Shown: positions 1 through 64,000 of the stretch, in pieces
Position numbering within the stretch: position 1 is the stretch's first letter
How the letters are laid out: each line of letters starts with the position of its first letter
Origin: Candidatus Pacearchaeota archaeon
Lineage (GTDB): Archaea > Nanobdellota > Nanobdellia > Pacearchaeales > GW2011-AR1
DNA: 64,000 nucleotides
Assembly: GCA_018304045.1 (NCBI GenBank)
Contig: JAGVWZ010000009.1
Span: forward strand, 13 to 64,012
Direction: 5' to 3'
Position numbers and translations under genes: made by a program
The notes under the pieces: model-generated
The model's input: only the letters and a program-made list of their open reading frames with translations
Told to the model about the DNA's origin: nothing
Databases searched by the model: none

Positions 1-121
1 TACATGTCTGACAACACTCTTTTCATCACTATCGTCGTAGTTTAGCTATTATTTAAGCTTTTTTGGTCCGTAAATGCTATAATCACCAAGATTATTATTT
101 AATATGAAAGGAGGTGAAAGT

Positions 122-658
122 ATGAAAAAAAGTGAAATGAAATTGTTTGGTGCTGTTATTGTTGTTGCTTTAATTGCGGGTTTAATTGGTTCTTTTATTG
201 GAACTAACTTAACTGGAAATGTTATATCTGTTGCAAAGGGATATGCAGGTAAGGTTTATTCAACTTCAGAGACTGATGCAAAATTTAAACAGCTTGGTCC
301 CGCAGCATATTGGGCTAATCTTACAGATGCAGATTATTATAACCTAAAAGGTTTGCAAAATAAATCTGCAGATACCTATATTCTAAGGGTCACAAGATTT
401 ATGACTAGTGGCAATAGTACCCTAGTTACGATACAGTTAAGAAAAGATGGTAACTGGATGGATTTAGCAAGAGATGTCAGCGTAGGTAAAATAATAAAAC
501 TAGGTAATGCCCAATTTGAGATATTGTCCATAGACAAACTTAACAAAAAAGTAGATCTTATTGCGGTAAATTTGCGGTCATATCTGGTAAATGGGGAAAA
601 ATTGAGCTTTGACGAAGATATTGACAGCTTCTTTATTTTTGGTGAAATAAGCCCATAA
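122..658 (+). CDS. hypothetical membrane-anchored protein
   Basis: ORF 104..658. A GGAGGTG SD-like motif at 110-116 favours the ATG at 122. One N-terminal hydrophobic helix (LFGAVIVVALIAGLIGSFIG); no recognisable domain. Confidence 0.55.
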   Translation: MKKSEMKLFGAVIVVALIAGLIGSFIGTNLTGNVISVAKGYAGKVYSTSETDAKFKQLGPAAYWANLTDADYYNLKGLQNKSADTYILRVTRFMTSGNSTLVTIQLRKDGNWMDLARDVSVGKIIKLGNAQFEILSIDKLNKKVDLIAVNLRSYLVNGEKLSFDEDIDSFFIFGEISP

Positions 659-786
659 AAGTTTTTTATTTTTTTCTTTTTATTTTATTGTTATAATATG
701 TTATTTAATTTAAAAAAGCCTTGTGAATATGAAACAAAAGGTTTTTTAAATTGAGTGTTCTCATTAAAGATAAGAAGTGAGAAAAA

Positions 787-1656
787 ATGTTAGAAATGCT
801 TATTAATCCAAAAAGTGCAGAACTTAGTCCTTGGAAAATGATTATTATTGGATTTGTTTATGGATTAATTTCACTTGCCTTAGTACATTGGATATTTTCA
901 GGAGATGCTGTCTTATCTAGATATTCTGGAATTTTAGTTGTAACTTTTTGTGTTATGTTTTCCTTGCCTTTTATGTATTTTGCAATAAAAAATGAAGAGG
1001 AAAAAGATATTGAATCTAAATGGGGATTTATTAGATTATTTGAAGAACATAGCAAAGCGATATTTTATTTTATGTGTTTATTTGTGGGGTTTTTACTTGC
1101 ATTTTCAATAGGATATATTTTGTTTCCAAATGGAAGTACTTATTTTAAAGCTCAGATAGAGACCTATTGCATGATAAATAAACCCACTAGTTTTAATGAT
1201 TGTGTTACAAATTATGCTGGAGGAGATGTTGGAAAAACAACAATGTTTATGACTGCAAAAGATAAAATAGTTAATATTTTTGTGAATAATATCTATGTTC
1301 TTATATTTACCTTGATTTTTTCCCTTATATTTGGAGCAGGAGCTATTTTTATTCTAGCTTGGAATGCTAGTGTAATAAGTGCGGCAATAGGTATCTTTGC
1401 AAAGTCTAATATTGCTAATCTTCCAATGGGACTTGCCAGATATATGATTCATGGACTTCCTGAAATAGCTAGTTATTTTGCAGGAGCTCTTGCAGGCGGA
1501 ATAGTGAGTGTTGCAATAATAAATCATGATGTCAAATCTGAAAAGTTTTGGACAATACTCCAAGATTCACTAAATCTAATTGTTTTTGCCATTGTCTTGC
1601 TGTTTATTGCTGCACTGATTGAAGTTTTTATAACTCCCATAGTATTCAAATTTTAG
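787..1656 (+). CDS. SpoIIM/DUF95-like integral membrane protein
   Basis: 289 aa, multi-TM. The GAGAIFILAWNASV and HGLPEIASYFAGALAGG stretches resemble the stage II sporulation protein M family. Confidence 0.6.
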   Translation: MLEMLINPKSAELSPWKMIIIGFVYGLISLALVHWIFSGDAVLSRYSGILVVTFCVMFSLPFMYFAIKNEEEKDIESKWGFIRLFEEHSKAIFYFMCLFVGFLLAFSIGYILFPNGSTYFKAQIETYCMINKPTSFNDCVTNYAGGDVGKTTMFMTAKDKIVNIFVNNIYVLIFTLIFSLIFGAGAIFILAWNASVISAAIGIFAKSNIANLPMGLARYMIHGLPEIASYFAGALAGGIVSVAIINHDVKSEKFWTILQDSLNLIVFAIVLLFIAALIEVFITPIVFKF

Positions 1657-1895
1657 AAAATATTTTAATATAAATTTGTGTATATTTTATCTAATTTTAT
1701 TAAGTTATTTCGAGCATTATATAGTACTAACTTGATTTATAGTTATCTTATGTAAAAAAATAAGTGGGATAAGCATGAGAAAGAGAGTCTGATTGATAGA
1801 TTTAATACATGTTTTTTATGGAGATTAATAACTTTAGATAGATTGGGGTTTTAATAAGATTTAAAAATAGCTCATTCTATATAAACTTATAAAAA

Positions 1896-2042
1896 ATGGC
1901 TGGAAAAATCTGTAAGCATTGCAATTTTAGAACTCTAAAGGAGAATATGGTAGAATGTCCTTGGTGTGGAAGAAATTCACTTGTAAACGAAGGTTCTGCT
2001 GAAGAATTGCTAACTGAGGTTGATGAAATCCTTAAAGATTAA
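1896..2042 (+). CDS. small zinc-ribbon protein (48 aa)
   Basis: Hand-translated, below the ORF-track cutoff: MAGKICKHCNFRTLKENMVECPWCGRNSLVNEGSAEELLTEVDEILKD. Has a CxxC-x11-CxxC motif and lies directly upstream of aglB. Confidence 0.5.
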   Translation: MAGKICKHCNFRTLKENMVECPWCGRNSLVNEGSAEELLTEVDEILKD

Positions 2043-2089
2043 TAGGTTTCTAGCGTTAAATTTAAATAAGTTGATTTTAGTTTTAAAAC

Positions 2090-4888
2090 ATGGATGAAGA
2101 TAAAATAATTGAAGAAAGGAAAAATAAATTATTAAATTTATTAAAAAAAAGAACTCTTTGGACTTTTTTAATTTTGATTATTGCTATTATCTTAGGGGCT
2201 TATATAAGAAGTTTGCCTATGCAAAGCCATGGTGCAGGAGTACCTTCTTTGTTCCAATTTGTTACAGGGCAAGCATTTGATGGAAATCCTGGATTATGGG
2301 ATGTTGCAAAAAATAATTGGACACTTGGGCCAGATTTAGACCCATGGTTATTTACAAGATATGCAGGAGAAATGATTGATGGTTCAATGGGTAAAATGGA
2401 TATGATGAGATATGTTCCTTTAGGATTTGATAATTCTGCAGAACTTCAAATGGTATCTTATATGATTGTGATAACCTACAAGATTACTGGTATGTTTGGA
2501 ATGTACAATGTTGTATTTGCAGCTGCATTTATGCCGGTTTTATTATTTCTATTGACAATTGTATCTTTCTTTTTATTTTCTAGAGAAATATTCATTAATG
2601 AAGATGAAAAAAGTAAAATTAGGGCAAATATTATAGCATTAATATCTACTTTTTTTATGATTACTATTCCTGCTTTTTTATCAAGAACTGTTGCAGGTAT
2701 TCCTGAAAAAGAATCTGTTGGTTTCTTTTTTATGTTTTTGTCTTTTTATTTATTCTTAAAAGCTTGGAAATCTAAATCATTAAAAAGTTCTATTATTTTT
2801 GCCATACTTTCTGGAATTTCTACAGCACTTATGGGTTTAACATGGGGAGGAGTATCTTATATCTATGCTACAATGGCAATAGCTACAATGATTGCTTTCT
2901 TGCTTAATAAAACAAATAAAAAAGAAATCCTATCCTATGCATTATGGATAATCTTTTCTATTACTACTACTTTATTGTTCACAAATAGATTTTCTCTTAA
3001 AGGATTTTTAACTGGTTTAGATACTGGCTTGTCAATTATTGTTTTGTTTATAATGATTCTTCATTTTATAATATGGGAGACTAAATTTAAAAATGTAATA
3101 TCTAAAATAAAGTTCATTAGTGAAACAAAATTACCTAAAAATATTATTTCCTTGATTATTGGAATAATACTTTTAATATTAATTATAATAATTTTTTTAG
3201 GTCCTGGATTTATAATTGATAAAGCAAATGGACTCAGCAAAATCCTATTAAATCCAATAACAGGAAGATGGAGTACAACTGTTGCTGAAAATAGGCAGCC
3301 ATATTTTGGAGAGTGGGCTTCTGAATTTGGACCTACAATAAGCAGTTTACCTAATTTTCCAATAATGTTTTGGTTATTTTTTATAGGTTCTGTTGTTCTT
3401 TTTAATAGCCTATTAAAAAAATTAAATAAAAACCATAGATGGATATTAACAGGACTTTACATATTGTTCTTTTTTGGATTAGTTTTCTCAAGGTATGCTC
3501 CGCATCCTGCATTTTTTGATGGAGAAGATTTTATATCCAAACTTTTTTATTTTGGATCTGCGCTTCTTTTTATAGGGGCAATTATTTATTATTATATAAA
3601 ATATGAATCCTCTGGAGATAATGGATTCAAAGAAGCAGGATATGAGTTCATTTTGTTATTTTCTTTATTTATATTATGTTTGTTTACTGCAAGAAGTGCT
3701 ATCAGACTTATCATGGTACTTGGTCCAATAGCACCTATTTTTGTTGGATATCTGGTAGTGGCATCTGTTGATTTGTTTAGAAGAAATAAGGATGAAACTT
3801 GGAAAATAATAACTGGAGTATTTATGATATTTGTAATTGTAGCTAGCTTATTCAGTTTTTATACATTCTACAAACAAATTACTGCTCAAGCCTATAGTTT
3901 TGTTCCTTCTTATTATAATCAACAATGGCAAAAGGCAATGAAGTGGGTTGATGATGAGACACCAAAAAATGCAGTATTTGCGCATTGGTGGGACTATGGT
4001 TATTGGGTACAAAGCATCGGAAACAGGGCTACTGTATTGGATGGGGGGAATGCAAAAGTATATTGGAACTACTTAATGGGAAGATTAGTTTTAACAGGTG
4101 ATAATCAGGCAGAAGCATTAGAATTTTTATATAATCATAATGCAACCCATTTATTAATTGATTCAAGTGATATTGGAAAATATGGTGCATTTTCTAGCAT
4201 TGGTAGTGATAAGAATTATGATAGATTTTCATGGATAGGAACTTATCAGATGGATGAAAAACAAACTCAGGAAACAAGCAATCAAACAATATTTGTCTAC
4301 ACAGGTGGAACTGCAATTGATGAAAATTTAATTATTAATGAAAGTGGAAAAGAAATTTTGTTACCGAGTCAAAAATCAGGAGCCTATGCTATATTAATTC
4401 CTGTAATAAAAAAAGGCAATGTTACTAATTATGACCAACCTTCAATTATATTCATATATCAGGGAAAACAATACACTCAAAAAATGAGGTATCTTGATAT
4501 AAATGGAAAATTTTTGGATTTTAAATCTGGAATTGAAGCTTGTGCATTTGTATTTCCAAGTTTAATATCTAGTGGAAATGGTGTTACTAAAAATGATATT
4601 GGCGCTGCTATGTATATTTCACCTAGACTTTTAAGAGGGTATTTATCTCAGAAATATATTTTAAATGATCCGTTTAATAAGTTCTCAAATTTTAAATTAA
4701 ATTATACAGAACCTAATCCAATAATAAACAGTCTAAACAGTCAGGGAATGAATCTTCCGGATTTTGTTTATTATCAGGGAGTTCAGGGGCCTATAAAAAT
4801 TTGGAAAATAGAATATACTGGAAATGAACAGGTTAAAGAAGAATATCTTGATACTGATGCTTCCAAATACTTAGACTGGGAATTATAA
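2090..4888 (+). CDS. aglB: archaeal oligosaccharyltransferase AglB (STT3 family)
   Basis: 932 aa. Long multi-TM N-terminal half plus a soluble C-terminal domain, with the catalytic WWDYGYW (WWDYG) motif. Confidence 0.95.
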   Translation: MDEDKIIEERKNKLLNLLKKRTLWTFLILIIAIILGAYIRSLPMQSHGAGVPSLFQFVTGQAFDGNPGLWDVAKNNWTLGPDLDPWLFTRYAGEMIDGSMGKMDMMRYVPLGFDNSAELQMVSYMIVITYKITGMFGMYNVVFAAAFMPVLLFLLTIVSFFLFSREIFINEDEKSKIRANIIALISTFFMITIPAFLSRTVAGIPEKESVGFFFMFLSFYLFLKAWKSKSLKSSIIFAILSGISTALMGLTWGGVSYIYATMAIATMIAFLLNKTNKKEILSYALWIIFSITTTLLFTNRFSLKGFLTGLDTGLSIIVLFIMILHFIIWETKFKNVISKIKFISETKLPKNIISLIIGIILLILIIIIFLGPGFIIDKANGLSKILLNPITGRWSTTVAENRQPYFGEWASEFGPTISSLPNFPIMFWLFFIGSVVLFNSLLKKLNKNHRWILTGLYILFFFGLVFSRYAPHPAFFDGEDFISKLFYFGSALLFIGAIIYYYIKYESSGDNGFKEAGYEFILLFSLFILCLFTARSAIRLIMVLGPIAPIFVGYLVVASVDLFRRNKDETWKIITGVFMIFVIVASLFSFYTFYKQITAQAYSFVPSYYNQQWQKAMKWVDDETPKNAVFAHWWDYGYWVQSIGNRATVLDGGNAKVYWNYLMGRLVLTGDNQAEALEFLYNHNATHLLIDSSDIGKYGAFSSIGSDKNYDRFSWIGTYQMDEKQTQETSNQTIFVYTGGTAIDENLIINESGKEILLPSQKSGAYAILIPVIKKGNVTNYDQPSIIFIYQGKQYTQKMRYLDINGKFLDFKSGIEACAFVFPSLISSGNGVTKNDIGAAMYISPRLLRGYLSQKYILNDPFNKFSNFKLNYTEPNPIINSLNSQGMNLPDFVYYQGVQGPIKIWKIEYTGNEQVKEEYLDTDASKYLDWEL

Positions 4889-4973
4889 TTCCCCTTATTA
4901 TCAACAATACTTATTTTAAATCTTACATAACAAGAATTGTAAGATTTAAAAGGAATGAATCTGTTATTTTTTT

Positions 4974-5990
4974 ATGGAAATGTTATTATTCATACCCATA
5001 ATAGTAAGCTTAATTGTTTGCTTGTTTATGCTTCCTAAATGGATTAAGAAATGTTCTCAAGTAGGATTATTGTGGGAAGATATGAATAAATTTAACAAAC
5101 CAAAAAATGTCGCTTCTTCTGGTGGAATAGTGGTTGTGATGGCTTTTGTTTTAGGAATTTTAGTTTACATTGCAATAAGAAGATTTGTTTTCCAAGATAT
5201 TGATGGCGTTACAATAGAAACATTTGCCTTACTAAGTGTTATTTTAATCCTTGCTATTGTTGGATTAACTGATGATTTATTAGGTTGGAAACATGAGGGA
5301 TTATCAGCAAAATTCAGAATATTCCTAGCTGTTTTAGCTTCTATACCTTTAATGGTAATAAATGCAGGTGATCCTGTTATGTCTATCCCCTTTCTTGGAA
5401 TTACAAATCTTGGAATGATTTATGTGTTTATCTTAATCCCAATTGGAATTACAGGGGCTACAACAACCTATAATATGCTTGCTGGATTTAATGGACTTGA
5501 ATCAGGGCTAGGTATAATAATACTAAGTTTTCTTTCATTTGTTGCTTATGTTACTGGAAGTCCTTGGCTAGCTTTAATTGGATTATGTATGGTTGCGTCT
5601 TTGATTGTATTCTACTTTTATAATAAATTTCCTGCAAAAGTTTTTCCAGGAGATATTTTAACATATTCTGTTGGGGCACTTATAGCCTCTATGGCAATAC
5701 TTGGAAATTTTGAAAAAATTGCTGTTTTTGTGTTTATTCCTTATGTAATTGAAACTTTTTTAAAAATAAGAGGAAATCTAAAAAAACAATCTTTTGGAAT
5801 ACCTCAAAAAGATGGAAGTTTAAAACCGCCTTATAGTAGAATATATGGAATGACTCATCTCTCAATTTACATTTTAAGTAAATTTAAGAAAAAAGTATAT
5901 GAAAAAGATGTTGTATATTTTATTTTTTCATTTGAAATAATCCTATGCCTACTTGCAATAGTTATTTTCAGAAATGATTTGTTTATTTAA
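4974..5990 (+). CDS. polyprenyl-phosphate HexNAc-1-phosphate transferase (MraY/WecA/AglH family, GT4-type)
   Basis: 338 aa polytopic membrane protein with GLTDDLLGWK, NMLAGFNGLESG and VFPGD motifs. Confidence 0.9.
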   Translation: MEMLLFIPIIVSLIVCLFMLPKWIKKCSQVGLLWEDMNKFNKPKNVASSGGIVVVMAFVLGILVYIAIRRFVFQDIDGVTIETFALLSVILILAIVGLTDDLLGWKHEGLSAKFRIFLAVLASIPLMVINAGDPVMSIPFLGITNLGMIYVFILIPIGITGATTTYNMLAGFNGLESGLGIIILSFLSFVAYVTGSPWLALIGLCMVASLIVFYFYNKFPAKVFPGDILTYSVGALIASMAILGNFEKIAVFVFIPYVIETFLKIRGNLKKQSFGIPQKDGSLKPPYSRIYGMTHLSIYILSKFKKKVYEKDVVYFIFSFEIILCLLAIVIFRNDLFI

Positions 5991-5991
5991 G

Positions 5992-6390
5992 ATGAGAACC
6001 AGATATAAATTCTTAGTCTTTTGTTTTGTTGGAGGTGTTGCAGCATTAATAGATCTTTTATTTTTTAATTTATTTTTTTCAGTCATTCAAGCAGGTTTTA
6101 TTCTCTCAAGAATATTAGGCATTGGCATTTCAATGATATGGAATTTTACAATGAACAGAAATGTTACATTCTCTGCAAAAAACAGCAAAGTAAAAAATCA
6201 ATTGATGAAATATTTTATTATGTATGGAATTACAATGAGTGCAAATGTTCTTGTAGGCATAGTTGTATTAAATATAATTGGTGACAATTTGTTTGGCGGA
6301 AATATTGCTGCTATAGCAGGAATTGCAATAAGTGTTCCTTTAAACTTTATTGGTTCTTTATTGTGGACATTTAAAAATTCTAAGGCTTAA
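5992..6390 (+). CDS. GtrA-family membrane protein
   Basis: ORF 5974..6390. The ATG at 5992, just after the upstream stop, is the more likely start. 4 TM, with FCFVGGVAALIDLLFFNLF and NFTMNRNVTF typical of GtrA. Confidence 0.8.
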   Translation: MRTRYKFLVFCFVGGVAALIDLLFFNLFFSVIQAGFILSRILGIGISMIWNFTMNRNVTFSAKNSKVKNQLMKYFIMYGITMSANVLVGIVVLNIIGDNLFGGNIAAIAGIAISVPLNFIGSLLWTFKNSKA

Positions 6391-7078
6391 AACGATATTT
6401 TATTAGATTTAGTATTGCTATTAATTGTTCTTTTAATATTAATTTAGAACCGTCACTATCTGACCAAAAAATAGGATATTCTCTTATTCTAAACTTTTTT
6501 TTCTTGCAAAGGTATAATAGGTCCACATCAAACATCCAATCTTTTTGAGTTGAATGTTTAATTAAGAAAGAAACTACATTTTTTTTGAATAATTTTGCTC
6601 CACATTGAGTATCTTTAAATTTTAAATTAAATAATAAATTAGTGAATCTGTTGAATAAAAAGCTTCCAAATTCTTGTTTAAATGTTCTTTTTGGATGAAT
6701 TTTTGCACCTTTCATCTGCCTAGAAGCAATTATTCCATCAAAAGAGTTTATATTTTCATATAATTTATTGAATTCTATGACACTTGTGCTTTCATCTGCA
6801 TCAACAAATCCAATTAAGTCTCCTTTTGCTAATTTAAATCCCTGAATTACTGCTCCACCTTTTCCAGAATATTTGTTTATATTGAATATTACTATGTTTT
6901 TTTTATCTTTTGCAAAATCTTTTACAACATTTAAAGTGTTATCCTTGCAGTTATTCGGTACAACAATTACTTCAAATTCTTTACCTAGTTTCTTATTAAA
7001 AAAATTATAAAACGAATTCAATGGGGAAAGAATTCTTTTTTCCTCATTATATGCAGGAATTATTATTGAAAGTTTCAT
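6380..7078 (-). CDS. GT2 dolichyl-phosphate hexosyltransferase (DPM1-like)
   Basis: 232 aa. N-terminus MKLSIIIPAYNEE and a GFVDADES DxD-type motif. Its 3' end overlaps the convergent gtrA-like gene by 11 nt. Confidence 0.85.
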   Translation of the reverse strand: MKLSIIIPAYNEEKRILSPLNSFYNFFNKKLGKEFEVIVVPNNCKDNTLNVVKDFAKDKKNIVIFNINKYSGKGGAVIQGFKLAKGDLIGFVDADESTSVIEFNKLYENINSFDGIIASRQMKGAKIHPKRTFKQEFGSFLFNRFTNLLFNLKFKDTQCGAKLFKKNVVSFLIKHSTQKDWMFDVDLLYLCKKKKFRIREYPIFWSDSDGSKLILKEQLIAILNLIKYRFKP

Positions 7079-7192
7079 TAATAAAAATAATATCTTTGGT
7101 TTTTATTCTTTGCTATATACTAAAATAGTGTTTAATATGGATTTGCTATAAAACATCAACAATGTTTATAAATAAAAAAAACAAGTAAAATA

Positions 7193-7960
7193 ATGGCATT
7201 TGGTAATATATTAAAACACGCTGTTGGTGAAGAGATATCTACTGCAGATAATAAAAAAACATTAATAACTAAATTCTCTGCTTATGCTCTTGGTTTAATT
7301 GGACTGCCGCATACAGGACTAAGGGAAAGAGAAAGACAAATAAGGGATTTTATAAAAAATGGAAAAGTAAATGCTCTTGATGCTGGTTGTGGTATTGGTT
7401 TATATTCTTTTGAAATAGCTAAAAATGGACATTCTGTTACTGGTATTGATTTAGAAAGGAATAAAATAGAAACAGCTAGAAAAATTTCAAATAAAATTGG
7501 TGCAAAGGTAAATTTCATAGAAGGAGATTTAACTAATCTTAAGATTAATGAAAAATTTGATTTAATTTTATGTTCTGAAGTTATAGAACATATAATTGAT
7601 GACTACAGAGTTATTGAAAACCTTTCTAAAATAATGAATAAAAATGCAAGATTAATAATAACTGTTCCAAGAATAAGTGAGAAATCCTGGAAAATTGACT
7701 ATAAAAAATTTGGGCATGTAAGGCCTGGCTATAGGGAAGAAGAATTAAAAACTATGCTAGAAAAATATGGACTAAAAGTTAATAAAATAGTATTATTTGA
7801 TTCTCCTTTGGCTACTTTTGCTTTCAGGATAAATGAGAGACTTTATAATAAAAAAATATTATTAGGACTATTATTTTATCCATTGTACTGGTTGACTTTT
7901 TTTAATTATTTTAAAAAAGGAAAATACAATGGGCTTTTGATAGAAGCTATTAAACAGTGA
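7193..7960 (+). CDS. class I SAM-dependent methyltransferase
   Basis: 255 aa. Motif I is LDAGCGIGLYS; also ILCSEVIEHI and ARLIITVP. Confidence 0.8.
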   Translation: MAFGNILKHAVGEEISTADNKKTLITKFSAYALGLIGLPHTGLRERERQIRDFIKNGKVNALDAGCGIGLYSFEIAKNGHSVTGIDLERNKIETARKISNKIGAKVNFIEGDLTNLKINEKFDLILCSEVIEHIIDDYRVIENLSKIMNKNARLIITVPRISEKSWKIDYKKFGHVRPGYREEELKTMLEKYGLKVNKIVLFDSPLATFAFRINERLYNKKILLGLLFYPLYWLTFFNYFKKGKYNGLLIEAIKQ

Positions 7961-9476
7961 ATGAAATCACTTGTGTTGAAGGCTGATTAACATCATTATT
8001 ATAATAATAGGTTTTTTCAAGATTAACTTTGTCTAAATTTTTCTGAGCCCATTGATAAGTCCAATCAGGAGATCTTTCATATGTAGTTAAAACCATGTAT
8101 TTTGGATTAACTATTGATAGATTTTCTTCAAATTCAGATTCATTAGCAGGAAAGCTAATGACTTTTCTTTCTGAATAATAGGTTAAAACAGGAAGTGCTT
8201 GAGAATAAATTACAATATCCTTTGCAGAAACTGATTTTATATAATTTCCAGCATCCCTTATTTCATCAAATGAAGTTAATTTTCCCTTTATCAAATCACC
8301 CCCTAATTTTAATTGACTGTAAACACTTAAAACTATAAGCAAAACTACTATAAGAATTGCCAATGATTTGCTATGTTTCTTAACCAAATCATAGACCCAA
8401 AATAAGGTTATTGAACATACAAGGAATATTGCTGGAAATGCAGGCATTATAAATGCATCATAAACAACATCCCCCCCAATAACATAAATTACTGAATAAA
8501 TACCAATAACCATAAATATCCAAAGCAAAACAAAATAATAATTTTTTAATTGAATTGACTTATCTTTCCATATTAAATCCATCCCAAGTACAATCTTAAA
8601 TAAAAGCAGCAGAAATCCAAAAATAAAAATATAAAGCAAGAAAGACAGCAATAGTCTTGGTAACATTGATAGATAATCAAACCAATTTGCAAATGGAAGT
8701 ATTTTTCCTTCAGAAGCATGACTCAAAGACTGACTGACTTGAGCAAATCTTGGTAAAGGGGCACCTATTTTTACCATATAGTAAGTAACAAAAGGGAGTA
8801 GGACTAGCAAAAATATTAAAAAAGCTATATAATTTCTTTTTTTCTTAAAAAATTCCTTTTTTTCAATTGTTAAAAGAAAAACAAGCAGGAATATTAAAAG
8901 AAAGGCTGTTGAAAAATAAGTAACAATCCCAAAAGAGATTATTGCTGCAGATACATAAAGATAAATATTTTTTTCATCTCTTTTTAAAAAGAAAAATATT
9001 GCAAGAACATAAAATAAAGGAGCCCAAATATATACTAATAAACGAACAGTAAAAAATAAATGAATATTATAGGAAGCCATTAATAGTGCTGCTAAAATAG
9101 CTATTTTTTTATTAAATAATCTTTTTCCTATAGAATAGGTAAAAACAACTGTTGTTGTTGATATTAATACTTGAAAAAATCTTGCGAGAATCTCGCTTGG
9201 CCATATCAAATATAAAAAACCCCAAAAATAAGGTGCTATCATTTCTCTTATTGGGCCAATCCATGCAGGTGTGCCTATTGCAATTGATTTTGCTTTTGAA
9301 AAATATTCTGCTTCATCCCACCATAGGGGTTGATTCTTTGTCAATGAAAAATAATAAAGCCTTATTGCAAATGCAAAAATAATAACTCCGAGAATAACTA
9401 AATTATATGGGTCTTTTAGCCAAATCTTTATTTTTTCTTTCAAACTTTTCTTTACTTCTTTTTCTTGTTCTTCCAT
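7950..9476 (-). CDS. ArnT/PMT-like (GT39/GT83-type) polytopic glycosyltransferase
   Basis: 508 aa, more than 10 TM. N-terminal loop PLWWDEAEY is typical of dolichyl-phosphate-sugar dependent GT-C enzymes. Confidence 0.75.
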   Translation of the reverse strand: MEEQEKEVKKSLKEKIKIWLKDPYNLVILGVIIFAFAIRLYYFSLTKNQPLWWDEAEYFSKAKSIAIGTPAWIGPIREMIAPYFWGFLYLIWPSEILARFFQVLISTTTVVFTYSIGKRLFNKKIAILAALLMASYNIHLFFTVRLLVYIWAPLFYVLAIFFFLKRDEKNIYLYVSAAIISFGIVTYFSTAFLLIFLLVFLLTIEKKEFFKKKRNYIAFLIFLLVLLPFVTYYMVKIGAPLPRFAQVSQSLSHASEGKILPFANWFDYLSMLPRLLLSFLLYIFIFGFLLLLFKIVLGMDLIWKDKSIQLKNYYFVLLWIFMVIGIYSVIYVIGGDVVYDAFIMPAFPAIFLVCSITLFWVYDLVKKHSKSLAILIVVLLIVLSVYSQLKLGGDLIKGKLTSFDEIRDAGNYIKSVSAKDIVIYSQALPVLTYYSERKVISFPANESEFEENLSIVNPKYMVLTTYERSPDWTYQWAQKNLDKVNLEKTYYYNNDVNQPSTQVISFTV

Positions 9477-9510
9477 TATAAACGCATTGAATTTATGTAT
9501 TTATTCTTTG

Positions 9511-10398
9511 TTATTTTGTACTATCTATTCTTTTCCAATTATCAACCTTATATTCTTTTTTAATGTATCTTTTGAAGAAAACCGCAAACCAGATATAGAG
9601 TCTTACTGGAAATAATAAAAGTGTCCAAAATATTTCTCTTATATTTTTTGGAAATAAAAACAAATAATGACTTTCAAATATCTCATTTTTAATTGATTTC
9701 ATTCTTGGAAAATCCTTTATGCTTACATATCTTGAAAGAGTTTCATGAGCTTTTGCTGTACGTATTTTTTGATTTATAAAATCTCTAAAAGTCTGAGGAA
9801 ATTTAACATAAACTTCTGCATATGGAATATAGGATATTTTATATCCTTTTAAATAAAATAAAAGCGGAACAATTGTATCTTCAGCAGTATCTCTTGGTAT
9901 TTCTTTAAGAAAATTATTTCTAAATGCCCATAAATAACCTGAACATTCTAAAAATTGATTTTTTTTAAATCTGTTTAATCTCATCCTATGGGCTGCTTCA
10001 CATAACAAATGAGACCAATATCCTAACATATTATTTCTAGGATTAATAGACATAACTCTTCCAGTTACAGCCCCAACCCCCTTATTCTCAAATGGTTTTA
10101 TTAAATCTTGAACTGAATTTTCAGATATAAATACGTCTCCATCAGTAAGCAAAATAATTTCTCCTTTTAATCTAGGAAGTATTTTATTTATTGCAAATAC
10201 TTTTCCCTTTCCAGGATCTTTAAAAACTCTGATATTTTTATTTTTTTTAGAATACTCTTCTGCTATTTTTAGTGTTTCTTTATCTGGAGCTGAAATAATT
10301 AATTCATATTTTTCTTGAATATTTTGATTAATTATAGACTCTATTGCTTTTCCAATGGATTTTGGCTCTTTAAATGCAGTTATTATTATTGATAACAT
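9511..10398 (-). CDS. GT2 family glycosyltransferase
   Basis: 295 aa. MLSIIITAFKEP N-terminus, LLTDGD DxD region and a C-terminal TM. Confidence 0.85.
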   Translation of the reverse strand: MLSIIITAFKEPKSIGKAIESIINQNIQEKYELIISAPDKETLKIAEEYSKKNKNIRVFKDPGKGKVFAINKILPRLKGEIILLTDGDVFISENSVQDLIKPFENKGVGAVTGRVMSINPRNNMLGYWSHLLCEAAHRMRLNRFKKNQFLECSGYLWAFRNNFLKEIPRDTAEDTIVPLLFYLKGYKISYIPYAEVYVKFPQTFRDFINQKIRTAKAHETLSRYVSIKDFPRMKSIKNEIFESHYLFLFPKNIREIFWTLLLFPVRLYIWFAVFFKRYIKKEYKVDNWKRIDSTK

Positions 10399-10475
10399 TT
10401 TAATTATAATGCTTAATCCTTTATTTAATATTATTATATAATAAGATTTAAATACCTATTTAATCATAAAAAAAT

Positions 10476-10871
10476 ATGAGATATCCAATAGATGAATTGA
10501 TTGATAAAAGATCAATAATCCAATTGAAAATAGAAAGGATTGGAGATAATTCTGCTAAAGAAAGAGAAAATCTTAGGAGAGAATTTCAAGACTATACTGA
10601 TGCTATTTCAGAATATGTTTCTGAAGGAGTTTGTACTGCTGAACAAGCTGAAGAATGGCATGAAAGATTATACAAGGCAAATGGAACTACTTGGGATCTT
10701 GAAACAAAGATAAGAAGAGGTCAATTAGAGGAAATAAGTCTTGAAGAAGTTGGAAGAACAGCTATTGCAATTAGAGAATCAAATGGAGTCAGAGTTAGAA
10801 TCAAAGCAGAGATTGTTTCTGCAACAGGTATTGGATATAAAGATGTTAAAATAAATCATGCATCTGAATAA
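10476..10871 (+). CDS. hypothetical protein, DUF4254-like
   Basis: 131 aa. The WDLETKIRRG...EVGRTAIAIRESNGVRVRIKAEI pattern resembles DUF4254. Higher GC than neighbours. Its stop directly abuts the stop of the convergent radical SAM gene. Confidence 0.5.
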   Translation: MRYPIDELIDKRSIIQLKIERIGDNSAKERENLRREFQDYTDAISEYVSEGVCTAEQAEEWHERLYKANGTTWDLETKIRRGQLEEISLEEVGRTAIAIRESNGVRVRIKAEIVSATGIGYKDVKINHASE

Positions 10872-12245
10872 TTATAAACTAAATCCAAATAATCTTTCAT
10901 CTGCTTTTTTTCTAAATTCTTTGTATGCTTTTCTATAGGCAATATCAACAACACTGTTTGGAGCATCAATCATTACTTGAGAAAGTCCAAGTCTATGCAA
11001 TTCAGGATATTCAACAAATATGGCAAAAAGTCTTTGCAAATTTGAAAGTTGATTTTTATAAGTTTCTGGAAAATTAAGTTTAGATGAATCAAAAAAATTA
11101 GCAGCTAAATCTTTAAAATCTCCTGTATAAAATCCTTGCTGCTTAGAATGCTCACCTAAAGAAGTTCCTGGATAGGGTTGAAAAATTGAAACCCATGCAT
11201 AATCTGGATTGCACCTAATATTCATTTCAAGAGTTGAAATATCTTTTTCTATTGAACCTCCTGGCAAACCTATTATGTTTTGAAGCATAAATCTTATTCC
11301 CTTTGATTTTAACATGTCGCAGGCAGCATAAATCTGTTCTTTGGACATTCTTCTTTTAAGCACTTCATTTCTTAAAAAATCATCAGCTGTTTCTGCTGCT
11401 ATATGCACACTATAACATCCTGCATTTTTTAAAAGATTAATTTTTTCTTCATCAATTGTATTTGGCCTTACATGACAATGGAATGGAAGATTTACTTGCC
11501 TTGAATAAAGTTCTGAGAATTGTCTTAACCAATCTCTGTTTAAGGTAAAAGTATCATCTTGAAAATATACAAATTTTGTTGGAGATTTACCTGTAACCTC
11601 TACAACTTCTGCAACTACACTTTCTACATCTCTGAATCTGACTCTCTTACCTTTTCCAGAATATAATTCTGCATATTGTTCATTAAAACAATAGGCACAG
11701 GAAAATGGACAACCTCTTGATGCTAAAAAATGTTTAATTGGACCATCTCCAACACCTGTAAAATTAGTAATTAAATCCCTGTCTGGAAATGCCAAATTAT
11801 CTAAATCTGAAAATGGTCTTAAATCATTTCTTTGTATTGTTCCATTTAAATTAAAAGATAAATTTGGAATATTAGTTACAGGCTGTCCTTTTTGAAGTTT
11901 ATCCAAGAGTTCTGCAAAAGCTTCTTCACCTTCTCCCTTACAGATAACATCTACTCCGGGTTCTTCGACAAGTTGTGGAAAAAAAGTTGGATGTGGTCCA
12001 CCAAATATTGATAAAAAATTATGAGCTGCTTTAAGTCTTTGATTCAAAGAAACATACATATCTTGATCTCCTGTCATAACACTATAACCTATTACTTGTG
12101 GTTTAAACTCTTTAACTACTGTTTCTAAATTATCAGAAGTTGTTACAAGTTTGGTTTCATGACCTGCTCTTTTAGCTGAAGCTGATAAGTACATTAATCC
12201 TAATGGCTCCATAAAAAATGGTTTGGAAATAAATAATGCTTTCAT
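10872..12245 (-). CDS. cobalamin-binding-domain (class B) radical SAM protein
   Basis: 457 aa. N-terminal B12-type Rossmann domain (GYSVMTGD, FGGPHPTFFP, ICKGEGE) followed by SRGCPFSCAYCFN (CxxxCxxC). Paralogue of 19581..21056. Confidence 0.85.
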   Translation of the reverse strand: MKALFISKPFFMEPLGLMYLSASAKRAGHETKLVTTSDNLETVVKEFKPQVIGYSVMTGDQDMYVSLNQRLKAAHNFLSIFGGPHPTFFPQLVEEPGVDVICKGEGEEAFAELLDKLQKGQPVTNIPNLSFNLNGTIQRNDLRPFSDLDNLAFPDRDLITNFTGVGDGPIKHFLASRGCPFSCAYCFNEQYAELYSGKGKRVRFRDVESVVAEVVEVTGKSPTKFVYFQDDTFTLNRDWLRQFSELYSRQVNLPFHCHVRPNTIDEEKINLLKNAGCYSVHIAAETADDFLRNEVLKRRMSKEQIYAACDMLKSKGIRFMLQNIIGLPGGSIEKDISTLEMNIRCNPDYAWVSIFQPYPGTSLGEHSKQQGFYTGDFKDLAANFFDSSKLNFPETYKNQLSNLQRLFAIFVEYPELHRLGLSQVMIDAPNSVVDIAYRKAYKEFRKKADERLFGFSL

Positions 12246-12313
12246 GTCAATCTTATTATATGGACTATATTGAAAGAAATGGATTTATAATCTTTATGGA
12301 TTTTAAGAATAAT

Positions 12314-12976
12314 TTATTTTTTCTTAGCTATCACCACAACTAATCTTGAAAATAAACTTGGATATATTTTTGCTAGTGGTTTGATTATTAGGTCTAAAAA
12401 ATAAAAAAAATCACTTGTTTTGCCAGTAGTTGATTGCCAGATTGGAATTACTTCTAAAATCTCAACTTTTTTTGAAAGTAAATTTATTATGTCACACACC
12501 CTTGGTTTATGTATGTGCCCTAATTTTTCTACTACTTCTAGATTAATTTCGATTATGTCTCTTTTTATTCCAAATAAATGAATCAATCTTTGCCAGAAAT
12601 TGTATTCATTTGGCATGGATATTATCAAAAATCCATTATCTTTTGTGACCCTTATAAGTTCGTCAATGACTTTATTAGGATATAACACATGTTCAAGTGT
12701 TTCAAGACAAACTGTGACATCAAAGGTCTTAGCTTTAACTGGAATTTTCCTTTTATTTAAATCACAGTTATAATCTCCTTGTCCATCCATATCAAGTGAC
12801 TTGCATTCTACATTTGGAGGAACTATTTTTTTTAACTTGTCATCCTGAGAACCTACATCAATAACCTTAATTTTCCCTTTAAATTTTGATACAAATTGTA
12901 GGACAACCCAGTATTGGGCAAAACTACGTTTTACTAATTTAAGAGTTTCAGTTTTAGAATTAGAATCATCTTTCAT
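12314..12976 (-). CDS. class I SAM-dependent methyltransferase
   Basis: 220 aa with VIDVGSQDD, CLETLEHV and GFLIISMPNE motifs. Its start overlaps the upstream gene's stop. Confidence 0.75.
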   Translation of the reverse strand: MKDDSNSKTETLKLVKRSFAQYWVVLQFVSKFKGKIKVIDVGSQDDKLKKIVPPNVECKSLDMDGQGDYNCDLNKRKIPVKAKTFDVTVCLETLEHVLYPNKVIDELIRVTKDNGFLIISMPNEYNFWQRLIHLFGIKRDIIEINLEVVEKLGHIHKPRVCDIINLLSKKVEILEVIPIWQSTTGKTSDFFYFLDLIIKPLAKIYPSLFSRLVVVIAKKK

Positions 12977-14558
12977 GTTTTTTTAAATAATCTTTTTGGG
13001 CCTTTTTTTCCCTATGCATTTTAATAAGACGATTTGATAAGTTTTTAAATCCTACTTTTCTATAAACATAAAATCCATACTTTGCAACATGAAACATGTT
13101 CCTTATACTTGTATAAATTCCTCTTGGAAGCCAGGAAATAAATTCCAAATAAAGATTATATTTCATTGCAATTGAAATAATTTTTAGTAAATACCTGAAT
13201 TTTAATCTTGGTTCTGCAACTCCAAACAAAAACATGTAAAATGCTTTTTCAATCTCAAATTTTGTAAAAGTTGGTGTTTCTGACATAACTATTGGACATT
13301 CCAGTGGAGGTGTAACTGAAGACCCATATTCAAGTTCATTATAGATTATCCCATTATTTTTTTCTAGCCATTCTCTTGCAGGAGTATATCTAAATGGAAT
13401 AAATAAATTTAAGCTTACTTGATCTGCTTTTAATTTATTGCAAAGTTTTATAGAATCTTTTGTTCTTTCAAGACTGTCTCCTGGAAGACCTATAATAAAT
13501 GAAACACTTAATCGAATCCCATATTTTTTTATTAATCTGCAGGCTTCTTCAATCTGTTCAAAGGTTTCACCCTTATTTGCCATTTTAAAAACCTCTGGAT
13601 TCCCATGTTCAACTCCTACTGAAAGAACACGACAATTACATTGTTTAATCAATTTTACTATTTCTTCATTAAGACTATCTGCACGAGTATTAACAATAAC
13701 AAGTTCTGAATTTATTTTCTCTATGTATAATTTTAAAAGATTAATAAAACGTCCCATATGGACTGTAGGACAATCATCAAATAATACAAATCTTAGATTA
13801 GGAGATATTTCTTTTTTTGCTAGTTCCATTTCTTTTATGCATTCTTCGGGTTTTCTTGGTCTCCAATACCTATAGGACAAACCTATAGATGCACAAAAAC
13901 TACATTTGTTTGGACAACCTCTTGAACTCATTATTGGATAACTTGTTATGTTCTGCCATCCATAAAAAGATTTATAATCTGAAAATGGAACTTTATATAA
14001 ATTGAGAATTTCTTTGGATTTTATAATTTTTGCAGTTCTTTGTTTTTTTGCATTTTCAACAACAGGAATTATTGTCAGTTCTGCTTCTCCAATAAATATG
14101 TAATCTATTCTTTTATCTTTCTTTAGCACATCTGAATACATTGATGCATGAGGGCCTCCAACCATTATTGGAATTTTTGGAGAAATCTCCTGGATTTTTT
14201 TTATTATATCATTTGCCTCTTTTGAACTTGGAGTATATATGCTGATTCCTATAATATCTGGCTTAAACATATTAATAAAAAACGAAACATCCTTGTCCCT
14301 ATCTTCAAATAAGAATGCAAAATCTACAACCAGCACTTCATGGCCTCTTTTTTTAAGGACTCCTGCAAGAGATGCAAGACCATTATGGGGAATCATAAAA
14401 ACAGTATCTTCTTTTTTAGGATTTATTAAAAGAATTCTTTTTGTTTTTTTAATTTTTTTTAAATTCTCCAAGTCTGATGATTTTAAGTATTTTAATTTCA
14501 TAATATTTTTTCTACCATTTTTATGTTTAGAATGTATTTTATTCACAAAAAATATCAA
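12966..14558 (-). CDS. cobalamin-binding-domain (class B) radical SAM protein
   Basis: 530 aa. B12-type motifs IGISIYTPS, VGGPHAS and FIGEAE, plus SSRGCPNKCSFCAS. The start could instead be the internal M20 (14501). Confidence 0.8.
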   Translation of the reverse strand: MIFFVNKIHSKHKNGRKNIMKLKYLKSSDLENLKKIKKTKRILLINPKKEDTVFMIPHNGLASLAGVLKKRGHEVLVVDFAFLFEDRDKDVSFFINMFKPDIIGISIYTPSSKEANDIIKKIQEISPKIPIMVGGPHASMYSDVLKKDKRIDYIFIGEAELTIIPVVENAKKQRTAKIIKSKEILNLYKVPFSDYKSFYGWQNITSYPIMSSRGCPNKCSFCASIGLSYRYWRPRKPEECIKEMELAKKEISPNLRFVLFDDCPTVHMGRFINLLKLYIEKINSELVIVNTRADSLNEEIVKLIKQCNCRVLSVGVEHGNPEVFKMANKGETFEQIEEACRLIKKYGIRLSVSFIIGLPGDSLERTKDSIKLCNKLKADQVSLNLFIPFRYTPAREWLEKNNGIIYNELEYGSSVTPPLECPIVMSETPTFTKFEIEKAFYMFLFGVAEPRLKFRYLLKIISIAMKYNLYLEFISWLPRGIYTSIRNMFHVAKYGFYVYRKVGFKNLSNRLIKMHREKKAQKDYLKKHER

Positions 14559-14841
14559 TCATTTGGGTTTAAAAAGATTATTATAAAATCACAGTAGATA
14601 ACTATTTCAGAGAATTGGGTTTTAAAAATTGGTATCCTATCAAGTTAATTCAAAAACTTACATATAAGTTTTTCTAAAAGTTAGTTTAATTAGTAGGCAA
14701 AGCAAGGTTGCATTTATAACAAAATATATATTCACATCCATCTTATTTGATTTAAAGAAGTCATTACTTGTAATGACCTTCCCATAGATATTTTGACATT
14801 ACTTATCATGCTCAAAAAAACAAATGTTCATCTAATGATAA

Positions 14842-15978
14842 TTAGAATAATGATTCTATTTTTTCTATAACTCTATCCCAAGCAAACTGCTGGACAGATA
14901 ATTTTGCTTGTTTTTTTAGTTCATTATTCTTAATACTGTCTTCCAGGGCAGAATCTATTTTTTCTGCAAGTGACCTTGGATTGTCAAATTCAAATAAGTA
15001 GCCATTATTATCATTTATCAAGTCTCTAATCGCTATGCTACTGCTTCCTATTACTATTTTTCCACGAGACATTGCTTCTATGAGCGCCTGAGGCATTCCT
15101 TCTACTCTTGAGGGAAGGACAAATACTCTTGCAGAATCAATCTTTTTTATTTTTTCTTTGATATCATATATTGGCTCTGAAATTAATATTCTGTCAGATA
15201 TGTGAAGTTCATTTATCATTGATTTAATTTTATTAAAATATTCTTCTTCTCTTGGACCTACAATTTCAATTTTTATTTTTTTATCTTTAATAAAAGGCAC
15301 TGCTGCAATAAGGGTCTCAACTTTTTTCTTAGGAGATATTCTGCTAAAAAAAAGAATTTTATTTTCTTCTCTTGTTTGTTGTTTTAAATTAAAAAATTCC
15401 ATAGGTATACCATTTGGAATATAAACTATATTCTCTTTTGGAGCTCCTGCTTTGATTAGATAAGGTATTTCCCAATGAGAAATTGCTAATATTTTATCAA
15501 ATTTTTTAAGGCTCATTGGACCTATAAATCTGTCATAAAATTTAACAATTATTGTTGCTAATTTAGAACGAGTAATATTTCCTTCTACAAATGGGGCATG
15601 GGTTACAAGAAATAATTTTACTTTTTTTCCCCTCTGCCTTAGCTTTTTACTTATTTTAATTGATAAATGCGTATGTGTATGGCGATAATTATGGGTGATT
15701 ATTATGTCTGGTGAATAATCAAGAGCTTCTTTTTCAAAATCCCAATTCATAAAACTTTCTCCGCCTAATTTTTTTGCTGGAAACCTTAGTATGGATATTC
15801 CATTTAATGATTCGTTTTCAGGAAGTATTCTATCTGAGCCTTTTTCAAAATAGGAAGAAAATACTCTTACTTCATAACCTCTTTTAACTAATTCTAAGGA
15901 TTCTTGTTTTACTCTTGCCCATACTCCACACCCACCTGATGAATAAGGGCATATTTCTAGTATTTTTAGTTTGGGCAT
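14842..15978 (-). CDS. GT4 family (GT-B) glycosyltransferase
   Basis: 378 aa. C-terminal SRVEGMPQALIEAMSRGKIVIGS is a GT4 E-x7-E type motif. Confidence 0.85.
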   Translation of the reverse strand: MPKLKILEICPYSSGGCGVWARVKQESLELVKRGYEVRVFSSYFEKGSDRILPENESLNGISILRFPAKKLGGESFMNWDFEKEALDYSPDIIITHNYRHTHTHLSIKISKKLRQRGKKVKLFLVTHAPFVEGNITRSKLATIIVKFYDRFIGPMSLKKFDKILAISHWEIPYLIKAGAPKENIVYIPNGIPMEFFNLKQQTREENKILFFSRISPKKKVETLIAAVPFIKDKKIKIEIVGPREEEYFNKIKSMINELHISDRILISEPIYDIKEKIKKIDSARVFVLPSRVEGMPQALIEAMSRGKIVIGSSSIAIRDLINDNNGYLFEFDNPRSLAEKIDSALEDSIKNNELKKQAKLSVQQFAWDRVIEKIESLF

Positions 15979-15979
15979 A

Positions 15980-16501
15980 TTATTTTATCACTTCTAATTT
16001 AAAATATAAATCCTGAACAGGAAGAAATTTCCTTAAAATTATTTCATGTATTTTTGGAAATAGATTTGAAATTCCCTGAAATATTTTAAAAACACTTCCA
16101 TAGATTATTTTTCTTTCAATTATGTTAAATCTTGCTTTTGTGTAAAAATTATAATCAAAATCTTTTGTAAAGTAGTCCATGGAATAGTAGGAGAAAAAAA
16201 TTCTATGGGTTGGATCTTTAAAAGCTCCTAGAGAAGCAAAATGAGGAACTCTTATTTCAATTATTGCATTATTTTTGCATATCCTATGTATTTCTTCCAT
16301 TACTTTTATAAGATTTTCAAGATGCTCTAATGTTGAAATTGAAATAATATATTCAAAAGAATTATCTTTAAATGGCCATGGAAATTTATCCAGATTATGA
16401 ACTATATCTACTCCTGGAAGTTTGACAGAATCAAGATTAATAAATCCTTGTCTTATGTCTGTTCCACATCCTAAGTGAAGTTTATTAGACTTATTTATCA
16501 T
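15980..16501 (-). CDS. SAM-dependent methyltransferase (type 11)
   Basis: 173 aa with LHLGCGTDIRQGFINLD and STLEHLENL motifs. Confidence 0.75.
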   Translation of the reverse strand: MINKSNKLHLGCGTDIRQGFINLDSVKLPGVDIVHNLDKFPWPFKDNSFEYIISISTLEHLENLIKVMEEIHRICKNNAIIEIRVPHFASLGAFKDPTHRIFFSYYSMDYFTKDFDYNFYTKARFNIIERKIIYGSVFKIFQGISNLFPKIHEIILRKFLPVQDLYFKLEVIK

Positions 16502-16594
16502 GGAATAATTGATGAAAAGAGGTTTAAAATATTATCGGAACTAGGTTATAATAATACATAAAAACTTTTAAAGGGTTTTAAACATTTCATAAAT

Positions 16595-17770
16595 ATGAGA
16601 AGACTATCAGATTCTGCACAAAGATTAGAAGGACAAAAAATGTTTCAAATACTTGCAAAAGCAAAGGAACTTGAAAGAGAGGGAAAAAGCATACTTCATT
16701 TTGAAATTGGAGACCCTGATTTTGGAACTCCTCAAAATATTGTAAATGCAGCTTATTCTGCACTTAGAAATGGGGAAACTCATTATACAACTTCTTCTGG
16801 AATTTTGGAGTTAAAGGTTGCTGCTGCTGATGTAACTGTAAGATCTAGAGGATTTAGGCCTGAATTAAATCAATTGCTTGTAACTCCTGGTGCAAATTCT
16901 CAAATATATTATGCTTTTTCATGTGCTGTTAATCCTGGAGAAGAAGTAATTATTCCAGACCCTAGTTTTGTTTCCTATAGATCAATATTAAATTTTCTTG
17001 GAATAAAGCCAGTTGGAATTCAATTAAAAGAAGAAAATGAATTTAGATTAAATCCTGATGATGTTAGAAAAGCTGTAACTGATAAAACTAGGATGATAGT
17101 TATTAATTCTCCACACAATCCAACTGGTTCTGTAATGACTGAAGATGAAATTTCAGAAATATATAGAATAGCTGAAGAAAGAGATATTTATTTACTTAGC
17201 GATGAAATCTATGCTAGAATGAAATATCATGATTCAAATTCTAAGTCTTGTTCTCCAAGCAAATTTGACCATTGTAGAGAAAGAACTATTGTTGTAAATG
17301 GGTTTAGCAAGTCCTATGCAATGACTGGTTGGAGACTTGGAATTGTTACAGCACCTGCTGATTTAACTGAAAAAATGGGGCTGTTACTTGAAACAACAAC
17401 TTCCTGTGTTTCTCCATTTGTACAAAAAGCAGGAGTAGAGGCATTGAGGGGAAGTCAAGAACCAATATTTGCAATGATTGAAGAATTTAGAAAAAGAAGA
17501 GATTTAGCTATTGTTGGATTAAATGAATTACCTGGTGTAAAATGTGTCAAACCTCAAGGTGCATTTTATGCTTTTCCAAATATAACTAAAACAGGGTTAG
17601 ATAGCTATGGTTTTGCAAATCTTATGTTAGAAGAAGCAGGTGTTGCTCTTTGTCCTGGACCTTTTTTTGGAAAACATGGTGAAGGATATGTTAGACTTTG
17701 CTATGCTAATTCTCTTGAAAATATACAAAGAGGAATTGAGCGAATGCAGGATGTTCTCAGAAGTAGATAG
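16595..17770 (+). CDS. class I/II PLP-dependent aminotransferase (AspAT-like)
   Basis: 391 aa with NSPHNPTG and FSKSYAMTGWRLG (Schiff-base Lys). Higher-GC gene. Confidence 0.85.
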   Translation: MRRLSDSAQRLEGQKMFQILAKAKELEREGKSILHFEIGDPDFGTPQNIVNAAYSALRNGETHYTTSSGILELKVAAADVTVRSRGFRPELNQLLVTPGANSQIYYAFSCAVNPGEEVIIPDPSFVSYRSILNFLGIKPVGIQLKEENEFRLNPDDVRKAVTDKTRMIVINSPHNPTGSVMTEDEISEIYRIAEERDIYLLSDEIYARMKYHDSNSKSCSPSKFDHCRERTIVVNGFSKSYAMTGWRLGIVTAPADLTEKMGLLLETTTSCVSPFVQKAGVEALRGSQEPIFAMIEEFRKRRDLAIVGLNELPGVKCVKPQGAFYAFPNITKTGLDSYGFANLMLEEAGVALCPGPFFGKHGEGYVRLCYANSLENIQRGIERMQDVLRSR

Positions 17771-17814
17771 TAAATCATAATTAAGTTTAAAAAGAAAATC
17801 AAGCTGGATTTTTT

Positions 17815-19584
17815 ATGAGAGTCTCAGATTATATTGCAGATTTTATAGCTAACCAAGGGGTGAAACATCCATTTTTAATAACTGGGGGGGCTGTTTTTGG
17901 ATTAGTTGATGGAGTTGCTCATCATCCAAAATTAGATTATATTTGCACTGAAAATGAACAAGGGGCTGCAATGGCTGCTGATGCATACTCAAGAATTAAT
18001 AATAATTTGGGTGTTGCTATTTCTACAAGTGGACCTGGTGCTACAAATCTGATTACAGGTGTTTGCTGTGCTTGGTATGATTCAATTCCAACTTTATTTT
18101 TAACAGGACAGGTTTCTTCTGGAAAATTAAGAGGAGATTCTCAAGTAAGGCAATTAGGATTTCAAGAAACAGACACTGTTGCATTGTTTAGTTCTATAAC
18201 TAAATATTCTAGTCAAGTTAGAGATCCAAAAGAAATAAGATATGAATTAGAAAAAGCAACTCATCTTGCTAGAAGTGGAAGACCAGGACCTGTTCATCTT
18301 GATATTCCAAATGATGTTCAAAGAACTGAAGTAAATCCTGCAGAATTAAGAGGATATAGTCCTGAAAGAAGAACTGTTGATTATGAAGGTTTAGGAAGAA
18401 AAGTTGCACAAGCACTAGACATGCTAGATGGGGCGGAAAGACCTTTGATTATTTTAGGTGCAGGAGTTAGACTTGCTAAGTCTGAAAAAAGAGCGCGAGC
18501 ACTTGTTGAAAGATTAAATATTCCTGTTGCATTAACCTGGGCTACTAAAGATTTTCTTCCCTATGACCATCCATTGGTTATTGAAGGTTTTGGTGTTTCA
18601 TCAGGAAGATATGGAAATTTTGCAGTACAAAATGCAGATATGATTTTAGCAATAGGAACTAGACTAGATACCCATGAATCAAGTAATTTAGCTTTATTTG
18701 CAAAAGGAGCTAGAAAAGTTATTGTAGATATTGATAAACATGAACTTGAAAAATTTCCAATAGGTGGAATGGAACCAGAAGTTGTAATAAATAATGATGT
18801 TGTTGATTTTTTAAATGCTGTAGAATATTTATCTAGAAATTCTTCTCCAAGAAATTTAAAAGAATGGCTTGGAAAAATAAATCATTGGAAAGAAAAATAT
18901 CCTATTTGTCCTGCAGAATGTTTTCAACAAAAAGGAACTGTGAATCCCTATGCATTTATGGATGTTTTATCAAGACAATCAAAAGAAGGAGATATTATAA
19001 TCACTGATGCTGGAGCTACTTTAACTTGGACAATGCAGGGATTTAGAATAAAAGAAGGCCAAAGATTGATAACTGCATTTAATAATTCTCCAATGGGATA
19101 TTCGCTTCCTGCTGCAATAGGTGCATATTTTGCTTCTGGAAAACCAATTGTCTGTACAATGGGAGATGGCTCAATGCAAATGAATGTGCAAGAACTTGCA
19201 ACTGTTAGACATCATAATATTCCTGCAAAACTGTTTATATTTGATAATAAGGGTTATGGCATGATTCGTCAAACATTGGACACTTATATGGGAAGTAGAT
19301 ATGCTGCTGTAGATAACCAAACAAAACTTCCTGCCCCTAATTTAAGAAAAGTAGCAGAGGCCTATGGAATTCCTACTTCTGAAATAAGAGATAATAGTGG
19401 ATTAGAAGATGGTATAAGACATGTTTTAGAATATGATGGACCTATTGTTTGCAATGTCAATATAGATCAGAATGAAAGAATTCAACCTAAATTAATTCCT
19501 GGAAAGTCTTTAGAAGAATTAGCTCCAAGATTATCTGATGAAGAATTAGCAAGAGAAATGATTATTCCCGGGGAGAAAAAATGA
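17815..19584 (+). CDS. ThDP-dependent enzyme, acetolactate-synthase/YerE-like
   Basis: 589 aa, three-domain ALS-like layout. ThDP motif GDGSMQMN...IFDNKGYGM. Confidence 0.85.
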   Translation: MRVSDYIADFIANQGVKHPFLITGGAVFGLVDGVAHHPKLDYICTENEQGAAMAADAYSRINNNLGVAISTSGPGATNLITGVCCAWYDSIPTLFLTGQVSSGKLRGDSQVRQLGFQETDTVALFSSITKYSSQVRDPKEIRYELEKATHLARSGRPGPVHLDIPNDVQRTEVNPAELRGYSPERRTVDYEGLGRKVAQALDMLDGAERPLIILGAGVRLAKSEKRARALVERLNIPVALTWATKDFLPYDHPLVIEGFGVSSGRYGNFAVQNADMILAIGTRLDTHESSNLALFAKGARKVIVDIDKHELEKFPIGGMEPEVVINNDVVDFLNAVEYLSRNSSPRNLKEWLGKINHWKEKYPICPAECFQQKGTVNPYAFMDVLSRQSKEGDIIITDAGATLTWTMQGFRIKEGQRLITAFNNSPMGYSLPAAIGAYFASGKPIVCTMGDGSMQMNVQELATVRHHNIPAKLFIFDNKGYGMIRQTLDTYMGSRYAAVDNQTKLPAPNLRKVAEAYGIPTSEIRDNSGLEDGIRHVLEYDGPIVCNVNIDQNERIQPKLIPGKSLEELAPRLSDEELAREMIIPGEKK

Positions 19585-21056
19585 CTAAAGCAATGTTTAT
19601 AACAAAAGGTGAAGAACATTATCCTCCAATGGGAATTATGCAACTTTCTGCTGCTGCAAAACAAAACGGGCATGAAACCTGTGTTGCCTTGACTTCAATA
19701 GAAGATGTATGGCAGAGAATAGATGAAGAAAGGCCTGATGTTGTTGCATATAGTGGTTCAACAGGAGAACATAGGGCTTATTTTGAAATCAATAGGGAAG
19801 TTAGAAAAAAACATCCTAGAATAAAATCAATAATGGGTGGACCTCATGCAACTTTTTTTCCTGAAAAAACATTGAGTAATGCAAGACTAAATGCTGTTTG
19901 CATTGGTGAAGGTGATTTAGCTTTTTCTAGATTTTTAGATAGGGTTGGAGAAGGAAGAGATTTTTCAGATGTAAATAATTTAATGACAAATCCCTTACAA
20001 AGACCTCAGTTAGATCCTCTTGTACAGGATTTAGATAGTTTACCTTTTCCAGACAGAGGACTTTTTTTTGATAGAGGAGATGCAGGACAAAACCCATTAA
20101 AACATTTTTTTATTTCAAGAGGATGTCCCTATAGCTGTACCTATTGTTTTAATGATAGTTTTAGAAAAATGTATCCTGGAGAAAGATATGTTAGAAGGAG
20201 AAGTGTTGATAGTGTTCTTGAAGAAATAGATGAAGTTGGAGCAAGATGGCCTATGAAATTTATAAAATTCTATGATGATATTTTTTCATTAAAAGTAGAT
20301 GATTGGCTAAAAGAGTTTGCAGATAAATATCCAAAGCAAGTTGGACTTCCTTTTTTTGCATTACTGAGGGCAAATTTAGTTACAGATGAAATGGCTGATT
20401 TATTAAAACAATCTGGATGCCATGCAATAAGTATGTCTATTGAAGCTGCAAATCCAAGAATTAGGGAAGAGATATTGCAAAGAAAAATGACAAATGAACA
20501 AATAATTGCTGCATACAGGGCATTTGGACAAAGAGGAATTGCAATACAAAGCAATAATATTCTTGGACTTCCTACATCTACAATTGAAGATGATATTGCT
20601 ACTCTTGATTTAAATATTGAATGTGGAAAATATGCAAGGGTTATGGCTGAATTTGGAACAGCACATCCTTATCCTGGAACAGCACTGGGAGATTATTGCC
20701 AAAAACATGGATTGTATGATTCTGGAAGTGGATTTTTTGATATGCATCAATCTTATCAAACAGAATCCCCATTGAATTGCTTTACTCCAATGGAAAAAAG
20801 AATGCAGAGAAACTTGACTATGCTTGGACCTGTTGCTGTCAGGTTTCCAAGATTAAGAAATTTAATTGTAGATCATTTAATAAAATTGCCTACAAATCCT
20901 GTATTTTTTACTGCTTTTGATTTAAATAAGGCAACAGGTTATATGCAACATATTTATCAAATGGAGAGGAGCTGGGGAGATTATGCAAAAGTATTATACA
21001 GAAGTTTTAGAAAAAATTGGTTTAAAAGAATGGGGGAGAAGGTAGATGCCAAATAA
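19581..21056 (+). CDS. cobalamin-binding-domain (class B) radical SAM protein
   Basis: 491 aa. MGGPHATFFP and CIGEGD B12-domain motifs plus ISRGCPYSCTYCFN. ATGA start/stop overlap with the ThDP gene. Confidence 0.85.
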   Translation: MTKAMFITKGEEHYPPMGIMQLSAAAKQNGHETCVALTSIEDVWQRIDEERPDVVAYSGSTGEHRAYFEINREVRKKHPRIKSIMGGPHATFFPEKTLSNARLNAVCIGEGDLAFSRFLDRVGEGRDFSDVNNLMTNPLQRPQLDPLVQDLDSLPFPDRGLFFDRGDAGQNPLKHFFISRGCPYSCTYCFNDSFRKMYPGERYVRRRSVDSVLEEIDEVGARWPMKFIKFYDDIFSLKVDDWLKEFADKYPKQVGLPFFALLRANLVTDEMADLLKQSGCHAISMSIEAANPRIREEILQRKMTNEQIIAAYRAFGQRGIAIQSNNILGLPTSTIEDDIATLDLNIECGKYARVMAEFGTAHPYPGTALGDYCQKHGLYDSGSGFFDMHQSYQTESPLNCFTPMEKRMQRNLTMLGPVAVRFPRLRNLIVDHLIKLPTNPVFFTAFDLNKATGYMQHIYQMERSWGDYAKVLYRSFRKNWFKRMGEKVDAK

Positions 21057-22011
21057 AGATGTTCAAGAATATTTTCCACAAATAACTTGTCCTCCAAGAA
21101 GAATACCCCATAATGGAAATAATACTTTATTTGAAGTAAATACTGAAACTGGGAGATATATTTTTAAACAATATTTTGGACATTATGAGTCCTGGCAAAG
21201 AGGAATTTCTGAATTTAATGCACTTTCTTTTTTATGGGAGAATGGTTTTAGAAATATTCCTCAACCCATAAAATTTTATGAACCTGATGTAGGAATATAT
21301 AAATTTATTGAAGGCAAACCAATTGCTGGAAAAGATGTCAATGCTGAAGATATAAAAAATGCAGCTGAATTTTTAGCTAGACTCCATGATCTTGGAGAAA
21401 AAGATAAAGAAAGATTTGGCCCTGCAAGTTCTGCATGTTTATGTTTAGGAGATTATTTAGGGGTTGTTGATAGAAGATATGCAAGAGTTTCTGGATTTGT
21501 TAATCAAGATACTCCTGAAAAAACAAGAAGATTTGTTTTAGAAGATGTTTCTAGAAAAATAGAAGATGTTAAAGCCAAATTTGGAAGAGATTCAAGGAGT
21601 TTGGATTTAGAAATCCAACTTACTTTAGGGCAACAGGTTTTAACTCCTGCGGATTTTGGTTTTCATAATGTTTTAAAAAATGGAAATCAATATTCATATA
21701 TTGATTTTGAATATTTTGGAAGAGATGATCCTGCTAGACAATTATTAGATTTTGTTCACCATGGTAGTTCTAAGGAAATAGGCAGAGAATTGAAAGAATT
21801 ATTTTTAAAAGAATATTTAGAAAGAATTAGTCCTGCACAAAGAGTTAGCAGAGATAGACTGGAATTACTTGATCCATTAATTCAGCTTACTTGGGTGTTA
21901 ATATGTTTAAATGCTGTTAATAGTGATTATAATGTTCATTTGGAAAATAGAAAAGAACTTGCTGAAAAAAGAATAGCAGAAGCAGAGGAAAGATTAGGGG
22001 CTATAAAATGA
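21046..22011 (+). CDS. APH/choline-kinase-family small-molecule kinase
   Basis: 321 aa with DFGFHNVL (catalytic loop) and IDFEYFGRDDP motifs. Overlaps both neighbours. Confidence 0.75.
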   Translation: MPNKDVQEYFPQITCPPRRIPHNGNNTLFEVNTETGRYIFKQYFGHYESWQRGISEFNALSFLWENGFRNIPQPIKFYEPDVGIYKFIEGKPIAGKDVNAEDIKNAAEFLARLHDLGEKDKERFGPASSACLCLGDYLGVVDRRYARVSGFVNQDTPEKTRRFVLEDVSRKIEDVKAKFGRDSRSLDLEIQLTLGQQVLTPADFGFHNVLKNGNQYSYIDFEYFGRDDPARQLLDFVHHGSSKEIGRELKELFLKEYLERISPAQRVSRDRLELLDPLIQLTWVLICLNAVNSDYNVHLENRKELAEKRIAEAEERLGAIK

Positions 22012-22964
22012 TAAAATATTCTTCTGGTTTATTGGATTTTCATACTCATTCTACTTTCTCTGATGGTTCTTTAACACCTAGTCAACTTGTTTCAGAAGCA
22101 AAAAAAACAGGAGTTAGTGCCATGGCATTGACAGACCATAACACTATTTCTGGACTTGAAGAATTTCAAGCTGCTTGTAGAAAAGAAGATGTTTTTCCAA
22201 TTCCTCTAGGAGTTGAAATTTATGCAGAACTTCCTTCAGAGATTGTTACTCCTGAAGATAATAGAGCCCCTGATTTAGTAATACTTGGAAAAAATGTGAA
22301 TCCTAAACCACTTTATGACTATGAACAAAATCTATTAAAATATTTTAGAGAAGTTTTTCTTTTTGAGAGTGTAAGAAAATTAGAAGTTCTTGGTTTTAAA
22401 TTTCCTAGGGAAAAAGTAAGGGAACAATATGAAATTCTTCAAAGAGAACTTCAATCTCCTCCAAAAATACTCCATGATTTCATTGGATTACCTGGCAATA
22501 GGGAGGTTTTTTTAAGATATCTTCAAGAACATGAAATAAATGATGAGATTGCTGGAAGAGAAATAAGTTTTATGAATAAATATCTTTTTGCAATTGGAAG
22601 ACCTGCATATGTTGATAGAATTTCTGGTTTTAATGTTTCAGATGCAATTGTTCTTGCGCATAATATGAATGGAAAATTATTTGTTGCTCATCCTGGTGGA
22701 AGATTTTTTGGTGCATTAAGACCTGAGATTATTGATTACTATGTTCAAGCAGGTATAGATGGTTTAGAGGTTAGAAATTATTTTAATAGTAATGAACAAA
22801 ATTCAAATTTTGATGAACTTGCTAGGAAACATGGGTTAATAAGAAGTGGAGGATCTGATTATCATGGAGCAAATGGGATTTCAAAAATAGGAATTTATGA
22901 TGTTCCGGATAATCAAGTTCCTAAAGAAGTTTTGGAAGAGCTTGTTGATAATTTACCTAATTGA
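22008..22964 (+). CDS. PHP-domain metal-dependent phosphoesterase
   Basis: 318 aa with LDFHTHSTFSDG, ALTDHNT and GGSDYHG motifs. Confidence 0.8.
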   Translation: MIKYSSGLLDFHTHSTFSDGSLTPSQLVSEAKKTGVSAMALTDHNTISGLEEFQAACRKEDVFPIPLGVEIYAELPSEIVTPEDNRAPDLVILGKNVNPKPLYDYEQNLLKYFREVFLFESVRKLEVLGFKFPREKVREQYEILQRELQSPPKILHDFIGLPGNREVFLRYLQEHEINDEIAGREISFMNKYLFAIGRPAYVDRISGFNVSDAIVLAHNMNGKLFVAHPGGRFFGALRPEIIDYYVQAGIDGLEVRNYFNSNEQNSNFDELARKHGLIRSGGSDYHGANGISKIGIYDVPDNQVPKEVLEELVDNLPN

Positions 22965-23019
22965 ACATATAAATATTTTTAAATGAATAAATAGTTTATT
23001 TTTTAAGAGAAAACAAGAA

Positions 23020-23886
23020 ATGGGTGAAGAAAAAATAAAATTGCCTGGAGAAGTGAATTATGTTGAAGCATATCTTACTTTAAGATGTAATTTTGCATGT
23101 CCTTATTGCATTAATGATAGATCTAAAATTGTAAGAGTCATGAATGAACTTCCTGCTGATGAATGGGCAAATGCATTGAATAGAATTGATTTTGGTAATG
23201 TTTCTTTAACCTTGGGTGGTGGAGAACCAACTATGCATAAAGAATTCTATGGATTACTTGAAATACTTAGGCCTGAAATAAGTGTTGACCTTTTGACTAA
23301 TCTTTCATTTGATATTGGAGAATTTGTTGAAAGAGTTAAACCTAATAGATTTGGCAGAGGAACAAATCCTGCATATAGATCTATAAGGGTAAGTTATCAC
23401 CCTAAAAAAATGGTTGCTGAAGAACTTGTAGAAAGAGTTCAGGGGCTGCAGGATAGAGGATTTTCAATAGGAATTTTTGGAATAAGTCATCCTGAAAATA
23501 GCGAGCCTAACATGCAAATGTCAGAGGTGGCTAGAAGGGCAGGAGTTTATTTTTTTATTAAAGATTTTTTAGGAGATTATGATGGACAAAGATTTGGTTA
23601 TTTTAAATATCCTGCTGGATTAGATGATGTAAAAAAACAAGCAGCATGCAGAACAAGAGATTTATTGATTGCTCCTGATGGTCAGGTGTATAAATGTCAT
23701 AGAGATCTTTATTCAAGAGAATCTCCAGTTGGAAATATTACTGATAAAAATTTTAGGCCTGAGTTTAAATTCAGGGATTGTTCTAACTATGGATTATGCA
23801 ATCCTTGTGATGTTAAATTAAAAACAAATAGATTCTTACAATCAGGCAACTGTCAAGTGGAAATAGAACCAAAAGCAAATGCTTAA
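23020..23886 (+). CDS. radical SAM protein with C-terminal Cys-rich (SPASM/twitch-like) region
   Basis: 288 aa. LTLRCNFACPYCIN motif; C-terminal Cys cluster CRTRD...KCHRD...CSNYGLCNPC. Confidence 0.75.
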   Translation: MGEEKIKLPGEVNYVEAYLTLRCNFACPYCINDRSKIVRVMNELPADEWANALNRIDFGNVSLTLGGGEPTMHKEFYGLLEILRPEISVDLLTNLSFDIGEFVERVKPNRFGRGTNPAYRSIRVSYHPKKMVAEELVERVQGLQDRGFSIGIFGISHPENSEPNMQMSEVARRAGVYFFIKDFLGDYDGQRFGYFKYPAGLDDVKKQAACRTRDLLIAPDGQVYKCHRDLYSRESPVGNITDKNFRPEFKFRDCSNYGLCNPCDVKLKTNRFLQSGNCQVEIEPKANA

Positions 23887-23910
23887 AATCACTAAACTTT
23901 TTAGGATTAT

Positions 23911-25074
23911 ATGAAAAAACAGATTGTTTTTATTGAATACACCCCATCTGTTCCAACTATTAAAATAGCAAGAACTCTTAAACTTACTGGAAATTATGAA
24001 ACAATATTAGTATCATTTAGAAAAAAAGAGGAGGAATTTCTCGGAAAAGCATTTGATAGAGTTATTTTTATTAATCTTACTCATAAATTAAATAAGAAAA
24101 ATATTATTAATTTTTTTAAAAATATATTTAGTAAAGGAACTAGAAATGCATTGAAAGAATTAAGGGCATTGGACCCATATATTTTTCAAATAACAGGACC
24201 TGATCTTTTCACATTAATTTCAACATCATTAATAAATAAAAAAAGTGCAAGAATTTATTTTGCCTATGATATATGGAAATTTTTTGAAAAAAAATGGTCT
24301 TTTAAAAATATTGGAATTAAAGAATTATTTCAAAAAGTTATTGAGAAAAGATTTTTCAATATTTGTGATGGAATTCTTCACAAAGGTCCTGAAGATGAAT
24401 TCAAATATTTAGATTATAAAATTTCTGTTCCATCTTTATGTTTTTATCCAGGATGTTTGGATGAATGGATAATTCCTGTTAAAAAAAATAAGAAAATAAA
24501 AAATATAAAACTTGTTTATGCTGGTGGGCCATTGGCTGCTTGGAATGGAAGAGTTGCTTTTATAGATGTTACTAAAGAAATAACAAAACAAGGAATATAT
24601 TTTTCTACTTCAAGTAAGCCAATAATTGAAAAAGATTCTGAGATTTTCTTTGATGAAGAAAAAAGAAATCCTTATTTTAAATTTGGAGAAAGGGGCAGGT
24701 CTGAGTATTTTAGTAAAAATATTTCAAAGTATGATTATGGGATAATCCCTGATTTTTTTGATACCTCTATAATAAATCCCCTTTGGCCAAAAACTTCAAT
24801 GGCAAACAAACTATTCACTTACATTGAAGCAGGCATTCCAATAATCATAAATGAACAAAGTGAAGTTATGGCAGATGTTGTTAAGAATAATAGCATTGGC
24901 ATAGTTATAAAATATGAAGAATTAAAAAATCTTAAAAAAATTATACTTAAAAAAGATTATAATAAATTATTAAAAAATATGAAGAAAACACAGGAAAGGT
25001 ACAGGCTTAGTAAAAATATACATTTGATTGAAGAATTCTATGAAAAATGCTATAATTTAAAGCATATAAAATAA
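23911..25074 (+). CDS. putative GT-B glycosyltransferase
   Basis: 387 aa, extremely AT-rich. The C-terminal half (LVYAGGP..., KLFTYIEAGIPIIINE) resembles the Glycos_transf_1 fold. The call is weak. Confidence 0.45.
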   Translation: MKKQIVFIEYTPSVPTIKIARTLKLTGNYETILVSFRKKEEEFLGKAFDRVIFINLTHKLNKKNIINFFKNIFSKGTRNALKELRALDPYIFQITGPDLFTLISTSLINKKSARIYFAYDIWKFFEKKWSFKNIGIKELFQKVIEKRFFNICDGILHKGPEDEFKYLDYKISVPSLCFYPGCLDEWIIPVKKNKKIKNIKLVYAGGPLAAWNGRVAFIDVTKEITKQGIYFSTSSKPIIEKDSEIFFDEEKRNPYFKFGERGRSEYFSKNISKYDYGIIPDFFDTSIINPLWPKTSMANKLFTYIEAGIPIIINEQSEVMADVVKNNSIGIVIKYEELKNLKKIILKKDYNKLLKNMKKTQERYRLSKNIHLIEEFYEKCYNLKHIK

Positions 25075-25113
25075 AATAAATATCTTTAAATATAAAATAA
25101 AAAGCATGACATA

Positions 25114-26178
25114 ATGGGAAAAGAGAGTATTCCAGATATGGATTTATGCAAATTAGCATATCATCCAGAAAGAGTTGCTGAATGGAAACAAACAGGCGAT
25201 TGTTTTCCAGTTTATGTGGAAGTTGGACCTACTAATAGATGTAATCATAATTGTATGTTTTGTGCATTGGATTGGGTTGAAAGAGGAGAAATTAGAATTG
25301 ATAAAAAAGTTTTATGTAAAAACTTAGAAGACATGGCTAGAAGTGGCGTGGAATCTGTGATGTTTGCTGGAGAAGGTGAACCACTTGCACATCCAAATGC
25401 ACAAAAATTTGTTCAAGAAGCAAGAAAAAATAATATGGAAGTTTATCTAACAACAAACGGAGTTTTATTAACTAGAAAACGTGTTGAAGAAATTATTCCA
25501 TATTTATCTTGGATAAGATTTAGTGTTGATGCTGGAACAAGAGAATCCTATGGAAAAATTCATAGAACAAGGGAGGAAGACTTTGATAGGGTTTGGAGGA
25601 ATATAGGGGATTGTGTTGATGTTGGAAGAACAAGTACTAGGGGATTCAATGTAAGTGTACAGACTCTTCTTTTATCTGAAAATATTGGGGAAATTGAAAG
25701 ATTAGCAGAATTATGCAAGCAAAATGGTGTGAGCAATCTTCAAGTTAAGCCCTATTCTCACCATCCAGATAGTAAAAATGATTTATCTGTAGATTTGGAA
25801 TCTGCACAGCGGTTGGGTGAAAGATTAAAAAGATTTGAAGATGGAACTTTTAGGGTTTTTTATAGGGGAAAATCTGTTGAAAGACTTACTTCTGAGAAAG
25901 GATATAGCGAATGTTTGGGACTTCCTTTTTTTGCACTTATTGATGCTAGTGGAAATGTTTTACCATGTAATTTGTTTTATGAAAAACCTGAATTTTATTA
26001 TGGAAATATTAATCACCAAATGTTTTCAGAATTATGGAAAGGTGATAAAAGGAAGCAAGTTCTTGAAAGATTAAGACAACAGGGAATAGGAGGTTGTAGG
26101 GATGGATGTAGGCTAGATCCAAGTAATAGATACCTAAGCATAGTAAAAAATCCAGGGGCTTATTACAGGGGATTATGA
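25114..26178 (+). CDS. radical SAM protein (SPASM-like C-terminus)
   Basis: 354 aa. GPTNRCNHNCMFCAL motif; C-terminal CLGLP...PCNLF...GGCRDGC. Its 3' end overlaps the convergent gene by 6 nt. Confidence 0.8.
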   Translation: MGKESIPDMDLCKLAYHPERVAEWKQTGDCFPVYVEVGPTNRCNHNCMFCALDWVERGEIRIDKKVLCKNLEDMARSGVESVMFAGEGEPLAHPNAQKFVQEARKNNMEVYLTTNGVLLTRKRVEEIIPYLSWIRFSVDAGTRESYGKIHRTREEDFDRVWRNIGDCVDVGRTSTRGFNVSVQTLLLSENIGEIERLAELCKQNGVSNLQVKPYSHHPDSKNDLSVDLESAQRLGERLKRFEDGTFRVFYRGKSVERLTSEKGYSECLGLPFFALIDASGNVLPCNLFYEKPEFYYGNINHQMFSELWKGDKRKQVLERLRQQGIGGCRDGCRLDPSNRYLSIVKNPGAYYRGL

Positions 26179-27783
26179 TACTTTTATTTTTCTAATTTTT
26201 GTTTTTAACCTTGCATAACTATCTTTTAATTTTCTTGTTCTACTATAATATCTGTAGGCTAATCTTTGAACTGCACTTACTAAAACAAACCTCATGTGGC
26301 AATCCCTGCAAAATAGATGAAATCCATAGGTAAATTGATTTGATATAAAACAATTTTTGTATTTTATTTCTTTTTTGCAATAGGGGCATTTAACTAATAA
26401 AGTGTATATTTTTGAAGAGGTTTTTTTTATTTTTAATGGACGAACAAATTTTGCATATTTACTAAATAATATAAGAATTGCTCTGTCTAATTCTTTTAAT
26501 TCCTCATTTGTCATTTTGTCAGTCATATTTATTCTTGCATCAGAACCCATTTTATTTTGAATAAAATCTATTTTATCTTTTATTAATCCTTTTTTTACAC
26601 AATGAAAATAAATATCACTTCCAGGATAGGGTTCTACAAAACCCAATGAAATCTGCGCTTGCGCATTTTTCTTCCAATAATTAAGAGTTTCTTTTGCTGT
26701 TTCTTTTGTCTCTGCTATATCACCAAAAATAAAATTTCCCTGAATACCTATTTTTGATTTCAAAGTTTCTTTGAATGCAAAATCTATTTTTTCAGGAGTT
26801 ATTGGCTTTCTCATGCTCTTCAAAACTATTGGAGAAAAACTTTCAAAACCATAGCTAATTATTTCACAACCTGATTCTTTCATTATCTTTAACATTTCTG
26901 CATCAACACTATTTACAATTAATTGGCAATGCCATTTTAATGTTCTTCCTACTTCTTTTGATAAAATTTTTATTTCCTTGCAGAATTCATACAATCTTTC
27001 TTTATTTGCAGAAAAACAATCATCATAAATCATTATATTATTTATATTATATTTTTTAACATTTTCCCTTAGCTCCTTTATTACATCTTTTATTGATCTG
27101 GCTCTAAATCTCATGTCATGCCAGCAAAATGTGCAATTGAATGGACATCCTCTGCTTGCTAAAATTGGATAGGTTCTTGGAAAATCAAATGCTTGAAAAT
27201 TCCAATTTTCATTACAACGCATATTATCTAATTGAATATCAAATCCAATTCCATCAAAATCTGGATATGGAATTGACTCTATATCTTTTATAGGTTCTCT
27301 TGGTTCTGTAAACTTTGCTTTTCCATTTTCCCTGAAAATTATTCCTTTAACTTTTGAAATATTTTTACTTTTGTTTTTAAGTGAATCAACAAGCTCTTTA
27401 ATTGTTTCTTCTCCTTCTCCAAGAACTGCAAAATCTGTTTCCAATGAATTAAACATTAATAATGGTTCACTGGTTATTATTGGTCCACCTGTTACAAAAA
27501 GAGGTTTGGAAGGATGATTATGAACTGTTTTTATTATTGTCTTTAATTGGGCATAGAGAAATGCATTTCCTCCGCTTCCGACTAAACCATACTTTTTTTT
27601 ATCTAAAGTTTTGTGAACTAATTCTTCTACAGTTCCTTTTAGATGATTTAAGTTAACACAATTAACAGAATGTCCTGCTTTTTTTAATGTGGAAGATATG
27701 TAAGCTAAACCAAGTGGGAAATTATAAGAATAATCTGGATTAATACTGTGATTATATTTTGGGATTAATAGCAGTATGTTCAT
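26173..27783 (-). CDS. cobalamin-binding-domain (class B) radical SAM protein
   Basis: 536 aa. TGGPIIT and VLGEGE motifs plus ASRGCPFNCTFCWH. C-terminal CPYC...CRDC zinc-ribbon tail. Confidence 0.8.
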   Translation of the reverse strand: MNILLLIPKYNHSINPDYSYNFPLGLAYISSTLKKAGHSVNCVNLNHLKGTVEELVHKTLDKKKYGLVGSGGNAFLYAQLKTIIKTVHNHPSKPLFVTGGPIITSEPLLMFNSLETDFAVLGEGEETIKELVDSLKNKSKNISKVKGIIFRENGKAKFTEPREPIKDIESIPYPDFDGIGFDIQLDNMRCNENWNFQAFDFPRTYPILASRGCPFNCTFCWHDMRFRARSIKDVIKELRENVKKYNINNIMIYDDCFSANKERLYEFCKEIKILSKEVGRTLKWHCQLIVNSVDAEMLKIMKESGCEIISYGFESFSPIVLKSMRKPITPEKIDFAFKETLKSKIGIQGNFIFGDIAETKETAKETLNYWKKNAQAQISLGFVEPYPGSDIYFHCVKKGLIKDKIDFIQNKMGSDARINMTDKMTNEELKELDRAILILFSKYAKFVRPLKIKKTSSKIYTLLVKCPYCKKEIKYKNCFISNQFTYGFHLFCRDCHMRFVLVSAVQRLAYRYYSRTRKLKDSYARLKTKIRKIKVS

Positions 27784-27838
27784 GTTTTTAAGATTAATGA
27801 AGATATTTATAAAGATTTATATAAAATTTGTTTATTGT

Positions 27839-29464
27839 TTAATTGGAGAAAGCCTTTATTTTATTCTTTTTATCTTGGTCTTTTAAGTTTTTTATTATTG
27901 CCTGCAGGATAAATTTATTTCCAGATAATATCTTAAACAAAAGAGCTATTGGATAAAGCGTAAAGAATTTTTTTTGCAACTTTAATGAAAGTAGTTGAAA
28001 AAGAAAAATAAACTCAAAAGATTTTTTCATTGTTTCATAATCTTTCGCACTTATCTTCTTTAGTCTTAATAAAGGAAAAGAAATAAATGCTGTGTTTTCT
28101 TTATTAATAAAGTCTATTATTTTTCCATTATATATTTCTTTTATAAAATCTAAATTATTAATAAAAAAATCTTTGGTCATCATTATTTGACTAAGATCAA
28201 GAAATGAATTAAAATCTTCTTTTGAAAGAGTATTCATTGTTGTGTCCCACTTAAAATAAAGATAATCCCCTAGGTATTTTGAATTGACATAATAATTACA
28301 ACAGCTTATTTGTTTTTTTGTTTTTTCCAGTGAATAGATTTGAAGATATTCTCTAAATTCCATGTCTTCTGAATTTTTTGTTTTAAAGTATATATAATCA
28401 AAATCTTTTATTTTTTCAATTATTTTTTCTTTTTCTTTTTTTAAATCTTCAACTGATAATGAAATTGCTTTGTGTCTTATTTTTGGAAGATTATTGTGTC
28501 TTATTTTTGGAAGACTGGTTATTATTTTATCTAGGTCTTTGTCCAAAGAATAGGTACTTCTTATTTTTTTATAAGTAATATTTGCTATTTTTTCTCTTTC
28601 TTTTTCATGTTTAAGATAATAATTTATTTTTTCAAGCAAATCCTCTCTATCTTGGTACATGATTATTTCTTTTCCTTCTTTGAGCAAGCGAGGATATTCA
28701 TCACAATATCCTGTAAGAACAAAGGTTTTACAAGAACTCCCTTCAAAGAACTTTCCTTTCATATGCGGAATTCCAAAATGATTATGAGAAAAACATAGAG
28801 TAATCTTACTTTGATTTATTACTTCTACCATTTTATCAGAGTCTAGTGCTCCTTTGTATATTTCCTTAAATTCTGGATAATTATCCCATCCCCATCCAAA
28901 AAGAGTTAATTTAACTCCTTTATCTTTTAGAAATTTTATTAATTCATATCTTTCAGACTCACTTGTTTTTGGATGACCTATAAAGGTTACATCATATTCT
29001 TTTTTTAAGTTTAAATGTCTAAAATACTTGGTATTAAGTCCTAAGGTAAAGAAAATGTTTTTAATCCCATCTTTTTTATACTCTTTTAAATATTTTCTTT
29101 GAAATACTAATCCTAAATCTAAAAATAATATATAGTATCTTGAAAATGCTTCAAATGCAGCATCATCATCTCCAAAATATAACATTGTTTTTGTATTAGG
29201 CGAAATCTCCCTAATCTTTAACAAAGTACTAAGATAGAATTCTTCGTTTCTCACACACATAAAAATAAAATCTGGTTTTTCTCGTTCAACTACCTCAAGA
29301 AACATCTGATTCATCTTATCTTTTCCATATTTGAAGTAGTTAAATTTAGGGTCAAAGGCAATAAGATTATTGCAATGTCTTTCTAGGGCAAGATACCAAT
29401 TAGGATAAAGAAAATAATACTTATTAGGAGTCTCTGCGAATAGAATTTTATTTACCTTTTTCAT
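27839..29464 (-). CDS. CgeB/DUF3880-like glycosyltransferase
   Basis: 541 aa. The central region (DVTFIGHP..., KGKFFEGSSCKTFVLTG) resembles CgeB-family GT-B proteins. Contains an in-frame 24-nt duplication (LPKIRHNN/LPKIRHKA). Confidence 0.55.
   Translation of the reverse strand: MKKVNKILFAETPNKYYFLYPNWYLALERHCNNLIAFDPKFNYFKYGKDKMNQMFLEVVEREKPDFIFMCVRNEEFYLSTLLKIREISPNTKTMLYFGDDDAAFEAFSRYYILFLDLGLVFQRKYLKEYKKDGIKNIFFTLGLNTKYFRHLNLKKEYDVTFIGHPKTSESERYELIKFLKDKGVKLTLFGWGWDNYPEFKEIYKGALDSDKMVEVINQSKITLCFSHNHFGIPHMKGKFFEGSSCKTFVLTGYCDEYPRLLKEGKEIIMYQDREDLLEKINYYLKHEKEREKIANITYKKIRSTYSLDKDLDKIITSLPKIRHNNLPKIRHKAISLSVEDLKKEKEKIIEKIKDFDYIYFKTKNSEDMEFREYLQIYSLEKTKKQISCCNYYVNSKYLGDYLYFKWDTTMNTLSKEDFNSFLDLSQIMMTKDFFINNLDFIKEIYNGKIIDFINKENTAFISFPLLRLKKISAKDYETMKKSFEFIFLFQLLSLKLQKKFFTLYPIALLFKILSGNKFILQAIIKNLKDQDKKNKIKAFSN
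28470..28517 (-). repeat. 24-nt in-frame tandem duplication
   Basis: ttgtgtcttatttttggaaga occurs at 28470 and 28494 and encodes LPKIRHNN-LPKIRHKA. Confidence 0.85.
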
Positions 29465-29600
29465 AGTATATTCAAGCCTTATTTTAAAAAATTATTGGCT
29501 TAAAAATATATGTATACTCTTGAATAGGAAGAACTCTCAAAAGAAAAAGTATATTATTCAGAATAGAATTGTTTATAAATAAATTTTTTTATAGGGTATT

Positions 29601-30731
29601 ATGAGAATAGAATTTGGAGATTTAAAATTAGGTGAAAGTGCAAGAAGGCATATTGATGATGTTCTAAGAACAAGTTGGGTTTCTGCAGGTCCAAAGGTTG
29701 CTGCATTTGAAGAAGGATGGGGAAAATTATTTGGATATAAACATAATGTTGCAATGGATAATGGAACAAGTGCTGATATGGCTTGTTGCATGACTCTTTA
29801 TGATTTAGTGGGGGCTGAGAGGGGGGATGAAATAATTGCTCCGGCTCTAGCTTTTGCAGCTGTTGGAAATTCTATTGTTGCTGCAGGATTTAGGCCTTCT
29901 TTTGTTGATGTTAGGAAAGAAACATTAAATATTGATGCAACAAAAATTGAAGAAAAAATAACTCATAGAACAAGAGCTATAATAGCGGTTCATACAATGG
30001 GAAAACCATGTGCAATGGATCCTATAATGGAACTTGCAAAAAAATATGGATTAAAAGTAATTGAAGATTCTTGTGAAGCTCATGGTGCAAAATATAATGG
30101 AAAATATGTTGGACATTTCGGAGATATGGCTGCTTTTAGTTTTTATGCTGCTCATCTTATATGTTGCGGAGAAGGGGGAATGGTATCTACAAATGATTCG
30201 CAGGTAGCAGAATTATTAAATTCAGTTAGATCTCATGGAAGAAAACCAGATAGTTTATATTTTGATCACTTAAGATTTGGATTAAATTTTAAAATGAATG
30301 ATTTGGAAGCTGCAATTGGACTTTCTCAAATAGAGCAATTCAGAGAAATATTTGATACAAGAAAAAAGAACCTTCTTTATCTAATGGATAGGACACTGGA
30401 TTTACAAGATATTGCATATTTTAATACAGAATCTCCAAATGAAGAAGTAACTGCTCATGCATTTAGTGTTACATTAAAAGACCCTAAATTAGATGCTCAA
30501 AGATTAGCTGAATTTTTAGAATCAAATGATATAAAATGTAAAAGAAATTTTGGAAGCATGCCGACTCAACATAGGGCTTTTGAATTCTTAGGTCATAGAT
30601 TAGGGGAATTTCCAGAGGCAGAATATATTGGAAACAATGGGATTCATTTTGGTTGCCACCAATATTTAACAAAAGATGATTTGGATTTTGTTTCTGATAA
30701 ATTACATGAATATTTTGCAACAGCTAGATAA
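29601..30731 (+). CDS. DegT/DnrJ/EryC1-family PLP/PMP enzyme, ColD/E1-like nucleotide-sugar 3-dehydratase candidate
   Basis: 376 aa with a family-typical N-terminus and DNGTSA. The active-site stretch is SFYAAHLICCGEGG, with His185 (30153-30155) where aminotransferases of this family carry the Schiff-base Lys. Confidence 0.8.
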   Translation: MRIEFGDLKLGESARRHIDDVLRTSWVSAGPKVAAFEEGWGKLFGYKHNVAMDNGTSADMACCMTLYDLVGAERGDEIIAPALAFAAVGNSIVAAGFRPSFVDVRKETLNIDATKIEEKITHRTRAIIAVHTMGKPCAMDPIMELAKKYGLKVIEDSCEAHGAKYNGKYVGHFGDMAAFSFYAAHLICCGEGGMVSTNDSQVAELLNSVRSHGRKPDSLYFDHLRFGLNFKMNDLEAAIGLSQIEQFREIFDTRKKNLLYLMDRTLDLQDIAYFNTESPNEEVTAHAFSVTLKDPKLDAQRLAEFLESNDIKCKRNFGSMPTQHRAFEFLGHRLGEFPEAEYIGNNGIHFGCHQYLTKDDLDFVSDKLHEYFATAR

Positions 30732-30867
30732 AATAAGATTATTCTTTAAGTTTGATTATTGTTAATGTAAAAAGTATATAAAATAATTACAAGTAATTAT
30801 TAATATCAATTAGATATAGGCTTAAAATGTAGGATATTAAGCTAAATATTTAATAAAAATATTAGGA

Positions 30868-32892
30868 TTATTCTTTTGGAGTCCAGACTTCTACTCCTCT
30901 TGAATCAAATCCAAAATCCATTGGCTCCCCTCCTTCATTTCTTAATGCTCTTGATAATCTGTTCCTATATTCAGATGGATGATAAAATAAAAGATAGCCT
31001 CCTCCTCCAGAACCTAAAAGTTTTCCTCCAGATGCTCCTGCCTTTATTCCTGATTCATACAAATGATCAATTTCTGGATTAGAAATTCCTTGACTCATCT
31101 CTCTCTTGTATTTCCAAGACTCATGGAGCAATTCCCCTATTCCTTGAAGATTTCCTGTTAACAAAATATCTTTAATATTTATTGCAATATCTTTTAGTCT
31201 TCCTAATTTTAAGGCAACTTCTTCTTCATCCATTGCTCTTTCTAATACTCTTTGCTGAGTTCCTGAAAAATGTTGTTTTCCAACATAGCAGAGAGTTAGA
31301 TGGGATTCTAATTCCCGAATTGTTGTTTCTTTTAATCTTAAAGGGTAGATTATTCTTCTATCTTTACTAAATTCCATGAAATTAAATCCTCCTGTTGATG
31401 CTGCATATTGATCTTGTAATCCCCCTGGAATACCTAATTCATCTCTTTCAGCACGATAGGCAATATCTGCAACTTTACTATCTGCATATTCTACTCCTTG
31501 TAATTGGCTAATAAGTTTAGCTAATAGCACTGCTAAGCTTGCAGAAGAACCAAGGCCTCTTCCAGGAGGAATATCATTGGAAAGATGAAGATCTAACCCA
31601 AAATTAGGATTCATTAATTTTACAACTGCTTTTACTAAATCAAAATTACCATCATAGTTCATTTTTCTTGGATCAAATACAAATTCACTATCACAAAAAT
31701 CAGAATCTATAACTATTTTAGAATCTGCTCTTTTTCTTGCTGTTCCATGGCAATATTTATTTATGGTTGTGCTTATGACCACGCCTCCGTACTTTTCAAA
31801 ATAATTTGGAAGATCTGTTCCTCCTCCTGAAAAACTTATTCTTAAAGGAGATTTTCCTCTGACAATAGGGAATGCATTTGGTTCTAATTCTTCAGATCTA
31901 AATCTTATGTCAACTAATGTCCCCTGATTATCTATAACTGGAAGATGTCGTGTTCCTGAAAGGAGCATTTGATGTATTTGTTCTTCTGTATAACCTTCTC
32001 TTGCTACTTTCTCAAGATCAGTTATCATTGCTTGAGAAACAGGAGCATCTATATTTCCTCCTTGGGTTAAATATAACCTTGCGATTCTGTCATTAAAACT
32101 TCCTAAAAGTTTTTTATCTGGACCAACAATCAATACTGATTCTTTTCCTCTTTCTGCCATTAATGTCCATGCATCTCTCACACTTAATCCTGGAGAAATC
32201 ATAAAGTCATCTAAACTATCTCTTTTAAATTGAGCATAGGTTTCTGGCCTTCCTATGTCTATAAAATATCCATCATCAACGCAACCAAATAATCTTCTTT
32301 CATTTGCTAATCTTGGAAAAACTTCTCTTTCTAAAGAAGAATTTACTTCAGGAGACATATAATCAAATATTTCCGGAGTAAAAACATAAACACCTCTATT
32401 AATTAATCCTGGTTGACTCTTAGTTTTTTCAATAAAATCAACAACATTATCTCCATTTAAAATAACTTGGCCATAGTGAGAAGTATCTGGAGAATTAAAA
32501 AGGCCCATTGTTGCAATTCCTCTTTTAGATGCATGAAATTCTAAAAAACTTTTTAAATCTATTTTAGAAAAAGAATCTCCATTTAAAACTAAAAAATCTC
32601 CTTGATGATACCTTTCTGTTTTTTTAATTGCTCCGGCAGTTCCAAGAGGAGTTTCTTCTTCAGAATAGGTTATGTCCACACCCATTTTTTTTCCATTGCC
32701 AAAATAAGATTTTATTGTGTCAGCCATGTAGTGAACACAAAGCACAATGTCTTCAATACCTTGTTCCCTAAGCCATCTTATTTGATGTTCAAGAAATGGT
32801 TTTCCTGCAATCAATGCCATTGGTTTTGGCACATCTCTGACTACTTCTCTTAATCTTGTTCCAAATCCTCCTGCAAGAATCATTGCTTTCAT
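30868..32892 (-). CDS. trifunctional-architecture protein: sugar-1-P nucleotidyltransferase + CBS pair + GHMP sugar kinase (HddC/HddA-like)
   Basis: 674 aa. N-terminus MKAMILAGGFGTRLR (NTP_transferase), a central CBS pair, and a C-terminal PLRISFSGGGTDLP plus PPGRGLGSSASLAV (GHMP, COG2605-type heptose/fucose kinase). Confidence 0.85.
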   Translation of the reverse strand: MKAMILAGGFGTRLREVVRDVPKPMALIAGKPFLEHQIRWLREQGIEDIVLCVHYMADTIKSYFGNGKKMGVDITYSEEETPLGTAGAIKKTERYHQGDFLVLNGDSFSKIDLKSFLEFHASKRGIATMGLFNSPDTSHYGQVILNGDNVVDFIEKTKSQPGLINRGVYVFTPEIFDYMSPEVNSSLEREVFPRLANERRLFGCVDDGYFIDIGRPETYAQFKRDSLDDFMISPGLSVRDAWTLMAERGKESVLIVGPDKKLLGSFNDRIARLYLTQGGNIDAPVSQAMITDLEKVAREGYTEEQIHQMLLSGTRHLPVIDNQGTLVDIRFRSEELEPNAFPIVRGKSPLRISFSGGGTDLPNYFEKYGGVVISTTINKYCHGTARKRADSKIVIDSDFCDSEFVFDPRKMNYDGNFDLVKAVVKLMNPNFGLDLHLSNDIPPGRGLGSSASLAVLLAKLISQLQGVEYADSKVADIAYRAERDELGIPGGLQDQYAASTGGFNFMEFSKDRRIIYPLRLKETTIRELESHLTLCYVGKQHFSGTQQRVLERAMDEEEVALKLGRLKDIAINIKDILLTGNLQGIGELLHESWKYKREMSQGISNPEIDHLYESGIKAGASGGKLLGSGGGGYLLFYHPSEYRNRLSRALRNEGGEPMDFGFDSRGVEVWTPKE

Positions 32893-32940
32893 TTAGTAAG
32901 ATATCTTTTATGACATATTGAGTTTTTCAGTCATTTTGAA

Positions 32941-33873
32941 TTAGAAATTTTGAACCGCAGCTATTACTGATTGTTCATCTATTCCAGCTGCTCTATGCAA
33001 TGCATCTCTTCCATATTTGTAAATATATTTGTCGTTTATTCCAATTCTTTTAAGTTGAGTTGGAAGCCTGTTATCACAAATTGCTTCTGCAACAATACTT
33101 CCAAGTCCTCCTGCAAGAAGATGTTCTTCTAAGGAAACAACTCTTTTGTATTGAGAAAGTGCTTGTACAAATTCAGGCGATATTTGTTTTGGCCTGTATA
33201 AATCAATTACTCCAACATCTAAATTTCCTACTTTTGATGCTACATCAAGTGCTCTATGAACCATGTTTCCTGTTGAAACAATTGCTAAATCACTTCCTTT
33301 TCTTAATTCTGCAAAACCTTGATTTACATCTTCATCATCACCATAGATTAAAGGTACTTTTTGTCTTTCTAATCTTAAATAACATGGATGTTGAGAATTA
33401 TAGGTATATCTAGCACATTTTCCAGCTATAACACTATCTGAAGGAGAAAGGATTTCAAGTCCTGGTAAGGCTCTCATTATGCTTATGTCCTCTGTTGTAT
33501 GGTGAGTTGGTCCTGAATCTTCATAGCCAAAGCCAGCTCCAACACCAATTAATGTTAAAGGAGTTTTCATTAAACTTGCATCTACTTTTGTAAATTCATG
33601 ACATCTTGAAGTTATGAATGGTGCAATTGCATAAGTATAAACTTTTTTTCCTTCATTTGCAAGTCCTGTTGCAACAGCAATCATATTATGTTCTGCAATT
33701 CCAACATTGATAAATCTATTTCCAAAATCTCTTCGAAATCTATCTAGTGCAGGAGCACCCATGTCTGCTGATAAAACCATTACATGTGGATCTTCTCTAG
33801 CTATCTCATAGAGATTCATAAAAAAAGCATCTCTCATTGATATATTTTTTAAAGATATTTTCTCGTCGCCCAT
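32941..33873 (-). CDS. transketolase, C-terminal (pyrimidine-binding) subunit
   Basis: 310 aa with FINVGIAEHNMIAVATGLA. Overlaps the N-subunit gene by 25 nt. Confidence 0.9.
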   Translation of the reverse strand: MGDEKISLKNISMRDAFFMNLYEIAREDPHVMVLSADMGAPALDRFRRDFGNRFINVGIAEHNMIAVATGLANEGKKVYTYAIAPFITSRCHEFTKVDASLMKTPLTLIGVGAGFGYEDSGPTHHTTEDISIMRALPGLEILSPSDSVIAGKCARYTYNSQHPCYLRLERQKVPLIYGDDEDVNQGFAELRKGSDLAIVSTGNMVHRALDVASKVGNLDVGVIDLYRPKQISPEFVQALSQYKRVVSLEEHLLAGGLGSIVAEAICDNRLPTQLKRIGINDKYIYKYGRDALHRAAGIDEQSVIAAVQNF

Positions 33874-34724
33874 CTTTGTACCTCCTCTGAATATTCTCCT
33901 AATTGTCCTTTTGCTTTAACACCTTCTTCTCCAAGAGGAGCTAGTCCATGCCATCTTGCAACACTTTCTATAAATTCAATTCCTTTACCTTTTACTGTGT
34001 CTGCTACTATTGCTAATGGTTTTTCTGTTTTTCTAGTTCTTACATCTTCAAGAGCACTACAAATTTCTTCTATTGAATGTCCATTAATTTTTCTAACATC
34101 CCAGCCAAAGGATTTAAATTTTTCATCAAAAGGATTAAGTTTTACAATTTCTTCTGTTGCACCCATCACTCCATATCCGTTTCTGTCTACAATTGCAGTT
34201 AAATTATTTAATCTATGGTGAGCAGCAAACATTGCAGCTTCCCAAACAGAACCTTCATAACATTCTGCATCACCCATTAAAACAAAAGTATGATAATCTT
34301 TTAAACCCATTTTTGCAGCAAGTGCAACTCCAGAACCAATTCCTAATCCATGGCCTAGAGAACCCATGGTGTATTCTACTCCAGGAATATCTCCTTGTAA
34401 GTGAACTCCAAAATGACCTTCTCCTGTTGCAAAACCATCTAGCCAATCTTTTGGAAAAAAACCTAAATCAGCTAATACATTATAGAGTATGGGACTTGCT
34501 TGGCCTTTGCTTAAAATAAATCTGTCTCTATCTTCCCATTTTGGATTTTGTGGATCATACCTCATAATTCCTCCTTGATAAAGTGCTGTTAAGAGTTCTG
34601 CACAGGAAAAAGAAGAAGTTACATGCCCTGTCCTGGCCCTTATACACATGTCAAGAGTATTTTGACGAATCTCATTTGTTTTTCTATAAAGATCTGCTAT
34701 TTTAGGTCCAGGTATATTACTCAT
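33849..34724 (-). CDS. transketolase, N-terminal (ThDP-binding) subunit
   Basis: 291 aa with GHVTSSFSCAELLTALY, GSLGHGLGIGSG and LMGDAECYEGSVWEA motifs. Confidence 0.9.
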   Translation of the reverse strand: MSNIPGPKIADLYRKTNEIRQNTLDMCIRARTGHVTSSFSCAELLTALYQGGIMRYDPQNPKWEDRDRFILSKGQASPILYNVLADLGFFPKDWLDGFATGEGHFGVHLQGDIPGVEYTMGSLGHGLGIGSGVALAAKMGLKDYHTFVLMGDAECYEGSVWEAAMFAAHHRLNNLTAIVDRNGYGVMGATEEIVKLNPFDEKFKSFGWDVRKINGHSIEEICSALEDVRTRKTEKPLAIVADTVKGKGIEFIESVARWHGLAPLGEEGVKAKGQLGEYSEEVQRWATRKYL

Positions 34725-34794
34725 TTTTTATTCACTAATTTTATTAAATCAGAAAAATATTGTTTTTAAAGATTGTTAGTCAAAATAATATATA

Positions 34795-36264
34795 TTAATC
34801 TTCTAAAATTCTCCTTTTTATTCTTGTTTTTGTCATTAATTCAATATGTTCCCTTGCTGGAATACCAAATTTTCTTTCAATCATTGCTAAATAATCAGGA
34901 TTTGTAAAATATTTATTAAATGCATTATCTCTAAATCTTAGTACTTCTGCTGCACTTAAAAAATTTGTTGGAAGTGGTTTGCAATCATAGGAATGTTGAG
35001 AATATCCTATCCAAGAATCTGGAAGAGCTACTCCTCTTTGCACTGCATCTGAAAATAATTGAGAACCTGGGTAGGCCATTGCACAATAAAGATTTACAAA
35101 TTCACAATTTAATTCTTGTGCAAAATCTAATGTTTCTTGCATTGTTCCTTGTGTATCTTCTGGAAATCCAAACATATAATTTCCAATAATATTAATTCCA
35201 TTATCTCCAACTACTTTTCTTACTTTTCTTATATCGTCTTTTAGAAATCTTCCTTTTTGAGCATGTTGTCTTACTTCATCATTTCCAGCTTCAAATCCAT
35301 AGCAGAACCAATTAAAACCAGCTTCTTTTAATTTTTTTAAATGAGCTTCTTGAGTTGTGTCTACTCTTGAATATGCCCAGATATTTAAATCAAGTCCTCT
35401 TTCTTGAATTCCATCACAAATTCCAACATAATGTTTGGGATTAAACAAAAACATTTCATCAATTATTTTTATCACTTCTACACCATATTTTTCTTGCAGA
35501 GTAGTTAATTGATTTACAACCCATTCTGGACTCCAATTTCTTATTCTGTGTTCTCCTCCAAAAGTTGCACTAATTGAACAGAAATTACATTCGTATGGAC
35601 AACCCATGCTTGTTGAAATAGAAGCATATTTTTTTCTAGATTCAAAATCATCTAAGCACTGCCAATTATGTGCTTTATATCTTCCCATAGGTAATAAATC
35701 CCAGGCAACATCTCCTAATTCTCTTGTTAAATCAGATATATTTGCAGCACGAGGATTACTTTGTATTAATCCCCTATCTTTCCACCATAGTCCTGGAATT
35801 TCCCTTAAGGGTTTAGATTGCAATAATCCTAATACTGTATTAAATCCTTCTCCTTCTCCAACATAATCGCAGGCTTCTTCTTCAAGAGTTCTTCTTGGAA
35901 GAGCTGATGGATGCAATCCTGTTAATAATATTCTTCTGTGAGGATTTGTTTGTTTTATTTGTCTGCATAATTCTCCTACGCTTCCCATTAATTGAGTCGA
36001 TGCTGCTGGTTGCTGACCATAGACTACAATATTTACTAATTGTGGATCATAATCTTCTACTCTTTCAACACTTTCTTCCATTGATAAATTTTCAGCATTT
36101 GCATCTAAAATTTTTGGATCAAAACCTCTTTGTCTTACAAAACCTGCTGTTAGTGCTTGCCAAAAAGGAGGTTCTATTGCAGAATAGTCTTTACTTAATT
36201 CCTGATAAACTTTTTTCTTAGCTCCGCCAACATTTATTAATAATAAATCTAATTTTTTTGTCAT
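34795..36264 (-). CDS. cobalamin-binding-domain (class B) radical SAM protein
   Basis: 489 aa. N-terminal LLINVGG...VVYGQQP, LTGLHPS and VGEGEG, plus SMGCPYECNFCSI. Confidence 0.85.
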   Translation of the reverse strand: MTKKLDLLLINVGGAKKKVYQELSKDYSAIEPPFWQALTAGFVRQRGFDPKILDANAENLSMEESVERVEDYDPQLVNIVVYGQQPAASTQLMGSVGELCRQIKQTNPHRRILLTGLHPSALPRRTLEEEACDYVGEGEGFNTVLGLLQSKPLREIPGLWWKDRGLIQSNPRAANISDLTRELGDVAWDLLPMGRYKAHNWQCLDDFESRKKYASISTSMGCPYECNFCSISATFGGEHRIRNWSPEWVVNQLTTLQEKYGVEVIKIIDEMFLFNPKHYVGICDGIQERGLDLNIWAYSRVDTTQEAHLKKLKEAGFNWFCYGFEAGNDEVRQHAQKGRFLKDDIRKVRKVVGDNGINIIGNYMFGFPEDTQGTMQETLDFAQELNCEFVNLYCAMAYPGSQLFSDAVQRGVALPDSWIGYSQHSYDCKPLPTNFLSAAEVLRFRDNAFNKYFTNPDYLAMIERKFGIPAREHIELMTKTRIKRRILED

Positions 36265-36314
36265 TGGTTTATATCTCCTTAGTTAGTTAAAAACATTATT
36301 ATAATTATTTGTTA

Positions 36315-37280
36315 TCAAAGACTTGGATCATTTCTACAATAGTCTAACAAATGATTAACACTTTGTTCAAAAGTATACCTTGGTTTCCAACCTGTTTCTC
36401 TTCTAAACTTAGTTGTATCTGGAATTTGTAAAGTTACATCTGTAGGCCTAAGAAGTTTTGGATCGATTCTTGATGGAATTGGGCATTTTGCTAAACTTTT
36501 TAAAACATCTAAAAATTCTCCTACTTTAATTACAGTATCTCCCCCTATATTATATACTTCTCCTGGTTTTCCTTTTTCAGTAGCATACCAATAGGATTCC
36601 ATTGCATCTCTAACATCAATCATTGTTCGAACAGAATCAAGATTACCATGTAATAATTCTGGTTGATGCCCTCTTTCAATCCTGACAACCTGTCTTGCAA
36701 ATGCAGTTGAAAATAAATCAGTTCTTCTTGGATTTAAATAAGAAAACATCCTTGTCCTGATAACATTTAAACCATAATTCTCATAATAAACACTGCCGAG
36801 TAAATCCTGTGTTGTTTTTGAAACAGCATAGGGATTTGCAGGAGCTATTGGACATTCTTCTATGATTGGAACATTTTCAGGTTTAACAAGACCATATACT
36901 TCAGAAGTACTGCATAATTGAATTATTGGATGAATATCTGTACATTTAATTGCTTCTAAAAGATTTGCAGTTCCCATTATATTATTTTGTAAAACTGAAA
37001 GTGGAACATCAAAACAAGCTCTTACATTTGCATGTGCTGCTAAATGAAAAATATAATCTGGATTTATTTCATTTAATCTCCTGAATACTGAACTAAAATC
37101 ATTTAAATCACATTCATGAACCTGAACTTTATCTGCAATTGCTTCAAGATTTTTATTAGAAGTAGTACTATGCCATCTTGAAATCCCATGCACTTCTATT
37201 TCTGGATGACTTTCAACAAGATATTCTGCAAGATAGCTTCCTCCAGAACCTGTTATTCCAGTTATTAACGCCCTTTTCAT
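36315..37280 (-). CDS. NAD-dependent nucleotide-sugar 4,6-dehydratase/reductase (GDP-mannose 4,6-dehydratase family)
   Basis: 321 aa with ITGITGSGGSYLAEYL (GxxGxxG), CSTSEVYG and the YAVSK catalytic dyad. Confidence 0.8.
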   Translation of the reverse strand: MKRALITGITGSGGSYLAEYLVESHPEIEVHGISRWHSTTSNKNLEAIADKVQVHECDLNDFSSVFRRLNEINPDYIFHLAAHANVRACFDVPLSVLQNNIMGTANLLEAIKCTDIHPIIQLCSTSEVYGLVKPENVPIIEECPIAPANPYAVSKTTQDLLGSVYYENYGLNVIRTRMFSYLNPRRTDLFSTAFARQVVRIERGHQPELLHGNLDSVRTMIDVRDAMESYWYATEKGKPGEVYNIGGDTVIKVGEFLDVLKSLAKCPIPSRIDPKLLRPTDVTLQIPDTTKFRRETGWKPRYTFEQSVNHLLDYCRNDPSL

Positions 37281-37362
37281 AGTAGGAGTTAAAAAAGATT
37301 GATTTTTAAAGATTGTTATGATGCTCTACAGGGTTAAATTCTCTAAGAATATAATTAATGAA

Positions 37363-38937
37363 TTAGTGATTTGTGAGACTTAATAATTTTCTTTTAATTG
37401 AATTAAATATCATAAAATCATTTTTATCAAAACATCCAGTAAATAGTATTAAAATAATATAAGCTATTGCAAAGGTAATACCTATAATTAACAGAATAAA
37501 TAGATTTACACTTATAACTTTACTTATAATATAAACTGGAATCACCAATATCATTGTGACTATGAAAATCTTTATCATATCTCTTTTAAATGGAATTATT
37601 GAAATATAATGTCTCACTTGTAACACTAACAATATATTAAATATGATGACAGATATCATTGTTGCAATTGCTGCACCTGTGATTCCATAGGAATTATCAA
37701 TAAATCCTATTGTTTTCATAGGAATCAATATAAGGTTTAAAACTAAATTAATAACAGACGCGAGGATTATATCAAATAAAATAAGTTTTGATTTTCCAAT
37801 CATTAACAGAAGATTATTAGATATTGAAAATAGAGAAAAGAACAGGCATGATATTGAAAGGAATCTAAGGGCATTTTCAGCAACTAAATATTCTGGCCCA
37901 AATAAAATGTTAATAAATACTCCTGGAAAAAGAATTATTAAGACAAGCATTGGAAGGTTGATTATCCAAACCCATTTTCCTACTTGTTTGCTTAGGTCTT
38001 CAATCAAAGATAATTTTTTTTGAGAATAATACTTTGTTACTAATGGAAAAAAAAGCTGAATAAAAATTTCTGAGGATAGCGTGAGTATTGCAGCTATTGG
38101 AAGTGCAGCATTATAAAACCCTACTTCTCTTACTCCTTTAAAATATCCTATTAAAAAAGAATCAATCCAATAAAAGAGACTTGAAACAACTCCAAAAAAC
38201 ATTATTGACCAAGAATATGAAAATAAATTTTTGAATAGTTTTTTTCCTTTTTCCCCTAAATTTGATTTTTTGAATATTTCTGGAAATTTGAATTTGCAAT
38301 AAAAATAAGCTGATAAAAATACTATCAGAGTTCCGATAAAAAATGAAGAAATAACTGCCCCATTTTTTAATCCTATCCATATTAATAAAGCAAGCACTAT
38401 TAATTTTGAAGCATTTTGAACAATATTGAATATGAAAGAGTATGCTGAAATTTTTTCATAGGCGCGTATTATTGCTAAAAAAAGACTTGAAAAAATCCAT
38501 ATTGGCAAAAGAATGCTAAAAATTCTAAGATAAATTATTAATTCTGAATTATGAAATATATTAATAGAAAGATATCTAGAAAACAAAAACAATAGAACTG
38601 CTGCTGAAATTGAAGAAATTAATAATATTAGTGATGTTTTTCTAAAAAGATGATTTATTTTACCCTTGCTATTCTTTAATCTATAAAAAGAAATATATCT
38701 TAATAATCCTTCTGCAAGACCTAATGAAAAAAATGCTGCAAACAATCCTAAAATCATAGACGCTAAAGAAAAAAGACCATATACTTCTGAGCCTAAATAT
38801 CTTGCAATCAGTATTCTATAAAGATATGTTACTACCTTGGATATAACTATTCCAAAAAATACTATAAAAGATGTTTTTACTAATAATTTTAAAGAATCAT
38901 CCAGTGCTATTGCTTTATTTTTTTTTGTTTCTTTCAT
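37363..38937 (-). CDS. MOP-superfamily polysaccharide flippase (Wzx-like)
   Basis: 524 aa, about 14 TM. Typical polysaccharide biosynthesis protein topology. Confidence 0.8.
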   Translation of the reverse strand: MKETKKNKAIALDDSLKLLVKTSFIVFFGIVISKVVTYLYRILIARYLGSEVYGLFSLASMILGLFAAFFSLGLAEGLLRYISFYRLKNSKGKINHLFRKTSLILLISSISAAVLLFLFSRYLSINIFHNSELIIYLRIFSILLPIWIFSSLFLAIIRAYEKISAYSFIFNIVQNASKLIVLALLIWIGLKNGAVISSFFIGTLIVFLSAYFYCKFKFPEIFKKSNLGEKGKKLFKNLFSYSWSIMFFGVVSSLFYWIDSFLIGYFKGVREVGFYNAALPIAAILTLSSEIFIQLFFPLVTKYYSQKKLSLIEDLSKQVGKWVWIINLPMLVLIILFPGVFINILFGPEYLVAENALRFLSISCLFFSLFSISNNLLLMIGKSKLILFDIILASVINLVLNLILIPMKTIGFIDNSYGITGAAIATMISVIIFNILLVLQVRHYISIIPFKRDMIKIFIVTMILVIPVYIISKVISVNLFILLIIGITFAIAYIILILFTGCFDKNDFMIFNSIKRKLLSLTNH

Positions 38938-38995
38938 GTTTGTAAATAATATAAATATTCAAGTATAAAAAGTAAAAACCCCTTTAATTAACTTA

Positions 38996-40561
38996 CTATC
39001 TCTCCTTGCTCAATTTCTCTAAAGTTAAATACAAACTTAATAAAAAATTTCTGTTATCTGATTTTATATAAAACATTTCCCTAGCACCCATTCTATCAAA
39101 ACTCTTGCAGAATCTTTCATAGTATTCTGGATTGGTTTTATTTGGTTCTAAATTTTTTCCAAAATCCCAACTAGATGCTTTAATATCATTTACTACTATT
39201 AAAAAATCATTTATAGTTTTATTATCTTGGAGTTTAGTATTTCTTGCCATTGAAAGAGCTTTTTCAAAAATCATTGGGGACATAATTGCAGAGCCTATTG
39301 AAATATAAACCCCTCCTTCTAAATTAGAAACACTTTCTACAAATTTCAGAAAATCAATTTCAGAAGTTTTTCCTATTGAAGCTCCATCTGATAATGGATG
39401 AGTATAAATTATATCATATCCAAATCCTGGATGTATTGTAAATGGTATTTTATTAAAAAATGCAGATTCTTGTATACTAAACTGTTTAAATGGATGAATT
39501 AATTTGAAGTTTTCTGTTATTTTATGGTTTTTTAATTTATTTAATAGAGAGATATTATTTATTTCTGGAATTATTATTTCTTCTTTATGAATCATCTCTC
39601 CTATGGATTCACCATAACCTTTTTCCCTTAAAGCTCCGGATATTAATGCAAGATTAATGTATTTTCCTGTTTCTTCCCAGATTCCAAATTGACCTGAGAT
39701 GATATTTTCCCTTACATCTTCTTCTGATTTTCCAATGAATGAAAATTCCCAATCATGAATTGAACCTGCTCCGTTTGTGGCTAAATGTGTAACATATCTT
39801 TTTTCAATCATTTTTCTTAATATAGGAGAAAGTCCATTTTTAATTAAATGAGCTCCAAAAGCTATAATTATAGATTTATTGTTCTTCTTTGCATCTAAAA
39901 TATTTTCAGCCATAATCTCTATTTTTTTATCATCTATTAAATCAAAATTCTCATATTTATCTTCATTCATTGCTATCTTAATTATGTCAGATTTACTTTT
40001 CCTTTCTAAAATAGATTTAAATTTTATTTTTTCTCGATTAAATAATTTATTATTCAGAATTACCTTTGAACATTCAAGTAAATCTTTGAATTTTTTTAGA
40101 TTATCCTCTTTATTATATTTTGAATCAATTAATAGGGTTCTACACCCTGCAGTTTCTCCCATTTCAATGTCTTTTAATTTATCCCCAATCATCCAGGATT
40201 CTCTTAAATTAATAGAATAATCTTTTTCAGCTTGTTTAAGAAAGAGAATGTTTGGTTTTCTACAGATACAATTTTCTTCTGGAGAATGTGGACAAAAATA
40301 AACTTTTTCAATAATTATTTTTTCTTTTTTAAATATTTCTAACATATGTTCATTTAATTTATTAAATTCATCTAGAGAATAATATCCTCTCCCTATTCCA
40401 GATTGATTTGTTACTATAAATAATTTGAAGCCATTTGATTGCAGAATTCTTAGGGATTCAAAAACATTTGGAAGAAACTCAAAATCTTGAATTTTTGAAA
40501 CATAACCTGTGTCCTTATTTATAACCCCGTCCCTATCCAAAAATACAGCCTTATTTTTCAT
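38996..40561 (-). CDS. gmhB: D,D-heptose 1,7-bisphosphate phosphatase (GmhB, HAD-IIIA) fused to an uncharacterised ~330-aa C-terminal domain
   Basis: 521 aa. N-terminus AVFLDRDGVINKD, TNQSGIGRG, CPHSPEENCICRKP and GDKLKDIE. The C-terminal domain (GAHLIKNGL...HLATNGAGSIHDWEF) has no assignment I can make. Confidence 0.75.
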   Translation of the reverse strand: MKNKAVFLDRDGVINKDTGYVSKIQDFEFLPNVFESLRILQSNGFKLFIVTNQSGIGRGYYSLDEFNKLNEHMLEIFKKEKIIIEKVYFCPHSPEENCICRKPNILFLKQAEKDYSINLRESWMIGDKLKDIEMGETAGCRTLLIDSKYNKEDNLKKFKDLLECSKVILNNKLFNREKIKFKSILERKSKSDIIKIAMNEDKYENFDLIDDKKIEIMAENILDAKKNNKSIIIAFGAHLIKNGLSPILRKMIEKRYVTHLATNGAGSIHDWEFSFIGKSEEDVRENIISGQFGIWEETGKYINLALISGALREKGYGESIGEMIHKEEIIIPEINNISLLNKLKNHKITENFKLIHPFKQFSIQESAFFNKIPFTIHPGFGYDIIYTHPLSDGASIGKTSEIDFLKFVESVSNLEGGVYISIGSAIMSPMIFEKALSMARNTKLQDNKTINDFLIVVNDIKASSWDFGKNLEPNKTNPEYYERFCKSFDRMGAREMFYIKSDNRNFLLSLYLTLEKLSKER

Positions 40562-41960
40562 TGTTTTCTTTTATTTTTTTAATTGTATTTGTTGTGGATT
40601 TGTTTGGGACGTTAATGCCTAAGATTATTTTTCCATTATAACTTTCAACTACTTTTCTTTCTTCTTGATTTATGGTGTTTATATTGTAATCCCCCCCTTT
40701 AACATAGAAATCTGGTTTTAATATTGCTAAGTAATCCTTAACACCTTGATAGGGATATATGATAACATAGTCTATAAATCCCATTCCAGCAAGTATTTCT
40801 GCTCTGTCTAATTCTGTGTTGATTGGTCTTTCAGGACCTTTTAATCTTCTTATAGAATCATCAGAATCTATTCCCACAATTAAAATATCTCCTAATTTTT
40901 TTGCTTCTTTTAAATATTTTAAATGACCTATGTGGAGAATATCAAAACATCCATTGGTCCAAACTATTTTTTTATTTTTTATTTTATAATCATGAACGAG
41001 TTTTTTTAGTTCTTCTAATTCAACAATTTTTCTTTCTTTAGATGCAATCCTACTCCTTAATTCACTTAATAATACTGAATAGGTTCCTTTTTTTTCAACT
41101 GCTATTCCTGCTGCATAGTTTGCAATTATTGCTGCTTCTTCCAAAGAAGCTTTTGAAGAAATTGCTAATGAAAGTGTGGCTATGACTGTATCTCCTGCAC
41201 CGCTAACATCATAAACCTCTCTTGCAAAAGTAGGAATCTCCACTAAATTTTCTTTTGAAAAAATAAGCATTCCTTTTTCACCTATAGTAATAAGTATGTT
41301 TGAATCTAATTCATCCATTAATTTTTTTCCAGCTTCTTTTATATCGCTTAGTCCTGTCATTTCTTTTGCTTCTTTTTCATTTGGTTTTATTAAAAAAAAT
41401 CCTTTAAAGAGATGAATGTGTTTTGGCTTAGTATCTACTATTGTTTTTGATTTAAAGGGGAAGATTAAATCAACTAAATCTTTTGTTATTGTTCCTTTGA
41501 GATAATCAGAGACTATTATAATATCTGATTTTTCTGCTTCGCTTAATATTTTTTTCTTTGTTTCTTTTGAAAAAAATTTTTCATTTATATCTTCTTGATC
41601 CATTCTTATTATTTGCTGATTTTTGCAACAAATTCTTGATTTGGTTATTGTTGAATGATTTTCATCCAAAGAACAATTAATATTCTTTTCTTTACATAAT
41701 TTTTTTAATATTTCTGCATGATTATCTTTTCCAACAAAAGCAAATAAAGTAACATTTCCTTTTAATGAAACTATATTTGAAGCTACATTTCCAGAACCAC
41801 CTAAATCATAGGTTTCATCAGTTACATTTAAAATTGGAACTGGTGCTTCAGGACTAATCCTTGAAATATTTCCATAGACATATTTATCTAGAATTAAATC
41901 TCCAATTACTAATATTTTTTTATTTTCAAAACTTGACATTATTTTATCAAAACCATTCAT
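40551..41960 (-). CDS. hldE: bifunctional heptose 7-P kinase / heptose 1-P adenylyltransferase (HldE/RfaE)
   Basis: 469 aa. PfkB kinase domain (ILVIGDLILDKYVYG, GAGDT) plus cytidylyltransferase fold (TNGCFDILHIGHLKYL). Confidence 0.9.
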   Translation of the reverse strand: MNGFDKIMSSFENKKILVIGDLILDKYVYGNISRISPEAPVPILNVTDETYDLGGSGNVASNIVSLKGNVTLFAFVGKDNHAEILKKLCKEKNINCSLDENHSTITKSRICCKNQQIIRMDQEDINEKFFSKETKKKILSEAEKSDIIIVSDYLKGTITKDLVDLIFPFKSKTIVDTKPKHIHLFKGFFLIKPNEKEAKEMTGLSDIKEAGKKLMDELDSNILITIGEKGMLIFSKENLVEIPTFAREVYDVSGAGDTVIATLSLAISSKASLEEAAIIANYAAGIAVEKKGTYSVLLSELRSRIASKERKIVELEELKKLVHDYKIKNKKIVWTNGCFDILHIGHLKYLKEAKKLGDILIVGIDSDDSIRRLKGPERPINTELDRAEILAGMGFIDYVIIYPYQGVKDYLAILKPDFYVKGGDYNINTINQEERKVVESYNGKIILGINVPNKSTTNTIKKIKENNEK

Positions 41961-42511
41961 ATTAAACCTGCCTCTACTTTATCTGCTAGATTATGTATTA
42001 AAAATAATTGTATTTCCTGTATTCTTGCTGTTTCTTCAGATCTTGATTTAATTATAAAATCTGAAACTCCTTCAAGTTTATTTGATTTGTTTCCTGTAAA
42101 AGATATTACAATGCATTTTAGTTCTTTTGCTGTTTTTGCAGCATTAACAAGATTTTCTGAATTTCCAGATGTTGTTAATAATATTAAAATGTCCCCTGAT
42201 TTTGCTAATCCTTCTATTTGTCTTGAGAAAATCTGTGAAAAAGAGTAATCATTTGAACATGCTGTTAAAACAGATGTATCTGTGGTTAAGGAGATTGCAG
42301 GAATTGATTTTCTTTCTCTTTTAAAACGAATTATTAATTCAGCTGCAAAATGCTGAGATTCTGCTGCAGAACCGCCGTTCCCACAAATCATAATTTTATT
42401 TCCATTTTTAACTGAGTCTATTATTATATTTGCTATTTCTTCTATTTTGTCTGATTCAAATTTTAAGGTTTCTTCTAAACCAGAAATAAGGTTTTTGGCA
42501 TTATTTAACAT
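41957..42511 (-). CDS. gmhA: phosphoheptose isomerase (SIS domain)
   Basis: 184 aa with ICGNGGSAAESQHFAAEL and LLTTSGNSENL motifs. Confidence 0.9.
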   Translation of the reverse strand: MLNNAKNLISGLEETLKFESDKIEEIANIIIDSVKNGNKIMICGNGGSAAESQHFAAELIIRFKRERKSIPAISLTTDTSVLTACSNDYSFSQIFSRQIEGLAKSGDILILLTTSGNSENLVNAAKTAKELKCIVISFTGNKSNKLEGVSDFIIKSRSEETARIQEIQLFLIHNLADKVEAGLI

Positions 42512-42549
42512 AAAATCAATATTAGTAAGTTATTTAAAAATATTGCGAT

Positions 42550-42960
42550 TCAATAGTACTTTTCTTTATTAGAGATTAGGTAGTTTATAAGACTAAATTC
42601 TCTTAAATAAAGCTCTTTTTCATTGTAAAGATCAATTAAATCTAGAATTGAATGAAATATCATTCCAATAGATATCCAAAAAAATTCAATCCAAACATAG
42701 CTCAATAATAGGACAAATATCAAAAACTCCAGGGTATGAAAAATCATTAGTGTTTTCTTTTTCTTTTTTAAGTGTTTTAAGAAATAAAATGCATTTTTCA
42801 AATGAAAATCTTCATGTTTAATAATATACCATAAATAATGATCAAAATCTATTAAAAAAGATGCTAGGAAAACTAATGTGCAATTGAAAATATCCAGGCC
42901 AATTACATATAGGATTATTGAAAATATTGCTCCAAAAAAAATATGAACTTTAGGTAACAT
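42550..42960 (-). CDS. small polytopic membrane protein (DUF457/YdjM-like?)
   Basis: 136 aa, 4 TM, with an IDFDHYLWY His/Asp motif. TAATG overlap with the secD stop. Confidence 0.45.
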   Translation of the reverse strand: MLPKVHIFFGAIFSIILYVIGLDIFNCTLVFLASFLIDFDHYLWYIIKHEDFHLKNAFYFLKHLKKKKKTLMIFHTLEFLIFVLLLSYVWIEFFWISIGMIFHSILDLIDLYNEKELYLREFSLINYLISNKEKYY

Positions 42961-44477
42961 TACTCTTTTATGATTAATTTTATTATTTCAGAGAAAGCAG
43001 GCCTTGTTATTAATATTCCTACACAAACTCCTATTAATGTTGTTAATGCAAACCCTTTTAACATTCCAGCACCTGCCCAGAATAATGGTAACATTGCAAC
43101 TACAACTAATGCAAACGCACTTAAAATTATAAAAAATGCATTTTTTACCCTTTCTTTTAGGCTTGTGTTTTTATTTGATTCGGCTTCATCCATAATTAAA
43201 ATCTGATCATTCACCCCAGTACCCATTCCTGCAATTATTCCAGCTATTGAAGCTGCATCTAAATTCCACTTGATTAAAGCAGCTATTGCAAGTGTTATGA
43301 ACATTTCTGAAAACATTGTCAATATCACTGCTAAAGTAACTTTTATTTTTCTGAATTTAAAAAATATCATTAATGAAACAATTAAAAAAACAATTAGGCC
43401 TAATAAGATTAAATTTTTTGTAAATTCTTTTCCTAAAACAGGAGAAATTGTATCTATTTTGACTATTTCTAATTTAAATGGGAGGCTTCCTGTTATAAGG
43501 ATTGTTTGTAATTTTTTCATATTATTTGTTGCATCATCATAGGCTTCTTTTCTGGTTATTCCTTTTCCAGAACCTTGGATTGAAATTTGAGTTGTTTCTC
43601 TTCCTTTAAGATCTCTTGAAATAGATAAAGAATCAACTAGACTATCGTCTAGATATAAATCTAATTTTTGGCTTAAATATTCTGGATTTGTTGGATCTGT
43701 TGAAAGATTAGAAGTTATTGCTGCTTGTCTTTTAGCAGCTATTTCACTTAAGGTTATTGCAAATCTAAAAGAACATGCTTCTTCTCCATTATATGTATCA
43801 CATGCATAGATTCCAGATTGCTCACCTGTTCTTGCAACATAGGTTATGTCTTCTTCTCCACCAATAAACACTGTGTCATTTCCAATTTTTGCTTCAAACT
43901 TACCTTGTTTTGAAACAAGGTCCTCTATATCTGTTGGTGTTGCTCCTGCAATTTCTATTAACATAAAATTATTTCCTGATAAGTCTGAAACTTGTTTAAC
44001 AGATACATCTGCAATTCCAAATTCATTTAATCTATTACTTGTAACTGAGATCAGGTCATTTAATTCATTAGAGTTAAGAGATTTATTTTCTGCTTTTACA
44101 AGAGCTCGTGCTCCTCCACTTAAATCTAAACCTGTTTTGATTTTTGTATTAGGAATATTTGCAACAGTTACTCTTGGAGGTTCATCTGTGAATAGGACAA
44201 ACTCTGAATCTTTTGTTGTTATTGCTAAAGAGGTTTTATTAGTTGTTGGAAATATAGAATTTATTATTTTTGAATAATCTTCTAAACTTTTAACTGCATT
44301 TCCATTTACAGATTGGATTATCATGTTAGTCCTTAAACCTTGATCAAAGGCTGTTGAGTTTTTCTCTACACTCTTGATAACAACTCCTGTTTCAAAACTT
44401 GGAGATATAACTAAAGCAGATGCTATGAGAACTATTATCAATAGCCATATTTTCCAAGATAGTTTGGGGAATTTCAT
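42960..44477 (-). CDS. secD: protein-export membrane protein SecD
   Basis: 505 aa. N-terminal TM, a large external domain and a C-terminal 6-TM block (GMGTGVNDQILIMDE). Confidence 0.9.
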   Translation of the reverse strand: MKFPKLSWKIWLLIIVLIASALVISPSFETGVVIKSVEKNSTAFDQGLRTNMIIQSVNGNAVKSLEDYSKIINSIFPTTNKTSLAITTKDSEFVLFTDEPPRVTVANIPNTKIKTGLDLSGGARALVKAENKSLNSNELNDLISVTSNRLNEFGIADVSVKQVSDLSGNNFMLIEIAGATPTDIEDLVSKQGKFEAKIGNDTVFIGGEEDITYVARTGEQSGIYACDTYNGEEACSFRFAITLSEIAAKRQAAITSNLSTDPTNPEYLSQKLDLYLDDSLVDSLSISRDLKGRETTQISIQGSGKGITRKEAYDDATNNMKKLQTILITGSLPFKLEIVKIDTISPVLGKEFTKNLILLGLIVFLIVSLMIFFKFRKIKVTLAVILTMFSEMFITLAIAALIKWNLDAASIAGIIAGMGTGVNDQILIMDEAESNKNTSLKERVKNAFFIILSAFALVVVAMLPLFWAGAGMLKGFALTTLIGVCVGILITRPAFSEIIKLIIKE

Positions 44478-44544
44478 TGTATTTATTAATTCCCCAATCC
44501 TCCAAAAATATTTTTTATTCTAATTTTTGCAGTTTTAGGGAATT

Positions 44545-45429
44545 TCATTGTATTTTTTTGTAATCACAATACCATTTAATTATGCTAGCATTTGTTAACC
44601 AGGTGTTAAGTAAATCTGCAATTAGGCCTAGGGCTAAAATAAAGAAGATCTGTCTAAAAGAATCTGGCAAACCAGATACAATAAAAAATGCAGGAAGAAC
44701 TGCAAAAAGTGCAGTCATTGTCATGAAAGAACCTGTTTTAAATGCTCGAAATATTCTTTTGTTTAATGTACTACCTTTTGTTCTTATTGCCCTTGTTGTA
44801 AGCAAAATATCTGTATCAACTGAATAACCAATCAACATTAAAAATGCAGCTATTCCTGCTGCTGAAATTCTCATTCCTAAAAAGTCTATTAATGCTAAAG
44901 GCATGATAATATCTCCAAAAACTGCAAAAATTACTGCTAAACTTGGAAGAAATGTTCTAAATATTATAAAAATAGTTATTGACATTAGTATGAAGGATAT
45001 TATTAATGCTATTATTAATTGTTTGTAAAAACTATTGCTTAAAGATGGTCCTGTAAACTCGACACTAGAATTTTCATTTGTTAATTCATAACCTAAAATT
45101 TTTTGTATTTCTGGTTTAATATTTTCTGGTTTTGCAGAGGTTTCTATAATCAAAGAAACTGGTTTTCCAGTTGTTATGTCAGTTAAACTTCTTGTGCTTA
45201 TGTCTGGAAATTTTTCTTTTAATTGAGATTCTAAGTTTCCTGAATCTATATTTCCCAGGAGAGTTATTGTTGTTCCACCTGATAATGAAACATCTTTTAA
45301 CATTATATCATTATGTTGAGAGTAAAAATATCCAAGATAGGCCATTGACACTAAGATTAATATGATTGGTATTACTAATAATTTTTTGTACCACTTATCG
45401 TACCAATCTTTTACTTCTGTATTTTCCAT
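44545..45429 (-). CDS. secF: protein-export membrane protein SecF
   Basis: 294 aa with GYSVDTDILLTTR and 6 TM. Adjacent to secD. Confidence 0.9.
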   Translation of the reverse strand: MENTEVKDWYDKWYKKLLVIPIILILVSMAYLGYFYSQHNDIMLKDVSLSGGTTITLLGNIDSGNLESQLKEKFPDISTRSLTDITTGKPVSLIIETSAKPENIKPEIQKILGYELTNENSSVEFTGPSLSNSFYKQLIIALIISFILMSITIFIIFRTFLPSLAVIFAVFGDIIMPLALIDFLGMRISAAGIAAFLMLIGYSVDTDILLTTRAIRTKGSTLNKRIFRAFKTGSFMTMTALFAVLPAFFIVSGLPDSFRQIFFILALGLIADLLNTWLTNASIIKWYCDYKKIQ

Positions 45430-45543
45430 TTTAATAAAATAGTGAGAAAAGGCGGTTTTATAAGTCTTTTGATAAAAAGACTTATTGCGTATCTAAATCA
45501 TGAATAGTGAGATTTTATTAATTGTTCATAAATTCGCATTTTT

Positions 45544-45583
45544 AGTAATTGAAAATTCCCTGCTAAAATAAAATGCGCCGGCC
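45544..45583 (-). repeat. duplicate of the tRNA-Gly 3' acceptor end plus 30-nt trailer (pseudo-tRNA fragment)
   Basis: agtaattgaaaattccctgc[t/c]aaaataaaatgcgccggcc occurs at 45544-45583 and 45727-45766 with 39/40 identity. Beyond it, copy A retains only degraded tRNA-like sequence (tacccgaccaact). Confidence 0.8.
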
Positions 45584-45650
45584 TACCCGACCAACTCATT
45601 TTTTAATCAGCCAGTATTTAAGGATCAAATTATATTTAGAATAACCTTAA

Positions 45651-45667
45651 AAAATGCGCCGGCCGGG
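45651..45667 (-). repeat. second isolated copy of the tRNA-Gly 3' end
   Basis: aaaatgcgccggccggg is identical to 45753-45769. It is followed by unrelated sequence containing a 7-bp hairpin (aatttat-cat-ataaatt on the minus strand). Confidence 0.75.
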
Positions 45668-45756
45668 TCCTCAACAATTTATATGATAAATTCTTGGGAA
45701 CCCCAATTCTCCCTAAATCGAATTGAAGTAATTGAAAATTCCCTGCCAAAATAAAA

Positions 45757-45827
45757 TGCGCCGGCCGGGAATTGAACCCGGGCCAACTGGTTGGAAGCCA
45801 ATTGTTCTACCACTAAACCACCAGCGC
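45757..45827 (-). tRNA. tRNA-Gly (anticodon UCC)
   Basis: Hand-folded cloverleaf: GCGCTGG/CCGGCGC acceptor, GTTT/GAAC D-stem, ATTGG-CTTCCAA-CCAGT anticodon arm, CCGGG-TTCAATT-CCCGG T-arm, discriminator A. 71 nt, no encoded CCA. Confidence 0.85.
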
Positions 45828-45870
45828 ATATTTTTTAAATAATCTGTTTGGTTTTTTAAATGTTTGGAAG

Positions 45871-45945
45871 CGCGCTCGGGAGGATTTGAACCCCCGACCT
45901 TCGGCTTAGGATGCCACCGCTCTATCCAGGCTGAGCTACGAGCGC
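45871..45945 (-). tRNA. tRNA-Arg (anticodon CCU)
   Basis: GCGCTCG/CGAGCGC acceptor, GCTC-AGCCTGGATA-GAGC D-arm, anticodon loop ATCCTAA, GGGGG-TTCAAAT-CCTCC T-arm. 75 nt. Confidence 0.85.
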
Positions 45946-46904
45946 AATTTTATCTAAATGCTTTTTATTGGATGACCCAATTAGTTTCATCCATTTATTT
46001 AACTGTATGCTTCCTTTTAAGATTATTTGTTGGTTTGGAAAACGAGATTTATTTAATTGAACTTTGAAACCTTCTTTTATCAAAGATTCATAAATCTGAT
46101 TAATTAAAATGGGTGATTTCATAGTAATATTTAAACAAGGATAATTATTTCCTACAGGAGTCTTATCAAAATAAAAAGATCCATCTGTATCGAAGATTCC
46201 TCTTAAAACATGTTTAATTGAATCAAAACCTAATGAATAAATTTTATTGGAAATTTTTAAGTCTATTTTTTACCAATAGGAAATCCTAATTCGGTATTTA
46301 GATAATTTAGAAAAGATTTATGGGCAAAATTTAGCTCTATAGAATTATATTTGGGGCGGTCTTTAAGATAAGCTCTTCTATTAAATAAATTCAATATATT
46401 GTTTTTTAAATAAAGAAAGAAATCTCTGTCTAAAGAATAATGTCCACTTATCCCAATTAAGTAAGTTATTTTATTTTTATATTTTAATTTGCTTATCCAA
46501 CCATCCCCTAAAAGAACTCCATAAAATTCTAAAAATAAAGAATTTTTTATATCTGGTAAAATGAATTCATTATAATCTCTCTTTGATTTTTTACCACCAT
46601 TACTTTGTCGTTTACTAATCTCTTTCAGCCCATATTTTTTAATCAATATTTTGTAAGTTTTCTTTCCTCCTTTTTTCTTCCCCCAAGAGTCTTCTTGCTT
46701 ATCTATAATTTTTAAATGTGAAGTTATCTCTACAGGTATAAATTTTTCTGGAAGGTATCTTTTTGGATTGTATCTCCATTCCCCCAAGGTACTTGAGGGA
46801 ATACTCATTAATTTAGATAAATTCGATAAGTTATAACAGTTGGTTTTATTTTTAAGGTAATTAAACAAATAAATTCTAGAATCTTTATCTAAAAGTACTC
46901 TCAT
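45922..46904 (-). pseudogene. double-motif LAGLIDADG homing endonuclease, interrupted by a frameshift
   Basis: ORF 46263..46904 carries motif 1 (LEFYGVLLGDGWIS). The -1 frame downstream (from ~46271 to 45922) carries motif 2 (VLRGIFDTDGSFYF) and IGSSNKKHL. The frames meet at an A6 run (minus strand; T-run 46266-46271). The last 24 nt read into tRNA-Arg. Confidence 0.8.
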
Positions 46905-46996
46905 AAAAATAGTAAGTTACCCGATTATATAAATATTTCCCTAACCTTCTAAGCTAACCATGTAAACCATACAATTATTATTTCAAAATTAGAAAA

Positions 46997-47080
46997 TGCA
47001 GGGAGTAGGAATCGAACCTACGAAGGCACTAAGCCAACAGATTTTGAGTCTGTCGCCTTTGACCGCTTGGCTATCCCTGC
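46997..47080 (-). tRNA. tRNA-Leu (anticodon CAA), class II
   Basis: GCAGGGA/TCCCTGC acceptor, ACAGA-CTCAAAA-TCTGT anticodon arm, 15-nt variable arm TGGCTTAGTGCCTTC, GTAGG-TTCGATT-CCTAC T-arm. 84 nt. Confidence 0.9.
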
Positions 47081-47141
47081 TTAAAAAACCTAATTATAAT
47101 AGGTATAAAAAGTTTTATAAAGCCTTATTTTATGATATAAA

Positions 47142-47248
<107 letters not shown>

Positions 47249-47257
<9 letters not shown>

Positions 47258-47494
47258 CCTTTAAATTATATTGATAGATATCATAGGAAAACTAAAATTA
47301 TTATACCTATAAGATGCATGAGTTGTGGAAAGCCAATTGGAAATTCTTGGGAAGAATTTAAAACAAGAGTTGAAAAAGGTGAAGATAGTAAAAAAGTTCT
47401 TGAAGATTTAGGATTAGAAAGATTTTGCTGCAGAGCAATGTTTTTAGGACAAGTTGATACTTTAGAATTAATTAATAAGTTTAAGAAATTCTAA
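47249..47494 (+). CDS. rpoN: DNA-directed RNA polymerase subunit N (Rpo10/Rpb10)
   Basis: IPIRCMSCGKPIGNSWEEF...RFCCRAMF zinc motif. The track start (TTG 47249) lies inside the 5S gene, and the conserved protein begins at I-I-I-P (47297), so the true start is uncertain. Confidence 0.8.
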
Positions 47495-47573
47495 TTGAGA
47501 ATTATTATAGTTTAAATCTTCGGGGGGGGCGTTGAACCTCTAATTTTATATAACTCCTTTTCTAAGAATTATT

Positions 47574-47831
47574 ATGAAATCTACGCTTTCCAAACAAGAA
47601 ATCAATGAAAAGATTAAGGAAGTTTTTTCAAAAAATGCAAGTAGGGAAGATATAAGAAAAATCAAAAAACTTGTCAGTTCTAAAAATATTAAACTTAAAG
47701 AATATAAAAATAAATTTTGTAAAAAATGTTTTTCTTTATTTAATTCCAATAATTCCAAAATTAGGATAAAGAAAGGATTTAAAACAATTATATGTAAATG
47801 TGGAAGTATCAGCAGATACAAATTAAAATGA
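47574..47831 (+). CDS. RNase P protein component 4 (Rpp21/Rpr2)
   Basis: 85 aa. Basic N-terminal helix plus an FCKKC...CKCG zinc ribbon ending in RYKLK. Confidence 0.75.
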   Translation: MKSTLSKQEINEKIKEVFSKNASREDIRKIKKLVSSKNIKLKEYKNKFCKKCFSLFNSNNSKIRIKKGFKTIICKCGSISRYKLK

Positions 47832-48016
47832 AATATGAATGTTGTGAATGTAAAAGAATTTTGAATATTGGAGATATGATTGTTAGTTCTAACCAAAATC
47901 AATTTTTTTGTTTAAGTGAACATGCTCCTTTAGAAGAAGATTCTTGTGCTAGAAAATATGTTGAAAGAACAAAAGATTTTTCAATGAGCTATTTTTTTGC
48001 AAGATTGGATAAATAA
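47828..48016 (+). CDS. small Cys-containing hypothetical protein
   Basis: ATGA overlap with the rpp21 stop. Sequence MKYECCECKRIL...FFCLSEH...CARK, 62 aa. The track ORF 47798..48016 starts earlier. Confidence 0.45.
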   Translation: MKYECCECKRILNIGDMIVSSNQNQFFCLSEHAPLEEDSCARKYVERTKDFSMSYFFARLDK

Positions 48017-48017
48017 A

Positions 48018-48962
48018 ATGGCAAAACCTTTTCCAAAACTTTCAGGTAAGTTAGTCCTTGCACCTATGCATGACATAACTAATATTGCATTTAGATTAAT
48101 GTGTAAAAAATATGGGGCTTCTCTTGTTAATACTGAACTCCTAAGTGCAAATGCACTTGCAATAAAAAACAATGCTGTAATAAAACTTGCAAAAACTTGT
48201 AAGGAAGAAAAGCCTGTTGCATGTCAGATTTTTTCAAATAATACTAAGAATATAGTTATTGCTGCAAAATTAATGGAAAAATATTTTGATATAATTGATA
48301 TTAATTTTGGTTGTCCTTCAGATAAAATAATGAAACAAGGAAGTGGTGGATATTTACTTAAAAGAAAGAAAAAGATTGGAGAAATTATAAAAAAAGTGAG
48401 CAAATCTATTGAGAAACCTTTGAGTGTAAAAATAAGACTTGGTTTTGATAAAAATGAAGGTGCGGAAATAGCAAAAATATGTAAGAAAAATAATGTAAGT
48501 GCAATTACAGTTCATGCAAGAACAGTAAAACAAGGCTATAGTGGAAAAGCTGATTGGGATTCTATTAAAAAAATAAAAGAGAGTGTCGATATACCGATTA
48601 TAGGCAATGGCGATGTAAGATGTGGAATTGATGCTGAAAAAATGTTAAAAGAAACAGGTTGTGACTATGTTATGATTGGCAGAGCTGCAATAGGAAATCC
48701 ATTTATTTTTAAGGAGATTGACCACTACCTTAAAACAGGTGAAATTATAAAACAAACAAAAGAAGAAAAAATAAAAGATTATTTTGAATATATTGAATAC
48801 GCAAAAAGTTTTAATATTTTTAGTGTTAAAGATGCAAAGCAAAAGGCAATTGAATTTACAAAAGGAATTGTTGGAAGCAGCAAACTCAGACAAAAATTAA
48901 ATAGAGTTAAGAGTTGGGAAGAAATTGAAAGTGTTTTTAACATTTTCAAAACTTTGCCTTAA
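48018..48962 (+). CDS. tRNA-dihydrouridine synthase (Dus family)
   Basis: LAPMHDITNIAFR, INFGCPSDKI and TVHARTVKQGYSGKADW motifs. The ATG at 48018 is preferred over the track start at 47997. Confidence 0.85.
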   Translation: MAKPFPKLSGKLVLAPMHDITNIAFRLMCKKYGASLVNTELLSANALAIKNNAVIKLAKTCKEEKPVACQIFSNNTKNIVIAAKLMEKYFDIIDINFGCPSDKIMKQGSGGYLLKRKKKIGEIIKKVSKSIEKPLSVKIRLGFDKNEGAEIAKICKKNNVSAITVHARTVKQGYSGKADWDSIKKIKESVDIPIIGNGDVRCGIDAEKMLKETGCDYVMIGRAAIGNPFIFKEIDHYLKTGEIIKQTKEEKIKDYFEYIEYAKSFNIFSVKDAKQKAIEFTKGIVGSSKLRQKLNRVKSWEEIESVFNIFKTLP

Positions 48963-49079
48963 GAAGTAAGGCTTCAAAAATAGAAAGAGAGATGAATGGA
49001 TTATTGGAAATAGATTAAATCACAAATCTTAAAAAGGGTTTATTCCATTAGAATTTGGAAAGAGTTCTTGATATTTAAA

Positions 49080-49799
49080 ATGATAAAGAAAAAACCAATT
49101 TTGGAACCTGTAAAAAATGGAAGAGAAGAAATAATCCAACTTAAAGACTTGTGCAAGAGATATAAAATGGGTGAAGAAATAATACAGGCTGTTTGTGATG
49201 TAAATGTTAGTATTTACAAAGGAGATTTTGTTGCTATTGTTGGACCTAGTGGAAGTGGAAAGAGCACTATGATGAATATGGTTGGTGCTCTTGATTTAGC
49301 TAGTCAAGGAGATATCTTTTTAGATAAAATAGATATTGAACATTTAAGTGAATCTAAACTTGCTCAGATAAGAGGTAAAAGAATTGGTTTTATTTTTCAG
49401 ACATTTAATCTTATTCCTACTTTAAATGCTCTTGAAAATGTTGCATTGCCTATGATTTTTCAAGGGATTCCAAGAAATAGGAGGATTGAAAGGGCAAAAA
49501 AGCTACTTGTGGATGTTAAATTAAGCCATAGGATGTATCATCTTCCAAATGAGCTATCTGGGGGAGAAAGACAAAGAGTTGCAATTGCAAGAGCTCTTGC
49601 AAATGATCCTGAAGTGATACTTGCTGATGAACCTACTGGAAATTTAGATAGCAAAACTGGAGAAGAAATAATGGATATGTTTATGGATTTAAACAATAAA
49701 GGAAAAACAGTAATTATGATTACCCATGACCATGAATTAGCTAAAAGAGCTAAGCGAATAATAAGGTTAAAGGATGGAAGAGTAATAAGCCAAGAATAA
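49080..49799 (+). CDS. ABC transporter ATP-binding protein (MacB/LolD-type, COG1136-like)
   Basis: Walker A GPSGSGKST, signature LSGGERQRVAIARAL, Walker B ILADEPTGNLD. The track start is TTG 49068; the first ATG is at 49080. Confidence 0.9.
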   Translation: MIKKKPILEPVKNGREEIIQLKDLCKRYKMGEEIIQAVCDVNVSIYKGDFVAIVGPSGSGKSTMMNMVGALDLASQGDIFLDKIDIEHLSESKLAQIRGKRIGFIFQTFNLIPTLNALENVALPMIFQGIPRNRRIERAKKLLVDVKLSHRMYHLPNELSGGERQRVAIARALANDPEVILADEPTGNLDSKTGEEIMDMFMDLNNKGKTVIMITHDHELAKRAKRIIRLKDGRVISQE

Positions 49800-49922
49800 A
49801 TCGCAAGGCTTAAAAAGCCCATCATCTATGGAAAATAGAGGGGATGATAGCAAGTTCAGAAGAAGTTCTGAAGGCTTAACCTCGGAAGCTTATTCTGAGA
49901 TAATAAATGGATAATACAGAAA

Positions 49923-50192
49923 ATGACAATAGAACAAACATTTCAAATTCAATGTAAGGGAAGATCAAGCAGCGATAGATTAGATATATTGGAACAACCT
50001 GTTGATGTAAGAGTAAGGATTTATCAGAGAGAAGGTTCAAATATGATATCAAGTGATGTCTCTTGTCCATATAATACTGGAGCCCATGGAGATAGATGCT
50101 CTGCTGGAAATGAAAGAGATTCAATATGTCCATATGCTTGGGATATACCTTATGCGCTAGATACTAAAGGTTTGGATAATAAATCTCCTTAA
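49923..50192 (+). CDS. small Cys-containing hypothetical protein (two CPY motifs)
   Basis: 89-codon ORF, GC-richer than its flanks, with SCPYNTGAHGDRCSAG and ICPYAWDIPYA. No family recognised. Confidence 0.5.
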   Translation: MTIEQTFQIQCKGRSSSDRLDILEQPVDVRVRIYQREGSNMISSDVSCPYNTGAHGDRCSAGNERDSICPYAWDIPYALDTKGLDNKSP

Positions 50193-50199
50193 TATTAAA

Positions 50200-51084
50200 A
50201 TGAAAAAAACAATAACAATATTCATACTTGGAATCTACATATTTAGTTTAATTAGCATGGCAAATGCATTGATTATAAATTCTGTTTCAACTTCTCCTGA
50301 TCAGGTTGCTCCTGGTGAAACTTCTAGAATTAGTATCAATATAAAAAATAATGAGGAACTTGATATTGAAAATGTTGTTGTTAGTTTAGACTTTACAACT
50401 GTTCCTTTTGCGCCATATAATTCTGGAAGTGATTATACTATAAGCGAAATTTTAGAAAGCAAGACAAAATCTGCTGAATTCGATGTAATCGCCTTAAACA
50501 ATGCTGCTTCTGGAATTTATAAAATTCCTGTTAAAATAGAATATAGGGAAAGTGGGCAAGCAGATGGAACTCCAAACAAAGTTAAAAGTTCTTTAATAAG
50601 TATAATGATAAATTCAAAACCGATTTTAGATGTTAGTTCTGAAGATGGTGTTTTATTGAAAAATCAAAAAAGCAAAGTTAGCCTTAAAATTGTAAATAAA
50701 GGACTTTCTGATGCTAAATTCTTAGAAATAAATATGCAGGGAAATTCCTACACAACATTAGTATCTCAATCCAAGGTCTATATTGGTGATGTTGATAGTA
50801 ATGATTTTCAAACAGCTGAATTTGAAATATTTTTTAAAGAGACTAGCCCAAACTCCATTACTCTTTCGGTTACAATAACTTACAAGGATATTTCAAATAA
50901 AGAATATACTGAAAATTTTGATGTGCAATTAAAAGTTTATAGTCAAGATCAAGCTGTTCAATTAGGATTAATTCAAAAGAGTTATACTTGGATGATTGTT
51001 ATTGCTGTAATTATCATTGTTATTCTCTTCTTTGTAATCAGAGCTATAGTTAAAAGAAGAAATAAAAATAACAAGGAATATTAA
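50200..51084 (+). CDS. secreted, C-terminally anchored beta-rich repeat protein (CARDB/COG1361 S-layer-like domain)
   Basis: 294 aa. Signal-like N-terminus, two ~110-aa repeats, and a C-terminal TM followed by KRRNKNNKEY. Confidence 0.65.
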   Translation: MKKTITIFILGIYIFSLISMANALIINSVSTSPDQVAPGETSRISINIKNNEELDIENVVVSLDFTTVPFAPYNSGSDYTISEILESKTKSAEFDVIALNNAASGIYKIPVKIEYRESGQADGTPNKVKSSLISIMINSKPILDVSSEDGVLLKNQKSKVSLKIVNKGLSDAKFLEINMQGNSYTTLVSQSKVYIGDVDSNDFQTAEFEIFFKETSPNSITLSVTITYKDISNKEYTENFDVQLKVYSQDQAVQLGLIQKSYTWMIVIAVIIIVILFFVIRAIVKRRNKNNKEY

Positions 51085-51085
51085 A

Positions 51086-51583
51086 ATGAAAAATGTTCTA
51101 CAAACTGCAGGAAATATTGTAACAAATTCTTGGAGATATTTGCCTTTTGGTAGTTTGATAAATCATATGAATGAAATAAAGGATAGGTATAGAATAAACC
51201 CCTTTGCTCCGGAAGAAGAATTTATTGATGTTTTAAAAATGTTTGCTCATGTAGGATATCTTCTAATAGCTTTAACTGCTTTATCATCAGAAGTAGATGG
51301 TTTCATTAAAACAGGTGAGATAAACCCCCTAACCCAAAACCAAGTTATTTTGCAAAGAACAAAAGAAGCTGAACGAAAAAGAGAAGCTGAAGGGGCGAGA
51401 TATAACTTTGCCTATGAAAGATTATTTGGAAAAGATGGACTTGCAGATACTGATAAAGATGGGAGAATCAGTCCTGGAGAGAGATTTGAAACATTTAGAA
51501 GAATGGGACTTGAGGGACAAGTTCAATTTCCACAACCAAAAATACAAGATTTAGAAAAAGCTGCATTGAGTTATAATCATTAG
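51086..51583 (+). CDS. hypothetical protein with a canonical EF-hand loop
   Basis: 165 aa. DTDKDGRISPGE (51446-51481) fits D-x-D-x-D-G-x-I-x-x-x-E. One hydrophobic segment. GC-richer than neighbours. Confidence 0.6.
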   Translation: MKNVLQTAGNIVTNSWRYLPFGSLINHMNEIKDRYRINPFAPEEEFIDVLKMFAHVGYLLIALTALSSEVDGFIKTGEINPLTQNQVILQRTKEAERKREAEGARYNFAYERLFGKDGLADTDKDGRISPGERFETFRRMGLEGQVQFPQPKIQDLEKAALSYNH

Positions 51584-51594
51584 AAAAATATTAA

Positions 51595-51996
51595 ATGGAA
51601 CCATCATATACTGCATATCAACTTGGGAAAATTAATCATAAAGATAGAAAGAAATTAATCGACTTATTGCAACACGAAGGAGCAAGAGCGTTTGTAAATT
51701 CAGAACATATATTCTTCACTTCAAAAGATCCACCTGCTCCAGTTTTAGCAAAAATGAGTTCAGAATTTGGTCGTCGGGATTATGATTTTTATTTATTTGA
51801 GGGTGAAAAATGTTTGATGGGCATACCTGAGATTCATTCTGAGCTCAATCTTAGAGATGATAGAAAAGGCATATATCCGGTAGGCCTTCTTTCTCCTAGA
51901 AATCTTCTTCCCCCTAGAATGAGAAAACTAAGTCAAGAAGATATTGAAACTAGAGAAAAAATTCGTAGAGTTTTAAGAGACTATAAATCTTCTTAA
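51595..51996 (+). CDS. hypothetical protein
   Basis: 133 aa, Arg-rich, GC-richer ORF with no recognisable motif. Confidence 0.55.
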   Translation: MEPSYTAYQLGKINHKDRKKLIDLLQHEGARAFVNSEHIFFTSKDPPAPVLAKMSSEFGRRDYDFYLFEGEKCLMGIPEIHSELNLRDDRKGIYPVGLLSPRNLLPPRMRKLSQEDIETREKIRRVLRDYKSS

Positions 51997-52016
51997 AATT
52001 TTATTTTGGAGTAAAT

Positions 52017-53237
52017 ATGTTAAAAGACCTTTTCTTTATTTCATTGAATAGTATGAAAAAGAGAAAGCTTAGGAGTTGGTTAACTCTTCTTGGAATATTC
52101 ATTGGAATTGCTGCAGTTGTTTCTCTTATCAGTTTGGGAGATGGTTTAAGAACTGCAATTACAGGGCAATTTGCATCTCTTTCTGCAGATACATTAACTT
52201 TTTCAAATGCAGAAACAAGTTTTGGACCTCCTGGAAGCACTGCTGTTAAAAAGATAAATGATAATGATGTTAAATTAATTGAAAGTGTTAGTAATGTTAA
52301 AATTGTTATTCCCAGGTTAATAAGGGTTGCAAAAATAGAATACAATAAAGCAGCTAGCTATGGTTATGTGATCAGTATGCCTGAGGACAAGGAAAAAATT
52401 GATTTTATTTACACTACAATGAATATTGAAGCTGAACAAGGTAAATTAATTGTTTTAAATGATTATGAAAAAGTGGTTGTTGGAAGTGATTATCTTGATG
52501 AAAATAAATTTGGAAAACCAGTAAGAGTTGGAAGCAATATTATAATCCAAGGTAAAAGTTTTGAAGTTATAGGTATATTAAAAAAAGCAAGTACATTTAC
52601 AATTAATAGTGTTGTTTTAATGCTTGATTCTAATATGAGGGACACCTTAAGCATTTCTAAAGAAGAACATGATATCCTTGCAATAAGAATCAATAGTAAG
52701 GAAAATGTTGAATCTGCTGCAATTGCTATTGAAAATAAGATAAGAAAAGATAGAAATGAAAAAAAAGGTGAAGAAGATTTTAAGGTTCAAACACCTCTTC
52801 AATCTTTGTCTGCAGTGAATACTGTACTTGATGTTGTGAATATTATTGTTATTGGAATTGCTGCTATTTCTTTATTAATTGGTGGAATTGGAATTGCAAA
52901 TACAATGTATACTTCTGTTCTTGAAAGAACAAAGGAAATTGGAACAATGAAAGCAATTGGTGCTAAAAATTCAGATATAATGAAAATATTTATTCTAGAG
53001 TCCGGAATATTTGGTTTGATTGGCGGTATTTTAGGGGCTATTTTTGGATTATTTTTATCTTGGATTGTTTCTTATAGTGCAAATAGTGCATTTAATCAGA
53101 ATATTTTGGCATTTAGTATTTCCTGGTCTCTTTTAATTGGAGCAATATTATTTTCATCATTTATTGGAATTGTTGCTGGATTAATTCCAAGTTATAGTGC
53201 AAGTAAAATGAAGCCGGTTGATGCTTTGAGGAGTTAA
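52017..53237 (+). CDS. ABC transporter permease, MacB/FtsX type
   Basis: 406 aa. N-terminal TM, ~230-aa external domain and a C-terminal FtsX 3-TM block. Confidence 0.9.
   Translation: MLKDLFFISLNSMKKRKLRSWLTLLGIFIGIAAVVSLISLGDGLRTAITGQFASLSADTLTFSNAETSFGPPGSTAVKKINDNDVKLIESVSNVKIVIPRLIRVAKIEYNKAASYGYVISMPEDKEKIDFIYTTMNIEAEQGKLIVLNDYEKVVVGSDYLDENKFGKPVRVGSNIIIQGKSFEVIGILKKASTFTINSVVLMLDSNMRDTLSISKEEHDILAIRINSKENVESAAIAIENKIRKDRNEKKGEEDFKVQTPLQSLSAVNTVLDVVNIIVIGIAAISLLIGGIGIANTMYTSVLERTKEIGTMKAIGAKNSDIMKIFILESGIFGLIGGILGAIFGLFLSWIVSYSANSAFNQNILAFSISWSLLIGAILFSSFIGIVAGLIPSYSASKMKPVDALRS
52888..52979 (+). repeat. 92-nt tract identical to 54678..54769 (gene-conversion tract, copy 1)
   Basis: ttggaattgcaaatacaatgtatacttctgttcttgaaagaacaaaggaaattggaacaatgaaagcaattggtgctaaaaattcagatata is present in both permease genes. 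Confidence 0.9.
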
Positions 53238-53240
53238 AGA

Positions 53241-53825
53241 ATGAAATTAGATCAATATTTAGAATCAGCAAGAAAATGTCCTAATGAAGTGGTTGTTTTA
53301 GATGGGCAAGAGATTGATAGGGTCACTGCCGAACATGGTGTTTATGATAATTATCATGTAGAATTAAAAGGAAGTTTTAATGAATTTGCTGAGAGATTGG
53401 TCATGTATTTGGAAAAAATAAAAGGTAGAATTATGGTTCCCAATCCAAGACAAATAACTCATCCTGGAAAACAGTTTTATTATTCTGATGTTGAAAGAGG
53501 ATTAACTATCCAGATTTTTGATTTTTTACCAATTCTTTCAAAAGCAATATTAGAATCTTATTCTATAGCTAAAGACGTTTTTGATATTGGAGAATTGAAT
53601 ATTTCAATAAGTCTACATCCTGAGAGATCAAATGTTAGAAGATTTAATTCAGGATTATTGGATTTTGTTGAAGAACTTGGAGAATATTGCAGGTCGAGAG
53701 GAATTCTTTTTTGCATACCTAAATCAGTTGGATGGGCCGACCATTCTTTAGAAAGAATGGTTTGGAGTCCTGATGAATTAGAAGAGAAAATACAACAGTT
53801 AGTAAAATCCAGGGGAGTAATATGA
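53241..53825 (+). CDS. hypothetical protein
   Basis: 194 aa, about 45% GC on a spot count versus about 22% in the next gene. No recognisable motif. ATGA-type overlap with the downstream permease. Confidence 0.55.
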   Translation: MKLDQYLESARKCPNEVVVLDGQEIDRVTAEHGVYDNYHVELKGSFNEFAERLVMYLEKIKGRIMVPNPRQITHPGKQFYYSDVERGLTIQIFDFLPILSKAILESYSIAKDVFDIGELNISISLHPERSNVRRFNSGLLDFVEELGEYCRSRGILFCIPKSVGWADHSLERMVWSPDELEEKIQQLVKSRGVI

Positions 53826-55030
53826 TACAAGATTATTTTAATTTAGCTGTAAGAAATTTAATGAAGAAAAGACTTAGGAGTAGCCTAACTATAATAGGAA
53901 TCTTTATTTCAATTGCTACTATTTTTGTTTTAATTAGTTTATCCATTGGATTAGATGGTGCTGTAAAAGAACAATTCAGACAGTTGGGAAGTGATAAGTT
54001 TTTTATAATGCCTCGAGGGCAGGCAGGACCTCCTGGAGCAGGAAGGGCGGTTCAACTTACAATTAAAGATGTAGAAGTCATTGAAAAAATAAATGGAGTA
54101 AAAGATGTATCTTATGATACAATTGGAAATGCTAAGGTGGAATTTAATGATGAAATTAGATATTTAATGATAGCTGGAATTCCTTTAGATAAATCTGATG
54201 TTTTTATTGAAACAGGTTTTTATAAAATTGATGATGGGAGATTTTTAAAAAAAGGAGATGTTGGTAAAATAATGATTGGAAGCAGGTTTAAGGAGACTCT
54301 TTATAAAAAATCTGTTAAGGAAGGCAATAAAATAATAATTAATGGGAAAGAATTTGAGGTTGTTGGAATATTACAAACAATTGGGAATTCTCAAGATGAT
54401 AGTTTAATTTTTATGGGTTTAGAAGATTTTAAAGAATTATTTAATTCAGAAGACAGAGTTGATCAAATTATTGTTCAAATAAAATCTGGAGAAGATATTA
54501 ACAAAATTGCGGATAATACTCGAAGAAAATTAATAAGTTTTAGAGGGGTTACTGAAAAAACAAGGGACTTTGAAATAATGACCCCTGAAGAATTATTGAA
54601 AAGTTTTGGAGTTGTTTTAAATATAATAACTGCATTTTTATTAGGTATTGCTGGTATTTCTTTATTAGTTGGGGCGGTTGGAATTGCAAATACAATGTAT
54701 ACTTCTGTTCTTGAAAGAACAAAGGAAATTGGAACAATGAAAGCAATTGGTGCTAAAAATTCAGATATACTAATTATTTTTGTTATTGAATCTGGATTAC
54801 TTGGGTTAATTGGAGGTATTCTTGGAATAATTCTTGGAATCATAGTTGGAAAAATAATAGAATATATTGCTGTTGTTCAACTTGGAACTACTTTGTTGAA
54901 AGTTTCTTTTCCCTGGTATTTAATTGCAGGATGTTTATTATTTGCATTTTTATCAGGGGCTATTTCAGGATTATTTCCTGCAAAACAGGCTTCAAAATTA
55001 AAACCCGCTGATACTTTGAGGTATGAATAA
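53822..55030 (+). CDS. ABC transporter permease, MacB/FtsX type (paralogue of 52017..53237)
   Basis: 402 aa with the same architecture. It shares a 92-nt perfectly identical tract with its paralogue. Confidence 0.9.
   Translation: MIQDYFNLAVRNLMKKRLRSSLTIIGIFISIATIFVLISLSIGLDGAVKEQFRQLGSDKFFIMPRGQAGPPGAGRAVQLTIKDVEVIEKINGVKDVSYDTIGNAKVEFNDEIRYLMIAGIPLDKSDVFIETGFYKIDDGRFLKKGDVGKIMIGSRFKETLYKKSVKEGNKIIINGKEFEVVGILQTIGNSQDDSLIFMGLEDFKELFNSEDRVDQIIVQIKSGEDINKIADNTRRKLISFRGVTEKTRDFEIMTPEELLKSFGVVLNIITAFLLGIAGISLLVGAVGIANTMYTSVLERTKEIGTMKAIGAKNSDILIIFVIESGLLGLIGGILGIILGIIVGKIIEYIAVVQLGTTLLKVSFPWYLIAGCLLFAFLSGAISGLFPAKQASKLKPADTLRYE
54678..54769 (+). repeat. 92-nt tract identical to 52888..52979 (copy 2)
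   Basis: Same sequence as copy 1. The flanking codons are diverged. Confidence 0.9.
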
Positions 55031-55094
55031 TAGAACATAAAAATTTATAAAGTATATTTATTGATTATTTCTATCAAATAAAAGGTGAAAAATT

Positions 55095-55265
55095 ATGGCA
55101 AAATGTACTTATTGTAAATGTTCTCTTCCGGATAGAACTCTTTTTGAGGTTTGTGATTCATGTGGTATAAAGGTTTGGGGTCCAAAAATGTTCAGAGCTA
55201 TTAAGGGCAATTATGAAGAAGCTGAAGTTAGGGGAGATCTTGACCAGGGTGGAAACGGAAGATAG
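55095..55265 (+). CDS. small zinc-ribbon protein (56 aa)
   Basis: Hand-translated: MAKCTYCKCSLPDRTLFEVCDSCGIKVWGPKMFRAIKGNYEEAEVRGDLDQGGNGR. AAAGGTGA SD-like motif at 55081-55088, 6 nt upstream of the ATG. Confidence 0.55.
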   Translation: MAKCTYCKCSLPDRTLFEVCDSCGIKVWGPKMFRAIKGNYEEAEVRGDLDQGGNGR

Positions 55266-55494
55266 TTTTTCAAATAGATTATGTGGGCTTTTATTGAATT
55301 AAAATGCTTGCAAAGCTTTTTAAAGCATATATTTCTATTGTTTTAGAGAATGGTATTAGTGGATAGTAAACCTATCTTAAATGGCCTTTGAGCACTAAAG
55401 AACCTTGATGATTCTTAGATGCTTTTATCTTAATGAAAACAAATTCAAAAACCAGCGAAAACCTTCGGTTTTGACATTGAAGGTTTTTGAGATC

Positions 55495-55517
55495 CTGAGA
55501 ATTTAAAAAATTCTCAG
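55495..55517 (+). promoter_or_regulatory. leader palindrome 1 (upstream of rpl21e)
   Basis: ctgagaattt-aaa-aaattctcag, a 10-bp perfect inverted repeat 25 nt upstream of the ATG at 55543. Followed by tctgttagtttttgacaaaacaaac. Confidence 0.45.
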
Positions 55518-55542
55518 TCTGTTAGTTTTTGACAAAACAAAC

Positions 55543-55794
55543 ATGAGAAAAAGAAAACAATTACGAACACGTGGAAAATTAAAACTTAGTCATTACTTTC
55601 AAGAATTCAAAACAGGAGATAGGGTTGCAGTTATTATGGAATTAGGTGTTAATCCTAAATTTCCAAAACAAATACAAGGAAGATCAGGGGTAATAAAAAA
55701 TAAACGTGGAAGTTCCTATGTTATAACTATGAATGATTTAAACAAAGAAAAACAATACATTATACATCCAGTTCATCTAAGGAGATTAAATTAA
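55543..55794 (+). CDS. rpl21e: 50S ribosomal protein L21e
   Basis: 83 aa. Basic N-terminus RTRGKLK, then FKTGDRVAV...GRSGVI...IHPVHLR. Confidence 0.85.
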   Translation: MRKRKQLRTRGKLKLSHYFQEFKTGDRVAVIMELGVNPKFPKQIQGRSGVIKNKRGSSYVITMNDLNKEKQYIIHPVHLRRLN

Positions 55795-55851
55795 AATGAA
55801 AATCATAAATAATTTTCAAATACTCACTTGTTGGGGGACAAGTTTCGTAAA

Positions 55852-56163
55852 ATGATAATTGATAGAACCCCTTTAAACATGGCGGAAGTTGAAGAAATAT
55901 TAAAAGAAATTCCTGAAAATGAAAAAAAGACTGAAGCAGAAGAATATTTAAAGAAATTTTTAAAGACAAAACCAAAAGAAGAGAGAAAAATCAAAGAAGG
56001 ATTAGAAAAATTAGATATATTAAAAATAAAAAGAGAACATATTGTAAAGATTATTGATTTAATTCCAGAAGATGCATCTGATTTAAACAAAATATTCGTA
56101 GATGTTAGCCTAACAGAGGATGAAACAAATAAAATACTTAATGTTGTTAAAAGCAACAAATAA
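55852..56163 (+). CDS. rpoF: RNA polymerase subunit F (Rpo4/Rpb4-like)
   Basis: Conserved archaeal L21e-RpoF-DUF655 gene order. Acidic helical ~100-aa protein (LNMAEVEEILKEI...). The track start is TTG 55828; the first ATG is at 55852. Confidence 0.65.
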   Translation: MIIDRTPLNMAEVEEILKEIPENEKKTEAEEYLKKFLKTKPKEERKIKEGLEKLDILKIKREHIVKIIDLIPEDASDLNKIFVDVSLTEDETNKILNVVKSNK

Positions 56164-56165
56164 AA

Positions 56166-56708
56166 ATGACAGAAAAAGAAGAAAACGCTATAGTCCTAGA
56201 CTATTTACCTTATGGTTATCCATTGGAAAAGAAAATGATGTCTGTAGCTCAAGCATTAGGTGTTAAAAACTTTACATTACTACATCTTATACCTCGAAGA
56301 GGTTTAAAATTAGAAGTTGGAGAAATTGTTTATATTGGCGAAGGTAAAAGAGATAAAATATATTATATTTTAGGAAGACTTCCTGGAGATAAATTAACAG
56401 AAACAGCTAAGGAACAATTAAAAATAGTAATTGAAAAAGAAATTGCAAATAGTGAACAAAAATTTGTTGATTTTTTTAATAAGGCAGAAGCTATAAACAC
56501 AAGACTTCATCAGTTTGAATTGCTTCCTGGATTTGGGAAAAAACATACAGAAGCAATACTTTTAGAAAGAAATAAAAAGCCTTTTGAATCTTTGGTAGAT
56601 TTAAAGGAAAGGGTTGGAAATCTTCCAGATCCTAAAAAATCTATAGAAAGGAGATTTTTAGAAGAAATAACTGAAAAACAAAAATATTATCTTTTCATAA
56701 CACAATAA
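56166..56708 (+). CDS. DUF655-family protein (putative RNA-binding, HhH)
   Basis: 180 aa with AIVLDYLPYGYP and FELLPGFGKKHTEAIL (HhH). Conserved position after rpoF. Confidence 0.75.
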   Translation: MTEKEENAIVLDYLPYGYPLEKKMMSVAQALGVKNFTLLHLIPRRGLKLEVGEIVYIGEGKRDKIYYILGRLPGDKLTETAKEQLKIVIEKEIANSEQKFVDFFNKAEAINTRLHQFELLPGFGKKHTEAILLERNKKPFESLVDLKERVGNLPDPKKSIERRFLEEITEKQKYYLFITQ

Positions 56709-56709
56709 A

Positions 56710-57228
56710 ATGGCAGCACCAATAACACAAAAAATAGAATCTAAAGGAAGACCTCCTGAAAAAAAAGAATATTTCACAATAATTAGAATTATGCAAACAG
56801 ATATTCCTGGAAATAAAAATCTTCTTACAGGGCTTACTTATCTTAAGGGAGTTTCATGGGGAATTTCAAATGCAACTTGTAAGTTGTTAAAATTAGATCC
56901 TAGAAAAAAAATTAGTGATCTTACTCCTCAAGAAACTGAAAAAATAGTAAAATTTTTAGATGAAGAAATTTCTAAAAAACTTCCAAAATTTATGTTGAAT
57001 AGAAGAAAAGATTTTGAAACAGGAGAAGATGTTCATTTAACCGGAACTGATCTTGATATGAAAAGAGAGTTTGATATAAGAAGATTAAAGAAAATAAGAT
57101 CTTATAGGGGACTTAGACATGCTACAGGTCAACCTACAAGAGGACAGAGGACAAAGAGTCATTTTAGAAATAAAAAGAAAAATAAAGTAGTAGGGGTACA
57201 GAAAAAGGCAAATAAACCTAGTAAATAA
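56710..57228 (+). CDS. rps13: 30S ribosomal protein S13 (uS13)
   Basis: IIRIMQTDIPGNKNLLTGLTYLKGV and SYRGLRHATGQPTRGQRT. Confidence 0.9.
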   Translation: MAAPITQKIESKGRPPEKKEYFTIIRIMQTDIPGNKNLLTGLTYLKGVSWGISNATCKLLKLDPRKKISDLTPQETEKIVKFLDEEISKKLPKFMLNRRKDFETGEDVHLTGTDLDMKREFDIRRLKKIRSYRGLRHATGQPTRGQRTKSHFRNKKKNKVVGVQKKANKPSK

Positions 57229-57256
57229 ACACCTAAACTAAAAAAACAAAAACATA

Positions 57257-57303
57257 AAATGATAAGACGAAGAAAATTTAACAATTTTCATGCCTTATCA
57301 TTT
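57257..57303 (+). promoter_or_regulatory. S13-S4 intergenic stem-loop containing a decoy copy of the S4 translation start
   Basis: Outer stem aaatgataag (57257-66) pairs with cttatcattt (57294-303). Inner stem gaaaatt (57272-78) pairs with aattttc (57283-89). The 5' arm is part of a 29-nt repeat (57248-76 = 57316-44) that includes the ATG. Confidence 0.5.
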
Positions 57304-57326
57304 AACATAAACTAAAAAAACATAAA

Positions 57327-57866
57327 ATGATAAGACGAAGAAAAAAATATTCAAGGCCAAAAAAACCTTTTGATAAACAAAGAATTGAAGCTGAAAATGA
57401 ATTAATTGAAAAATATGGGTTAAAGAGTAAAAGGGAAATTTGGAAAGCAGATTCTTCAATTGCAAAAATAAGAAATTTGGCAAAAGAATTAATCACCAAA
57501 ACAGATGAAGAAAAAAATGCATTTATTGAAAGATTACAAAAAAAAGGATATAATGTTCAAATACTCCAGGATGCTCTTGCACTTGATAAAGAAGATTTAT
57601 TAAAGAGAAGACTACAAACAATAGTTTTCTTAAAAGGATTTGTAAGAACTCCTAAACAAGCTAGGCAATTGATTGTACATAGACATGTCTCTTTGGGAGA
57701 AAATATTATTAATATTCCTTCATATAATGTTGATTTAAATGAAGAAAGTGATGTTCGACTAAATATAGTTTTAAAAGTTCCAGAATCAAAAAAATCAAAA
57801 ATAGAACAAATAAAAGAAGATGTTTTAAATGAAGAAAATAATATTGAGGGGGGATTGATTGAATAA
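57327..57866 (+). CDS. rps4: 30S ribosomal protein S4 (uS4)
   Basis: MIRRRKKYSRPKKPF and an S4 domain (RRLQTIVFLKGFVRTPKQARQLIVHRHV). Confidence 0.9.
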   Translation: MIRRRKKYSRPKKPFDKQRIEAENELIEKYGLKSKREIWKADSSIAKIRNLAKELITKTDEEKNAFIERLQKKGYNVQILQDALALDKEDLLKRRLQTIVFLKGFVRTPKQARQLIVHRHVSLGENIINIPSYNVDLNEESDVRLNIVLKVPESKKSKIEQIKEDVLNEENNIEGGLIE

Positions 57867-58300
57867 TGGTAGAAGAAATGATTGAAAAGGAAATAGAAGT
57901 TGAAGAAAAAAAGGAAAAACCAAAGGAAGAAAGAATTGGAATTTTGAACATCTATACTACTTTTAATAATACTATTATTAATCTTACAGACTTGTCTGGA
58001 AATACAATTGCTAAATATTCTGGAGGGATGTCTACAAAACAAAGCAGATTAAAGGCAAATCCAACAATTGCAATGTTTGTAGCACAAAGAATTGTTGATG
58101 ATGCAAAGGACAATGGAATAACTGGATTTTATGTTAAAATAAGGGCTGAAACAGGGCAAGCAAATCCTGGACCTGGTGCACATTCTGCAATAAAAGCATT
58201 GACAAGGGCAGGATTTAAAATTATTAGCATAATTGACACAACAAAAATAGCTAGAGGCGGGCCAAAGGCTAAGGGTGGAAGAAGGGGAAGAAGAGTATAA
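57866..58300 (+). CDS. rps11: 30S ribosomal protein S11 (uS11)
   Basis: GILNIYTTFNNTIINLTD and ITGFYVKIRA...GPGAHSAIKALTRAGFKI. Acidic N-terminal extension. TAATG overlap with rps4. Confidence 0.9.
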   Translation: MVEEMIEKEIEVEEKKEKPKEERIGILNIYTTFNNTIINLTDLSGNTIAKYSGGMSTKQSRLKANPTIAMFVAQRIVDDAKDNGITGFYVKIRAETGQANPGPGAHSAIKALTRAGFKIISIIDTTKIARGGPKAKGGRRGRRV

Positions 58301-58357
58301 GAAATGGAAGATTTAAAAACGTCCTAAATCTAAAAATAATATAAAATACAAAACAAT

Positions 58358-58380
58358 ACAGAAAATTAAGAATTTTCTGT
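58358..58380 (+). promoter_or_regulatory. leader palindrome 2 (upstream of rpoD)
   Basis: acagaaaatt-aag-aattttctgt, 28 nt upstream of the ATG at 58409. Followed by ctgttcgtttttataaaaaacaaac. Confidence 0.45.
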
Positions 58381-58408
58381 CTGTTCGTTTTTATAAAAAA
58401 CAAACAAC

Positions 58409-59074
58409 ATGATAAAAATAAAAAATTCAAATGAGAAAGAAGGAAAATTAAGTTTTACTACTGATATGTCTACTAGTCTTGCTAATGCAATTAGAAGAAG
58501 TGTGCTTGAAATACCTATACTTGCAATTGATGAAGTTGAAATAGTTAAAAATGATTCTGCATTATATGATGAAATAATTGCCCATAGACTTGGACTTGTT
58601 CCAATTAAAACTGATAAAGGTGAAAAGGAAGTTAAATTTAAATTAAAAGAATCTGGTCCTAAAATGGTCTACTCAACTGACCTAAAACCTTCTGTGGAAA
58701 CAGATCATAAACTACCTATTGTTTTACTAGATAATGAACAGGAACTAGAAGTTGTTTGTGAAGCTAGACTTGGCAAAGGAATTAATCATATAAAACATTC
58801 TCCGGGACTTGTATATTTTAAACATAATATTGAAGAAGAACTTCTTGATTTTATAGCAATTGATGAAAAAGGACAGGTCAAATTTGATGAAGAAGAATTA
58901 AAACATAAAAAATTAAGTGAAGATAAAATAAAAAAAATTAAAAAATTAAAAAATGTTGATGAATTAGAAGTTAACATTGAATCTTGGGGACAAATCAAAA
59001 CAAAAGATATTTTCTTAAGGGCTATTGATGCTTTAAGCAATAATCTTGAAGAATTAAATAAAGAGATTAAATAA
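58409..59074 (+). CDS. rpoD: DNA-directed RNA polymerase subunit D (Rpo3)
   Basis: 221 aa with [19 protein letters not shown] and [10 protein letters not shown]. Conserved position after rps11. Confidence 0.85.
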
Positions 59075-59111
59075 TAAACTATTTAATCTGGTATTTTCCC
59101 CATAATAATAT

Positions 59112-59195
59112 GCGGGAATGCCAGAGCGGTCAAATGGGCATGCTTAAGGAGCATGTGGCTTAGTGCCTTCGAAGGTTCAAATCCTTCTTCCCGCA
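59112..59195 (+). tRNA. tRNA-Leu, class II; anticodon reads AAG by standard numbering (uncertain)
   Basis: GCGGGAA/TTCCCGC acceptor, CATGC-TTAAGGA-GCATG anticodon arm, variable arm TGGCTTAGTGCCTTC (identical to the other tRNA-Leu), GAAGG-TTCAAAT-CCTTC T-arm. 84 nt. Confidence 0.85.
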
Positions 59196-59239
59196 TCATA
59201 CTCATATGGGGGTTTCAAATCCCAAGGGAATTTGAAAAT

Positions 59240-59262
59240 ACAGGAAATTAAGAATTTCCTGT
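59240..59262 (+). promoter_or_regulatory. leader palindrome 3 (upstream of rpl18e)
   Basis: acaggaaatt-aag-aatttcctgt, 28 nt upstream of the ATG at 59291. Confidence 0.45.
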
Positions 59263-59290
59263 CTCCTCACTTTAAGAGGTAAAGTTTCAG

Positions 59291-59647
59291 ATGATAAGCA
59301 AAACACAAATCAACAAAAGATTAGAAAAGAAAAGAAATCCTGAATTAAGGGAGATAATTACATTAGCAAAAGCTAAATCTCTTTTAGAATTAGGAAAGAA
59401 ATTAACAGGGCCTACAAAAAAACAATCATCAATAAATGTTGGGGAATTAAATGAAATTGAAGAAAAAAATATTATTGTTGTGGGAAGAGTTTTAGGGCAG
59501 GGTGAGATTGATAAGAAAATAACTGTTGCTGCCCTAGGATTTTCAGAGCAGGCAAGGGAAAAACTTGCAAAAGCTGGTTGTGAAATTAGAACAATTAAAC
59601 AGGAAATAGAAAAAAATCCTGGATTAAAAGGAGTTAAAATATTATAA
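59291..59647 (+). CDS. rpl18e: 50S ribosomal protein L18e (eL18)
   Basis: 118 aa with VVGRVLGQGEIDKKITVAALGFSEQAREKLAKAG. Confidence 0.85.
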   Translation: MISKTQINKRLEKKRNPELREIITLAKAKSLLELGKKLTGPTKKQSSINVGELNEIEEKNIIVVGRVLGQGEIDKKITVAALGFSEQAREKLAKAGCEIRTIKQEIEKNPGLKGVKIL

Positions 59648-59648
59648 A

Positions 59649-60053
59649 ATGGCTAAGTTAATAATCAATGGAGAAGATGCAATCCTTGGAAGACTTTGTA
59701 CATATATTGCTAAACAGGCTTTGTTAGGAGATGAAATAGTTATTTTAAATTCTGAAAAAGTTATAGTTACTGGAAATAAACAAAATGTAATTCAAAAATA
59801 TACAATTCTTAGGGGGCTTGGTGGAAGAGCTCAAAAAGGGCCTAATTATCCAAGCCAACCACATATGATTTTGAAAAGAGCAATAAGGGGGATGCTTCCA
59901 AGCCATAGGGAAGGTGTTGGAAGAGATGCATTTAAAAGAATCACTTGCTATGAGGGAATTCCTAGAGAATTTGAAAAAGAAAAAATAATAAAAATAAAGG
60001 TTTCAAAGCCTGAAAAATATATAACTTTAAAGGAGATTTCAGAAAAATTATAA
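59649..60053 (+). CDS. rpl13: 50S ribosomal protein L13 (uL13)
   Basis: 134 aa with ILGRLCTYIAKQAL and RAIRGMLP. Confidence 0.9.
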   Translation: MAKLIINGEDAILGRLCTYIAKQALLGDEIVILNSEKVIVTGNKQNVIQKYTILRGLGGRAQKGPNYPSQPHMILKRAIRGMLPSHREGVGRDAFKRITCYEGIPREFEKEKIIKIKVSKPEKYITLKEISEKL

Positions 60054-60163
60054 AATGAAACAAAAAATATTAGTAACATTAAATAAATCAGTAGGGAAAG
60101 CAAATGAGTTCATGCTAACATGCAAATCAAGCTTAATTAAATCTAACATTAATAATAAATAAT

Positions 60164-60568
60164 ATGGAAAAGAAATTGACAATAAGTGGGAAGAGAAAAA
60201 GTGCAATTGCAAAGGCAACAATCATAGCTGGAACAGGAAAAGTATTGATAAATAGAATTCCTTATGAAAAACTTGAATTTTTTAGAAAATTAATGATACA
60301 GGAACCTATTGAAATTGCAAAAAAGGTTCTTGGAGAATTTAATTATGATATCAAAGTTGGTTTAAAGGGTGGTGGAAGAGAAAGTCAAATACATGCGGCA
60401 AGACTCGCTATTGCAAGAGTTCTTGTTAAATTCACAAAGTCTGAAGATCTTAAAAAAGCATATAACAAATACGATAAGAATCTTCTTGTTGCAGATACAA
60501 GAAGAAAAGAAGCATATAAGCCTGGCGACAGTAAAGCTAGAGCAAAGAGACAAAAGAGTTTTAGATAG
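60164..60568 (+). CDS. rps9: 30S ribosomal protein S9 (uS9)
   Basis: 134 aa with GKRKSAIAKA, GGGRESQIHAARLAIARVL and a C-terminal ARAKRQKSFR. Confidence 0.9.
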   Translation: MEKKLTISGKRKSAIAKATIIAGTGKVLINRIPYEKLEFFRKLMIQEPIEIAKKVLGEFNYDIKVGLKGGGRESQIHAARLAIARVLVKFTKSEDLKKAYNKYDKNLLVADTRRKEAYKPGDSKARAKRQKSFR

Positions 60569-60709
60569 TTGTTGCAATAATTCTAAATAGATTAAGAATT
60601 TGTGGGAGAATTAATCCTCATCTAAAAATTACATTTCCTGTAAGAGAATTCTTTTCATCTTGGAGTATTTTTTTATCTTCAGACTCTTGATTATTTTCTC
60701 CTTCTTTAT

Positions 60710-63700
60710 TCATTTCTTAGATCTAGCTTCTTTTTCTTTTGCTTCTGGATAGACTTTTGCAGAATTTAACATATCCCTTACTTTAAAAAACATTTTTACA
60801 TTATTAACAGTTTCTTTTATTTTTTGTATTGGCTGAGCTTTTTTATCCCAAGGTGGGCTTTCTGTTCTCTGTCCTTTCATGTCTTTTTCTTCCATATGAA
60901 TCATATCATAAATCTTTTGAAATTCAATCTCAATTCTTACATCCTCTTGAGGCACTTCTTCAGGAGGCATAGGCTCTATTTTTATTATATCATTTTCATT
61001 TACTTGAGCATATAAGTTAAAGACAGTTGTTCCATTATCAATAATTCTTATAACTCCATCTATATTTCCACCATAGGATTTACTTATTTCTTTTATTTTT
61101 TCCATAAAGTTTTTATCCTGTTTTATTTGTTCTCTTTCTTCTGCAGTTGGACCTTCTTGATTTTTTCTTTCTGTTTTCTCTTCAGAAGATCCTGGAAATT
61201 CATGATTTTTCATTGATTTCTTCATTTCATATATTATAAATTCTTTTGATGGAAAAACCCAAACTTTCATATAAGGAGAAACAATCTGTACTTCTTTATC
61301 CATTCCCTCTAATTTTACTGTTTTTATTTCTTCCCAAAACTCAATACTCCCATATTCAGATTCATATTTTACATTAACAAGATTAACATCAGGTAAATTA
61401 TCTAATCCAAGGCACTGCATTCTATAGGCCATTTCTCTAGAATTCTCAACATCTTTCCAATAAAGCTCAAAAATTCCAGATACACTTTGTTCCCAGTTTT
61501 CTGCTGAATTAGTCAAATATTTTTCAAAAAACCATGTAACAAACTCCTGATTAAATCCTTTTTCAAATTCTTGTCTTTGTTTTTTTAAATTTTCAAAATC
61601 ATATTTACACCAATCAGCATCTCCTCCTGAATAGTACTTGTTTTTTAAGTTCTGTATTTGTTGAAAAGGATCTCCCCATCCTCCGAACCAGATAAATCCC
61701 TCTGTTTTTCCTTGGCTGGTTCTACAACTTCCGCCTACTTGGAAAACCCCTTTTTCTTCTTTATGTTCATCTTTATTTTCAAATTCTTTCCACCAATCTC
61801 CTCCTTTAGAACATTTCTCAATGCAATCATCTTCTGCTTTACAAGATTCTTCACATTTTTTTTGTGCTTCTTCTACTACACATTTAAGTTCTTCCCCACA
61901 TTCAGTTCTAATACATTTTTCAATACAAGGTCTTTTACATTCTTTTTCACATCTTTCTTTGTTTTCTTTGTTTCTTCTTTCATTTTCTTCATCTCTTCTT
62001 TCCTTATCCTCTTCTCTTCTTCTTTCATCATCTTTATTTTTATTATCCTCTTTATTTTGTTCACTGGGTTGATTATTTGGAGGATTTTGTTGATTTGATT
62101 CTTGATTTTCTGATTGTTGGTTTTGTTGATTTGATTCTTGATTTTCTGATTGTTGGTTTTGTTGATTTGATTCAGGACTTGATGTTAATTCCTGAGATGG
62201 GTTTGATTCTTCTGTATCAAATCCAGTAATAACCTTTCCAGTTACACTTGTTTCTTGAGAGCTAGATGGTCCTGAAGTTGATTCTGAAGTTGATTCAGAG
62301 GTTGTTTCTGATTCACTAGGACTTTGTTCTGTTCCTGCTGTTTCTTCTTGAATTGGATTAGATTCTTGTTGATTTTGCTCTTGAGTTTGTTCTTCTGTTT
62401 GTTGTTCTTGCTCTTTTTCACCAATAAGAACTTCTTCTACAGGTTCTGTAATAATAACTTGGGGAAGTACTTGACACATTCCATTATTGCAAATATTATC
62501 ATTTCCACAATCACTTGCACTTAAACATTCGTTTCCTACAATAGTCTCATTTCTAATTTCAGGTGTTTGTTCACATTCTCCTGTTTTTTCCCAAAATCCA
62601 TTATTACAAATTTCAACAATTCTTCCATCTGATTCACAAATTCTTTCGTCTCCCTCTATACATTCTAACTCCCTGCATTCGGTTAATTGGGTTACTTCAC
62701 ATTTATTTTCTCTACATTCTGCTATACCGCATGCTGGCTGAATACAATCTTCATTTACATTGCAGGAATCTGTTTCTTTTAAACAACTAGTTTCTATCGG
62801 GCAATTAGTATTATCATACCTACTAAAGAAAGCTTTACTTCCTTCTGAACAGTTTACAGATGGAAGTGCTTGGCAAATGACAGACACATTTCTTATAACT
62901 TCCTTTATTTCTTCCTTTGCTTTGCATTCTCCTTCAATGCAATAGAAATCAACCTCTGTTTCGTTTGTTTCATTTCCTTCTTGTATATTTTTTCCTTTAC
63001 CACAAATTTTTCCACCACATTGTTCATCAGCACAATCAATCTGGTTATTATTGTTATCATCTTGGTTGTTATTGCATATTTCTTCTCCTCTTTCTTTAAA
63101 TTCTTCAATAAGTCTTTTTTGGAATTCTACTTGAGTGTAGTAAGATTCTTTTATATCATAACCTGAAAATAAATTAGAATAAAATTGTTTTCTTGATTCA
63201 TAATTGCTTTTCATCAAATCTTTTGCTTTTTTATTTTTTTCTTGTTCTTGTTTTATCCAGCCATAATTCTGGTCAAATTCTTGGCGTTGTTCTTGAGTCA
63301 TTGATTTTCTCTGAGATTCATAGATTTTATCAAGTTCTTTCCAAACATCATTGGATTTTTGGCTCCAAGCATCATTTAATGGCCAGAGTTCACTTTTTGC
63401 ATTTATAATAGAATCAAAATCTTTATTCCCACAAGACTGCTTTATCTTATCTATTATACTTTTAACCTCTGCTTCAAACTCTCCAACCCCCATATTTTGA
63501 TATTTATCTGGAGATGGCTGGTTCATTTTCCCTTCTTTAATCTTAAATCCAGGTCCTCTTCCTTCAAACCTGAAATCTATATTTATCCAATTCCATTCAC
63601 ACTCATCACACATTTCTAATCTTGCTATTACTTCAAAATTATCTCCTTCGCAAAAATTAATCTCTTGAACAAGCAATTTTTGGGTTTGTTTTTTGTTTTC

Positions 63701-64000
63701 TGTACCAAAAATACTTGCCATTACATCTTCACATTTTTCTCCACTTTGTTCAAAATAAGATTTAAAGGTTTTTTCAGCAGTTACACTTTGTTTAGCTAAA
63801 TTTTCTGCATTTTCAGAAGAAGAATCTAAACTAAAATCTTGAGCTATTTCTTTAATTTCATTTATTTTTTCTTGGATATTTAACTGTTCTTCTGGTCTTT
63901 TGAATTCAATTTCAAAATTTAGCCTATAAACTAATTTTCCAACTAAATCTTCTAATTCTTTATTTTTATCTTTTTGGTCTTCATTATCTTCTTTAAACTC
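60710..64000 (-). CDS. giant Cys-rich, low-complexity (probably surface/secreted) protein, 5'-truncated by the window edge
   Basis: The frame stays open from 60710 past the first in-window Met (63721) to position 64000. It has multiple CxxxxC/EGF-like Cys modules, a Q/N/S/E-rich spacer, a KE/R-rich Cys block and a ~360-aa C-terminal domain of unknown type. Confidence 0.8.
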   Translation of the reverse strand, partial: EFKEDNEDQKDKNKELEDLVGKLVYRLNFEIEFKRPEEQLNIQEKINEIKEIAQDFSLDSSSENAENLAKQSVTAEKTFKSYFEQSGEKCEDVMASIFGTENKKQTQKLLVQEINFCEGDNFEVIARLEMCDECEWNWINIDFRFEGRGPGFKIKEGKMNQPSPDKYQNMGVGEFEAEVKSIIDKIKQSCGNKDFDSIINAKSELWPLNDAWSQKSNDVWKELDKIYESQRKSMTQEQRQEFDQNYGWIKQEQEKNKKAKDLMKSNYESRKQFYSNLFSGYDIKESYYTQVEFQKRLIEEFKERGEEICNNNQDDNNNNQIDCADEQCGGKICGKGKNIQEGNETNETEVDFYCIEGECKAKEEIKEVIRNVSVICQALPSVNCSEGSKAFFSRYDNTNCPIETSCLKETDSCNVNEDCIQPACGIAECRENKCEVTQLTECRELECIEGDERICESDGRIVEICNNGFWEKTGECEQTPEIRNETIVGNECLSASDCGNDNICNNGMCQVLPQVIITEPVEEVLIGEKEQEQQTEEQTQEQNQQESNPIQEETAGTEQSPSESETTSESTSESTSGPSSSQETSVTGKVITGFDTEESNPSQELTSSPESNQQNQQSENQESNQQNQQSENQESNQQNPPNNQPSEQNKEDNKNKDDERRREEDKERRDEENERRNKENKERCEKECKRPCIEKCIRTECGEELKCVVEEAQKKCEESCKAEDDCIEKCSKGGDWWKEFENKDEHKEEKGVFQVGGSCRTSQGKTEGFIWFGGWGDPFQQIQNLKNKYYSGGDADWCKYDFENLKKQRQEFEKGFNQEFVTWFFEKYLTNSAENWEQSVSGIFELYWKDVENSREMAYRMQCLGLDNLPDVNLVNVKYESEYGSIEFWEEIKTVKLEGMDKEVQIVSPYMKVWVFPSKEFIIYEMKKSMKNHEFPGSSEEKTERKNQEGPTAEEREQIKQDKNFMEKIKEISKSYGGNIDGVIRIIDNGTTVFNLYAQVNENDIIKIEPMPPEEVPQEDVRIEIEFQKIYDMIHMEEKDMKGQRTESPPWDKKAQPIQKIKETVNNVKMFFKVRDMLNSAKVYPEAKEKEARSKK
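62087..62173 (-). repeat. 36-nt in-frame tandem repeat (2.4 copies)
   Basis: ttgttgatttgattcttgattttctgattgttggtt is repeated head-to-tail at 62087, 62123 and 62159 (partial). It encodes ESNQQNQQSENQ units. Confidence 0.9.

What the first reader, a model, noticed from the sequence alone, without database searches (positions are those of the whole stretch)
10476..42511. 32-kb glycan-tailoring supercluster with seven radical SAM enzymes (five cobalamin-type)
About 30 genes between the AglB core and secDF are devoted to sugar activation and tailoring. Five encode class B radical SAM proteins with an N-terminal B12-type Rossmann domain followed by an (S/M)(R/G)GCPxxCxxC motif: 10872-12245, 12966-14558, 19581-21056, 26173-27783 and 34795-36264. 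Two more are radical SAM proteins with Cys-rich SPASM/twitch-like tails: 23020-23886 and 25114-26178. They are interleaved with three SAM methyltransferases, about four GTs, a Wzx-like flippase, an ALS/YerE-like ThDP enzyme, a split transketolase, two PLP enzymes, a kinase and a PHP phosphoesterase. To my knowledge, characterised archaeal agl/S-layer glycan loci do not combine this many radical SAM enzymes with two independent C2-transfer enzymes. Class B rSAM precedents include C-methylation of unactivated carbons (GenK, Fom3) and sugar ring chemistry (calditol synthase). The product is therefore plausibly a heavily C-alkylated, branched or carbocyclic higher sugar on the cell-surface glycan. 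10872-12245 and 19581-21056 are clear paralogues on opposite strands (LASRGCPFSCAYCFNEQY vs FISRGCPYSCTYCFNDSF).
Basis: partly seen in the sequence, partly recalled or inferred. Interest (0 to 1): 0.85.

Follow-up and report, generated by a model that had tools for sequence, protein, structure and literature searches.

The report
Radical-SAM-rich branched-heptose glycan island
A tiny groundwater archaeon (Pacearchaeota) carries a 40-kb surface-glycan gene island with seven radical SAM enzymes, two of them paired with thiamine-dependent carbon-carbon-bond-forming enzymes; these uncharacterised pairs recur and are sometimes fused in many uncultured microbes, and they probably build unusual carbon-branched heptose sugars.

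Summary
Pfam finds five B12-binding plus Radical_SAM proteins and two further radical SAM proteins at the stated coordinates. They sit among glycan genes in a Candidatus Pacearchaeota (DPANN) genome.

None of the five reaches the curated cut-off of any characterised family, including HpnJ, BchE, PhpK and MiaB.

- A full heptose-nucleotide pathway: GmhA, HldE, a GmhB fusion and an HddC-HddA fusion.
- The DegT-type "PLP enzyme" has His in place of the catalytic Lys, which is the ColD/E1 3-dehydratase signature.
- The ALS-like enzyme is closest to JanthE, a characterised YerE-like branching enzyme.

The main new result is that two of the B12-type radical SAM (rSAM) enzymes each belong to a conserved pair with a thiamine diphosphate (ThDP) enzyme. 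These pairs recur in DPANN, CPR bacteria, Desulfuromonadota, Deferrisomatales and Aureabacteria. They also occur as fusion proteins (rSAM5 plus an E1 PP domain).

My best reading is this pathway: GDP-heptose, then a 4,6-dehydratase, then a 3-dehydratase, then ThDP-catalysed C-branching, then radical tailoring. Assembly, Wzx flipping and AglB transfer follow. The actual radical chemistry is not resolved; it could be C-methylation, or AprD4/HpnJ-like dehydration or rearrangement.

The locus type is recurrent rather than unique. I found no paper that describes it.

The parts
2090..4888 (+). AglB/STT3 oligosaccharyltransferase. It lies upstream of the finding but is part of the same island.
   Evidence: Pfam STT3 43 bits and STT3-PglB_core 24.8 bits. 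WWDYG motif at residue 633.
4974..5990 (+). Initiating sugar-1-phosphate transferase (Glycos_transf_4, AglH/WecA type).
   Evidence: PF00953, 101.8 bits.
5974..10398 (.). GtrA-like protein (5974-6390 +), GT2 (6380-7078 -), SAM methyltransferase (7193-7960 +), PMT_2-like membrane glycosyltransferase (7950-9476 -) and GT2 (9511-10398 -).
   Evidence: Pfam hits.
10476..10871 (+). 131-aa coiled-coil-like protein with no family assignment.
   Evidence: Only a sub-threshold ERM_helical hit.
10872..12245 (-). B12rSAM1, a class B-type radical SAM protein and paralogue of B12rSAM3.
   Evidence: PF02310 66.6 bits and PF04055 82.6 bits. 38.8% identical to 19581-21056. No NCBIfam cut-off reached.
12314..12976 (-). 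Class I SAM methyltransferase. It overlaps B12rSAM2 by 11 nt and is probably co-translated with it.
   Evidence: Methyltransf_23/11. A B12rSAM2-like protein fused to a class I MT exists (P0366, 758 aa). A 50%-identical orthologue lies in L007.
12966..14558 (-). B12rSAM2, class B-type radical SAM. The true start is probably Met20, at 14501.
   Evidence: PF02310 68.5 bits and PF04055 86.4 bits. The family is mostly archaeal. The Methanobacterium homologue sits between two GT4 genes, with a GT2 two genes downstream. N-terminus checked.
14842..16501 (-). GT4-family glycosyltransferase (14842-15978) and a small SAM methyltransferase (15980-16501).
   Evidence: Pfam.
16595..17770 (+). Class I/II (aspartate-type) aminotransferase. 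I propose it supplies the 2-oxo-acid donor for the YerE-like enzyme.
   Evidence: PF00155 213 bits. Best NCBIfam hits are aspartate aminotransferase and GntC, both below cut-off. The position directly upstream of the ThDP gene is conserved in L023 (68% identity). A 74%-identical fragment lies at the edge of L011, where no ThDP homologue was detected.
17815..19584 (+). YerE-like ThDP carboligase (three-domain, ALS-like fold).
   Evidence: TPP_enzyme_N/M/C. Below every ALS equivalog cut-off. Best PDB hit is JanthE 8RPH at 357 bits, against at most 275 bits for ALS. JanthE is a characterised YerE-like enzyme. GDG...N motif at residue 450.
19581..21056 (+). B12rSAM3, class B-type radical SAM. It overlaps the YerE-like gene by 4 nt.
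   Evidence: Pfam. Homologues follow a YerE-like gene in L023, follow a split TK directly in L022 and L045, and follow a split E1 with one GT2 gene between in L021. A fusion with GT2 exists (P0233). AF2 model pLDDT 91.6, with a generic class B fold.
21046..22964 (+). APH-family kinase (21046-22011) and PHP-domain phosphoesterase (22008-22964). Substrate unknown.
   Evidence: PF01636 42 bits and PF02811 56 bits. The kinase is conserved in L023 at 47% identity.
23020..23886 (+). Radical SAM protein (288 aa) with a Cys-rich tail.
   Evidence: PF04055 45.7 bits. Orthologues next to rSAM3 in L023 (64%) and L021 (44%). Cys at 210, 226, 254, 260, 263 and 278.
23911..25074 (+). Gtf3_C-type glycosyltransferase.
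   Evidence: Precomputed PF26337. Weak NCBIfam galactofuranosyltransferase hits. 50% orthologue in L007.
25114..26178 (+). Radical SAM/SPASM protein. It may be a BtrN-like sugar dehydrogenase.
   Evidence: PF04055 78.9 bits and SPASM 31.4 bits. Best PDB hits are BtrN (38.7 bits) and the cytosylglucuronate decarboxylase BlsE (26.9 bits). Orthologues in L023 (53%), L012/L013 (47-52%) and L021 (39%).
26173..27783 (-). B12rSAM4, class B-type radical SAM.
   Evidence: Pfam. 51-54% orthologues lie between secD/hyp136 and Wzx in L011-L013.
27839..29464 (-). 541-aa Glyco_trans_1_2 (CgeB-like) glycosyltransferase. It belongs to the conserved rSAM5-TK module.
   Evidence: PF13524 87 bits. 36-53% orthologues lie beside the TK/rSAM5 genes in L007, L009, L011-L013 and L015 by BLAST. 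A Glyco_trans_1_2 gene of 555-557 aa holds the same position in L042 and L044 (Pfam only).
29601..30731 (+). ColD/E1-type PMP-dependent NDP-4-keto-6-deoxy-sugar 3-dehydratase (DegT fold with Lys replaced by His185).
   Evidence: PF01041 310 bits. Top NCBIfam hit is RfbH. His185 aligns to K186 of GDP-perosamine synthase. The same His is present in the DegT genes beside rSAM5 homologues in L017-L020.
30868..32892 (-). HddC-HddA-like fusion: a sugar-1-P guanylyltransferase domain plus a GHMP heptose-7-P kinase domain.
   Evidence: NTP_transferase and GHMP_kinases_N/C. HddA 235 bits and HddC 174.5 bits, both below equivalog cut-offs.
32941..34724 (-). Split transketolase-like ThDP enzyme: TK_N at 33849-34724 and TK_C at 32941-33873. 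It is the partner of B12rSAM5.
   Evidence: Pfam. Best PDB hit is the Carboxydothermus split TK 6YAK/6YAJ. H66 to Q, S385 to P and H461 to G in the window and its DPANN/CPR orthologues; H461 to G in every clade member examined. Adjacent to rSAM5 homologues in at least 8 further loci.
34795..36264 (-). B12rSAM5, class B-type radical SAM, HpnJ/AprD4-like.
   Evidence: Pfam. HpnJ 169 bits against a cut-off of 578. 57-65% identical orthologues in Pace-, Woese- and Nanoarchaeota and a CPR bacterium, with a Heimdallarchaeota-labelled hit among them. Fusions to E1_dh or Pyr domains. AF2 pLDDT 90.6; top fold match is AprD4, TM 0.74/0.80.
36315..37280 (-). GMD-like NDP-sugar 4,6-dehydratase (short-chain dehydrogenase/reductase, SDR).
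   Evidence: GDP_Man_Dehyd 236 bits. gmd 161 bits, below cut-off. STSE at residue 124 and YAVSK at 151.
37363..38937 (-). Wzx-type flippase.
   Evidence: Polysacc_synt 94 bits. 44-50% orthologues in the DPANN islands.
38996..40561 (-). GmhB heptose-1,7-bisphosphate phosphatase fused to a GSU2086-family domain of unknown function.
   Evidence: TIGR00213 153.5 bits (cut-off 149.6) and NF052581 311 bits (cut-off 250).
40551..41960 (-). HldE-like bifunctional heptose-7-P kinase and heptose-1-P adenylyltransferase.
   Evidence: PfkB and CTP_transf_like. HldE 424 bits against a cut-off of 521.
41957..42511 (-). GmhA-like sedoheptulose-7-P isomerase.
   Evidence: SIS_2 98 bits. gmhA 179 bits against a cut-off of 209.

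Best explanation
This is the cell-surface (Agl-type) glycan biosynthesis island of a Pacearchaeota archaeon.

Proposed pathway (steps inferred from family assignments unless marked otherwise):
1. GmhA, GmhB and the two kinase/nucleotidyltransferase enzymes (HldE, HddC-HddA) make ADP- and GDP-glycero-manno-heptose.
2. A GMD-like 4,6-dehydratase and a ColD-like 3-dehydratase (His in place of Lys) convert a GDP-sugar, most likely GDP-heptose, to a 3,6-dideoxy-4-keto intermediate.
3. Two ThDP enzymes add an acyl or ketol branch to a sugar carbonyl. One is the YerE-like carboligase, whose 2-oxo-acid donor is supplied by the adjacent aminotransferase. The other is the non-canonical split transketolase.
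4. Each ThDP enzyme works as a pair with a class B-type radical SAM enzyme (rSAM3, rSAM5). That enzyme either elaborates the new branch or a neighbouring carbon by radical C-methylation, or makes or rearranges the deoxy-keto sugar as AprD4 and HpnJ do.
5. The remaining radical SAM enzymes (rSAM1, 2, 4, the BtrN-like SPASM protein and the 288-aa protein) and the SAM methyltransferases tailor further.
6. GTs assemble the glycan on a lipid carrier, Wzx flips it, and AglB transfers it.

Shown here: gene content, domain and motif assignments, conserved pairing, and fusions.
Inferred: substrates, order of steps, radical chemistry, and the final acceptor.
For: Domain and motif evidence:
- Five B12-binding plus rSAM proteins and two further rSAM proteins.
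- GmhA, HldE, GmhB and HddC-HddA.
- STSE and YxxxK motifs in the GMD-like SDR.
- His185 replaces the catalytic Lys in the DegT homologue.
- The ThDP enzyme is closest to the YerE-like JanthE. YerE-type enzymes use NDP-4-keto-3,6-dideoxy sugars as acceptors.

Conserved pairing:
- rSAM5 homologues at 51% identity or more lie beside a split TK in Pace-, Woese- and Nanoarchaeota, a CPR Paceibacterota and a Geopsychrobacteraceae chromosome.
- That chromosome holds a contiguous operon: HddC, HddA, DegT(His), SDR, TK_N, TK_C, rSAM5. GmhB and GmhA lie nearby.
- rSAM3 homologues lie next to a ThDP enzyme of one of three types. They follow a YerE-like gene in L023 and a split TK in L022 and L045. In L021 they follow a split E1 with one GT2 gene between.

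Fusions:
- rSAM5 plus E1_dh PP domain: P0123, P0138, and P0394 at 187 bits.
- A weak Pyr-like domain plus rSAM5: P0090.
- rSAM3-like plus GT2: P0233.
- rSAM2-like plus methyltransferase: P0366.

Transketolase active site: in the window and its DPANN/CPR orthologues, H66, S385 and H461 are replaced. H461 is replaced in every clade member examined. The cofactor and catalytic residues are kept.

Fold and sequence neighbours: the rSAM5 fold is closest to the sugar diol dehydratase AprD4. The SPASM protein is closest to BtrN and BlsE, both sugar-modifying rSAMs.

Assembly genes: AglB with WWDYG, an initiating transferase and Wzx are all present.
Against: - No biochemical data exist for any of these proteins, and no product is known.
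- Most heptose enzymes score just below the NCBIfam equivalog cut-offs.
- No YerF-type branch reductase was identified.
- The DPANN relatives L011-L013 carry the rSAM5-TK module without heptose or ColD-like genes within 10 kb. Their DegT genes keep the Lys. The acceptor sugar may therefore differ between lineages.
- The window has only one 3-dehydratase for two ThDP enzymes.
- Cobalamin binding cannot be judged. AprD4, the nearest fold to rSAM5, does not use cobalamin (from my own knowledge).
- The fold search for rSAM3 does not discriminate between methylases and AprD4.
- The fused E1-type PP domain is not orthologous to the window's TK_N.
Confidence: 0.55

Rival explanations
1. Plain methylated heptoglycan. 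The split transketolase only supplies sedoheptulose-7-phosphate. The ALS-like enzyme and the aminotransferase are metabolic passengers. The five B12-type rSAMs are simple C- or O-methylases that act on ordinary heptose or hexose residues, with no ThDP-dependent branching.
For: TK_N is about 50% identical to a functional split transketolase (6YAK, 244 bits). It keeps the cofactor and catalytic residues and two of the four phosphate-binding residues. Heptose loci do recruit S7P-supply enzymes; a transaldolase sits beside GmhA and GmhB in L022. Structural neighbours of rSAM3 include the methylases TsrM, MgmA, CysS and TokK.
Against: rSAM5 is fused to ThDP PP or Pyr domains in several lineages. 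The TK pairing persists in a CPR cassette with no heptose-activation genes. H66, S385 and H461 are replaced in the window and its closest clade members. rSAM3 homologues pair with E1-like and YerE-like enzymes, which cannot make S7P. The ThDP enzyme is YerE-like rather than ALS, and its canonical acceptor-forming enzymes are in the locus.
Confidence: 0.2
2. Glycolipid or lipid head-group pathway. The HpnJ-like rSAMs make a carbocyclic (calditol- or cyclitol-like) head group, or otherwise modify membrane lipids, rather than a protein-linked glycan.
For: HpnJ is the top NCBIfam hit for four of the five B12-type proteins, at 97-169 bits. B12-type rSAMs do modify archaeal tetraether lipids (papers found). 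Nothing in the sequence fixes the final acceptor.
Against: All scores are far below the HpnJ cut-off of 578. No lipid biosynthesis genes lie in the island. The locus has Wzx, AglB, an initiating transferase and many GTs. Homologues sit in O-antigen-like sugar-nucleotide operons in bacteria.
Confidence: 0.1
3. Secondary-metabolite (aminoglycoside- or nucleoside-antibiotic-like) gene cluster rather than a cell-surface glycan locus.
For: The nearest solved relatives of several enzymes come from antibiotic pathways: AprD4, BtrN, BlsE, TokK and CysS.
Against: The position between AglB and secDF is syntenic in many DPANN genomes. Wzx and five or more GTs are present. No resistance, regulator or exporter genes typical of antibiotic clusters were seen. 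Solved rSAM sugar enzymes come mostly from antibiotic pathways, so the nearest-hit bias is expected.
Confidence: 0.05

Closest known systems
Acyl-branched 3,6-dideoxy sugar pathways (yersiniose A via YerE/YerF; erwiniose via ErwE; caryophyllose and gastriose via MyGE-type enzymes)
   Same: The locus has a nucleotidyltransferase, a 4,6-dehydratase, a PMP-type 3-dehydratase with His in place of Lys, and a YerE-like ThDP carboligase. This matches the published scheme in PMC9306805.
   Different: The likely substrate is a GDP-heptose rather than CDP-glucose. No YerF-type reductase was found. There is a second, transketolase-type ThDP enzyme. Each ThDP enzyme is paired with a B12-type radical SAM protein, which has no counterpart in the published scheme. 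The host is an archaeon, with AglB.
GDP-D-glycero-alpha-D-manno-heptose and 6-deoxyheptose pathways (GmhA, HddA, GmhB, HddC, DmhA; Campylobacter capsule, Aneurinibacillus S-layer; from my own knowledge), and the ADP-heptose pathway (HldE)
   Same: GmhA, GmhB, HddA and HddC domains, HldE and a GMD-like dehydratase are all present.
   Different: The enzymes are fused in new ways: HddC-HddA with a CBS-like linker, and GmhB with a GSU2086 domain. Both ADP and GDP routes sit in one locus. Scores are just under the equivalog cut-offs. The downstream tailoring is by ThDP and radical SAM enzymes.
AprD4 (radical SAM 1,2-diol dehydratase of apramycin biosynthesis, PDB 6FD2)
   Same: It is the best fold match of rSAM5 (TM 0.74/0.80, E 1e-26) and the best PDB sequence match (81 bits). 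It acts on a sugar and produces a 3-deoxy-4-keto product, which is the kind of electrophile a ThDP enzyme needs.
   Different: Only about 21% identical. The NCBIfam AprD4 model scores 88 bits against a cut-off of 500. No AprD3-like partner is present. rSAM5 pairs with a ThDP enzyme instead.
HpnJ (hopanoid cyclitol-ether formation) and other class B radical SAM enzymes (TsrM, TokK/ThnK, CysS, GenK, Fom3, OxsB)
   Same: The architecture is the same: an N-terminal Rossmann B12-type domain followed by the rSAM barrel. HpnJ is the best profile hit for four of the five proteins. TsrM, MgmA, CysS and TokK are fold neighbours.
   Different: No family cut-off is reached. The genomic context is sugar-nucleotide and glycan genes, not hopanoid, peptide or beta-lactam genes. 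Conserved pairing and fusion with ThDP enzymes has not, as far as I could find, been described for any class B enzyme.
Split-chain transketolase (Carboxydothermus hydrogenoformans, PDB 6YAK/6YAJ)
   Same: Two-gene PP and Pyr/C architecture. 244 and 144 bits. The ThDP motif and catalytic His and Glu are kept.
   Different: H66 to Q, S385 to P and H461 to G in the window and its DPANN/CPR orthologues. H461 to G holds in all clade members examined, but H66 is kept in the Geopsychrobacteraceae member. The enzyme is always encoded beside, and in other lineages replaced by an E1-type domain fused to, a B12-type rSAM.

Membership tests
Class B (cobalamin-dependent) radical SAM enzymes | N-terminal B12-binding Rossmann domain (PF02310) followed by a radical SAM core (PF04055) with CxxxCxxC. 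| tested here: met
   All five proteins pass both Pfam gathering scores. Motif positions are given. AF2 models of rSAM5 and rSAM3 superpose on TsrM, TokK, CysS, OxsB and AprD4.
Class B (cobalamin-dependent) radical SAM enzymes | Actual binding and use of cobalamin. | not testable with these tools
   There is no universal sequence motif. The nearest fold to rSAM5, AprD4, has the domain but does not use cobalamin (from my own knowledge).
   Best scores are HpnJ 168.6/577.6 (rSAM5), BchE 141.9/481 (rSAM2), PhpK 105.8/600 (rSAM4) and AprD4 87.9/500 (rSAM5). No cut-off is reached for any of the seven rSAM proteins.
YerE-like ThDP carboligases | Three-domain ALS-like ThDP enzyme that is closer to characterised YerE-like enzymes than to acetolactate synthases. 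| tested here: met
   JanthE (8RPH) scores 357 bits against at most 275 bits for any ALS. All ALS equivalog cut-offs are missed. The alignment covers residues 2-560. JanthE is described as YerE-like in PMC12188165.
YerE-like ThDP carboligases | Co-located genes for an NDP-4-keto-3,6-dideoxy sugar acceptor (4,6-dehydratase plus 3-dehydratase). | tested here: met
   GMD-like SDR with STSE and YAVSK. DegT homologue with His185 in place of Lys. The scheme is set out in PMC9306805.
YerE-like ThDP carboligases | Adjacent YerF-type branch ketoreductase. | tested here: not met
   The island has only one SDR, and it carries dehydratase motifs.
ColD/E1-type PMP-dependent sugar 3-dehydratases | DegT fold with the Schiff-base Lys replaced by His. 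| tested here: met
   PF01041 310 bits. The FSFYAAH185LICCGEGG motif aligns to FSFFGNK186IITTGEGG of GDP-perosamine synthase 3BN1. E1 (171 bits) and ColD (151 bits) are among the PDB hits.
Heptose-nucleotide pathway (GmhA, GmhB, HldE, HddA/HddC) | All four activities present, with equivalog-level scores. | tested here: inconclusive
   All domains are present. GmhB passes (153.5 against 149.6). GmhA (179/209), HldE (424/521), HddA (235/600) and HddC (174.5/300) fall below their equivalog cut-offs.
Canonical transketolase | PP, Pyr and C domains with the ThDP motif and catalytic His and Glu. | tested here: met
   Pfam. H26, H100, D155, N185, H261, E411 and H473 are kept.
Canonical transketolase | Substrate phosphate- and hydroxyl-binding residues H66, S385 and H461 (E. 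coli TktA numbering; their roles are from my own knowledge). | tested here: not met
   Q, P and G at these positions in the window and its DPANN/CPR orthologues. H461 to G holds in all clade members examined, while H66 is kept in L017. The canonical split TK 6YAK/6YAJ keeps all three (alignments).
Archaeal Agl N-glycosylation locus | AglB with a WWDYG motif, plus an initiating transferase, GTs and a flippase in one locus. | tested here: met
   STT3 domains. WWDYG at residue 633. PF00953 transferase. Wzx.
AprD4-type radical SAM diol dehydratase | Family-level sequence membership and an AprD3-type reductase partner. | tested here: not met
   Fold similarity only. The NCBIfam AprD4 model scores 88 against a cut-off of 500. 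No partner reductase lies in the island.

The most novel reading that the evidence does not exclude
A ThDP enzyme plus a class B radical SAM enzyme form a previously undescribed two-enzyme unit. The unit is sometimes a single polypeptide and is interchangeable between TK-, E1- and YerE-type ThDP scaffolds. It builds extended carbon branches, or chain-extended or rearranged skeletons, on nucleotide-activated heptoses or hexoses. The result would be a new class of higher branched sugars on the surfaces of DPANN archaea, CPR bacteria and several anaerobic bacterial phyla. One possible mechanism is that the rSAM generates the deoxy-keto acceptor by AprD4-like dehydration. Another is that it iteratively methylates the ThDP-installed acyl branch.
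Probability: 0.35. Interest if true: 0.85.

Novelty: new variant of a known kind. Interest (0 to 1): 0.68.

Why it matters
DPANN archaea and CPR bacteria are thought to depend on attachment to a host cell, so their surface glycans are likely central to their biology. Almost nothing is known about those glycans.

This locus devotes about 7 kb of a small genome to five B12-type radical enzymes, and DPANN genomes are not known to encode cobalamin synthesis. That implies strong selection for an unusual sugar and a dependence on scavenged B12.

The conserved and sometimes fused ThDP-rSAM pair is a concrete, testable enzymology lead for how nature makes branched or higher-carbon sugars. It goes beyond the YerE scheme. 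It also occurs in larger bacterial genomes (Geopsychrobacteraceae, Deferrisomatales) whose lineages may be more tractable.

Such sugars could also serve as lineage-specific surface markers.

Tried and rejected
- Characterised non-sugar families. None reaches a curated cut-off, so it is rejected.
- Phosphonate pathway. The PhpK, Fom3 and Sden_1168 similarity raised this idea. No PEP mutase or phosphonopyruvate decarboxylase appears among the ORFs scanned between 104 and 48962, so it is rejected.
- RiPP maturation by the SPASM proteins. Their orthologues travel with GTs and the rSAM3 module, and the best solved hits are sugar enzymes. I did not run a dedicated small-ORF search for precursor peptides. 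I consider this unlikely.
- Housekeeping transketolase. Kept as a rival, but it is weakened by the fusions and the active-site substitutions.
- Metagenome scan for rSAM3 relatives. It gave mostly short contigs and added little beyond L025.
- Orthology of the fused domain. I first assumed the C-terminal domain of the fused proteins was orthologous to the window's TK_N. BLAST showed it is not; it is an E1-type PP domain.
- Literature. Ten searches found no description of rSAM-ThDP pairs, of B12-type rSAMs in Agl or O-antigen loci, or of this locus.
- Fold search of rSAM3. It does not discriminate between methylase and dehydratase relatives.

Full report
**Source and observation**

The window comes from a Candidatus Pacearchaeota (DPANN) genome from Rifle-type groundwater. 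NCBI proteins MBS30786xx match exactly. GC content is about 30%.

Between 10476 and 42511 there are 26 tightly packed ORFs, 96% coding. Pfam confirms five proteins with B12-binding plus Radical_SAM domains at the stated coordinates. It also confirms two more radical SAM proteins. One of these has a SPASM domain above threshold. The other has a Cys-rich tail below threshold. I call the five B12-type proteins rSAM1 to rSAM5, in coordinate order.

The claimed paralogue pair is real: 38.8% identity, E 1e-103. The other B12-type proteins are only 19-27% identical to each other, so they represent four separate lineages.

The gene inventory is slightly off. Two methyltransferases and three GTs lie inside the coordinates, and the rest lie upstream. 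The island actually begins at AglB (2090-4888, WWDYG motif). It also includes an initiating Glycos_transf_4 enzyme, GtrA, two GT2s, a PMT_2-like protein and another methyltransferase.

- The four genes at the secDF end, together with 30868-32892, encode a heptose-nucleotide pathway. Its parts are GmhA, HldE, GmhB fused to a GSU2086-family domain, and an HddC-HddA fusion. The "higher sugar" is therefore most simply glycero-manno-heptose, activated as both ADP- and GDP-heptose.
- The SDR at 36315-37280 has GDP-mannose-4,6-dehydratase-type STSE and YxxxK motifs.
- The DegT homologue at 29601-30731 has His185 where aminotransferases have the Schiff-base Lys. It aligns to K186 of GDP-perosamine synthase. 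This is the signature of the ColD/E1 3-dehydratases.
- The ALS-like ThDP enzyme misses every ALS cut-off. Its best solved relative is JanthE at 357 bits, against at most 275 bits for ALS. JanthE is a characterised YerE-like aldehyde-ketone carboligase.

Together these make up the published scheme for acyl-branched 3,6-dideoxy sugars: nucleotidyltransferase, 4,6-dehydratase, 3-dehydratase and YerE-like enzyme. That scheme covers yersiniose, erwiniose and caryophyllose.

**The radical SAM enzymes are not members of known families**

None of the seven reaches a curated NCBIfam cut-off. The best B12-type scores are HpnJ 169/578, BchE 142/481 and PhpK 106/600.

**Comparative genomics: the main new result**

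rSAM5 (34795-36264) belongs to a very conserved family.
- It is 57-65% identical across Pace-, Woese- and Nanoarchaeota and a CPR Paceibacterota, with a Heimdallarchaeota-labelled hit among them.
- It is 41-51% identical in Desulfuromonadota, Planctomycetota and Alphaproteobacteria.
- The family has 1,513 members at E 1e-30 or better in the 50%-representative library.

In every fetched locus whose homologue is at least 51% identical, a ThDP enzyme lies beside it. In most loci this is a split transketolase. In two loci (L007, L044) it is an E1-type PP domain fused to the rSAM. Where the flank is long enough, a roughly 550-aa Glyco_trans_1_2 GT, the orthologue of 27839-29464, usually lies there too.

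A Geopsychrobacteraceae chromosome has the contiguous operon HddC, HddA, DegT(His), SDR, TK_N, TK_C, rSAM5. GmhB and GmhA lie a few genes away. This is the same gene set as the window block 29601-37280.

In three further bacterial loci the rSAM5 homologue is less similar (40-49% identical). No TK was detected there, but a His-type DegT gene lies directly upstream in two of them and about 5 kb away in the third.

Fusion proteins support the pairing:
- rSAM5 with a C-terminal E1-type ThDP PP domain: P0123, P0138, and P0394 at 187 bits.
- In L044 the matching Pyr/C subunit is encoded immediately downstream.
- A weak Pyr-like domain sits in front of rSAM5 in P0090.

rSAM3 (19581-21056) overlaps the YerE-like gene by 4 nt. 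Its homologues follow a YerE-like gene in DPANN L023. They follow a split TK directly in Aureabacteria L022 and in L045. In Deferrisomatales L021 they follow a split E1 with one GT2 gene between. Orthologues of the 288-aa rSAM and of the SPASM rSAM travel with it in L021 and L023.

An rSAM3-like protein fused to GT2 exists (P0233), as does an rSAM2-like protein fused to a class I MT (P0366). The latter mirrors the overlapping rSAM2 and MT220 genes of the window.

rSAM4 orthologues lie between secD and Wzx in L011-L013. An rSAM2 homologue in Methanobacterium lies between two GT4 genes, with a GT2 two genes downstream. A metagenomic contig has four B12-type rSAMs interleaved with a GT2, plus two nucleotidyltransferase-type genes downstream.

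I conclude three things. All five families live in glycan contexts. Multi-rSAM glycan islands next to secDF are typical of this DPANN group. The ThDP plus B12-type rSAM pair is a recurrent functional unit.

**The transketolase is not canonical**

It is closest to the functional split TK of Carboxydothermus. It keeps the cofactor and catalytic residues and R358 and R520. In the window and its DPANN/CPR orthologues, H66 is replaced by Q, S385 by P and H461 by G. H461 to G holds in every clade member I examined, but the Geopsychrobacteraceae member keeps H66. The Carboxydothermus enzyme keeps all three residues.

From my own knowledge, S385 and H461 bind the substrate phosphate in E. coli TktA. 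This argues for an altered acceptor and against a pure sedoheptulose-7-P supply role. It does not exclude that role.

**What the radical enzymes do**

An AlphaFold model of rSAM5 (pLDDT 90.6) is closest to AprD4, with TM 0.74/0.80 and E 1e-26. MgmA, TsrM, CysS, OxsB and TokK follow at about E 1e-20. AprD4 is a radical SAM diol dehydratase that turns a sugar 3,4-diol into a 3-deoxy-4-keto sugar.

The rSAM3 model (pLDDT 91.6) matches TsrM, MgmA, AprD4, CysS and TokK about equally well.

The SPASM protein's best solved relatives are BtrN and BlsE, both sugar-modifying rSAMs. These matches are weak.

Two chemistries remain open for the paired rSAMs:
- Radical C-methylation or elongation of the ThDP-installed branch, by analogy to TokK and CysS.
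- AprD4- or HpnJ-like dehydration or rearrangement that makes or remodels the carbonyl acceptor.

I weight the two about equally. Neither can be settled by sequence.

**Mechanistic proposal**

1. S7P is converted to heptose-7-P by GmhA.
2. Heptose-7-P is converted to GDP-heptose by the HddA domain, GmhB and the HddC domain. HldE gives a parallel ADP-heptose route.
3. The GMD-like enzyme carries out 4,6-dehydration.
4. The ColD-like enzyme carries out 3-deoxygenation.
5. C-branching follows. It is done by the TK-like enzyme with rSAM5, and/or by the YerE-like enzyme with rSAM3. The adjacent aminotransferase makes the 2-oxo-acid donor for the YerE-like enzyme.
6. rSAM1, rSAM2, rSAM4, the two other rSAMs and the SAM methyltransferases tailor further.
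7. GTs assemble the glycan on a lipid carrier, Wzx flips it, and AglB transfers it.

The family assignments, motifs, synteny and fusions are shown. The substrates, the order of steps and the product are inferred.

**Caveats**

- Most heptose enzymes score just under the equivalog cut-offs.
- No YerF-type reductase was found.
- Close DPANN relatives carry the rSAM5-TK module without nearby heptose or ColD-type genes.
- The roles of the APH-family kinase, the PHP phosphoesterase and the GSU2086 domain are unknown.
- Cobalamin use is untested.

**Novelty**

Ten literature searches found no description of B12-type rSAMs in Agl or O-antigen loci, or of ThDP-rSAM pairs.

The locus is best filed as a new variant of the acyl-branched deoxysugar pathway. 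It is grafted onto heptose chemistry and coupled to radical SAM enzymes. It is not unique to this genome, and that makes it more testable, not less.

Noticed in passing
Homologues of window 34795-36264 (P0392, P0393, P0400, P0405, P0455, P0475, P0403): Many long members of the rSAM5 family carry inteins (Intein_splicing, PT-HINT, LAGLIDADG). They are inserted at two hot spots: just after the CxxxCxxC cluster motif (query residues ~225-245) and after residue ~355. The window copy has no intein.
   Followed up: partly
window 38996-40561 (-), residues 174-511: GmhB is fused to a 'GSU2086 family' domain (NF052581, 311 bits against a cut-off of 250) of unknown function. The only other hit is a weak ArgZ-like Rossmann match. 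The fusion suggests an undescribed step in heptose metabolism.
   Followed up: no
window 16595-23886 and 29601-37280: The two ThDP-rSAM modules have higher GC (0.327-0.328) than the rest of the island (0.265-0.29). This fits either horizontal acquisition or strong protein-level constraint. The encoded proteins are 45-65% identical to bacterial ones.
   Followed up: partly
window 12966-14558 (-): The TTG start at 14558 is probably too far upstream. Homologues align from about residue 36, and an ATG (Met20) lies at 14501. JGI calls a 526-aa product.
   Followed up: partly
window 42550-42960 (-): A 136-aa predicted membrane protein with no Pfam hit lies between secD and the glycan island. It is conserved there in other Pace- and Woesearchaeota at 31-33% identity.
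   Followed up: no
window 45756-47257: A 5S rRNA gene (47143-47257, +) stands alone, without 16S or 23S nearby. It is flanked by tRNA-Gly, tRNA-Arg and tRNA-Leu on the opposite strand.
   Followed up: no
L025 2173-9434 (metagenome contig SDBV01002864.1): Four B12-type radical SAM genes lie in a row, interrupted only by a GT2. An rSAM-SPASM gene and a methyltransferase precede them. An unassigned 547-aa ORF, an NTP-transferase and a UDPGP-like gene follow. This is an even denser example of the same theme.
   Followed up: partly
P0410 (1173 aa; homologue of window 34795-36264): A single polypeptide with two complete B12-binding plus Radical_SAM units in tandem.
   Followed up: no
window 21046-22964 (+): An APH-family kinase and a PHP phosphoesterase are translationally coupled to rSAM3 through 4-11 nt overlaps. 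The kinase is conserved in L023 but the PHP gene is not. This suggests a transient phosphorylation step on the branch donor or the sugar, but no substrate can be named.
   Followed up: partly
window 60710-63721 (-): A 1003-aa ORF near the end of the window was not examined.
   Followed up: no

What the first reader, a model, noticed from the sequence alone, without database searches (positions are those of the whole stretch)
16595..23886. Translationally coupled six-gene operon: aminotransferase, ALS-like ThDP enzyme, B12-rSAM, APH-type kinase, PHP phosphoesterase, rSAM
All six genes are on the + strand. Start/stop overlaps occur at 19581/19584 (ATGA), 21046/21056 and 22008/22011, which implies a stoichiometric pathway. 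I cannot match this enzyme combination to any described pathway: C-C ligation (ThDP), transamination, radical methylation or rearrangement, then phosphorylation and dephosphorylation. It resembles phosphonate or aminoglycoside logic but lacks their defining enzymes. The whole block is GC-richer than the flanking AT-rich GT genes (spot counts 19/60 and 24/60 at 17821-17940, versus 5/60 at 24061-24120).
Basis: partly seen in the sequence, partly recalled or inferred. Interest (0 to 1): 0.7.

Follow-up and report, generated by a model that had tools for sequence, protein, structure and literature searches.

The report
Branched-sugar gene cassette in DPANN archaeon
The six flagged genes are part of a conserved eight-gene cassette in the protein-glycosylation island of a tiny uncultivated archaeon; it most likely builds an unusual carbon-branched sugar by a new radical-enzyme-rich variant of a bacterial pathway, and its exact product is unknown.

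Summary
The ORFs, strands, start/stop overlaps and family calls are correct. The unit is eight genes (16595-26178), not six. The GC excess and the overlaps are ordinary for this genome.

The host is a Candidatus Pacearchaeota MAG. The cassette lies in a ~40-kb N-glycosylation island with AglB, glycosyltransferases, a flippase, an NDP-heptose pathway and a 4,6-dehydratase.

- **ThDP enzyme:** it is not IlvB. It groups with the YerE-like carboligase JanthE (100/100 bootstraps) and away from 107 IlvB-type sequences.
- **Aminotransferase:** an AspAT-type 2-oxo-acid enzyme with all catalytic residues conserved. It is fused to the ThDP enzyme elsewhere and occupies the slot held by 2-oxo-acid makers in bacterial clusters.
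- **Twitch-type radical SAM (25114-26178):** fused to the ThDP enzyme in five proteins.
- **Kinase and PHP phosphatase:** a conserved couple; distant kinase relatives are fused to a HAD phosphatase.
- **Conservation:** the cassette recurs at 42-69% identity in three other contigs.

Best reading: a new variant of YerE/ErwE-type acyl-branched sugar biosynthesis. The product and the kinase/phosphatase role are unresolved.

The parts
16502..16594 (.). Divergent intergenic region upstream of the cassette. It holds A/T-rich TATA-like elements (CTTTTAAAGG about 20-29 nt before the ATG).
   Evidence: Sequence read. The promoter assignment is an inference; the sigma-70 scan is uninformative for archaea.
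16595..17770 (+). Class I (AspAT/ArAT-type) PLP aminotransferase. Proposed supplier of the 2-oxo-acid donor.
   Evidence: PF00155 213 bits. Best solved structure is Pyrococcus ArAT 1DJU/1GD9 at 309 bits. K239, R367, N175, D203 and Y206 are conserved in all 12 aligned homologues from the loci, ten of them from JanthE-clade loci. Fused to the ThDP enzyme in P0088 (62% identity).
17815..19584 (+). YerE/JanthE-clade ThDP-dependent carboligase (three-domain, GDG motif). Proposed acyl-anion transfer to a keto sugar.
   Evidence: JanthE 483 bits vs AHAS 373 bits or less. Invariant E48 and G450-D451-G452. NJ clade with JanthE 100/100.
19581..21056 (+). Cobalamin-binding (class B) radical SAM enzyme, translationally coupled to the ThDP gene. 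Proposed C-methylation or rearrangement.
   Evidence: PF02310 + PF04055. CPYSCTYC at residues 182-189. 68-69% identity in L002, L170 and L171. Adjacent to the ThDP gene also in L005. No equivalog reached.
21046..22011 (+). APH/choline-kinase-fold small-molecule kinase; substrate unknown.
   Evidence: PF01636. AF2 model pLDDT 94. Foldseek neighbours are APH(9), ethanolamine/choline kinases, LicA and homoserine kinase II at TM 0.6-0.7. Invariant D203/H207, nearly invariant N208, and invariant D220-FEY. Specific subfamily of about 35 clusters.
22008..22964 (+). PHP-family (TrpH / nucleoside-bisphosphate-phosphatase-like) phosphoesterase; partner of the kinase.
   Evidence: PF02811. Best solved structures 3E0F and 2YB1. 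Metal-ligand motifs read. Specific subfamily of about 45 clusters followed by a sharp score drop. The overlap with the kinase gene is conserved in L170 and L171.
23020..23886 (+). 288-aa radical SAM with a Cys-rich SPASM-like C-terminus; role unknown.
   Evidence: PF04055. CNFACPYC and six C-terminal Cys. 54-64% identity in L002, L170 and L171, where it sits directly after the rSAM/SPASM gene. Relatives are fused to GT2 and to a cytidylyltransferase-like domain.
23911..25074 (+). Gtf3-like GT-B glycosyltransferase candidate (weak). Proposed transfer of the finished sugar.
   Evidence: No Pfam hit of its own. Weak NCBIfam galactofuranosyltransferase hits. Orthologues at 47-61% identity in L171 and L170, the L171 one hitting PF26337 Gtf3_C.
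25114..26178 (+). Twitch/SPASM radical SAM with one auxiliary cluster; physically fused to the ThDP enzyme in other organisms. Proposed to make or process the keto-sugar acceptor.
   Evidence: PF04055 + PF13186. Fused to ThDP in P0067, P0082, P0085, P0098 and P0105 at 45-51% identity over the full length. Only C267, C285, C328 and C332 are invariant in the C-terminal part. BtrN C-terminal and BlsE sequence hits. Fold neighbours are SuiB, DesII, anSME, BlsE, MoaA and viperin (model pLDDT 71).
2090..42511 (.). Surrounding N-glycosylation island that supplies precursors and uses the product. It contains AglB/STT3, a GT4 phosphotransferase, GTs, MTs, four further B12-rSAMs, a DegT aminotransferase, HddC-HddA, a split transketolase, a 4,6-dehydratase-like SDR, a flippase, a GmhB fusion, an HldE-like gene and GmhA.

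Best explanation
The region is an eight-gene sugar-tailoring cassette (16595-26178) inside the N-glycosylation island of a Pacearchaeota (DPANN) archaeon. It most likely makes a C-acyl-branched, tertiary-alcohol sugar for the cell-surface glycan. The route would be a new variant of the bacterial YerE/ErwE pathway.

Proposed steps:
1. The AspAT-type aminotransferase converts an L-amino acid into its 2-oxo acid. This is inferred, with strong comparative support.
2. The JanthE/YerE-clade ThDP enzyme decarboxylates that 2-oxo acid and adds the acyl anion to a keto group of a nucleotide sugar. This is a family-level inference.
3. The keto acceptor comes from the island's 4,6-dehydratase acting on an NDP-heptose or NDP-hexose, or from the BtrN-like twitch radical SAM enzyme, which is fused to the ThDP enzyme in other organisms. 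This is inferred.
4. The translationally coupled B12-radical SAM and the 288-aa radical SAM then modify the branch or ring, for example by C-methylation. This is weakly inferred.
5. The kinase and PHP phosphatase act as an obligate couple that adds and later removes a phosphate on an intermediate. The coupling is shown; the substrate is unknown.
6. The Gtf3-like GT installs the sugar on the lipid-linked glycan, which AglB then transfers to protein. This is inferred.
For: **ThDP enzyme**
- The family profile scores JanthE (8RPH) at 483 bits and 5AHK at 415 bits, against 373 bits or less for any AHAS.
- It shares a 62-sequence NJ clade with JanthE in 100/100 bootstraps, separate from the IlvB-type sequences.
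- None of the 111 loci whose ThDP gene is below 35.5% identical (IlvB-type) carries APH, PHP or the 288-aa rSAM; a class-I aminotransferase (3 loci, 24-49% identical), a B12-rSAM (1) and an rSAM/SPASM (1) turn up only sporadically. One of the three, L128, is a truncated AT-ThDP pair.

**Published precedent**
- YerE-like enzymes add C2-C8 acyl groups from 2-oxo acids to CDP-4-keto-3,6-dideoxyglucose.
- The donor is made by a co-located enzyme.
- Transamination is noted as an alternative route to such donors (PMC9306805, PMC12247030).

**Aminotransferase**
- It is about 47% identical to Pyrococcus ArAT.
- The PLP lysine and the alpha-carboxylate arginine are conserved in all 12 aligned homologues.
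- It is fused to the ThDP enzyme in P0088.
- It lies next to the ThDP gene across ThDP identities of 35-66%.
- The same slot holds an HMGL-type aldolase plus a YerF-like SDR in Selenomonas, and a PanB-like enzyme in a Bacteriovoracales genome.

**Radical SAM enzymes**
- The rSAM/SPASM is fused to the ThDP enzyme in five proteins.
- It has a single auxiliary cluster. Its neighbours BtrN, DesII and BlsE act on aminocyclitol, nucleotide-sugar and nucleoside-sugar substrates.
- Relatives of the 288-aa rSAM are fused to GT2 and to a nucleotidyltransferase.

**Kinase and phosphatase**
- Distant kinase homologues are fused to a HAD phosphatase, or overlap a free-standing one. In the cassette, PHP replaces HAD.

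**Cassette conservation**
- AT-ThDP-B12rSAM-APH-PHP-rSPASM-rSAM-GT is found in L171, and the same from ThDP onward in L170.
- L002 has it without PHP.
- Identities are 42-69%.

**Context**
- The island has AglB, GTs, a flippase, a complete heptose-nucleotide pathway and a 4,6-dehydratase.
Against: - No enzyme activity or glycan structure is known for any member.
- JanthE's physiological substrate is itself unknown (PMC12188165).
- 5AHK, which I recall (unverified) to be PpYerE, falls outside the JanthE clade.
- The cassette lacks the YerF-type SDR that accompanies the ThDP gene in L001, L004, L006, L169 and Selenomonas.
- The rSAM/SPASM model is only moderately confident (pLDDT 71), and its fold neighbours include peptide-modifying enzymes.
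- The B12-rSAM has no close characterised relative.
- The kinase fold gives no substrate.
- The kinase family also occurs with split transketolases and without the YerE-like enzyme (L167, L172). The kinase/phosphatase couple may therefore belong to sugar-phosphate chemistry rather than nucleotide-sugar chemistry.
- The aminotransferase could in principle act after ligation on an intermediate that bears a 2-oxo acid.
Confidence: 0.6

Rival explanations
1. Sugar-phosphate-level variant. The ThDP enzyme and the radical SAMs act on a ketose or aldose phosphate rather than a nucleotide sugar. The kinase then works as an anomeric kinase and the PHP enzyme as the distal phosphatase, giving a sugar 1-phosphate for nucleotidylylation. 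This is the logic of the heptose pathway (HddA/HldE + GmhB).
For: - The kinase and phosphatase form a conserved couple, seen as a HAD fusion, as a free-standing overlapping HAD, or with PHP.
- The couple lies next to a split transketolase and an HldE-like gene in L172, and next to a split E1/TK in L167.
- The window island has GmhA, GmhB, HldE-like and HddC-HddA genes and a split TK.
- From memory, APH-fold anomeric sugar kinases exist (NahK, AmgK).
- PHP's nearest relatives hydrolyse a sugar-phosphate monoester on ribose.
Against: - All characterised YerE-like enzymes use nucleotide sugars (PMC9306805).
- NDP-sugar SDR, epimerase or RmlD-like genes flank the ThDP gene in L004, L005, L006 and L169.
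- Relatives of the 288-aa rSAM are fused to GT2 and to a nucleotidyltransferase.
- The cassette has no nucleotidyltransferase.
Confidence: 0.15
2. Phospho-amino-alcohol or small head-group decoration. The aminotransferase and ThDP enzyme build a small non-sugar molecule such as an amino alcohol or hydroxy ketone. The LicA/choline-kinase-like kinase phosphorylates it, and it is attached to the glycan as a phosphodiester, as in phosphocholine decoration.
For: - The kinase's fold neighbours include ethanolamine and choline kinases and LicA.
- Several homologues hit PF01633 Choline_kinase.
- The island has nucleotidyltransferases.
Against: - The aminotransferase keeps its alpha-carboxylate-binding arginine, so it would not aminate a simple ketone.
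- The ThDP clade is tied to sugar-nucleotide genes in every context inspected.
- A dedicated phosphatase coupled to the kinase is not part of LicA-type logic.
- No LicD-type transferase was found.
Confidence: 0.1
3. Mosaic of independent tailoring modules. The genes do not form one linear pathway. AT-ThDP-rSPASM is one module, B12-rSAM a second and the kinase/phosphatase a third, each acting on a different sugar of the same glycan. They are co-transcribed only because the island is compact.
For: - Partial cassettes exist: AT-ThDP-rSPASM without APH (L004, L006); the kinase without ThDP/AT (L167); B12-rSAM-PHP without ThDP (L168); L002 without PHP.
- Overlaps are a genome-wide habit.
Against: - The same eight genes stay contiguous at 42-69% identity in L170 and L171, and in L002 minus PHP.
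- The ThDP/B12-rSAM and APH/PHP overlaps or adjacencies are conserved.
- The cassette carries its own GT.
Confidence: 0.1
4. Ordinary metabolism or cofactor salvage. Either this is branched-chain amino-acid synthesis (IlvB/IlvE), or the kinase, phosphatase and aminotransferase serve thiamine or cobalamin-loop salvage for the ThDP and B12 enzymes.
For: - The best NCBIfam hit of the ThDP protein is acolac_lg.
- JGI names kinase homologues 'thiamine kinase-like'.
- From memory, CobD is a class I/II aminotransferase-fold enzyme.
Against: - The ThDP protein is below all AHAS cut-offs and phylogenetically separate from them.
- No Pfam hit to an IlvN-, IlvC- or IlvD-type family among the window ORFs scanned.
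- The aminotransferase is AspAT-type and is fused to the ThDP enzyme.
- The window has no CobS/CobU/CbiB or ThiL-type genes.
Confidence: 0.03

Closest known systems
YerE/ErwE-type acyl-branched sugar biosynthesis (yersiniose A, erwiniose, caryophyllose; Chen et al., Steitz et al. 2022, PMC9306805)
   Same: - The key C-C step would use a three-domain ThDP carboligase of the decarboxylase superfamily.
- A dedicated, co-located enzyme supplies the 2-oxo-acid donor.
- The genes lie in a cell-surface glycan cluster with keto-sugar-forming enzymes and a GT.
- A clade member in Selenomonas has the full erwiniose-like set: aldolase, SDR, an E1-sized DegT and a dehydratase.
   Different: - The donor maker is a class I aminotransferase, sometimes fused, instead of an aldolase.
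- The cassette has no YerF-type ketoreductase.
- It has three radical SAM enzymes, one B12-dependent and one fused to the ThDP enzyme in relatives.
- It has a kinase/PHP phosphatase couple.
- The host is a DPANN archaeon and the target is an AglB-dependent N-glycan rather than LPS.
- The likely scaffold is a heptose or 6-deoxyheptose nucleotide rather than a CDP-3,6-dideoxyhexose (not tested).
JanthE (Janthinobacterium sp. HH01; PDB 8RPH/8RPI/8RPJ)
   Same: - It is the closest solved structure (357 bits for the single sequence, 483 bits for the family profile).
- It falls in the same bootstrap-supported clade.
- It couples 2-oxo acids of varied length to ketones (PMC12188165).
   Different: - JanthE has a CDG motif; the window family has the canonical GDG.
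- JanthE's physiological role is unknown, so it gives chemistry but no pathway.
Acetohydroxyacid synthase large subunit (IlvB/IlvG/IlvI)
   Same: Same three-domain architecture and ThDP motif; 30-35% identity.
   Different: - The window protein is below all equivalog cut-offs.
- It is phylogenetically separate.
- The window has no IlvN, IlvC or IlvD.
- The genomic partners are entirely different.
BtrN / DesII-type radical SAM enzymes acting on aminocyclitol or sugar-nucleotide substrates
   Same: - The rSAM/SPASM has the CX3CX2C motif plus a single four-Cys auxiliary cluster.
- It has a sequence hit to the BtrN C-terminus and a DesII fold hit.
- These enzymes oxidise a secondary alcohol to a ketone on a sugar-like substrate (mechanism from established literature).
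   Different: - Identity is only about 15-20%.
- Peptide-modifying SPASM enzymes score equally well.
- Fusion to a ThDP enzyme is not known for BtrN or DesII.
Heptose-nucleotide pathway kinase/phosphatase pair (HddA or HldE + GmhB)
   Same: A kinase and a phosphatase act in one sugar-activation pathway. The couple co-occurs with heptose genes in the window and in L172.
   Different: The folds are unrelated (APH-fold kinase, PHP or a distinct HAD). The canonical HddA/HldE/GmhB genes are also present in the island, so the couple is not a simple replacement.

Membership tests
YerE-like ThDP carboligases (decarboxylase superfamily) | Three-domain ThDP architecture (PF02776/PF00205/PF02775) with the catalytic Glu and the GDG...N ThDP motif | tested here: met
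   E48, G450-D451-G452 and N478 are invariant in 12 family members. Alignment to JanthE.
YerE-like ThDP carboligases (decarboxylase superfamily) | Closer to characterised ketone-accepting enzymes than to AHAS | tested here: met
   Met for JanthE: 483 bits vs 373 bits or less, and a clade with 100/100 bootstraps. Not met for 5AHK, which sits in a separate small clade.
YerE-like ThDP carboligases (decarboxylase superfamily) | Encoded in a glycan cluster with nucleotide-sugar and keto-sugar-forming genes | tested here: met
   for the window. for relatives.
YerE-like ThDP carboligases (decarboxylase superfamily) | Adjacent YerF-type SDR that reduces the branch ketone | tested here: not met
   The cassette at 16595-26178 has no adh_short gene. 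One is present next to the ThDP gene in L001, L004, L006, L169 and L020.
YerE-like ThDP carboligases (decarboxylase superfamily) | Couples a 2-oxo-acid-derived acyl anion to a keto-sugar nucleotide | not testable with these tools
   Requires an enzyme assay.
Acetohydroxyacid synthase (IlvB-type) | Reaches the curated equivalog score, and IlvN/IlvC/IlvD are nearby | tested here: not met
   TIGR00118 408 bits against a cut-off of 538; all PRK AHAS models are far below cut-off. No Ilv partner among the scanned window ORFs. Phylogenetically separate.
Class I (AspAT-type) aminotransferase | PLP lysine, Asn/Asp/Tyr cofactor ligands and the alpha-carboxylate-binding Arg | tested here: met
   K239, N175, D203, Y206 and R367 align to Pyrococcus ArAT and are conserved in 12 aligned homologues.
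IlvE (class IV) branched-chain aminotransferase | Fold-type IV domain (PF01063) | tested here: not met
   Only PF00155-type hits.
Cobalamin-dependent (class B) radical SAM | N-terminal B12-binding domain plus the CX3CX2C radical SAM core | tested here: met
   PF02310 65.7 bits and PF04055 79.8 bits. CPYSCTYC. Methyltransfer or any other chemistry was not tested, and no equivalog was reached.
SPASM/twitch radical SAM | CX3CX2C plus a C-terminal Cys-ligated auxiliary cluster or clusters | tested here: met
   For 25114-26178: PF13186, CNHNCMFC, and four invariant C-terminal Cys. For 23020-23886: a weak TIGR04085 hit and six C-terminal Cys.
APH / choline-kinase (ELK) small-molecule kinases | Bilobal kinase fold with a catalytic D..H.N loop and a metal-binding D(F/x)E motif | tested here: met
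   PF01636. AF2 + Foldseek. Invariant D203, H207, D220 and E222; N208 nearly invariant. Substrate class not determined.
3',5'-nucleoside bisphosphate phosphatase / TrpH (PHP) | PHP metal-binding residues, and the curated equivalog score | tested here: inconclusive
   The metal ligands are present by inspection and PF02811 is met. NF041577 scores only 100 bits against a cut-off of 400. It is a distinct subfamily.
Phosphonate biosynthesis | PEP mutase plus phosphonopyruvate decarboxylase | tested here: not met
   No PF13714 hit among the scanned window ORFs. A PEP mutase is present in the unrelated locus L001 only.

The most novel reading that the evidence does not exclude
The cassette encodes a previously undescribed, radical-SAM-enabled route to branched sugars.
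- A BtrN-like twitch radical SAM enzyme makes the keto acceptor anaerobically on a nucleotide sugar and hands it directly to a physically associated (elsewhere fused) YerE-like carboligase.
- The acyl donor is drawn from the amino-acid pool by a dedicated, elsewhere fused, transaminase.
- A B12-radical SAM and a second radical SAM then elaborate the branch.
- A kinase/phosphatase couple provides a transient phosphate handle.

The product would be a new class of higher-carbon, C-alkylated branched sugar on the N-glycans of DPANN archaea and on glycans of CPR-like bacteria.
Probability: 0.3. Interest if true: 0.75.

Novelty: new variant of a known kind. Interest (0 to 1): 0.6.

Why it matters
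- **Surface chemistry of DPANN and CPR organisms.** These organisms live attached to hosts, and their surface glycans are chemically unknown. This cassette, and its wider family with ThDP-rSAM and AT-ThDP fusions, predicts that they display C-branched sugars built with cofactor-expensive chemistry (ThDP, PLP, cobalamin, three Fe-S radical enzymes). That is striking for genome-reduced symbionts.
- **Enzymology.** The cassette extends the YerE 'unifying scheme' in three ways:
  - a transaminase-based donor supply;
  - a candidate radical-SAM/ThDP two-enzyme machine;
  - a kinase-phosphatase couple whose phosphatase has been swapped between HAD and PHP.
- **Biocatalysis.** YerE-like enzymes are sought for making chiral tertiary alcohols. 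More than 100 sequence clusters at 49-100% identity are listed, out of thousands of hits, and natural fusions define the partner enzymes. This is a ready source of new donor and acceptor specificities.

Tried and rejected
**Searches with limited yield**
- The genome contigs and metagenome-contig scans with the ThDP alignment were dominated by the generic motif TSGPGATN. They returned mostly IlvB-type loci. These served as negative controls but gave few close relatives.
- The sigma-70 promoter and terminator scan was at background level and is irrelevant for an archaeon.
- I could not verify in the library that PDB 5AHK is PpYerE. I could not identify PDB 7WZV.
- The Krug et al. in-silico survey of YerE-like enzymes is not in the library.
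- Literature searches for the cassette in archaeal N-glycosylation or DPANN found nothing.

**Analyses that did not resolve function**
- The fold search for the kinase gave only the generic ELK/APH fold.
- The rSAM/SPASM model has moderate confidence, and its neighbours mix sugar-acting and peptide-acting enzymes.

**Ideas considered and rejected**
- BCAA synthesis.
- Phosphonate or aminoglycoside logic: the defining enzymes are absent.
- A RiPP cluster: there is no room for a precursor gene in the 24-55-nt gaps, and the context is purely glycan.
- HGT island by GC.
- Cobalamin nucleotide-loop genes (CobD/BluE/CobC analogues) and thiamine kinase salvage: the aminotransferase is AspAT-type and fused to the ThDP enzyme, and no other cofactor genes are present.
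- 5'-deoxyadenosine or MTR salvage: MTR kinase is only a distant fold hit, and there is no isomerase or aldolase.

Full report
**1. Observation**

The six ORFs lie exactly where stated, all on the + strand.
- The three start/stop overlaps are real: ATGA at 19581-19584, 11 nt at 21046-21056, and ATGA at 22008-22011.
- Each overlapped start codon is preceded by a G-rich Shine-Dalgarno-like motif.

Pfam and NCBIfam confirm the family calls:
- class I/II aminotransferase;
- three-domain ThDP enzyme;
- B12-binding radical SAM;
- APH-fold kinase;
- PHP phosphoesterase;
- radical SAM.

None of these reaches a curated equivalog cut-off.

- Overlaps occur at 3 of 7 cassette junctions and at 8 of 37 other same-strand junctions in the window (Fisher p = 0.34).
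- The block's GC is 32.7%, within one SD of the window's genes (29.9 ± 3.0%). Other soluble-enzyme genes in the island reach 32-36%.

The unit is also longer than stated. Two further + strand genes follow after gaps of 24 and 39 nt:
- 23911-25074, GT-like;
- 25114-26178, radical SAM/SPASM.

The next gene (26173-27783) is convergent.

**2. Source and surroundings**

The exact proteins are deposited as MBS3078627-34 from a Candidatus Pacearchaeota archaeon MAG, a DPANN lineage. They recur on 8-13 public contigs.

The cassette sits in the middle of a ~40-kb glycosylation island. The island contains:
- AglB/STT3 oligosaccharyltransferase (2090-4888);
- a GT4 initiating phosphotransferase, GtrA, a PMT_2-type GT-C, and several GT2/GT4 glycosyltransferases and methyltransferases;
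- four further B12-radical SAMs;
- a DegT sugar aminotransferase;
- an HddC-HddA fusion;
- a split transketolase;
- a GDP-mannose/dTDP-glucose 4,6-dehydratase-like SDR;
- a flippase;
- a GmhB fusion, an HldE-like gene and GmhA.

SecDF, tRNAs, a 5S rRNA and ribosomal proteins follow. The island is therefore chromosomal.

**3. The ThDP enzyme is YerE/JanthE-like, not IlvB**

- The best solved structure is JanthE (8RPH). It scores 357 bits with the single sequence and 483 bits with a profile of 12 family members.
- 5AHK scores 415 bits and every AHAS 373 bits or less.
- JanthE is a YerE-like carboligase that couples 2-oxo acids to ketones to give tertiary alcohols. Its physiological substrate is unknown (PMC12188165).
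- I built an NJ tree of 169 ThDP sequences: the window protein, JanthE, 5AHK and all ThDP genes from the fetched loci.
  - The window protein and JanthE share a clade of 62 sequences, recovered in 100/100 bootstraps (96-taxon subset for the bootstrap).
  - This clade is separate from the IlvB-type sequences.
  - 5AHK, which I recall but could not verify to be PpYerE, falls in a separate small clade.
- E48 and the GDG motif are invariant in the family.
- The family is large. More than 100 sequence clusters at 49-100% identity are listed, from DPANN archaea, Thermoproteota, Dehalococcoidales, Elusimicrobia and Omnitrophica.

**4. Conservation of the cassette**

I ran tblastn with the eight window proteins against 171 fetched loci.

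| ThDP identity to window | Partner genes found |
|---|---|
| < 35.5% (IlvB-type, n = 111) | No APH, PHP or 288-aa rSAM; sporadic AT (3), B12-rSAM (1), rSAM/SPASM (1) |
| 35-47% | AT adjacent to ThDP in L009, L088, L092, L099, L128 |
| 60-63% | Whole cassette |

- L171 has AT(66%)-ThDP(60)-B12rSAM(68)-APH(42)-PHP(47)-rSPASM(50)-rSAM288(54)-GT(47).
- L170 has the same genes from ThDP onward; the contig ends just upstream.
- L002/L003 has the same genes minus PHP.

The gene order differs only in the last three genes.

Looser variants also exist.
- SDR-ThDP with AT and rSAM/SPASM but no kinase: L004, L006, L169.
- ThDP with B12-rSAM only: L005.
- ThDP with an SDR in a heptose/phosphonate cluster: L001.

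**5. Gene fusions**

- P0088 is AT + ThDP. Its AT part is 62% identical to the window AT over the full length.
- P0067, P0082, P0085, P0098 and P0105 are ThDP + radical SAM/SPASM. The rSAM part is 45-51% identical to window 25114-26178 over the full length.
- AT, ThDP enzyme and the twitch rSAM are therefore functionally linked.

**6. Role of the aminotransferase**

- It is about 47% identical to Pyrococcus horikoshii ArAT/AspAT.
- It keeps the PLP lysine (K239), N175, D203, Y206 and the alpha-carboxylate-binding R367.
- All five are conserved in 12 aligned homologues. Its substrates are therefore alpha-amino and 2-oxo acids, not a sugar ketone.
- In the published scheme, the 2-oxo-acid donor of ErwE is made by a co-located aldolase (ErwI). 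Transamination of amino acids is named as an alternative route to such donors (PMC9306805).
- Clade members elsewhere fit this picture.
  - In Selenomonas artemidis, the ThDP gene is preceded by a YerF-like SDR and an HMGL-type aldolase. A 4,6-dehydratase-like gene and an E1-sized DegT protein are also present.
  - In a Bacteriovoracales genome, the gene directly upstream is PanB-like, another maker of a functionalised 2-oxo acid.
- I therefore assign the AT as the donor supplier. This is an inference supported by three independent lines of evidence.

**7. Radical SAM enzymes**

*25114-26178*
- It has the CX3CX2C motif and only four invariant C-terminal cysteines, implying one auxiliary cluster, as in twitch enzymes.
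- Sequence hits are to the BtrN C-terminus and to BlsE.
- Fold neighbours are SuiB, DesII, anSME, BlsE, MoaA and viperin, from a model of only moderate confidence (pLDDT 71).
- BtrN, DesII and anSME oxidise C-OH to C=O (established literature).
- Together with the fusion to the ThDP enzyme, this suggests, but does not show, that it makes the keto acceptor.

*288-aa rSAM*
- It lies directly after the rSAM/SPASM gene in L170, L171, L002 and L167, and directly before it in L094.
- It defines a modest family of 70 representatives at E ≤ 1e-30.
- Family members are fused to a GT2 glycosyltransferase and to a cytidylyltransferase-like domain. This ties it to nucleotide-sugar chemistry.

*B12-rSAM*
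- It is the most conserved cassette protein (68-69% identity).
- It overlaps or abuts the ThDP gene in the window, L170 and L005.
- Its nearest characterised relatives are distant (HpnJ, ApyD, CysS, TokK, AprD4). C-methylation is only a family-level guess.

**8. Kinase and phosphatase**

- The kinase has no sequence-level relative among solved structures.
- Its model (pLDDT 94) is a generic ELK/APH fold. Neighbours are APH(9), choline and ethanolamine kinases, LicA and homoserine kinase II.
- The kinase and PHP proteins each form tight subfamilies of about 35 and about 45 clusters.
- They occur in the same kind of glycan islands, sometimes without the ThDP enzyme (L167, L168).
- Five distant kinase homologues carry an N-terminal HAD phosphatase with complete motifs: DFDNT, SHKT, K, FIDDL.
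- In a 3.3-Mb bacterial genome, a free-standing copy of that HAD domain overlaps the kinase gene. It lies next to a split transketolase, an RmlD-like gene and an HldE-like gene.
- No such HAD domain exists in the window or the syntenic cassettes, where PHP overlaps the kinase instead.
- Kinase + phosphatase is thus a conserved couple, with non-orthologous displacement of the phosphatase.
- Its substrate is unresolved. The two concrete options are:
  - a bisphosphate-to-1-phosphate logic, as in heptose activation;
  - a transient phosphate handle on a nucleotide-sugar intermediate or on the branch.

**9. Synthesis**

- The best-supported explanation (confidence about 0.6) is a new variant of YerE/ErwE-type acyl-branched sugar biosynthesis that serves the archaeon's N-glycan.
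- Shown: gene content, conservation, fusions, clade membership and conserved catalytic residues.
- Inferred: every chemical step, the identity of donor and acceptor, and the order of the tailoring reactions.
- The rivals are listed separately:
  - a sugar-phosphate-level version;
  - a small phospho-head-group decoration;
  - a mosaic of independent modules;
  - ordinary metabolism or cofactor salvage.

**10. Novelty**

- The published YerE-like enzymes and the predicted set of more than 200 are described for bacterial cell-envelope glycans such as LPS (PMC12247030).
- I found no description of any of the following (limited to the searchable library):
  - the aminotransferase-supplied version;
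  - the radical-SAM-associated version;
  - the kinase/phosphatase-containing version;
  - the ThDP-rSAM and AT-ThDP fusions;
  - an archaeal occurrence.
- I rate it as a new variant of a known kind, with interest 0.6.

Noticed in passing
window 10872-12245(-), 12966-14558(-), 19581-21056(+), 26173-27783(-), 34795-36264(-): One glycosylation island of a genome-reduced DPANN archaeon holds five B12-binding radical SAM genes plus three other radical SAMs. This implies heavy cobalamin and SAM dependence for surface-glycan tailoring. Whether the organism can obtain or remodel cobalamin was not checked.
   Followed up: partly
window 38996-40561 (-): A GmhB-type heptose bisphosphate phosphatase (TIGR00213 153.5 bits, above its cut-off) is fused to a GSU2086-family domain of unknown function (NF052581 311 bits, cut-off 250).
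   Followed up: no
window 30868-32892 (-) and 40551-41960 (-): Two parallel heptose-activation systems lie in one island. One is an HddC-HddA (nucleotidyltransferase + GHMP kinase, with a weak CBS hit) fusion; the other is an HldE-like PfkB-kinase/adenylyltransferase. GmhA lies at 41957-42511. This suggests that both GDP-alpha-heptose and ADP-beta-heptose are made.
   Followed up: no
window 32941-33873 / 33849-34724 (-); also L167, L172, L006, L001, L169: Split transketolase or E1-type ThDP enzymes recur in these islands. They lie next to homologues of the cassette kinase and rSAM pair even where the YerE-like enzyme is absent. They may be a second sugar-branching system (as proposed for miharamycin), or simply supply sedoheptulose 7-phosphate.
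   Followed up: partly
P0180, P0188, P0195, P0216, P0218; L172 9309-11047: A HAD phosphatase is fused to the APH-fold kinase, or encoded by a free-standing gene that overlaps it. In the DPANN cassette a PHP phosphatase takes its place. This is a non-orthologous displacement within a conserved kinase-phosphatase couple.
   Followed up: yes
L020 (Selenomonas artemidis DSM 19719) 5017-18884: A cultured bacterium carries an erwiniose-like cluster: dehydratase, E1-sized DegT, HMGL aldolase, SDR and a JanthE-clade ThDP enzyme. The cluster also contains a radical SAM, a DHQS-like enzyme and a KARI homologue. It could serve as an experimentally tractable model for the clade.
   Followed up: partly
L008 (Bacteriovoracales) 8889-11770: A PanB-like ketopantoate hydroxymethyltransferase lies directly upstream of a JanthE-clade ThDP enzyme in a NeuB/CMP-sugar cluster. 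This suggests a ketopantoate-type (hydroxy-dimethyl) acyl donor.
   Followed up: no
JGI 3300072015 contig and L006 21376-21782: A second, longer ThDP protein (848-850 aa, all three ThDP domains plus an extra region) sits in the same islands as the YerE-like enzyme. It was not characterised.
   Followed up: no
window 47143-47257 (+): An isolated 5S rRNA gene lies next to tRNA-Leu(CAA), with tRNA-Arg and tRNA-Gly about 1.2 kb away. No 16S or 23S rRNA is present in the window.
   Followed up: no
window 60710-63721 (-), 51086-51996 (+), 53241-53825 (+): A 1003-aa ORF and several smaller ORFs around MacB/FtsX-type permease genes have no Pfam hit.
   Followed up: no

Follow-up and report, generated by a model that had tools for sequence, protein, structure and literature searches.

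A surface-glycan locus of a Pacearchaeota archaeon with a predicted GDP-3,6-dideoxy-heptose cassette and a non-canonical split transketolase

Which sugar is made by the gene block considered here, and why should its genes include a split transketolase? The source is Candidatus Pacearchaeota archaeon, an uncultivated DPANN archaeon, and the block lies inside an AglB/Wzx surface-glycan island within the window, by which we mean the whole 64 kb stretch analysed (64,000 nucleotides). A first-pass annotation had predicted a branched 3,6-dideoxy sugar, perhaps built on a heptose, and every ORF that it named was recovered in place with the Pfam domain families it had assigned. The best explanation as a whole, which we hold to be moderately probable, is that a minus-strand operon running from 42511 to 30868, with a divergent DegT-family gene, is the local form of a widespread GDP-heptose-modifying cassette, making GDP-3,6-dideoxy-heptose and then branching it with a ThDP enzyme for a surface glycan.

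The DegT-family protein (29601..30731, plus strand; Pfam DegT_DnrJ_EryC1, 310 bits), a predicted PMP-dependent sugar 3-dehydratase, contains the peptide SFYAAHLICCGEGG, and its residue 185 is His (codon CAT, 30153..30155, plus strand). The proposal that this His stands in place of the Schiff-base Lys of aminotransferases was borne out by residue-level alignment: His185 falls on Lys186 of the C. crescentus GDP-perosamine synthase, a column fixed by the K186A mutant entry 3dr4, which differs from the wild-type entry only there; on His220 of E1, fixed by the difference in the H220K mutant entry 3bb8; and, with a ColD orthologue as bridge, on His188 of ColD. The rest of the motif holds no Lys. The column is invariant in an alignment of 22 sequences, and of the 120 closest database homologues (61-100% identity) 116 match a regular expression for the 'AH' motif, the other 4 being sequences without a match. 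The AlphaFold model (pLDDT 85), a check that had been proposed, gives Foldseek TM-scores of 0.90 to E1, 0.85 to perosamine synthase and 0.83-0.86 to ColD at sequence identities of 27-32% to these three. Alignments and structural matches together support a 3-dehydratase-type enzyme.

One might read the Lys-to-His change as mechanistically silent, the protein having stayed an aminotransferase or become an inactive paralogue; this seems to us highly improbable. Perosamine synthase and further aminotransferases do rank among its closest solved relatives by raw score (185 bits), and its identity to ColD and E1 is just 27-30%. However, there is no Lys at or next to the catalytic position, the His does not vary throughout a large clade that shows 53-75% identity across phyla and clear purifying selection, and true ColD and E1 orthologues fill the same slot in other cassettes. 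Moreover, ColD gains aminotransferase activity only with the double change S187N/H188K, a mutant whose structure is listed among the structure matches. As to the type of dehydratase, residues 250-281 of E1, its Fe-S loop, have no counterpart in the DegT protein, which has no Cys in that region, and no ferredoxin- or FNR-like gene occurs among the ORFs scanned. Since the loop is absent, a PMP mechanism of the ColD type, and not that of E1, is most likely.

The SDR of the block (36315..37280, minus strand; GDP_Man_Dehyd-type) resembles GDP-heptose/GDP-mannose 4,6-dehydratases. Its best solved relative is the GDP-D-glycero-D-manno-heptose 4,6-dehydratase 7us5, the DmhA of C. jejuni (202 bits), it scores 161 bits with the NCBIfam gmd model against 102 bits with galE, and it carries the catalytic motifs STSE and YAVSK (T/S-x-E and YxxxK); as had been suggested, it groups with the GDP-sugar 4,6-dehydratases and not with GalE. 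Alternatively, it might be a 4-reductase of the RMD type, or act as both dehydratase and reductase, so that the locus would have no dehydratase of its own, or the same enzyme would reduce C4 of the end product. The reductase RMD (2pk3) scores 200 bits, nearly equal to 7us5, the length of the SDR (321 aa) equals that of RMD, and some GMDs are bifunctional. We nevertheless regard this as improbable, given that an 'RW' loop segment (query residues ~35-50) is common to the SDR and DmhA and deleted in RMD in the alignment, that the SDR has the T-S-E motif of dehydratases, and that the DegT enzyme needs a 4-keto sugar and there is only the one SDR, tblastn having found no further one in the 64 kb window. 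A single SDR fits a pathway without a C4 reductase, because C4 would become a tertiary alcohol, though such a reductase could be encoded beyond the window.

The suggestion of a heptose scaffold gained support from the remaining genes of the operon. A minus-strand HddC-CBS-HddA-like fusion (30868..32892; Pfam NTP_transferase, CBS, GHMP_kinases_N/C) would join a sugar-1-P guanylyltransferase to a heptose-7-P (GHMP) kinase, with NCBIfam scores of 235 bits for HddA, 174 for HddC and 194 for Man-1-P guanylyltransferase, all below the equivalog cut-offs, and its orthologue adjoins a gene for the His-type DegT protein in 17 related loci. Also on the minus strand are a GmhA-like sedoheptulose-7-P isomerase (41957..42511; Pfam SIS_2; NCBIfam 179-189 bits, below cut-offs), an HldE-like bifunctional heptose-7-P kinase/heptose-1-P adenylyltransferase of the ADP-heptose route (40551..41960; NCBIfam 424 bits, below the cut-off of 521) and a GmhB-like heptose bisphosphate phosphatase fused to a GSU2086-family domain (38996..40561; TIGR00213, 153.5 bits against a cut-off of 149.6; NF052581, 311 bits against 250). 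That GmhB is the sole heptose-pathway match above the NCBIfam equivalog cut-offs counts against our best explanation. A Wzx-type flippase (37363..38937, minus strand; Pfam Polysacc_synt) lies in the same operon, and a 541-aa Glyco_trans_1_2 protein (27839..29464, minus strand; Pfam), whose orthologue (35-46% identity) stands near the His-type DegT gene in 12-16 related loci, is a candidate transferase for the modified sugar.

What, then, of the transketolase? Its C-terminal (Pyr + C) subunit, TK-C (32941..33873; Pfam Transket_pyr/Transketolase_C), and N-terminal (PP) subunit, TK-N (33849..34724; Pfam Transketolase_N), are both encoded on the minus strand. TK-N has 6yak as its best solved relative (244 bits), with GQASP in place of GHASP and GDA for GDG, and keeps the equivalents of His26, His100 and His261. 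TK-C shares 41-43% identity with a cassette clade; its identity to canonical split transketolases is 31%, against 54% among the latter, and it has R358, A385, E411, G461, S469, H473 and R520 where the canonical residues are RSEHDHR; position 461 is Gly, and 469 Ser or another residue, in nearly all cassette TK-C subunits. The clade lacks His66, Ser385, His461 and Asp469, and on sequence grounds we regard it as a non-canonical, cassette-dedicated clade rather than the canonical pentose-phosphate enzyme. Its members are encoded at more than 60 loci, archaeal as well as bacterial, where their operons also contain HddA/HddC, a B12-rSAM, a His-type 3-dehydratase and a 4-keto-forming SDR.

Two sets of loci quantify this association. 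Among 25 genome loci anchored on the His-type DegT gene, with at least 7 kb on each side, 21 have HddA, 21 a 4-keto-forming SDR (type A or B, type B being 58% identical to the solved structure 6vo6), 17 some ThDP enzyme and 13 a B12-rSAM; about a third of the His-type DegT loci have no ThDP gene within 10 kb, which weighs against our best explanation. A second set, 24 metagenome loci centred on the cassette TK-C and with flanks of 4 kb or more on both sides, has HddA in 23 cases, a type B SDR in 19 and a B12-rSAM in 16; a DegT gene of the His type is present in 18 of these loci and one of the Lys type in 1. DegT genes beside cassette transketolases are of the His type in 29 of 31 cases and belong to three lineages: the window type, true ColD orthologues (452 bits to 2gms) and an E1 type with the CxCx7C loop. 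Such co-occurrence indicates a shared pathway; the order of steps and the acceptor are outside its reach.

It could be argued that the locus encodes a plain GDP-3,6-dideoxy-heptose pathway, like that of C. jejuni HS:5. On that view the archaeon would have no pentose-phosphate pathway and would use the transketolase just as a source of sedoheptulose-7-P, the B12-rSAM would act on a different sugar of the island, and the C4 reductase would be encoded at another genomic site. Since His26, His100, His261, His473, Arg358 and Arg520 are kept, ordinary ketose-phosphate chemistry is possible for the window enzyme; TK-N matches a characterised split transketolase, GmhA requires sedoheptulose-7-P, and C. 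jejuni obtains a usable sugar from the steps through C3 deoxygenation alone (PMC10440746). We consider this reading unlikely, in view of the separate clade and the four missing residues. In addition, two loci (L031 and L123) have a canonical transketolase besides the cassette one in a single operon, and PDH-E1 alpha/beta-like or ALS-like ThDP enzymes, incapable of making sedoheptulose-7-P, fill the equivalent slot in some cassettes. The cassette is also found in Myxococcaceae-, Chloroflexi- and Proteobacteria-labelled genomes, whose owners are expected to have a pentose-phosphate pathway, and no second SDR is present in the window. The kept transketolase residues, and the frequent absence of a pentose-phosphate pathway in DPANN archaea, do count against our best explanation. 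The cassette clade and its gene neighbours support, circumstantially, C-branching of a 4-keto intermediate.

Two candidate C2 donors had been put forward, and comparative genomics speaks for the split transketolase. The other, an ALS-like ThDP enzyme (17815..19584, plus strand), is not supported as a donor for this pathway, as it is part of a module of eight genes conserved in its own right (16595..26178, plus strand; Pfam, NCBIfam), in the order Asp-aminotransferase-like, ALS-like, B12-rSAM, APH-like, PHP, rSAM, Gtf3_C-like and rSAM/SPASM. This order recurs in another locus (L045), fusions of ALS with rSAM/SPASM and with an aminotransferase are found, and among 41 related genome loci just 2 have the ALS-like gene next to a DegT gene of the His type; the module neighbours the cassette and is not demonstrably part of it. 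The B12-binding-domain radical SAM enzyme of the operon (34795..36264, minus strand; Pfam) is a conserved cassette partner, with a CPYECNFC motif at residue 222, HpnJ as best NCBIfam match (169 bits) and the AprD4 diol dehydratase as nearest solved structure (72 bits).

We envisage the following pathway, whose steps before the SDR are suggested by best family hits and synteny. The DmhA-like SDR, with its catalytic residues in place, would yield GDP-4-keto-6-deoxy-heptose, and the His185 enzyme, holding PMP non-covalently, would remove the 3-OH by the ColD route to give GDP-4-keto-3,6-dideoxy-heptose, regenerating PMP from L-glutamate with neither Fe-S cluster nor E3 reductase. The recurring gene set very probably makes a GDP-linked 3,6-dideoxy-heptose. 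The dedicated transketolase-like enzyme may afterwards add a carbon branch, transferring a two-carbon acyl-anion unit to the C4 carbonyl and leaving a tertiary-alcohol branched sugar, a step placed here by comparative genomics and analogous to that of YerE (yersiniose) and of the split transketolases proposed for miharamycin. The B12-rSAM might change the product further, by putative C-methylation or AprD4/HpnJ-like radical chemistry, and the neighbouring glycosyltransferase, Wzx and AglB would place the sugar on a surface glycan. The GDP-3,6-dideoxy-heptose part is not new chemistry, as the route is known biochemically in Campylobacter jejuni (PMC10440746), whose enzymes carry out 4,6-dehydration and C3 deoxygenation of GDP-heptose in vitro (PMC10440746, PMC10680097). 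The new part is comparative, namely the cassette-specific non-canonical transketolase clade, and the overall sugar pathway is new to laboratory study.

With ColD (WbdK), the GDP-4-keto-6-deoxy-D-mannose 3-dehydratase, and the C. jejuni HS:5/HS:11 GDP-heptose C3-dehydratases (PMC10440746) the DegT protein shares the fold, His for the Schiff-base Lys, the lack of an Fe-S cluster, a GDP-linked 4-keto-6-deoxy substrate from a GMD/DmhA-type SDR and, presumably, recycling of PMP with L-glutamate. It differs from ColD in several ways: it is just ~27% identical, has Ala184-His185 (as E1 does) for Ser187-His188, forms part of a separate clade found in archaea and uncultivated bacteria, and has a ThDP enzyme and a B12-rSAM as neighbours in place of a C5 epimerase and a C4 reductase. 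E1 (DdhC/RfbH), the CDP-6-deoxy-L-threo-D-glycero-4-hexulose 3-dehydrase, is the best NCBIfam match (237 bits) and the top structural match, with an identical local motif SFY-AH-I--GEGG including the His220 equivalent, yet the NCBIfam score falls well short of the 423-bit RfbH cut-off, no E3-type reductase gene lies near the window gene, and the window protein lacks the ~30-residue segment bearing the Fe-S ligands Cys251/253/261. The C. jejuni GDP-6-deoxy- and 3,6-dideoxy-heptose pathways, compared through DmhA 7us5, the C4-dehydrogenase Cj1427 and GFS-like C4 reductases (PMC10680097), share the precursor logic of GmhA, HddA, GmhB and HddC, and their DmhA is closest to the window SDR; sister cassettes have a GFS-like reductase and an SDR with ~58% identity to 6vo6. 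The window locus, unlike these, is archaeal or environmental and Wzx/AglB-dependent where C. jejuni has a kps capsule, joins its kinase and nucleotidyltransferase through a CBS domain, adds ThDP and B12-rSAM enzymes, and has no epimerase or reductase. The split transketolase of Carboxydothermus hydrogenoformans (6yak/6yaj) is likewise encoded by two genes, with the ThDP/Mg motif, the catalytic Glu411, His26/100/261/473 and Arg358/520 in common; the window enzyme departs from it in His66 to Gln, Ser385 to Ala, His461 to Gly, Asp469 to Ser and GDG to GDA, with a C subunit 31% identical. Lastly, keto-sugar branching is known or proposed for YerE/ErwE (ALS-like), alpha-KADH2 (PDH-E1 alpha/beta-like) and, as in the window, split-gene transketolases, those for miharamycin and amipurimycin (PMC9306805, PMC12247030); here too a ThDP gene is coupled to genes for a 3-deoxy-4-keto NDP-sugar, and all three ThDP families occur interchangeably in the cassette. 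Branched sugars known so far are built on CDP- or TDP-hexoses, whereas the scaffold here is a predicted GDP-heptose, and while the 13 predicted branching transketolases all belong to Streptomyces secondary metabolism, none characterised in vitro (PMC12247030), the present cassette belongs to loci for cell-surface glycans, found in archaea, CPR bacteria, Chloroflexi and other groups.

The DegT-family protein encoded at 29601-30731 (+), here DegT_His, carries a His at residue 185 (codon CAT, 30153-30155), and the first-pass annotation's claim that this residue replaces the Schiff-base Lys of family aminotransferases is borne out by alignments to perosamine synthase, E1 and ColD. In a HMMER alignment His185 pairs with Lys186 of the C. 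crescentus GDP-perosamine synthase, whose K186A mutant entry differs at the same column. It likewise pairs with His220 of E1, where SFYPAHHITMGEGG in the wild type becomes ...AKH... in the H220K mutant and the window protein has SFYAAHLICCGEGG. Ala184-His185 corresponds to the Ser-His of ColD (His188) when bridged via an orthologue of ColD encoded at a related locus, which scores 452 bits to 2gms. The His is retained in 116 of the 120 closest homologues, and its column is invariant in a 22-sequence alignment. The alternative that a Lys elsewhere in the motif rescues aminotransferase activity was rejected, as the motif is without any Lys. We also note that Cys is conserved at five positions of the window-type DegT_His clade (C63, C137, C158, C188/C189 and C313), among them a Cys-Cys pair three residues past His185; none of this pattern, the pair included, is kept in His-type relatives at 40-45% identity. 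A putative alternative Fe-S site could be built from these residues.

DegT_His matches Pfam PF01041 at 310 bits, and its AlphaFold model (pLDDT 85) superposes in Foldseek on E1, ColD and perosamine synthase with TM scores of 0.83-0.90, best of all on E1 (0.90). Because identity to these three proteins is only 27-32%, we regard it as a separate clade; its top NCBIfam match, RfbH/E1, reaches 237 bits (cut-off 423) and is essentially tied with PseC. The fold, the substitution of His for the catalytic Lys and the pairing with a 4-keto-sugar-forming enzyme, the DmhA-like short-chain dehydrogenase (SDR) of the same block, are together those of a 3-dehydratase of the ColD/E1 type. As to mechanism, E1 residues ~250-281, which we take to carry three of the four [2Fe-2S] cysteines, have no counterpart in DegT_His, where no Cys occurs in that region, and no gene for an E3-type reductase partner was found among the window ORFs scanned. 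The E1-type Fe-S/E3 mechanism is rejected on the absence of the Fe-S loop (CxCx7C) and, among the ORFs scanned, of a reductase gene. For the same reasons, the missing Fe-S segment and the lack of a reductase partner encoded nearby, our best inference is a ColD-type mechanism, in which PMP would be regenerated by glutamate and the enamine released and hydrolysed, as described for ColD chemistry on GDP-heptose (PMC10440746).

The DmhA-like enzyme at 36315-37280 (-), referred to as the type A SDR, is the sole SDR found in the 64-kb window. It is an extended SDR with CSTSEVYG and YAVSK motifs (Pfam PF16363, 236 bits), and its closest solved relative is the C. jejuni GDP-D-glycero-D-manno-heptose 4,6-dehydratase 7us5 at 202 bits, a score tied by the RMD reductase 2pk3 at 200 bits; an RW loop common to the window SDR and DmhA is deleted in RMD. 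Among NCBIfam models, gmd gives 161 bits (cut-off 415) versus 102 bits for galE, so that GalE-type enzymes score far lower; the SDR is probably a 4,6-dehydratase, as initially assigned. Most related cassettes encode a type B SDR that is absent from the window (L001:13212-14156 and orthologues). The type B enzyme is without the dehydratase Glu (TNSGYG) and is ~58% identical (335 bits) to PDB 6vo6, which, its molecule name matching, is presumably C. jejuni Cj1427, a GDP-heptose C4-dehydrogenase. In L001, the nearest relative of the window, type B stands where the window has type A, so the two seem to fill the same 4-keto-forming slot, which suggests that most cassettes would make a 3-deoxy-4-keto-heptose and the window the 3,6-dideoxy form. 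GDP-3-deoxy-heptoses have been made in vitro by Raushel's group with analogous C. jejuni enzymes (PMC10680097).

A heptose scaffold is also indicated by the neighbouring genes. GmhA, HddA, GmhB and HddC are encoded together in the window and recur together in related cassettes, and these same four families are their top NCBIfam matches; only GmhB (TIGR00213) exceeds its equivalog cut-off, at 153.5 against 149.6 bits, with HddA (235 against 600), HddC (174 against 300) and GmhA (179 against 209) below theirs. The operon that includes the HddC-CBS-HddA-like fusion is completed by GmhA, a GmhB fusion and HldE. The second domain of the GmhB fusion (38996-40561 (-)) matches the 'GSU2086 family' (NF052581) at 311 bits, above cut-off. 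An ADP-heptose route (HldE, 40551-41960 (-)) and a GDP-heptose route (the fusion, 30868-32892 (-)) are thereby found in a single operon, implying two differently activated heptoses. The first-pass reading of a 3,6-dideoxy sugar, possibly on a heptose scaffold, is well supported and resembles known Campylobacter chemistry.

All of this lies in a surface-glycan island spanning ~2.1-42.5 kb of the window, which has a G+C content of ~30%. The island encodes an STT3/AglB oligosaccharyltransferase, a GT4 initiating transferase, a Wzx flippase and many glycosyltransferases and methyltransferases; downstream are genes for SecD/F, Dus, an ABC transporter, an RNA polymerase subunit and ribosomal proteins, and a 1003-aa ORF without a Pfam match is found at 60710-63721 (-). 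Every ORF named in the first-pass annotation is present with the domains assigned to it. Five radical SAM paralogues with a B12-binding domain (B12-rSAM; 10872-12245, 12966-14558, 19581-21056, 26173-27783 and 34795-36264) and three other radical SAM genes occur inside ~32 kb of the island, a density that is unusual for a glycosylation locus.

DegT_His shares 100% identity with a protein annotated from Candidatus Pacearchaeota, a DPANN archaeon. The module is not confined to this genome. When one genome per species was scanned for DegT_His, orthologues 53-69% identical to it were located at 40 loci, in archaea (Pacearchaeota, Woesearchaeota, Nanoarchaeota, Methanoperedens, ANME-1) and in bacteria (CPR, Chloroflexi/Dehalococcoidia, Myxococcaceae and other Proteobacteria). 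With ORFs labelled by BLAST searches in which the window proteins and Pfam-annotated neighbours served as references, a recurrent operon was seen that comprises GmhA, GmhB, a GFS-like SDR, in some cases a ThDP enzyme, the type B SDR, B12-rSAM, HddA, HddC and DegT_His. Where DegT_His is flanked by at least 7 kb on each side (25 loci), HddA is nearby in 21, an SDR of type A or B in 21, a ThDP enzyme of any kind in 17 and a B12-rSAM orthologue in 13. A reciprocal picture is given by a metagenome scan with the C-terminal subunit of the cassette transketolase (TK-C), which yielded 80 loci; the 24 with at least 4 kb on each side contain HddA (23/24), the type B SDR (19/24), HddC (18/24), B12-rSAM (16/24) and a His-type DegT (18/24), as against a Lys-type DegT in a single locus. 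The catalytic column is His in 29 of the 31 DegT genes at cassette TK-C loci. Some of these His-type proteins are only 25-32% identical to the window protein, namely true orthologues of ColD and one protein of E1 type (CxCx7C). Since window-type proteins, ColD orthologues and the E1-type protein all sit beside the cassette transketolase, three 3-dehydratase lineages converge on the same partner. The E1-type gene, in the region of L110:4619 (a metagenomic locus), has an intact Fe-S motif, DCWCETGTDNTC, and adjoins a cassette-type transketolase and a B12-rSAM; an Fe-S-dependent 3-dehydratase variant therefore also exists in the cassette.

Two candidate C2 donors had been offered for branching of the 4-keto sugar, and they fared differently. 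The acetolactate synthase (ALS)-like protein at 17815-19584 (+) scores 408 bits against NCBIfam ALS, under the cut-off of 538, and belongs to an eight-gene module at 16595-26178 (+), consisting in order of an Asp-aminotransferase-like gene, the ALS-like ThDP enzyme, a B12-rSAM, an APH-like gene, a PHP gene, a radical SAM gene, a 387-aa Gtf3_C-like gene and an rSAM/SPASM gene. In another locus, L045, the identical eight genes are contiguous, with only the last three reordered, away from any DegT_His gene, and because they recur together without it we consider the ALS-like gene part of a separate module. Homologues of the protein at 49% identity or more are numerous, some fused to rSAM/SPASM (e.g., P0146, P0185) and one, P0191, to an aminotransferase, and heptose genes are often near; a His-type DegT adjoins in only 2 of 41 loci (L017 and L028), rather than showing the consistent linkage to 3-dehydratase genes by which a YerE-like enzyme would be recognised. 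As a member of a separate conserved module, the protein was rejected as the default C2 donor.

The transketolase-like enzyme, encoded by TK-C at 32941-33873 (-) and TK-N at 33849-34724 (-), is placed alongside genes for a deoxy-4-keto NDP-sugar, as a branching enzyme would be. Four kinds of ThDP gene occur in the cassettes: the window type, a related type without His26 and His100 (pattern RHIDH), PDH-E1 alpha/beta-like pairs (YRSHG, GDGA..EG, EDNG) and, in L017 and L028, ALS-like genes. Mapped through the C. hydrogenoformans enzyme and given in E. coli numbering, the window residues are H26, Q66, H100, D155 and H261 in the N subunit and R358, A385, E411, G461, S469, H473 and R520 in the C subunit. 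The ThDP/Mg motif (GDA...N), the cofactor-activating Glu411 and the catalytic His26, His100, His261 and His473 are retained, and Gln, Ala, Gly and Ser stand for canonical His66, Ser385, His461 and Asp469. Among these substrate-channel positions are, in the yeast and E. coli transketolases, two that bind the substrate phosphate (His461 and Ser385) and one that binds the acceptor C2-OH (Asp469); protein engineers have mutated Asp469 and His461 to change the acceptor range.

The window enzyme keeps more transketolase residues than most members of its clade and therefore may carry out ordinary ketose-phosphate chemistry, and the split transketolase might simply provide sedoheptulose-7-P where a DPANN cell has no pentose-phosphate pathway. 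We have downgraded this explanation. The window TK-C shares 41-43% identity with cassette TK-C sequences and only 31% with canonical split transketolases, which are 54% identical among themselves, and clade analysis sets it apart from the latter. Residue patterns are also non-canonical, with Gly461 in nearly all cassette TK-C sequences and the canonical RSEHDHR in only 3-4 of 93. Moreover, a canonical split transketolase (RSEHDHR) and a cassette-type pair share an operon in L031 (Methanoperedens) and in L123, and PDH-E1-like enzymes replace the transketolase in some cassettes. The altered clade and residues, together with the dual-transketolase operons, argue against mere sedoheptulose-7-P supply and favour a role on a modified sugar. 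For the proposed C2 branching the case is real but circumstantial (clade, residue pattern and co-occurrence), and it points to the transketolase-like enzyme as the candidate catalyst and not to the ALS-like one.

Taken as one system, the cassette represents a previously undescribed variant of the biosynthesis of deoxy and branched sugars. Tentatively, and with somewhat less than even confidence, we propose a pathway widespread among uncultivated lineages, both archaeal (DPANN, Methanoperedens, ANME-1) and bacterial (CPR, Chloroflexi and others), in which a dedicated transketolase-derived ThDP enzyme would C-branch GDP-3-deoxy- or GDP-3,6-dideoxy-4-keto-heptose and the B12-rSAM would then remodel the branch. 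The B12-rSAM concerned (34795-36264 (-)) has HpnJ as its top family match (169 bits) and the AprD4 diol dehydratase as its closest solved structure, at only 72 bits. No description of such a branched-heptose pathway was found in the literature searched, nor anything that links GDP-heptose to a radical SAM enzyme or places a transketolase in heptose polysaccharide clusters.

To our knowledge, 3-deoxy- and 3,6-dideoxy-heptoses are natural products of only a few Campylobacter capsules, GDP-3-deoxy-heptoses have been produced in vitro only, and neither such heptoses nor any ThDP-branched sugar has been described in archaea. The cassette is present in dozens of uncultivated lineages and couples three independent His-type 3-dehydratase lineages with a transketolase-like clade of altered substrate channel. 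If our proposal is true, the cell-surface glycans would carry branched higher-carbon sugars (C9 or larger) of a new class, and the cassette would be the first tractable natural system in which to ask whether transketolases accept sugar ketones. This question is directly testable because the putative substrate can already be prepared enzymatically, and success could give new carboligases for tertiary alcohols.

Branching chemistry of this general kind is established for YerE/ErwE (PMC9306805), and YerE-like enzymes, alpha-KADH2 and split transketolases are the known or proposed ThDP families that branch keto sugars (PMC12247030). Branching by split transketolases was still unproven according to the same 2025 review, with only 13 candidates, all of them from Streptomyces and none yet assayed in vitro (PMC12247030). 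The transketolase-like, PDH-E1-like and ALS-like kinds of ThDP enzyme in the cassettes described here are exactly these three known or proposed families named in the literature (PMC12247030).
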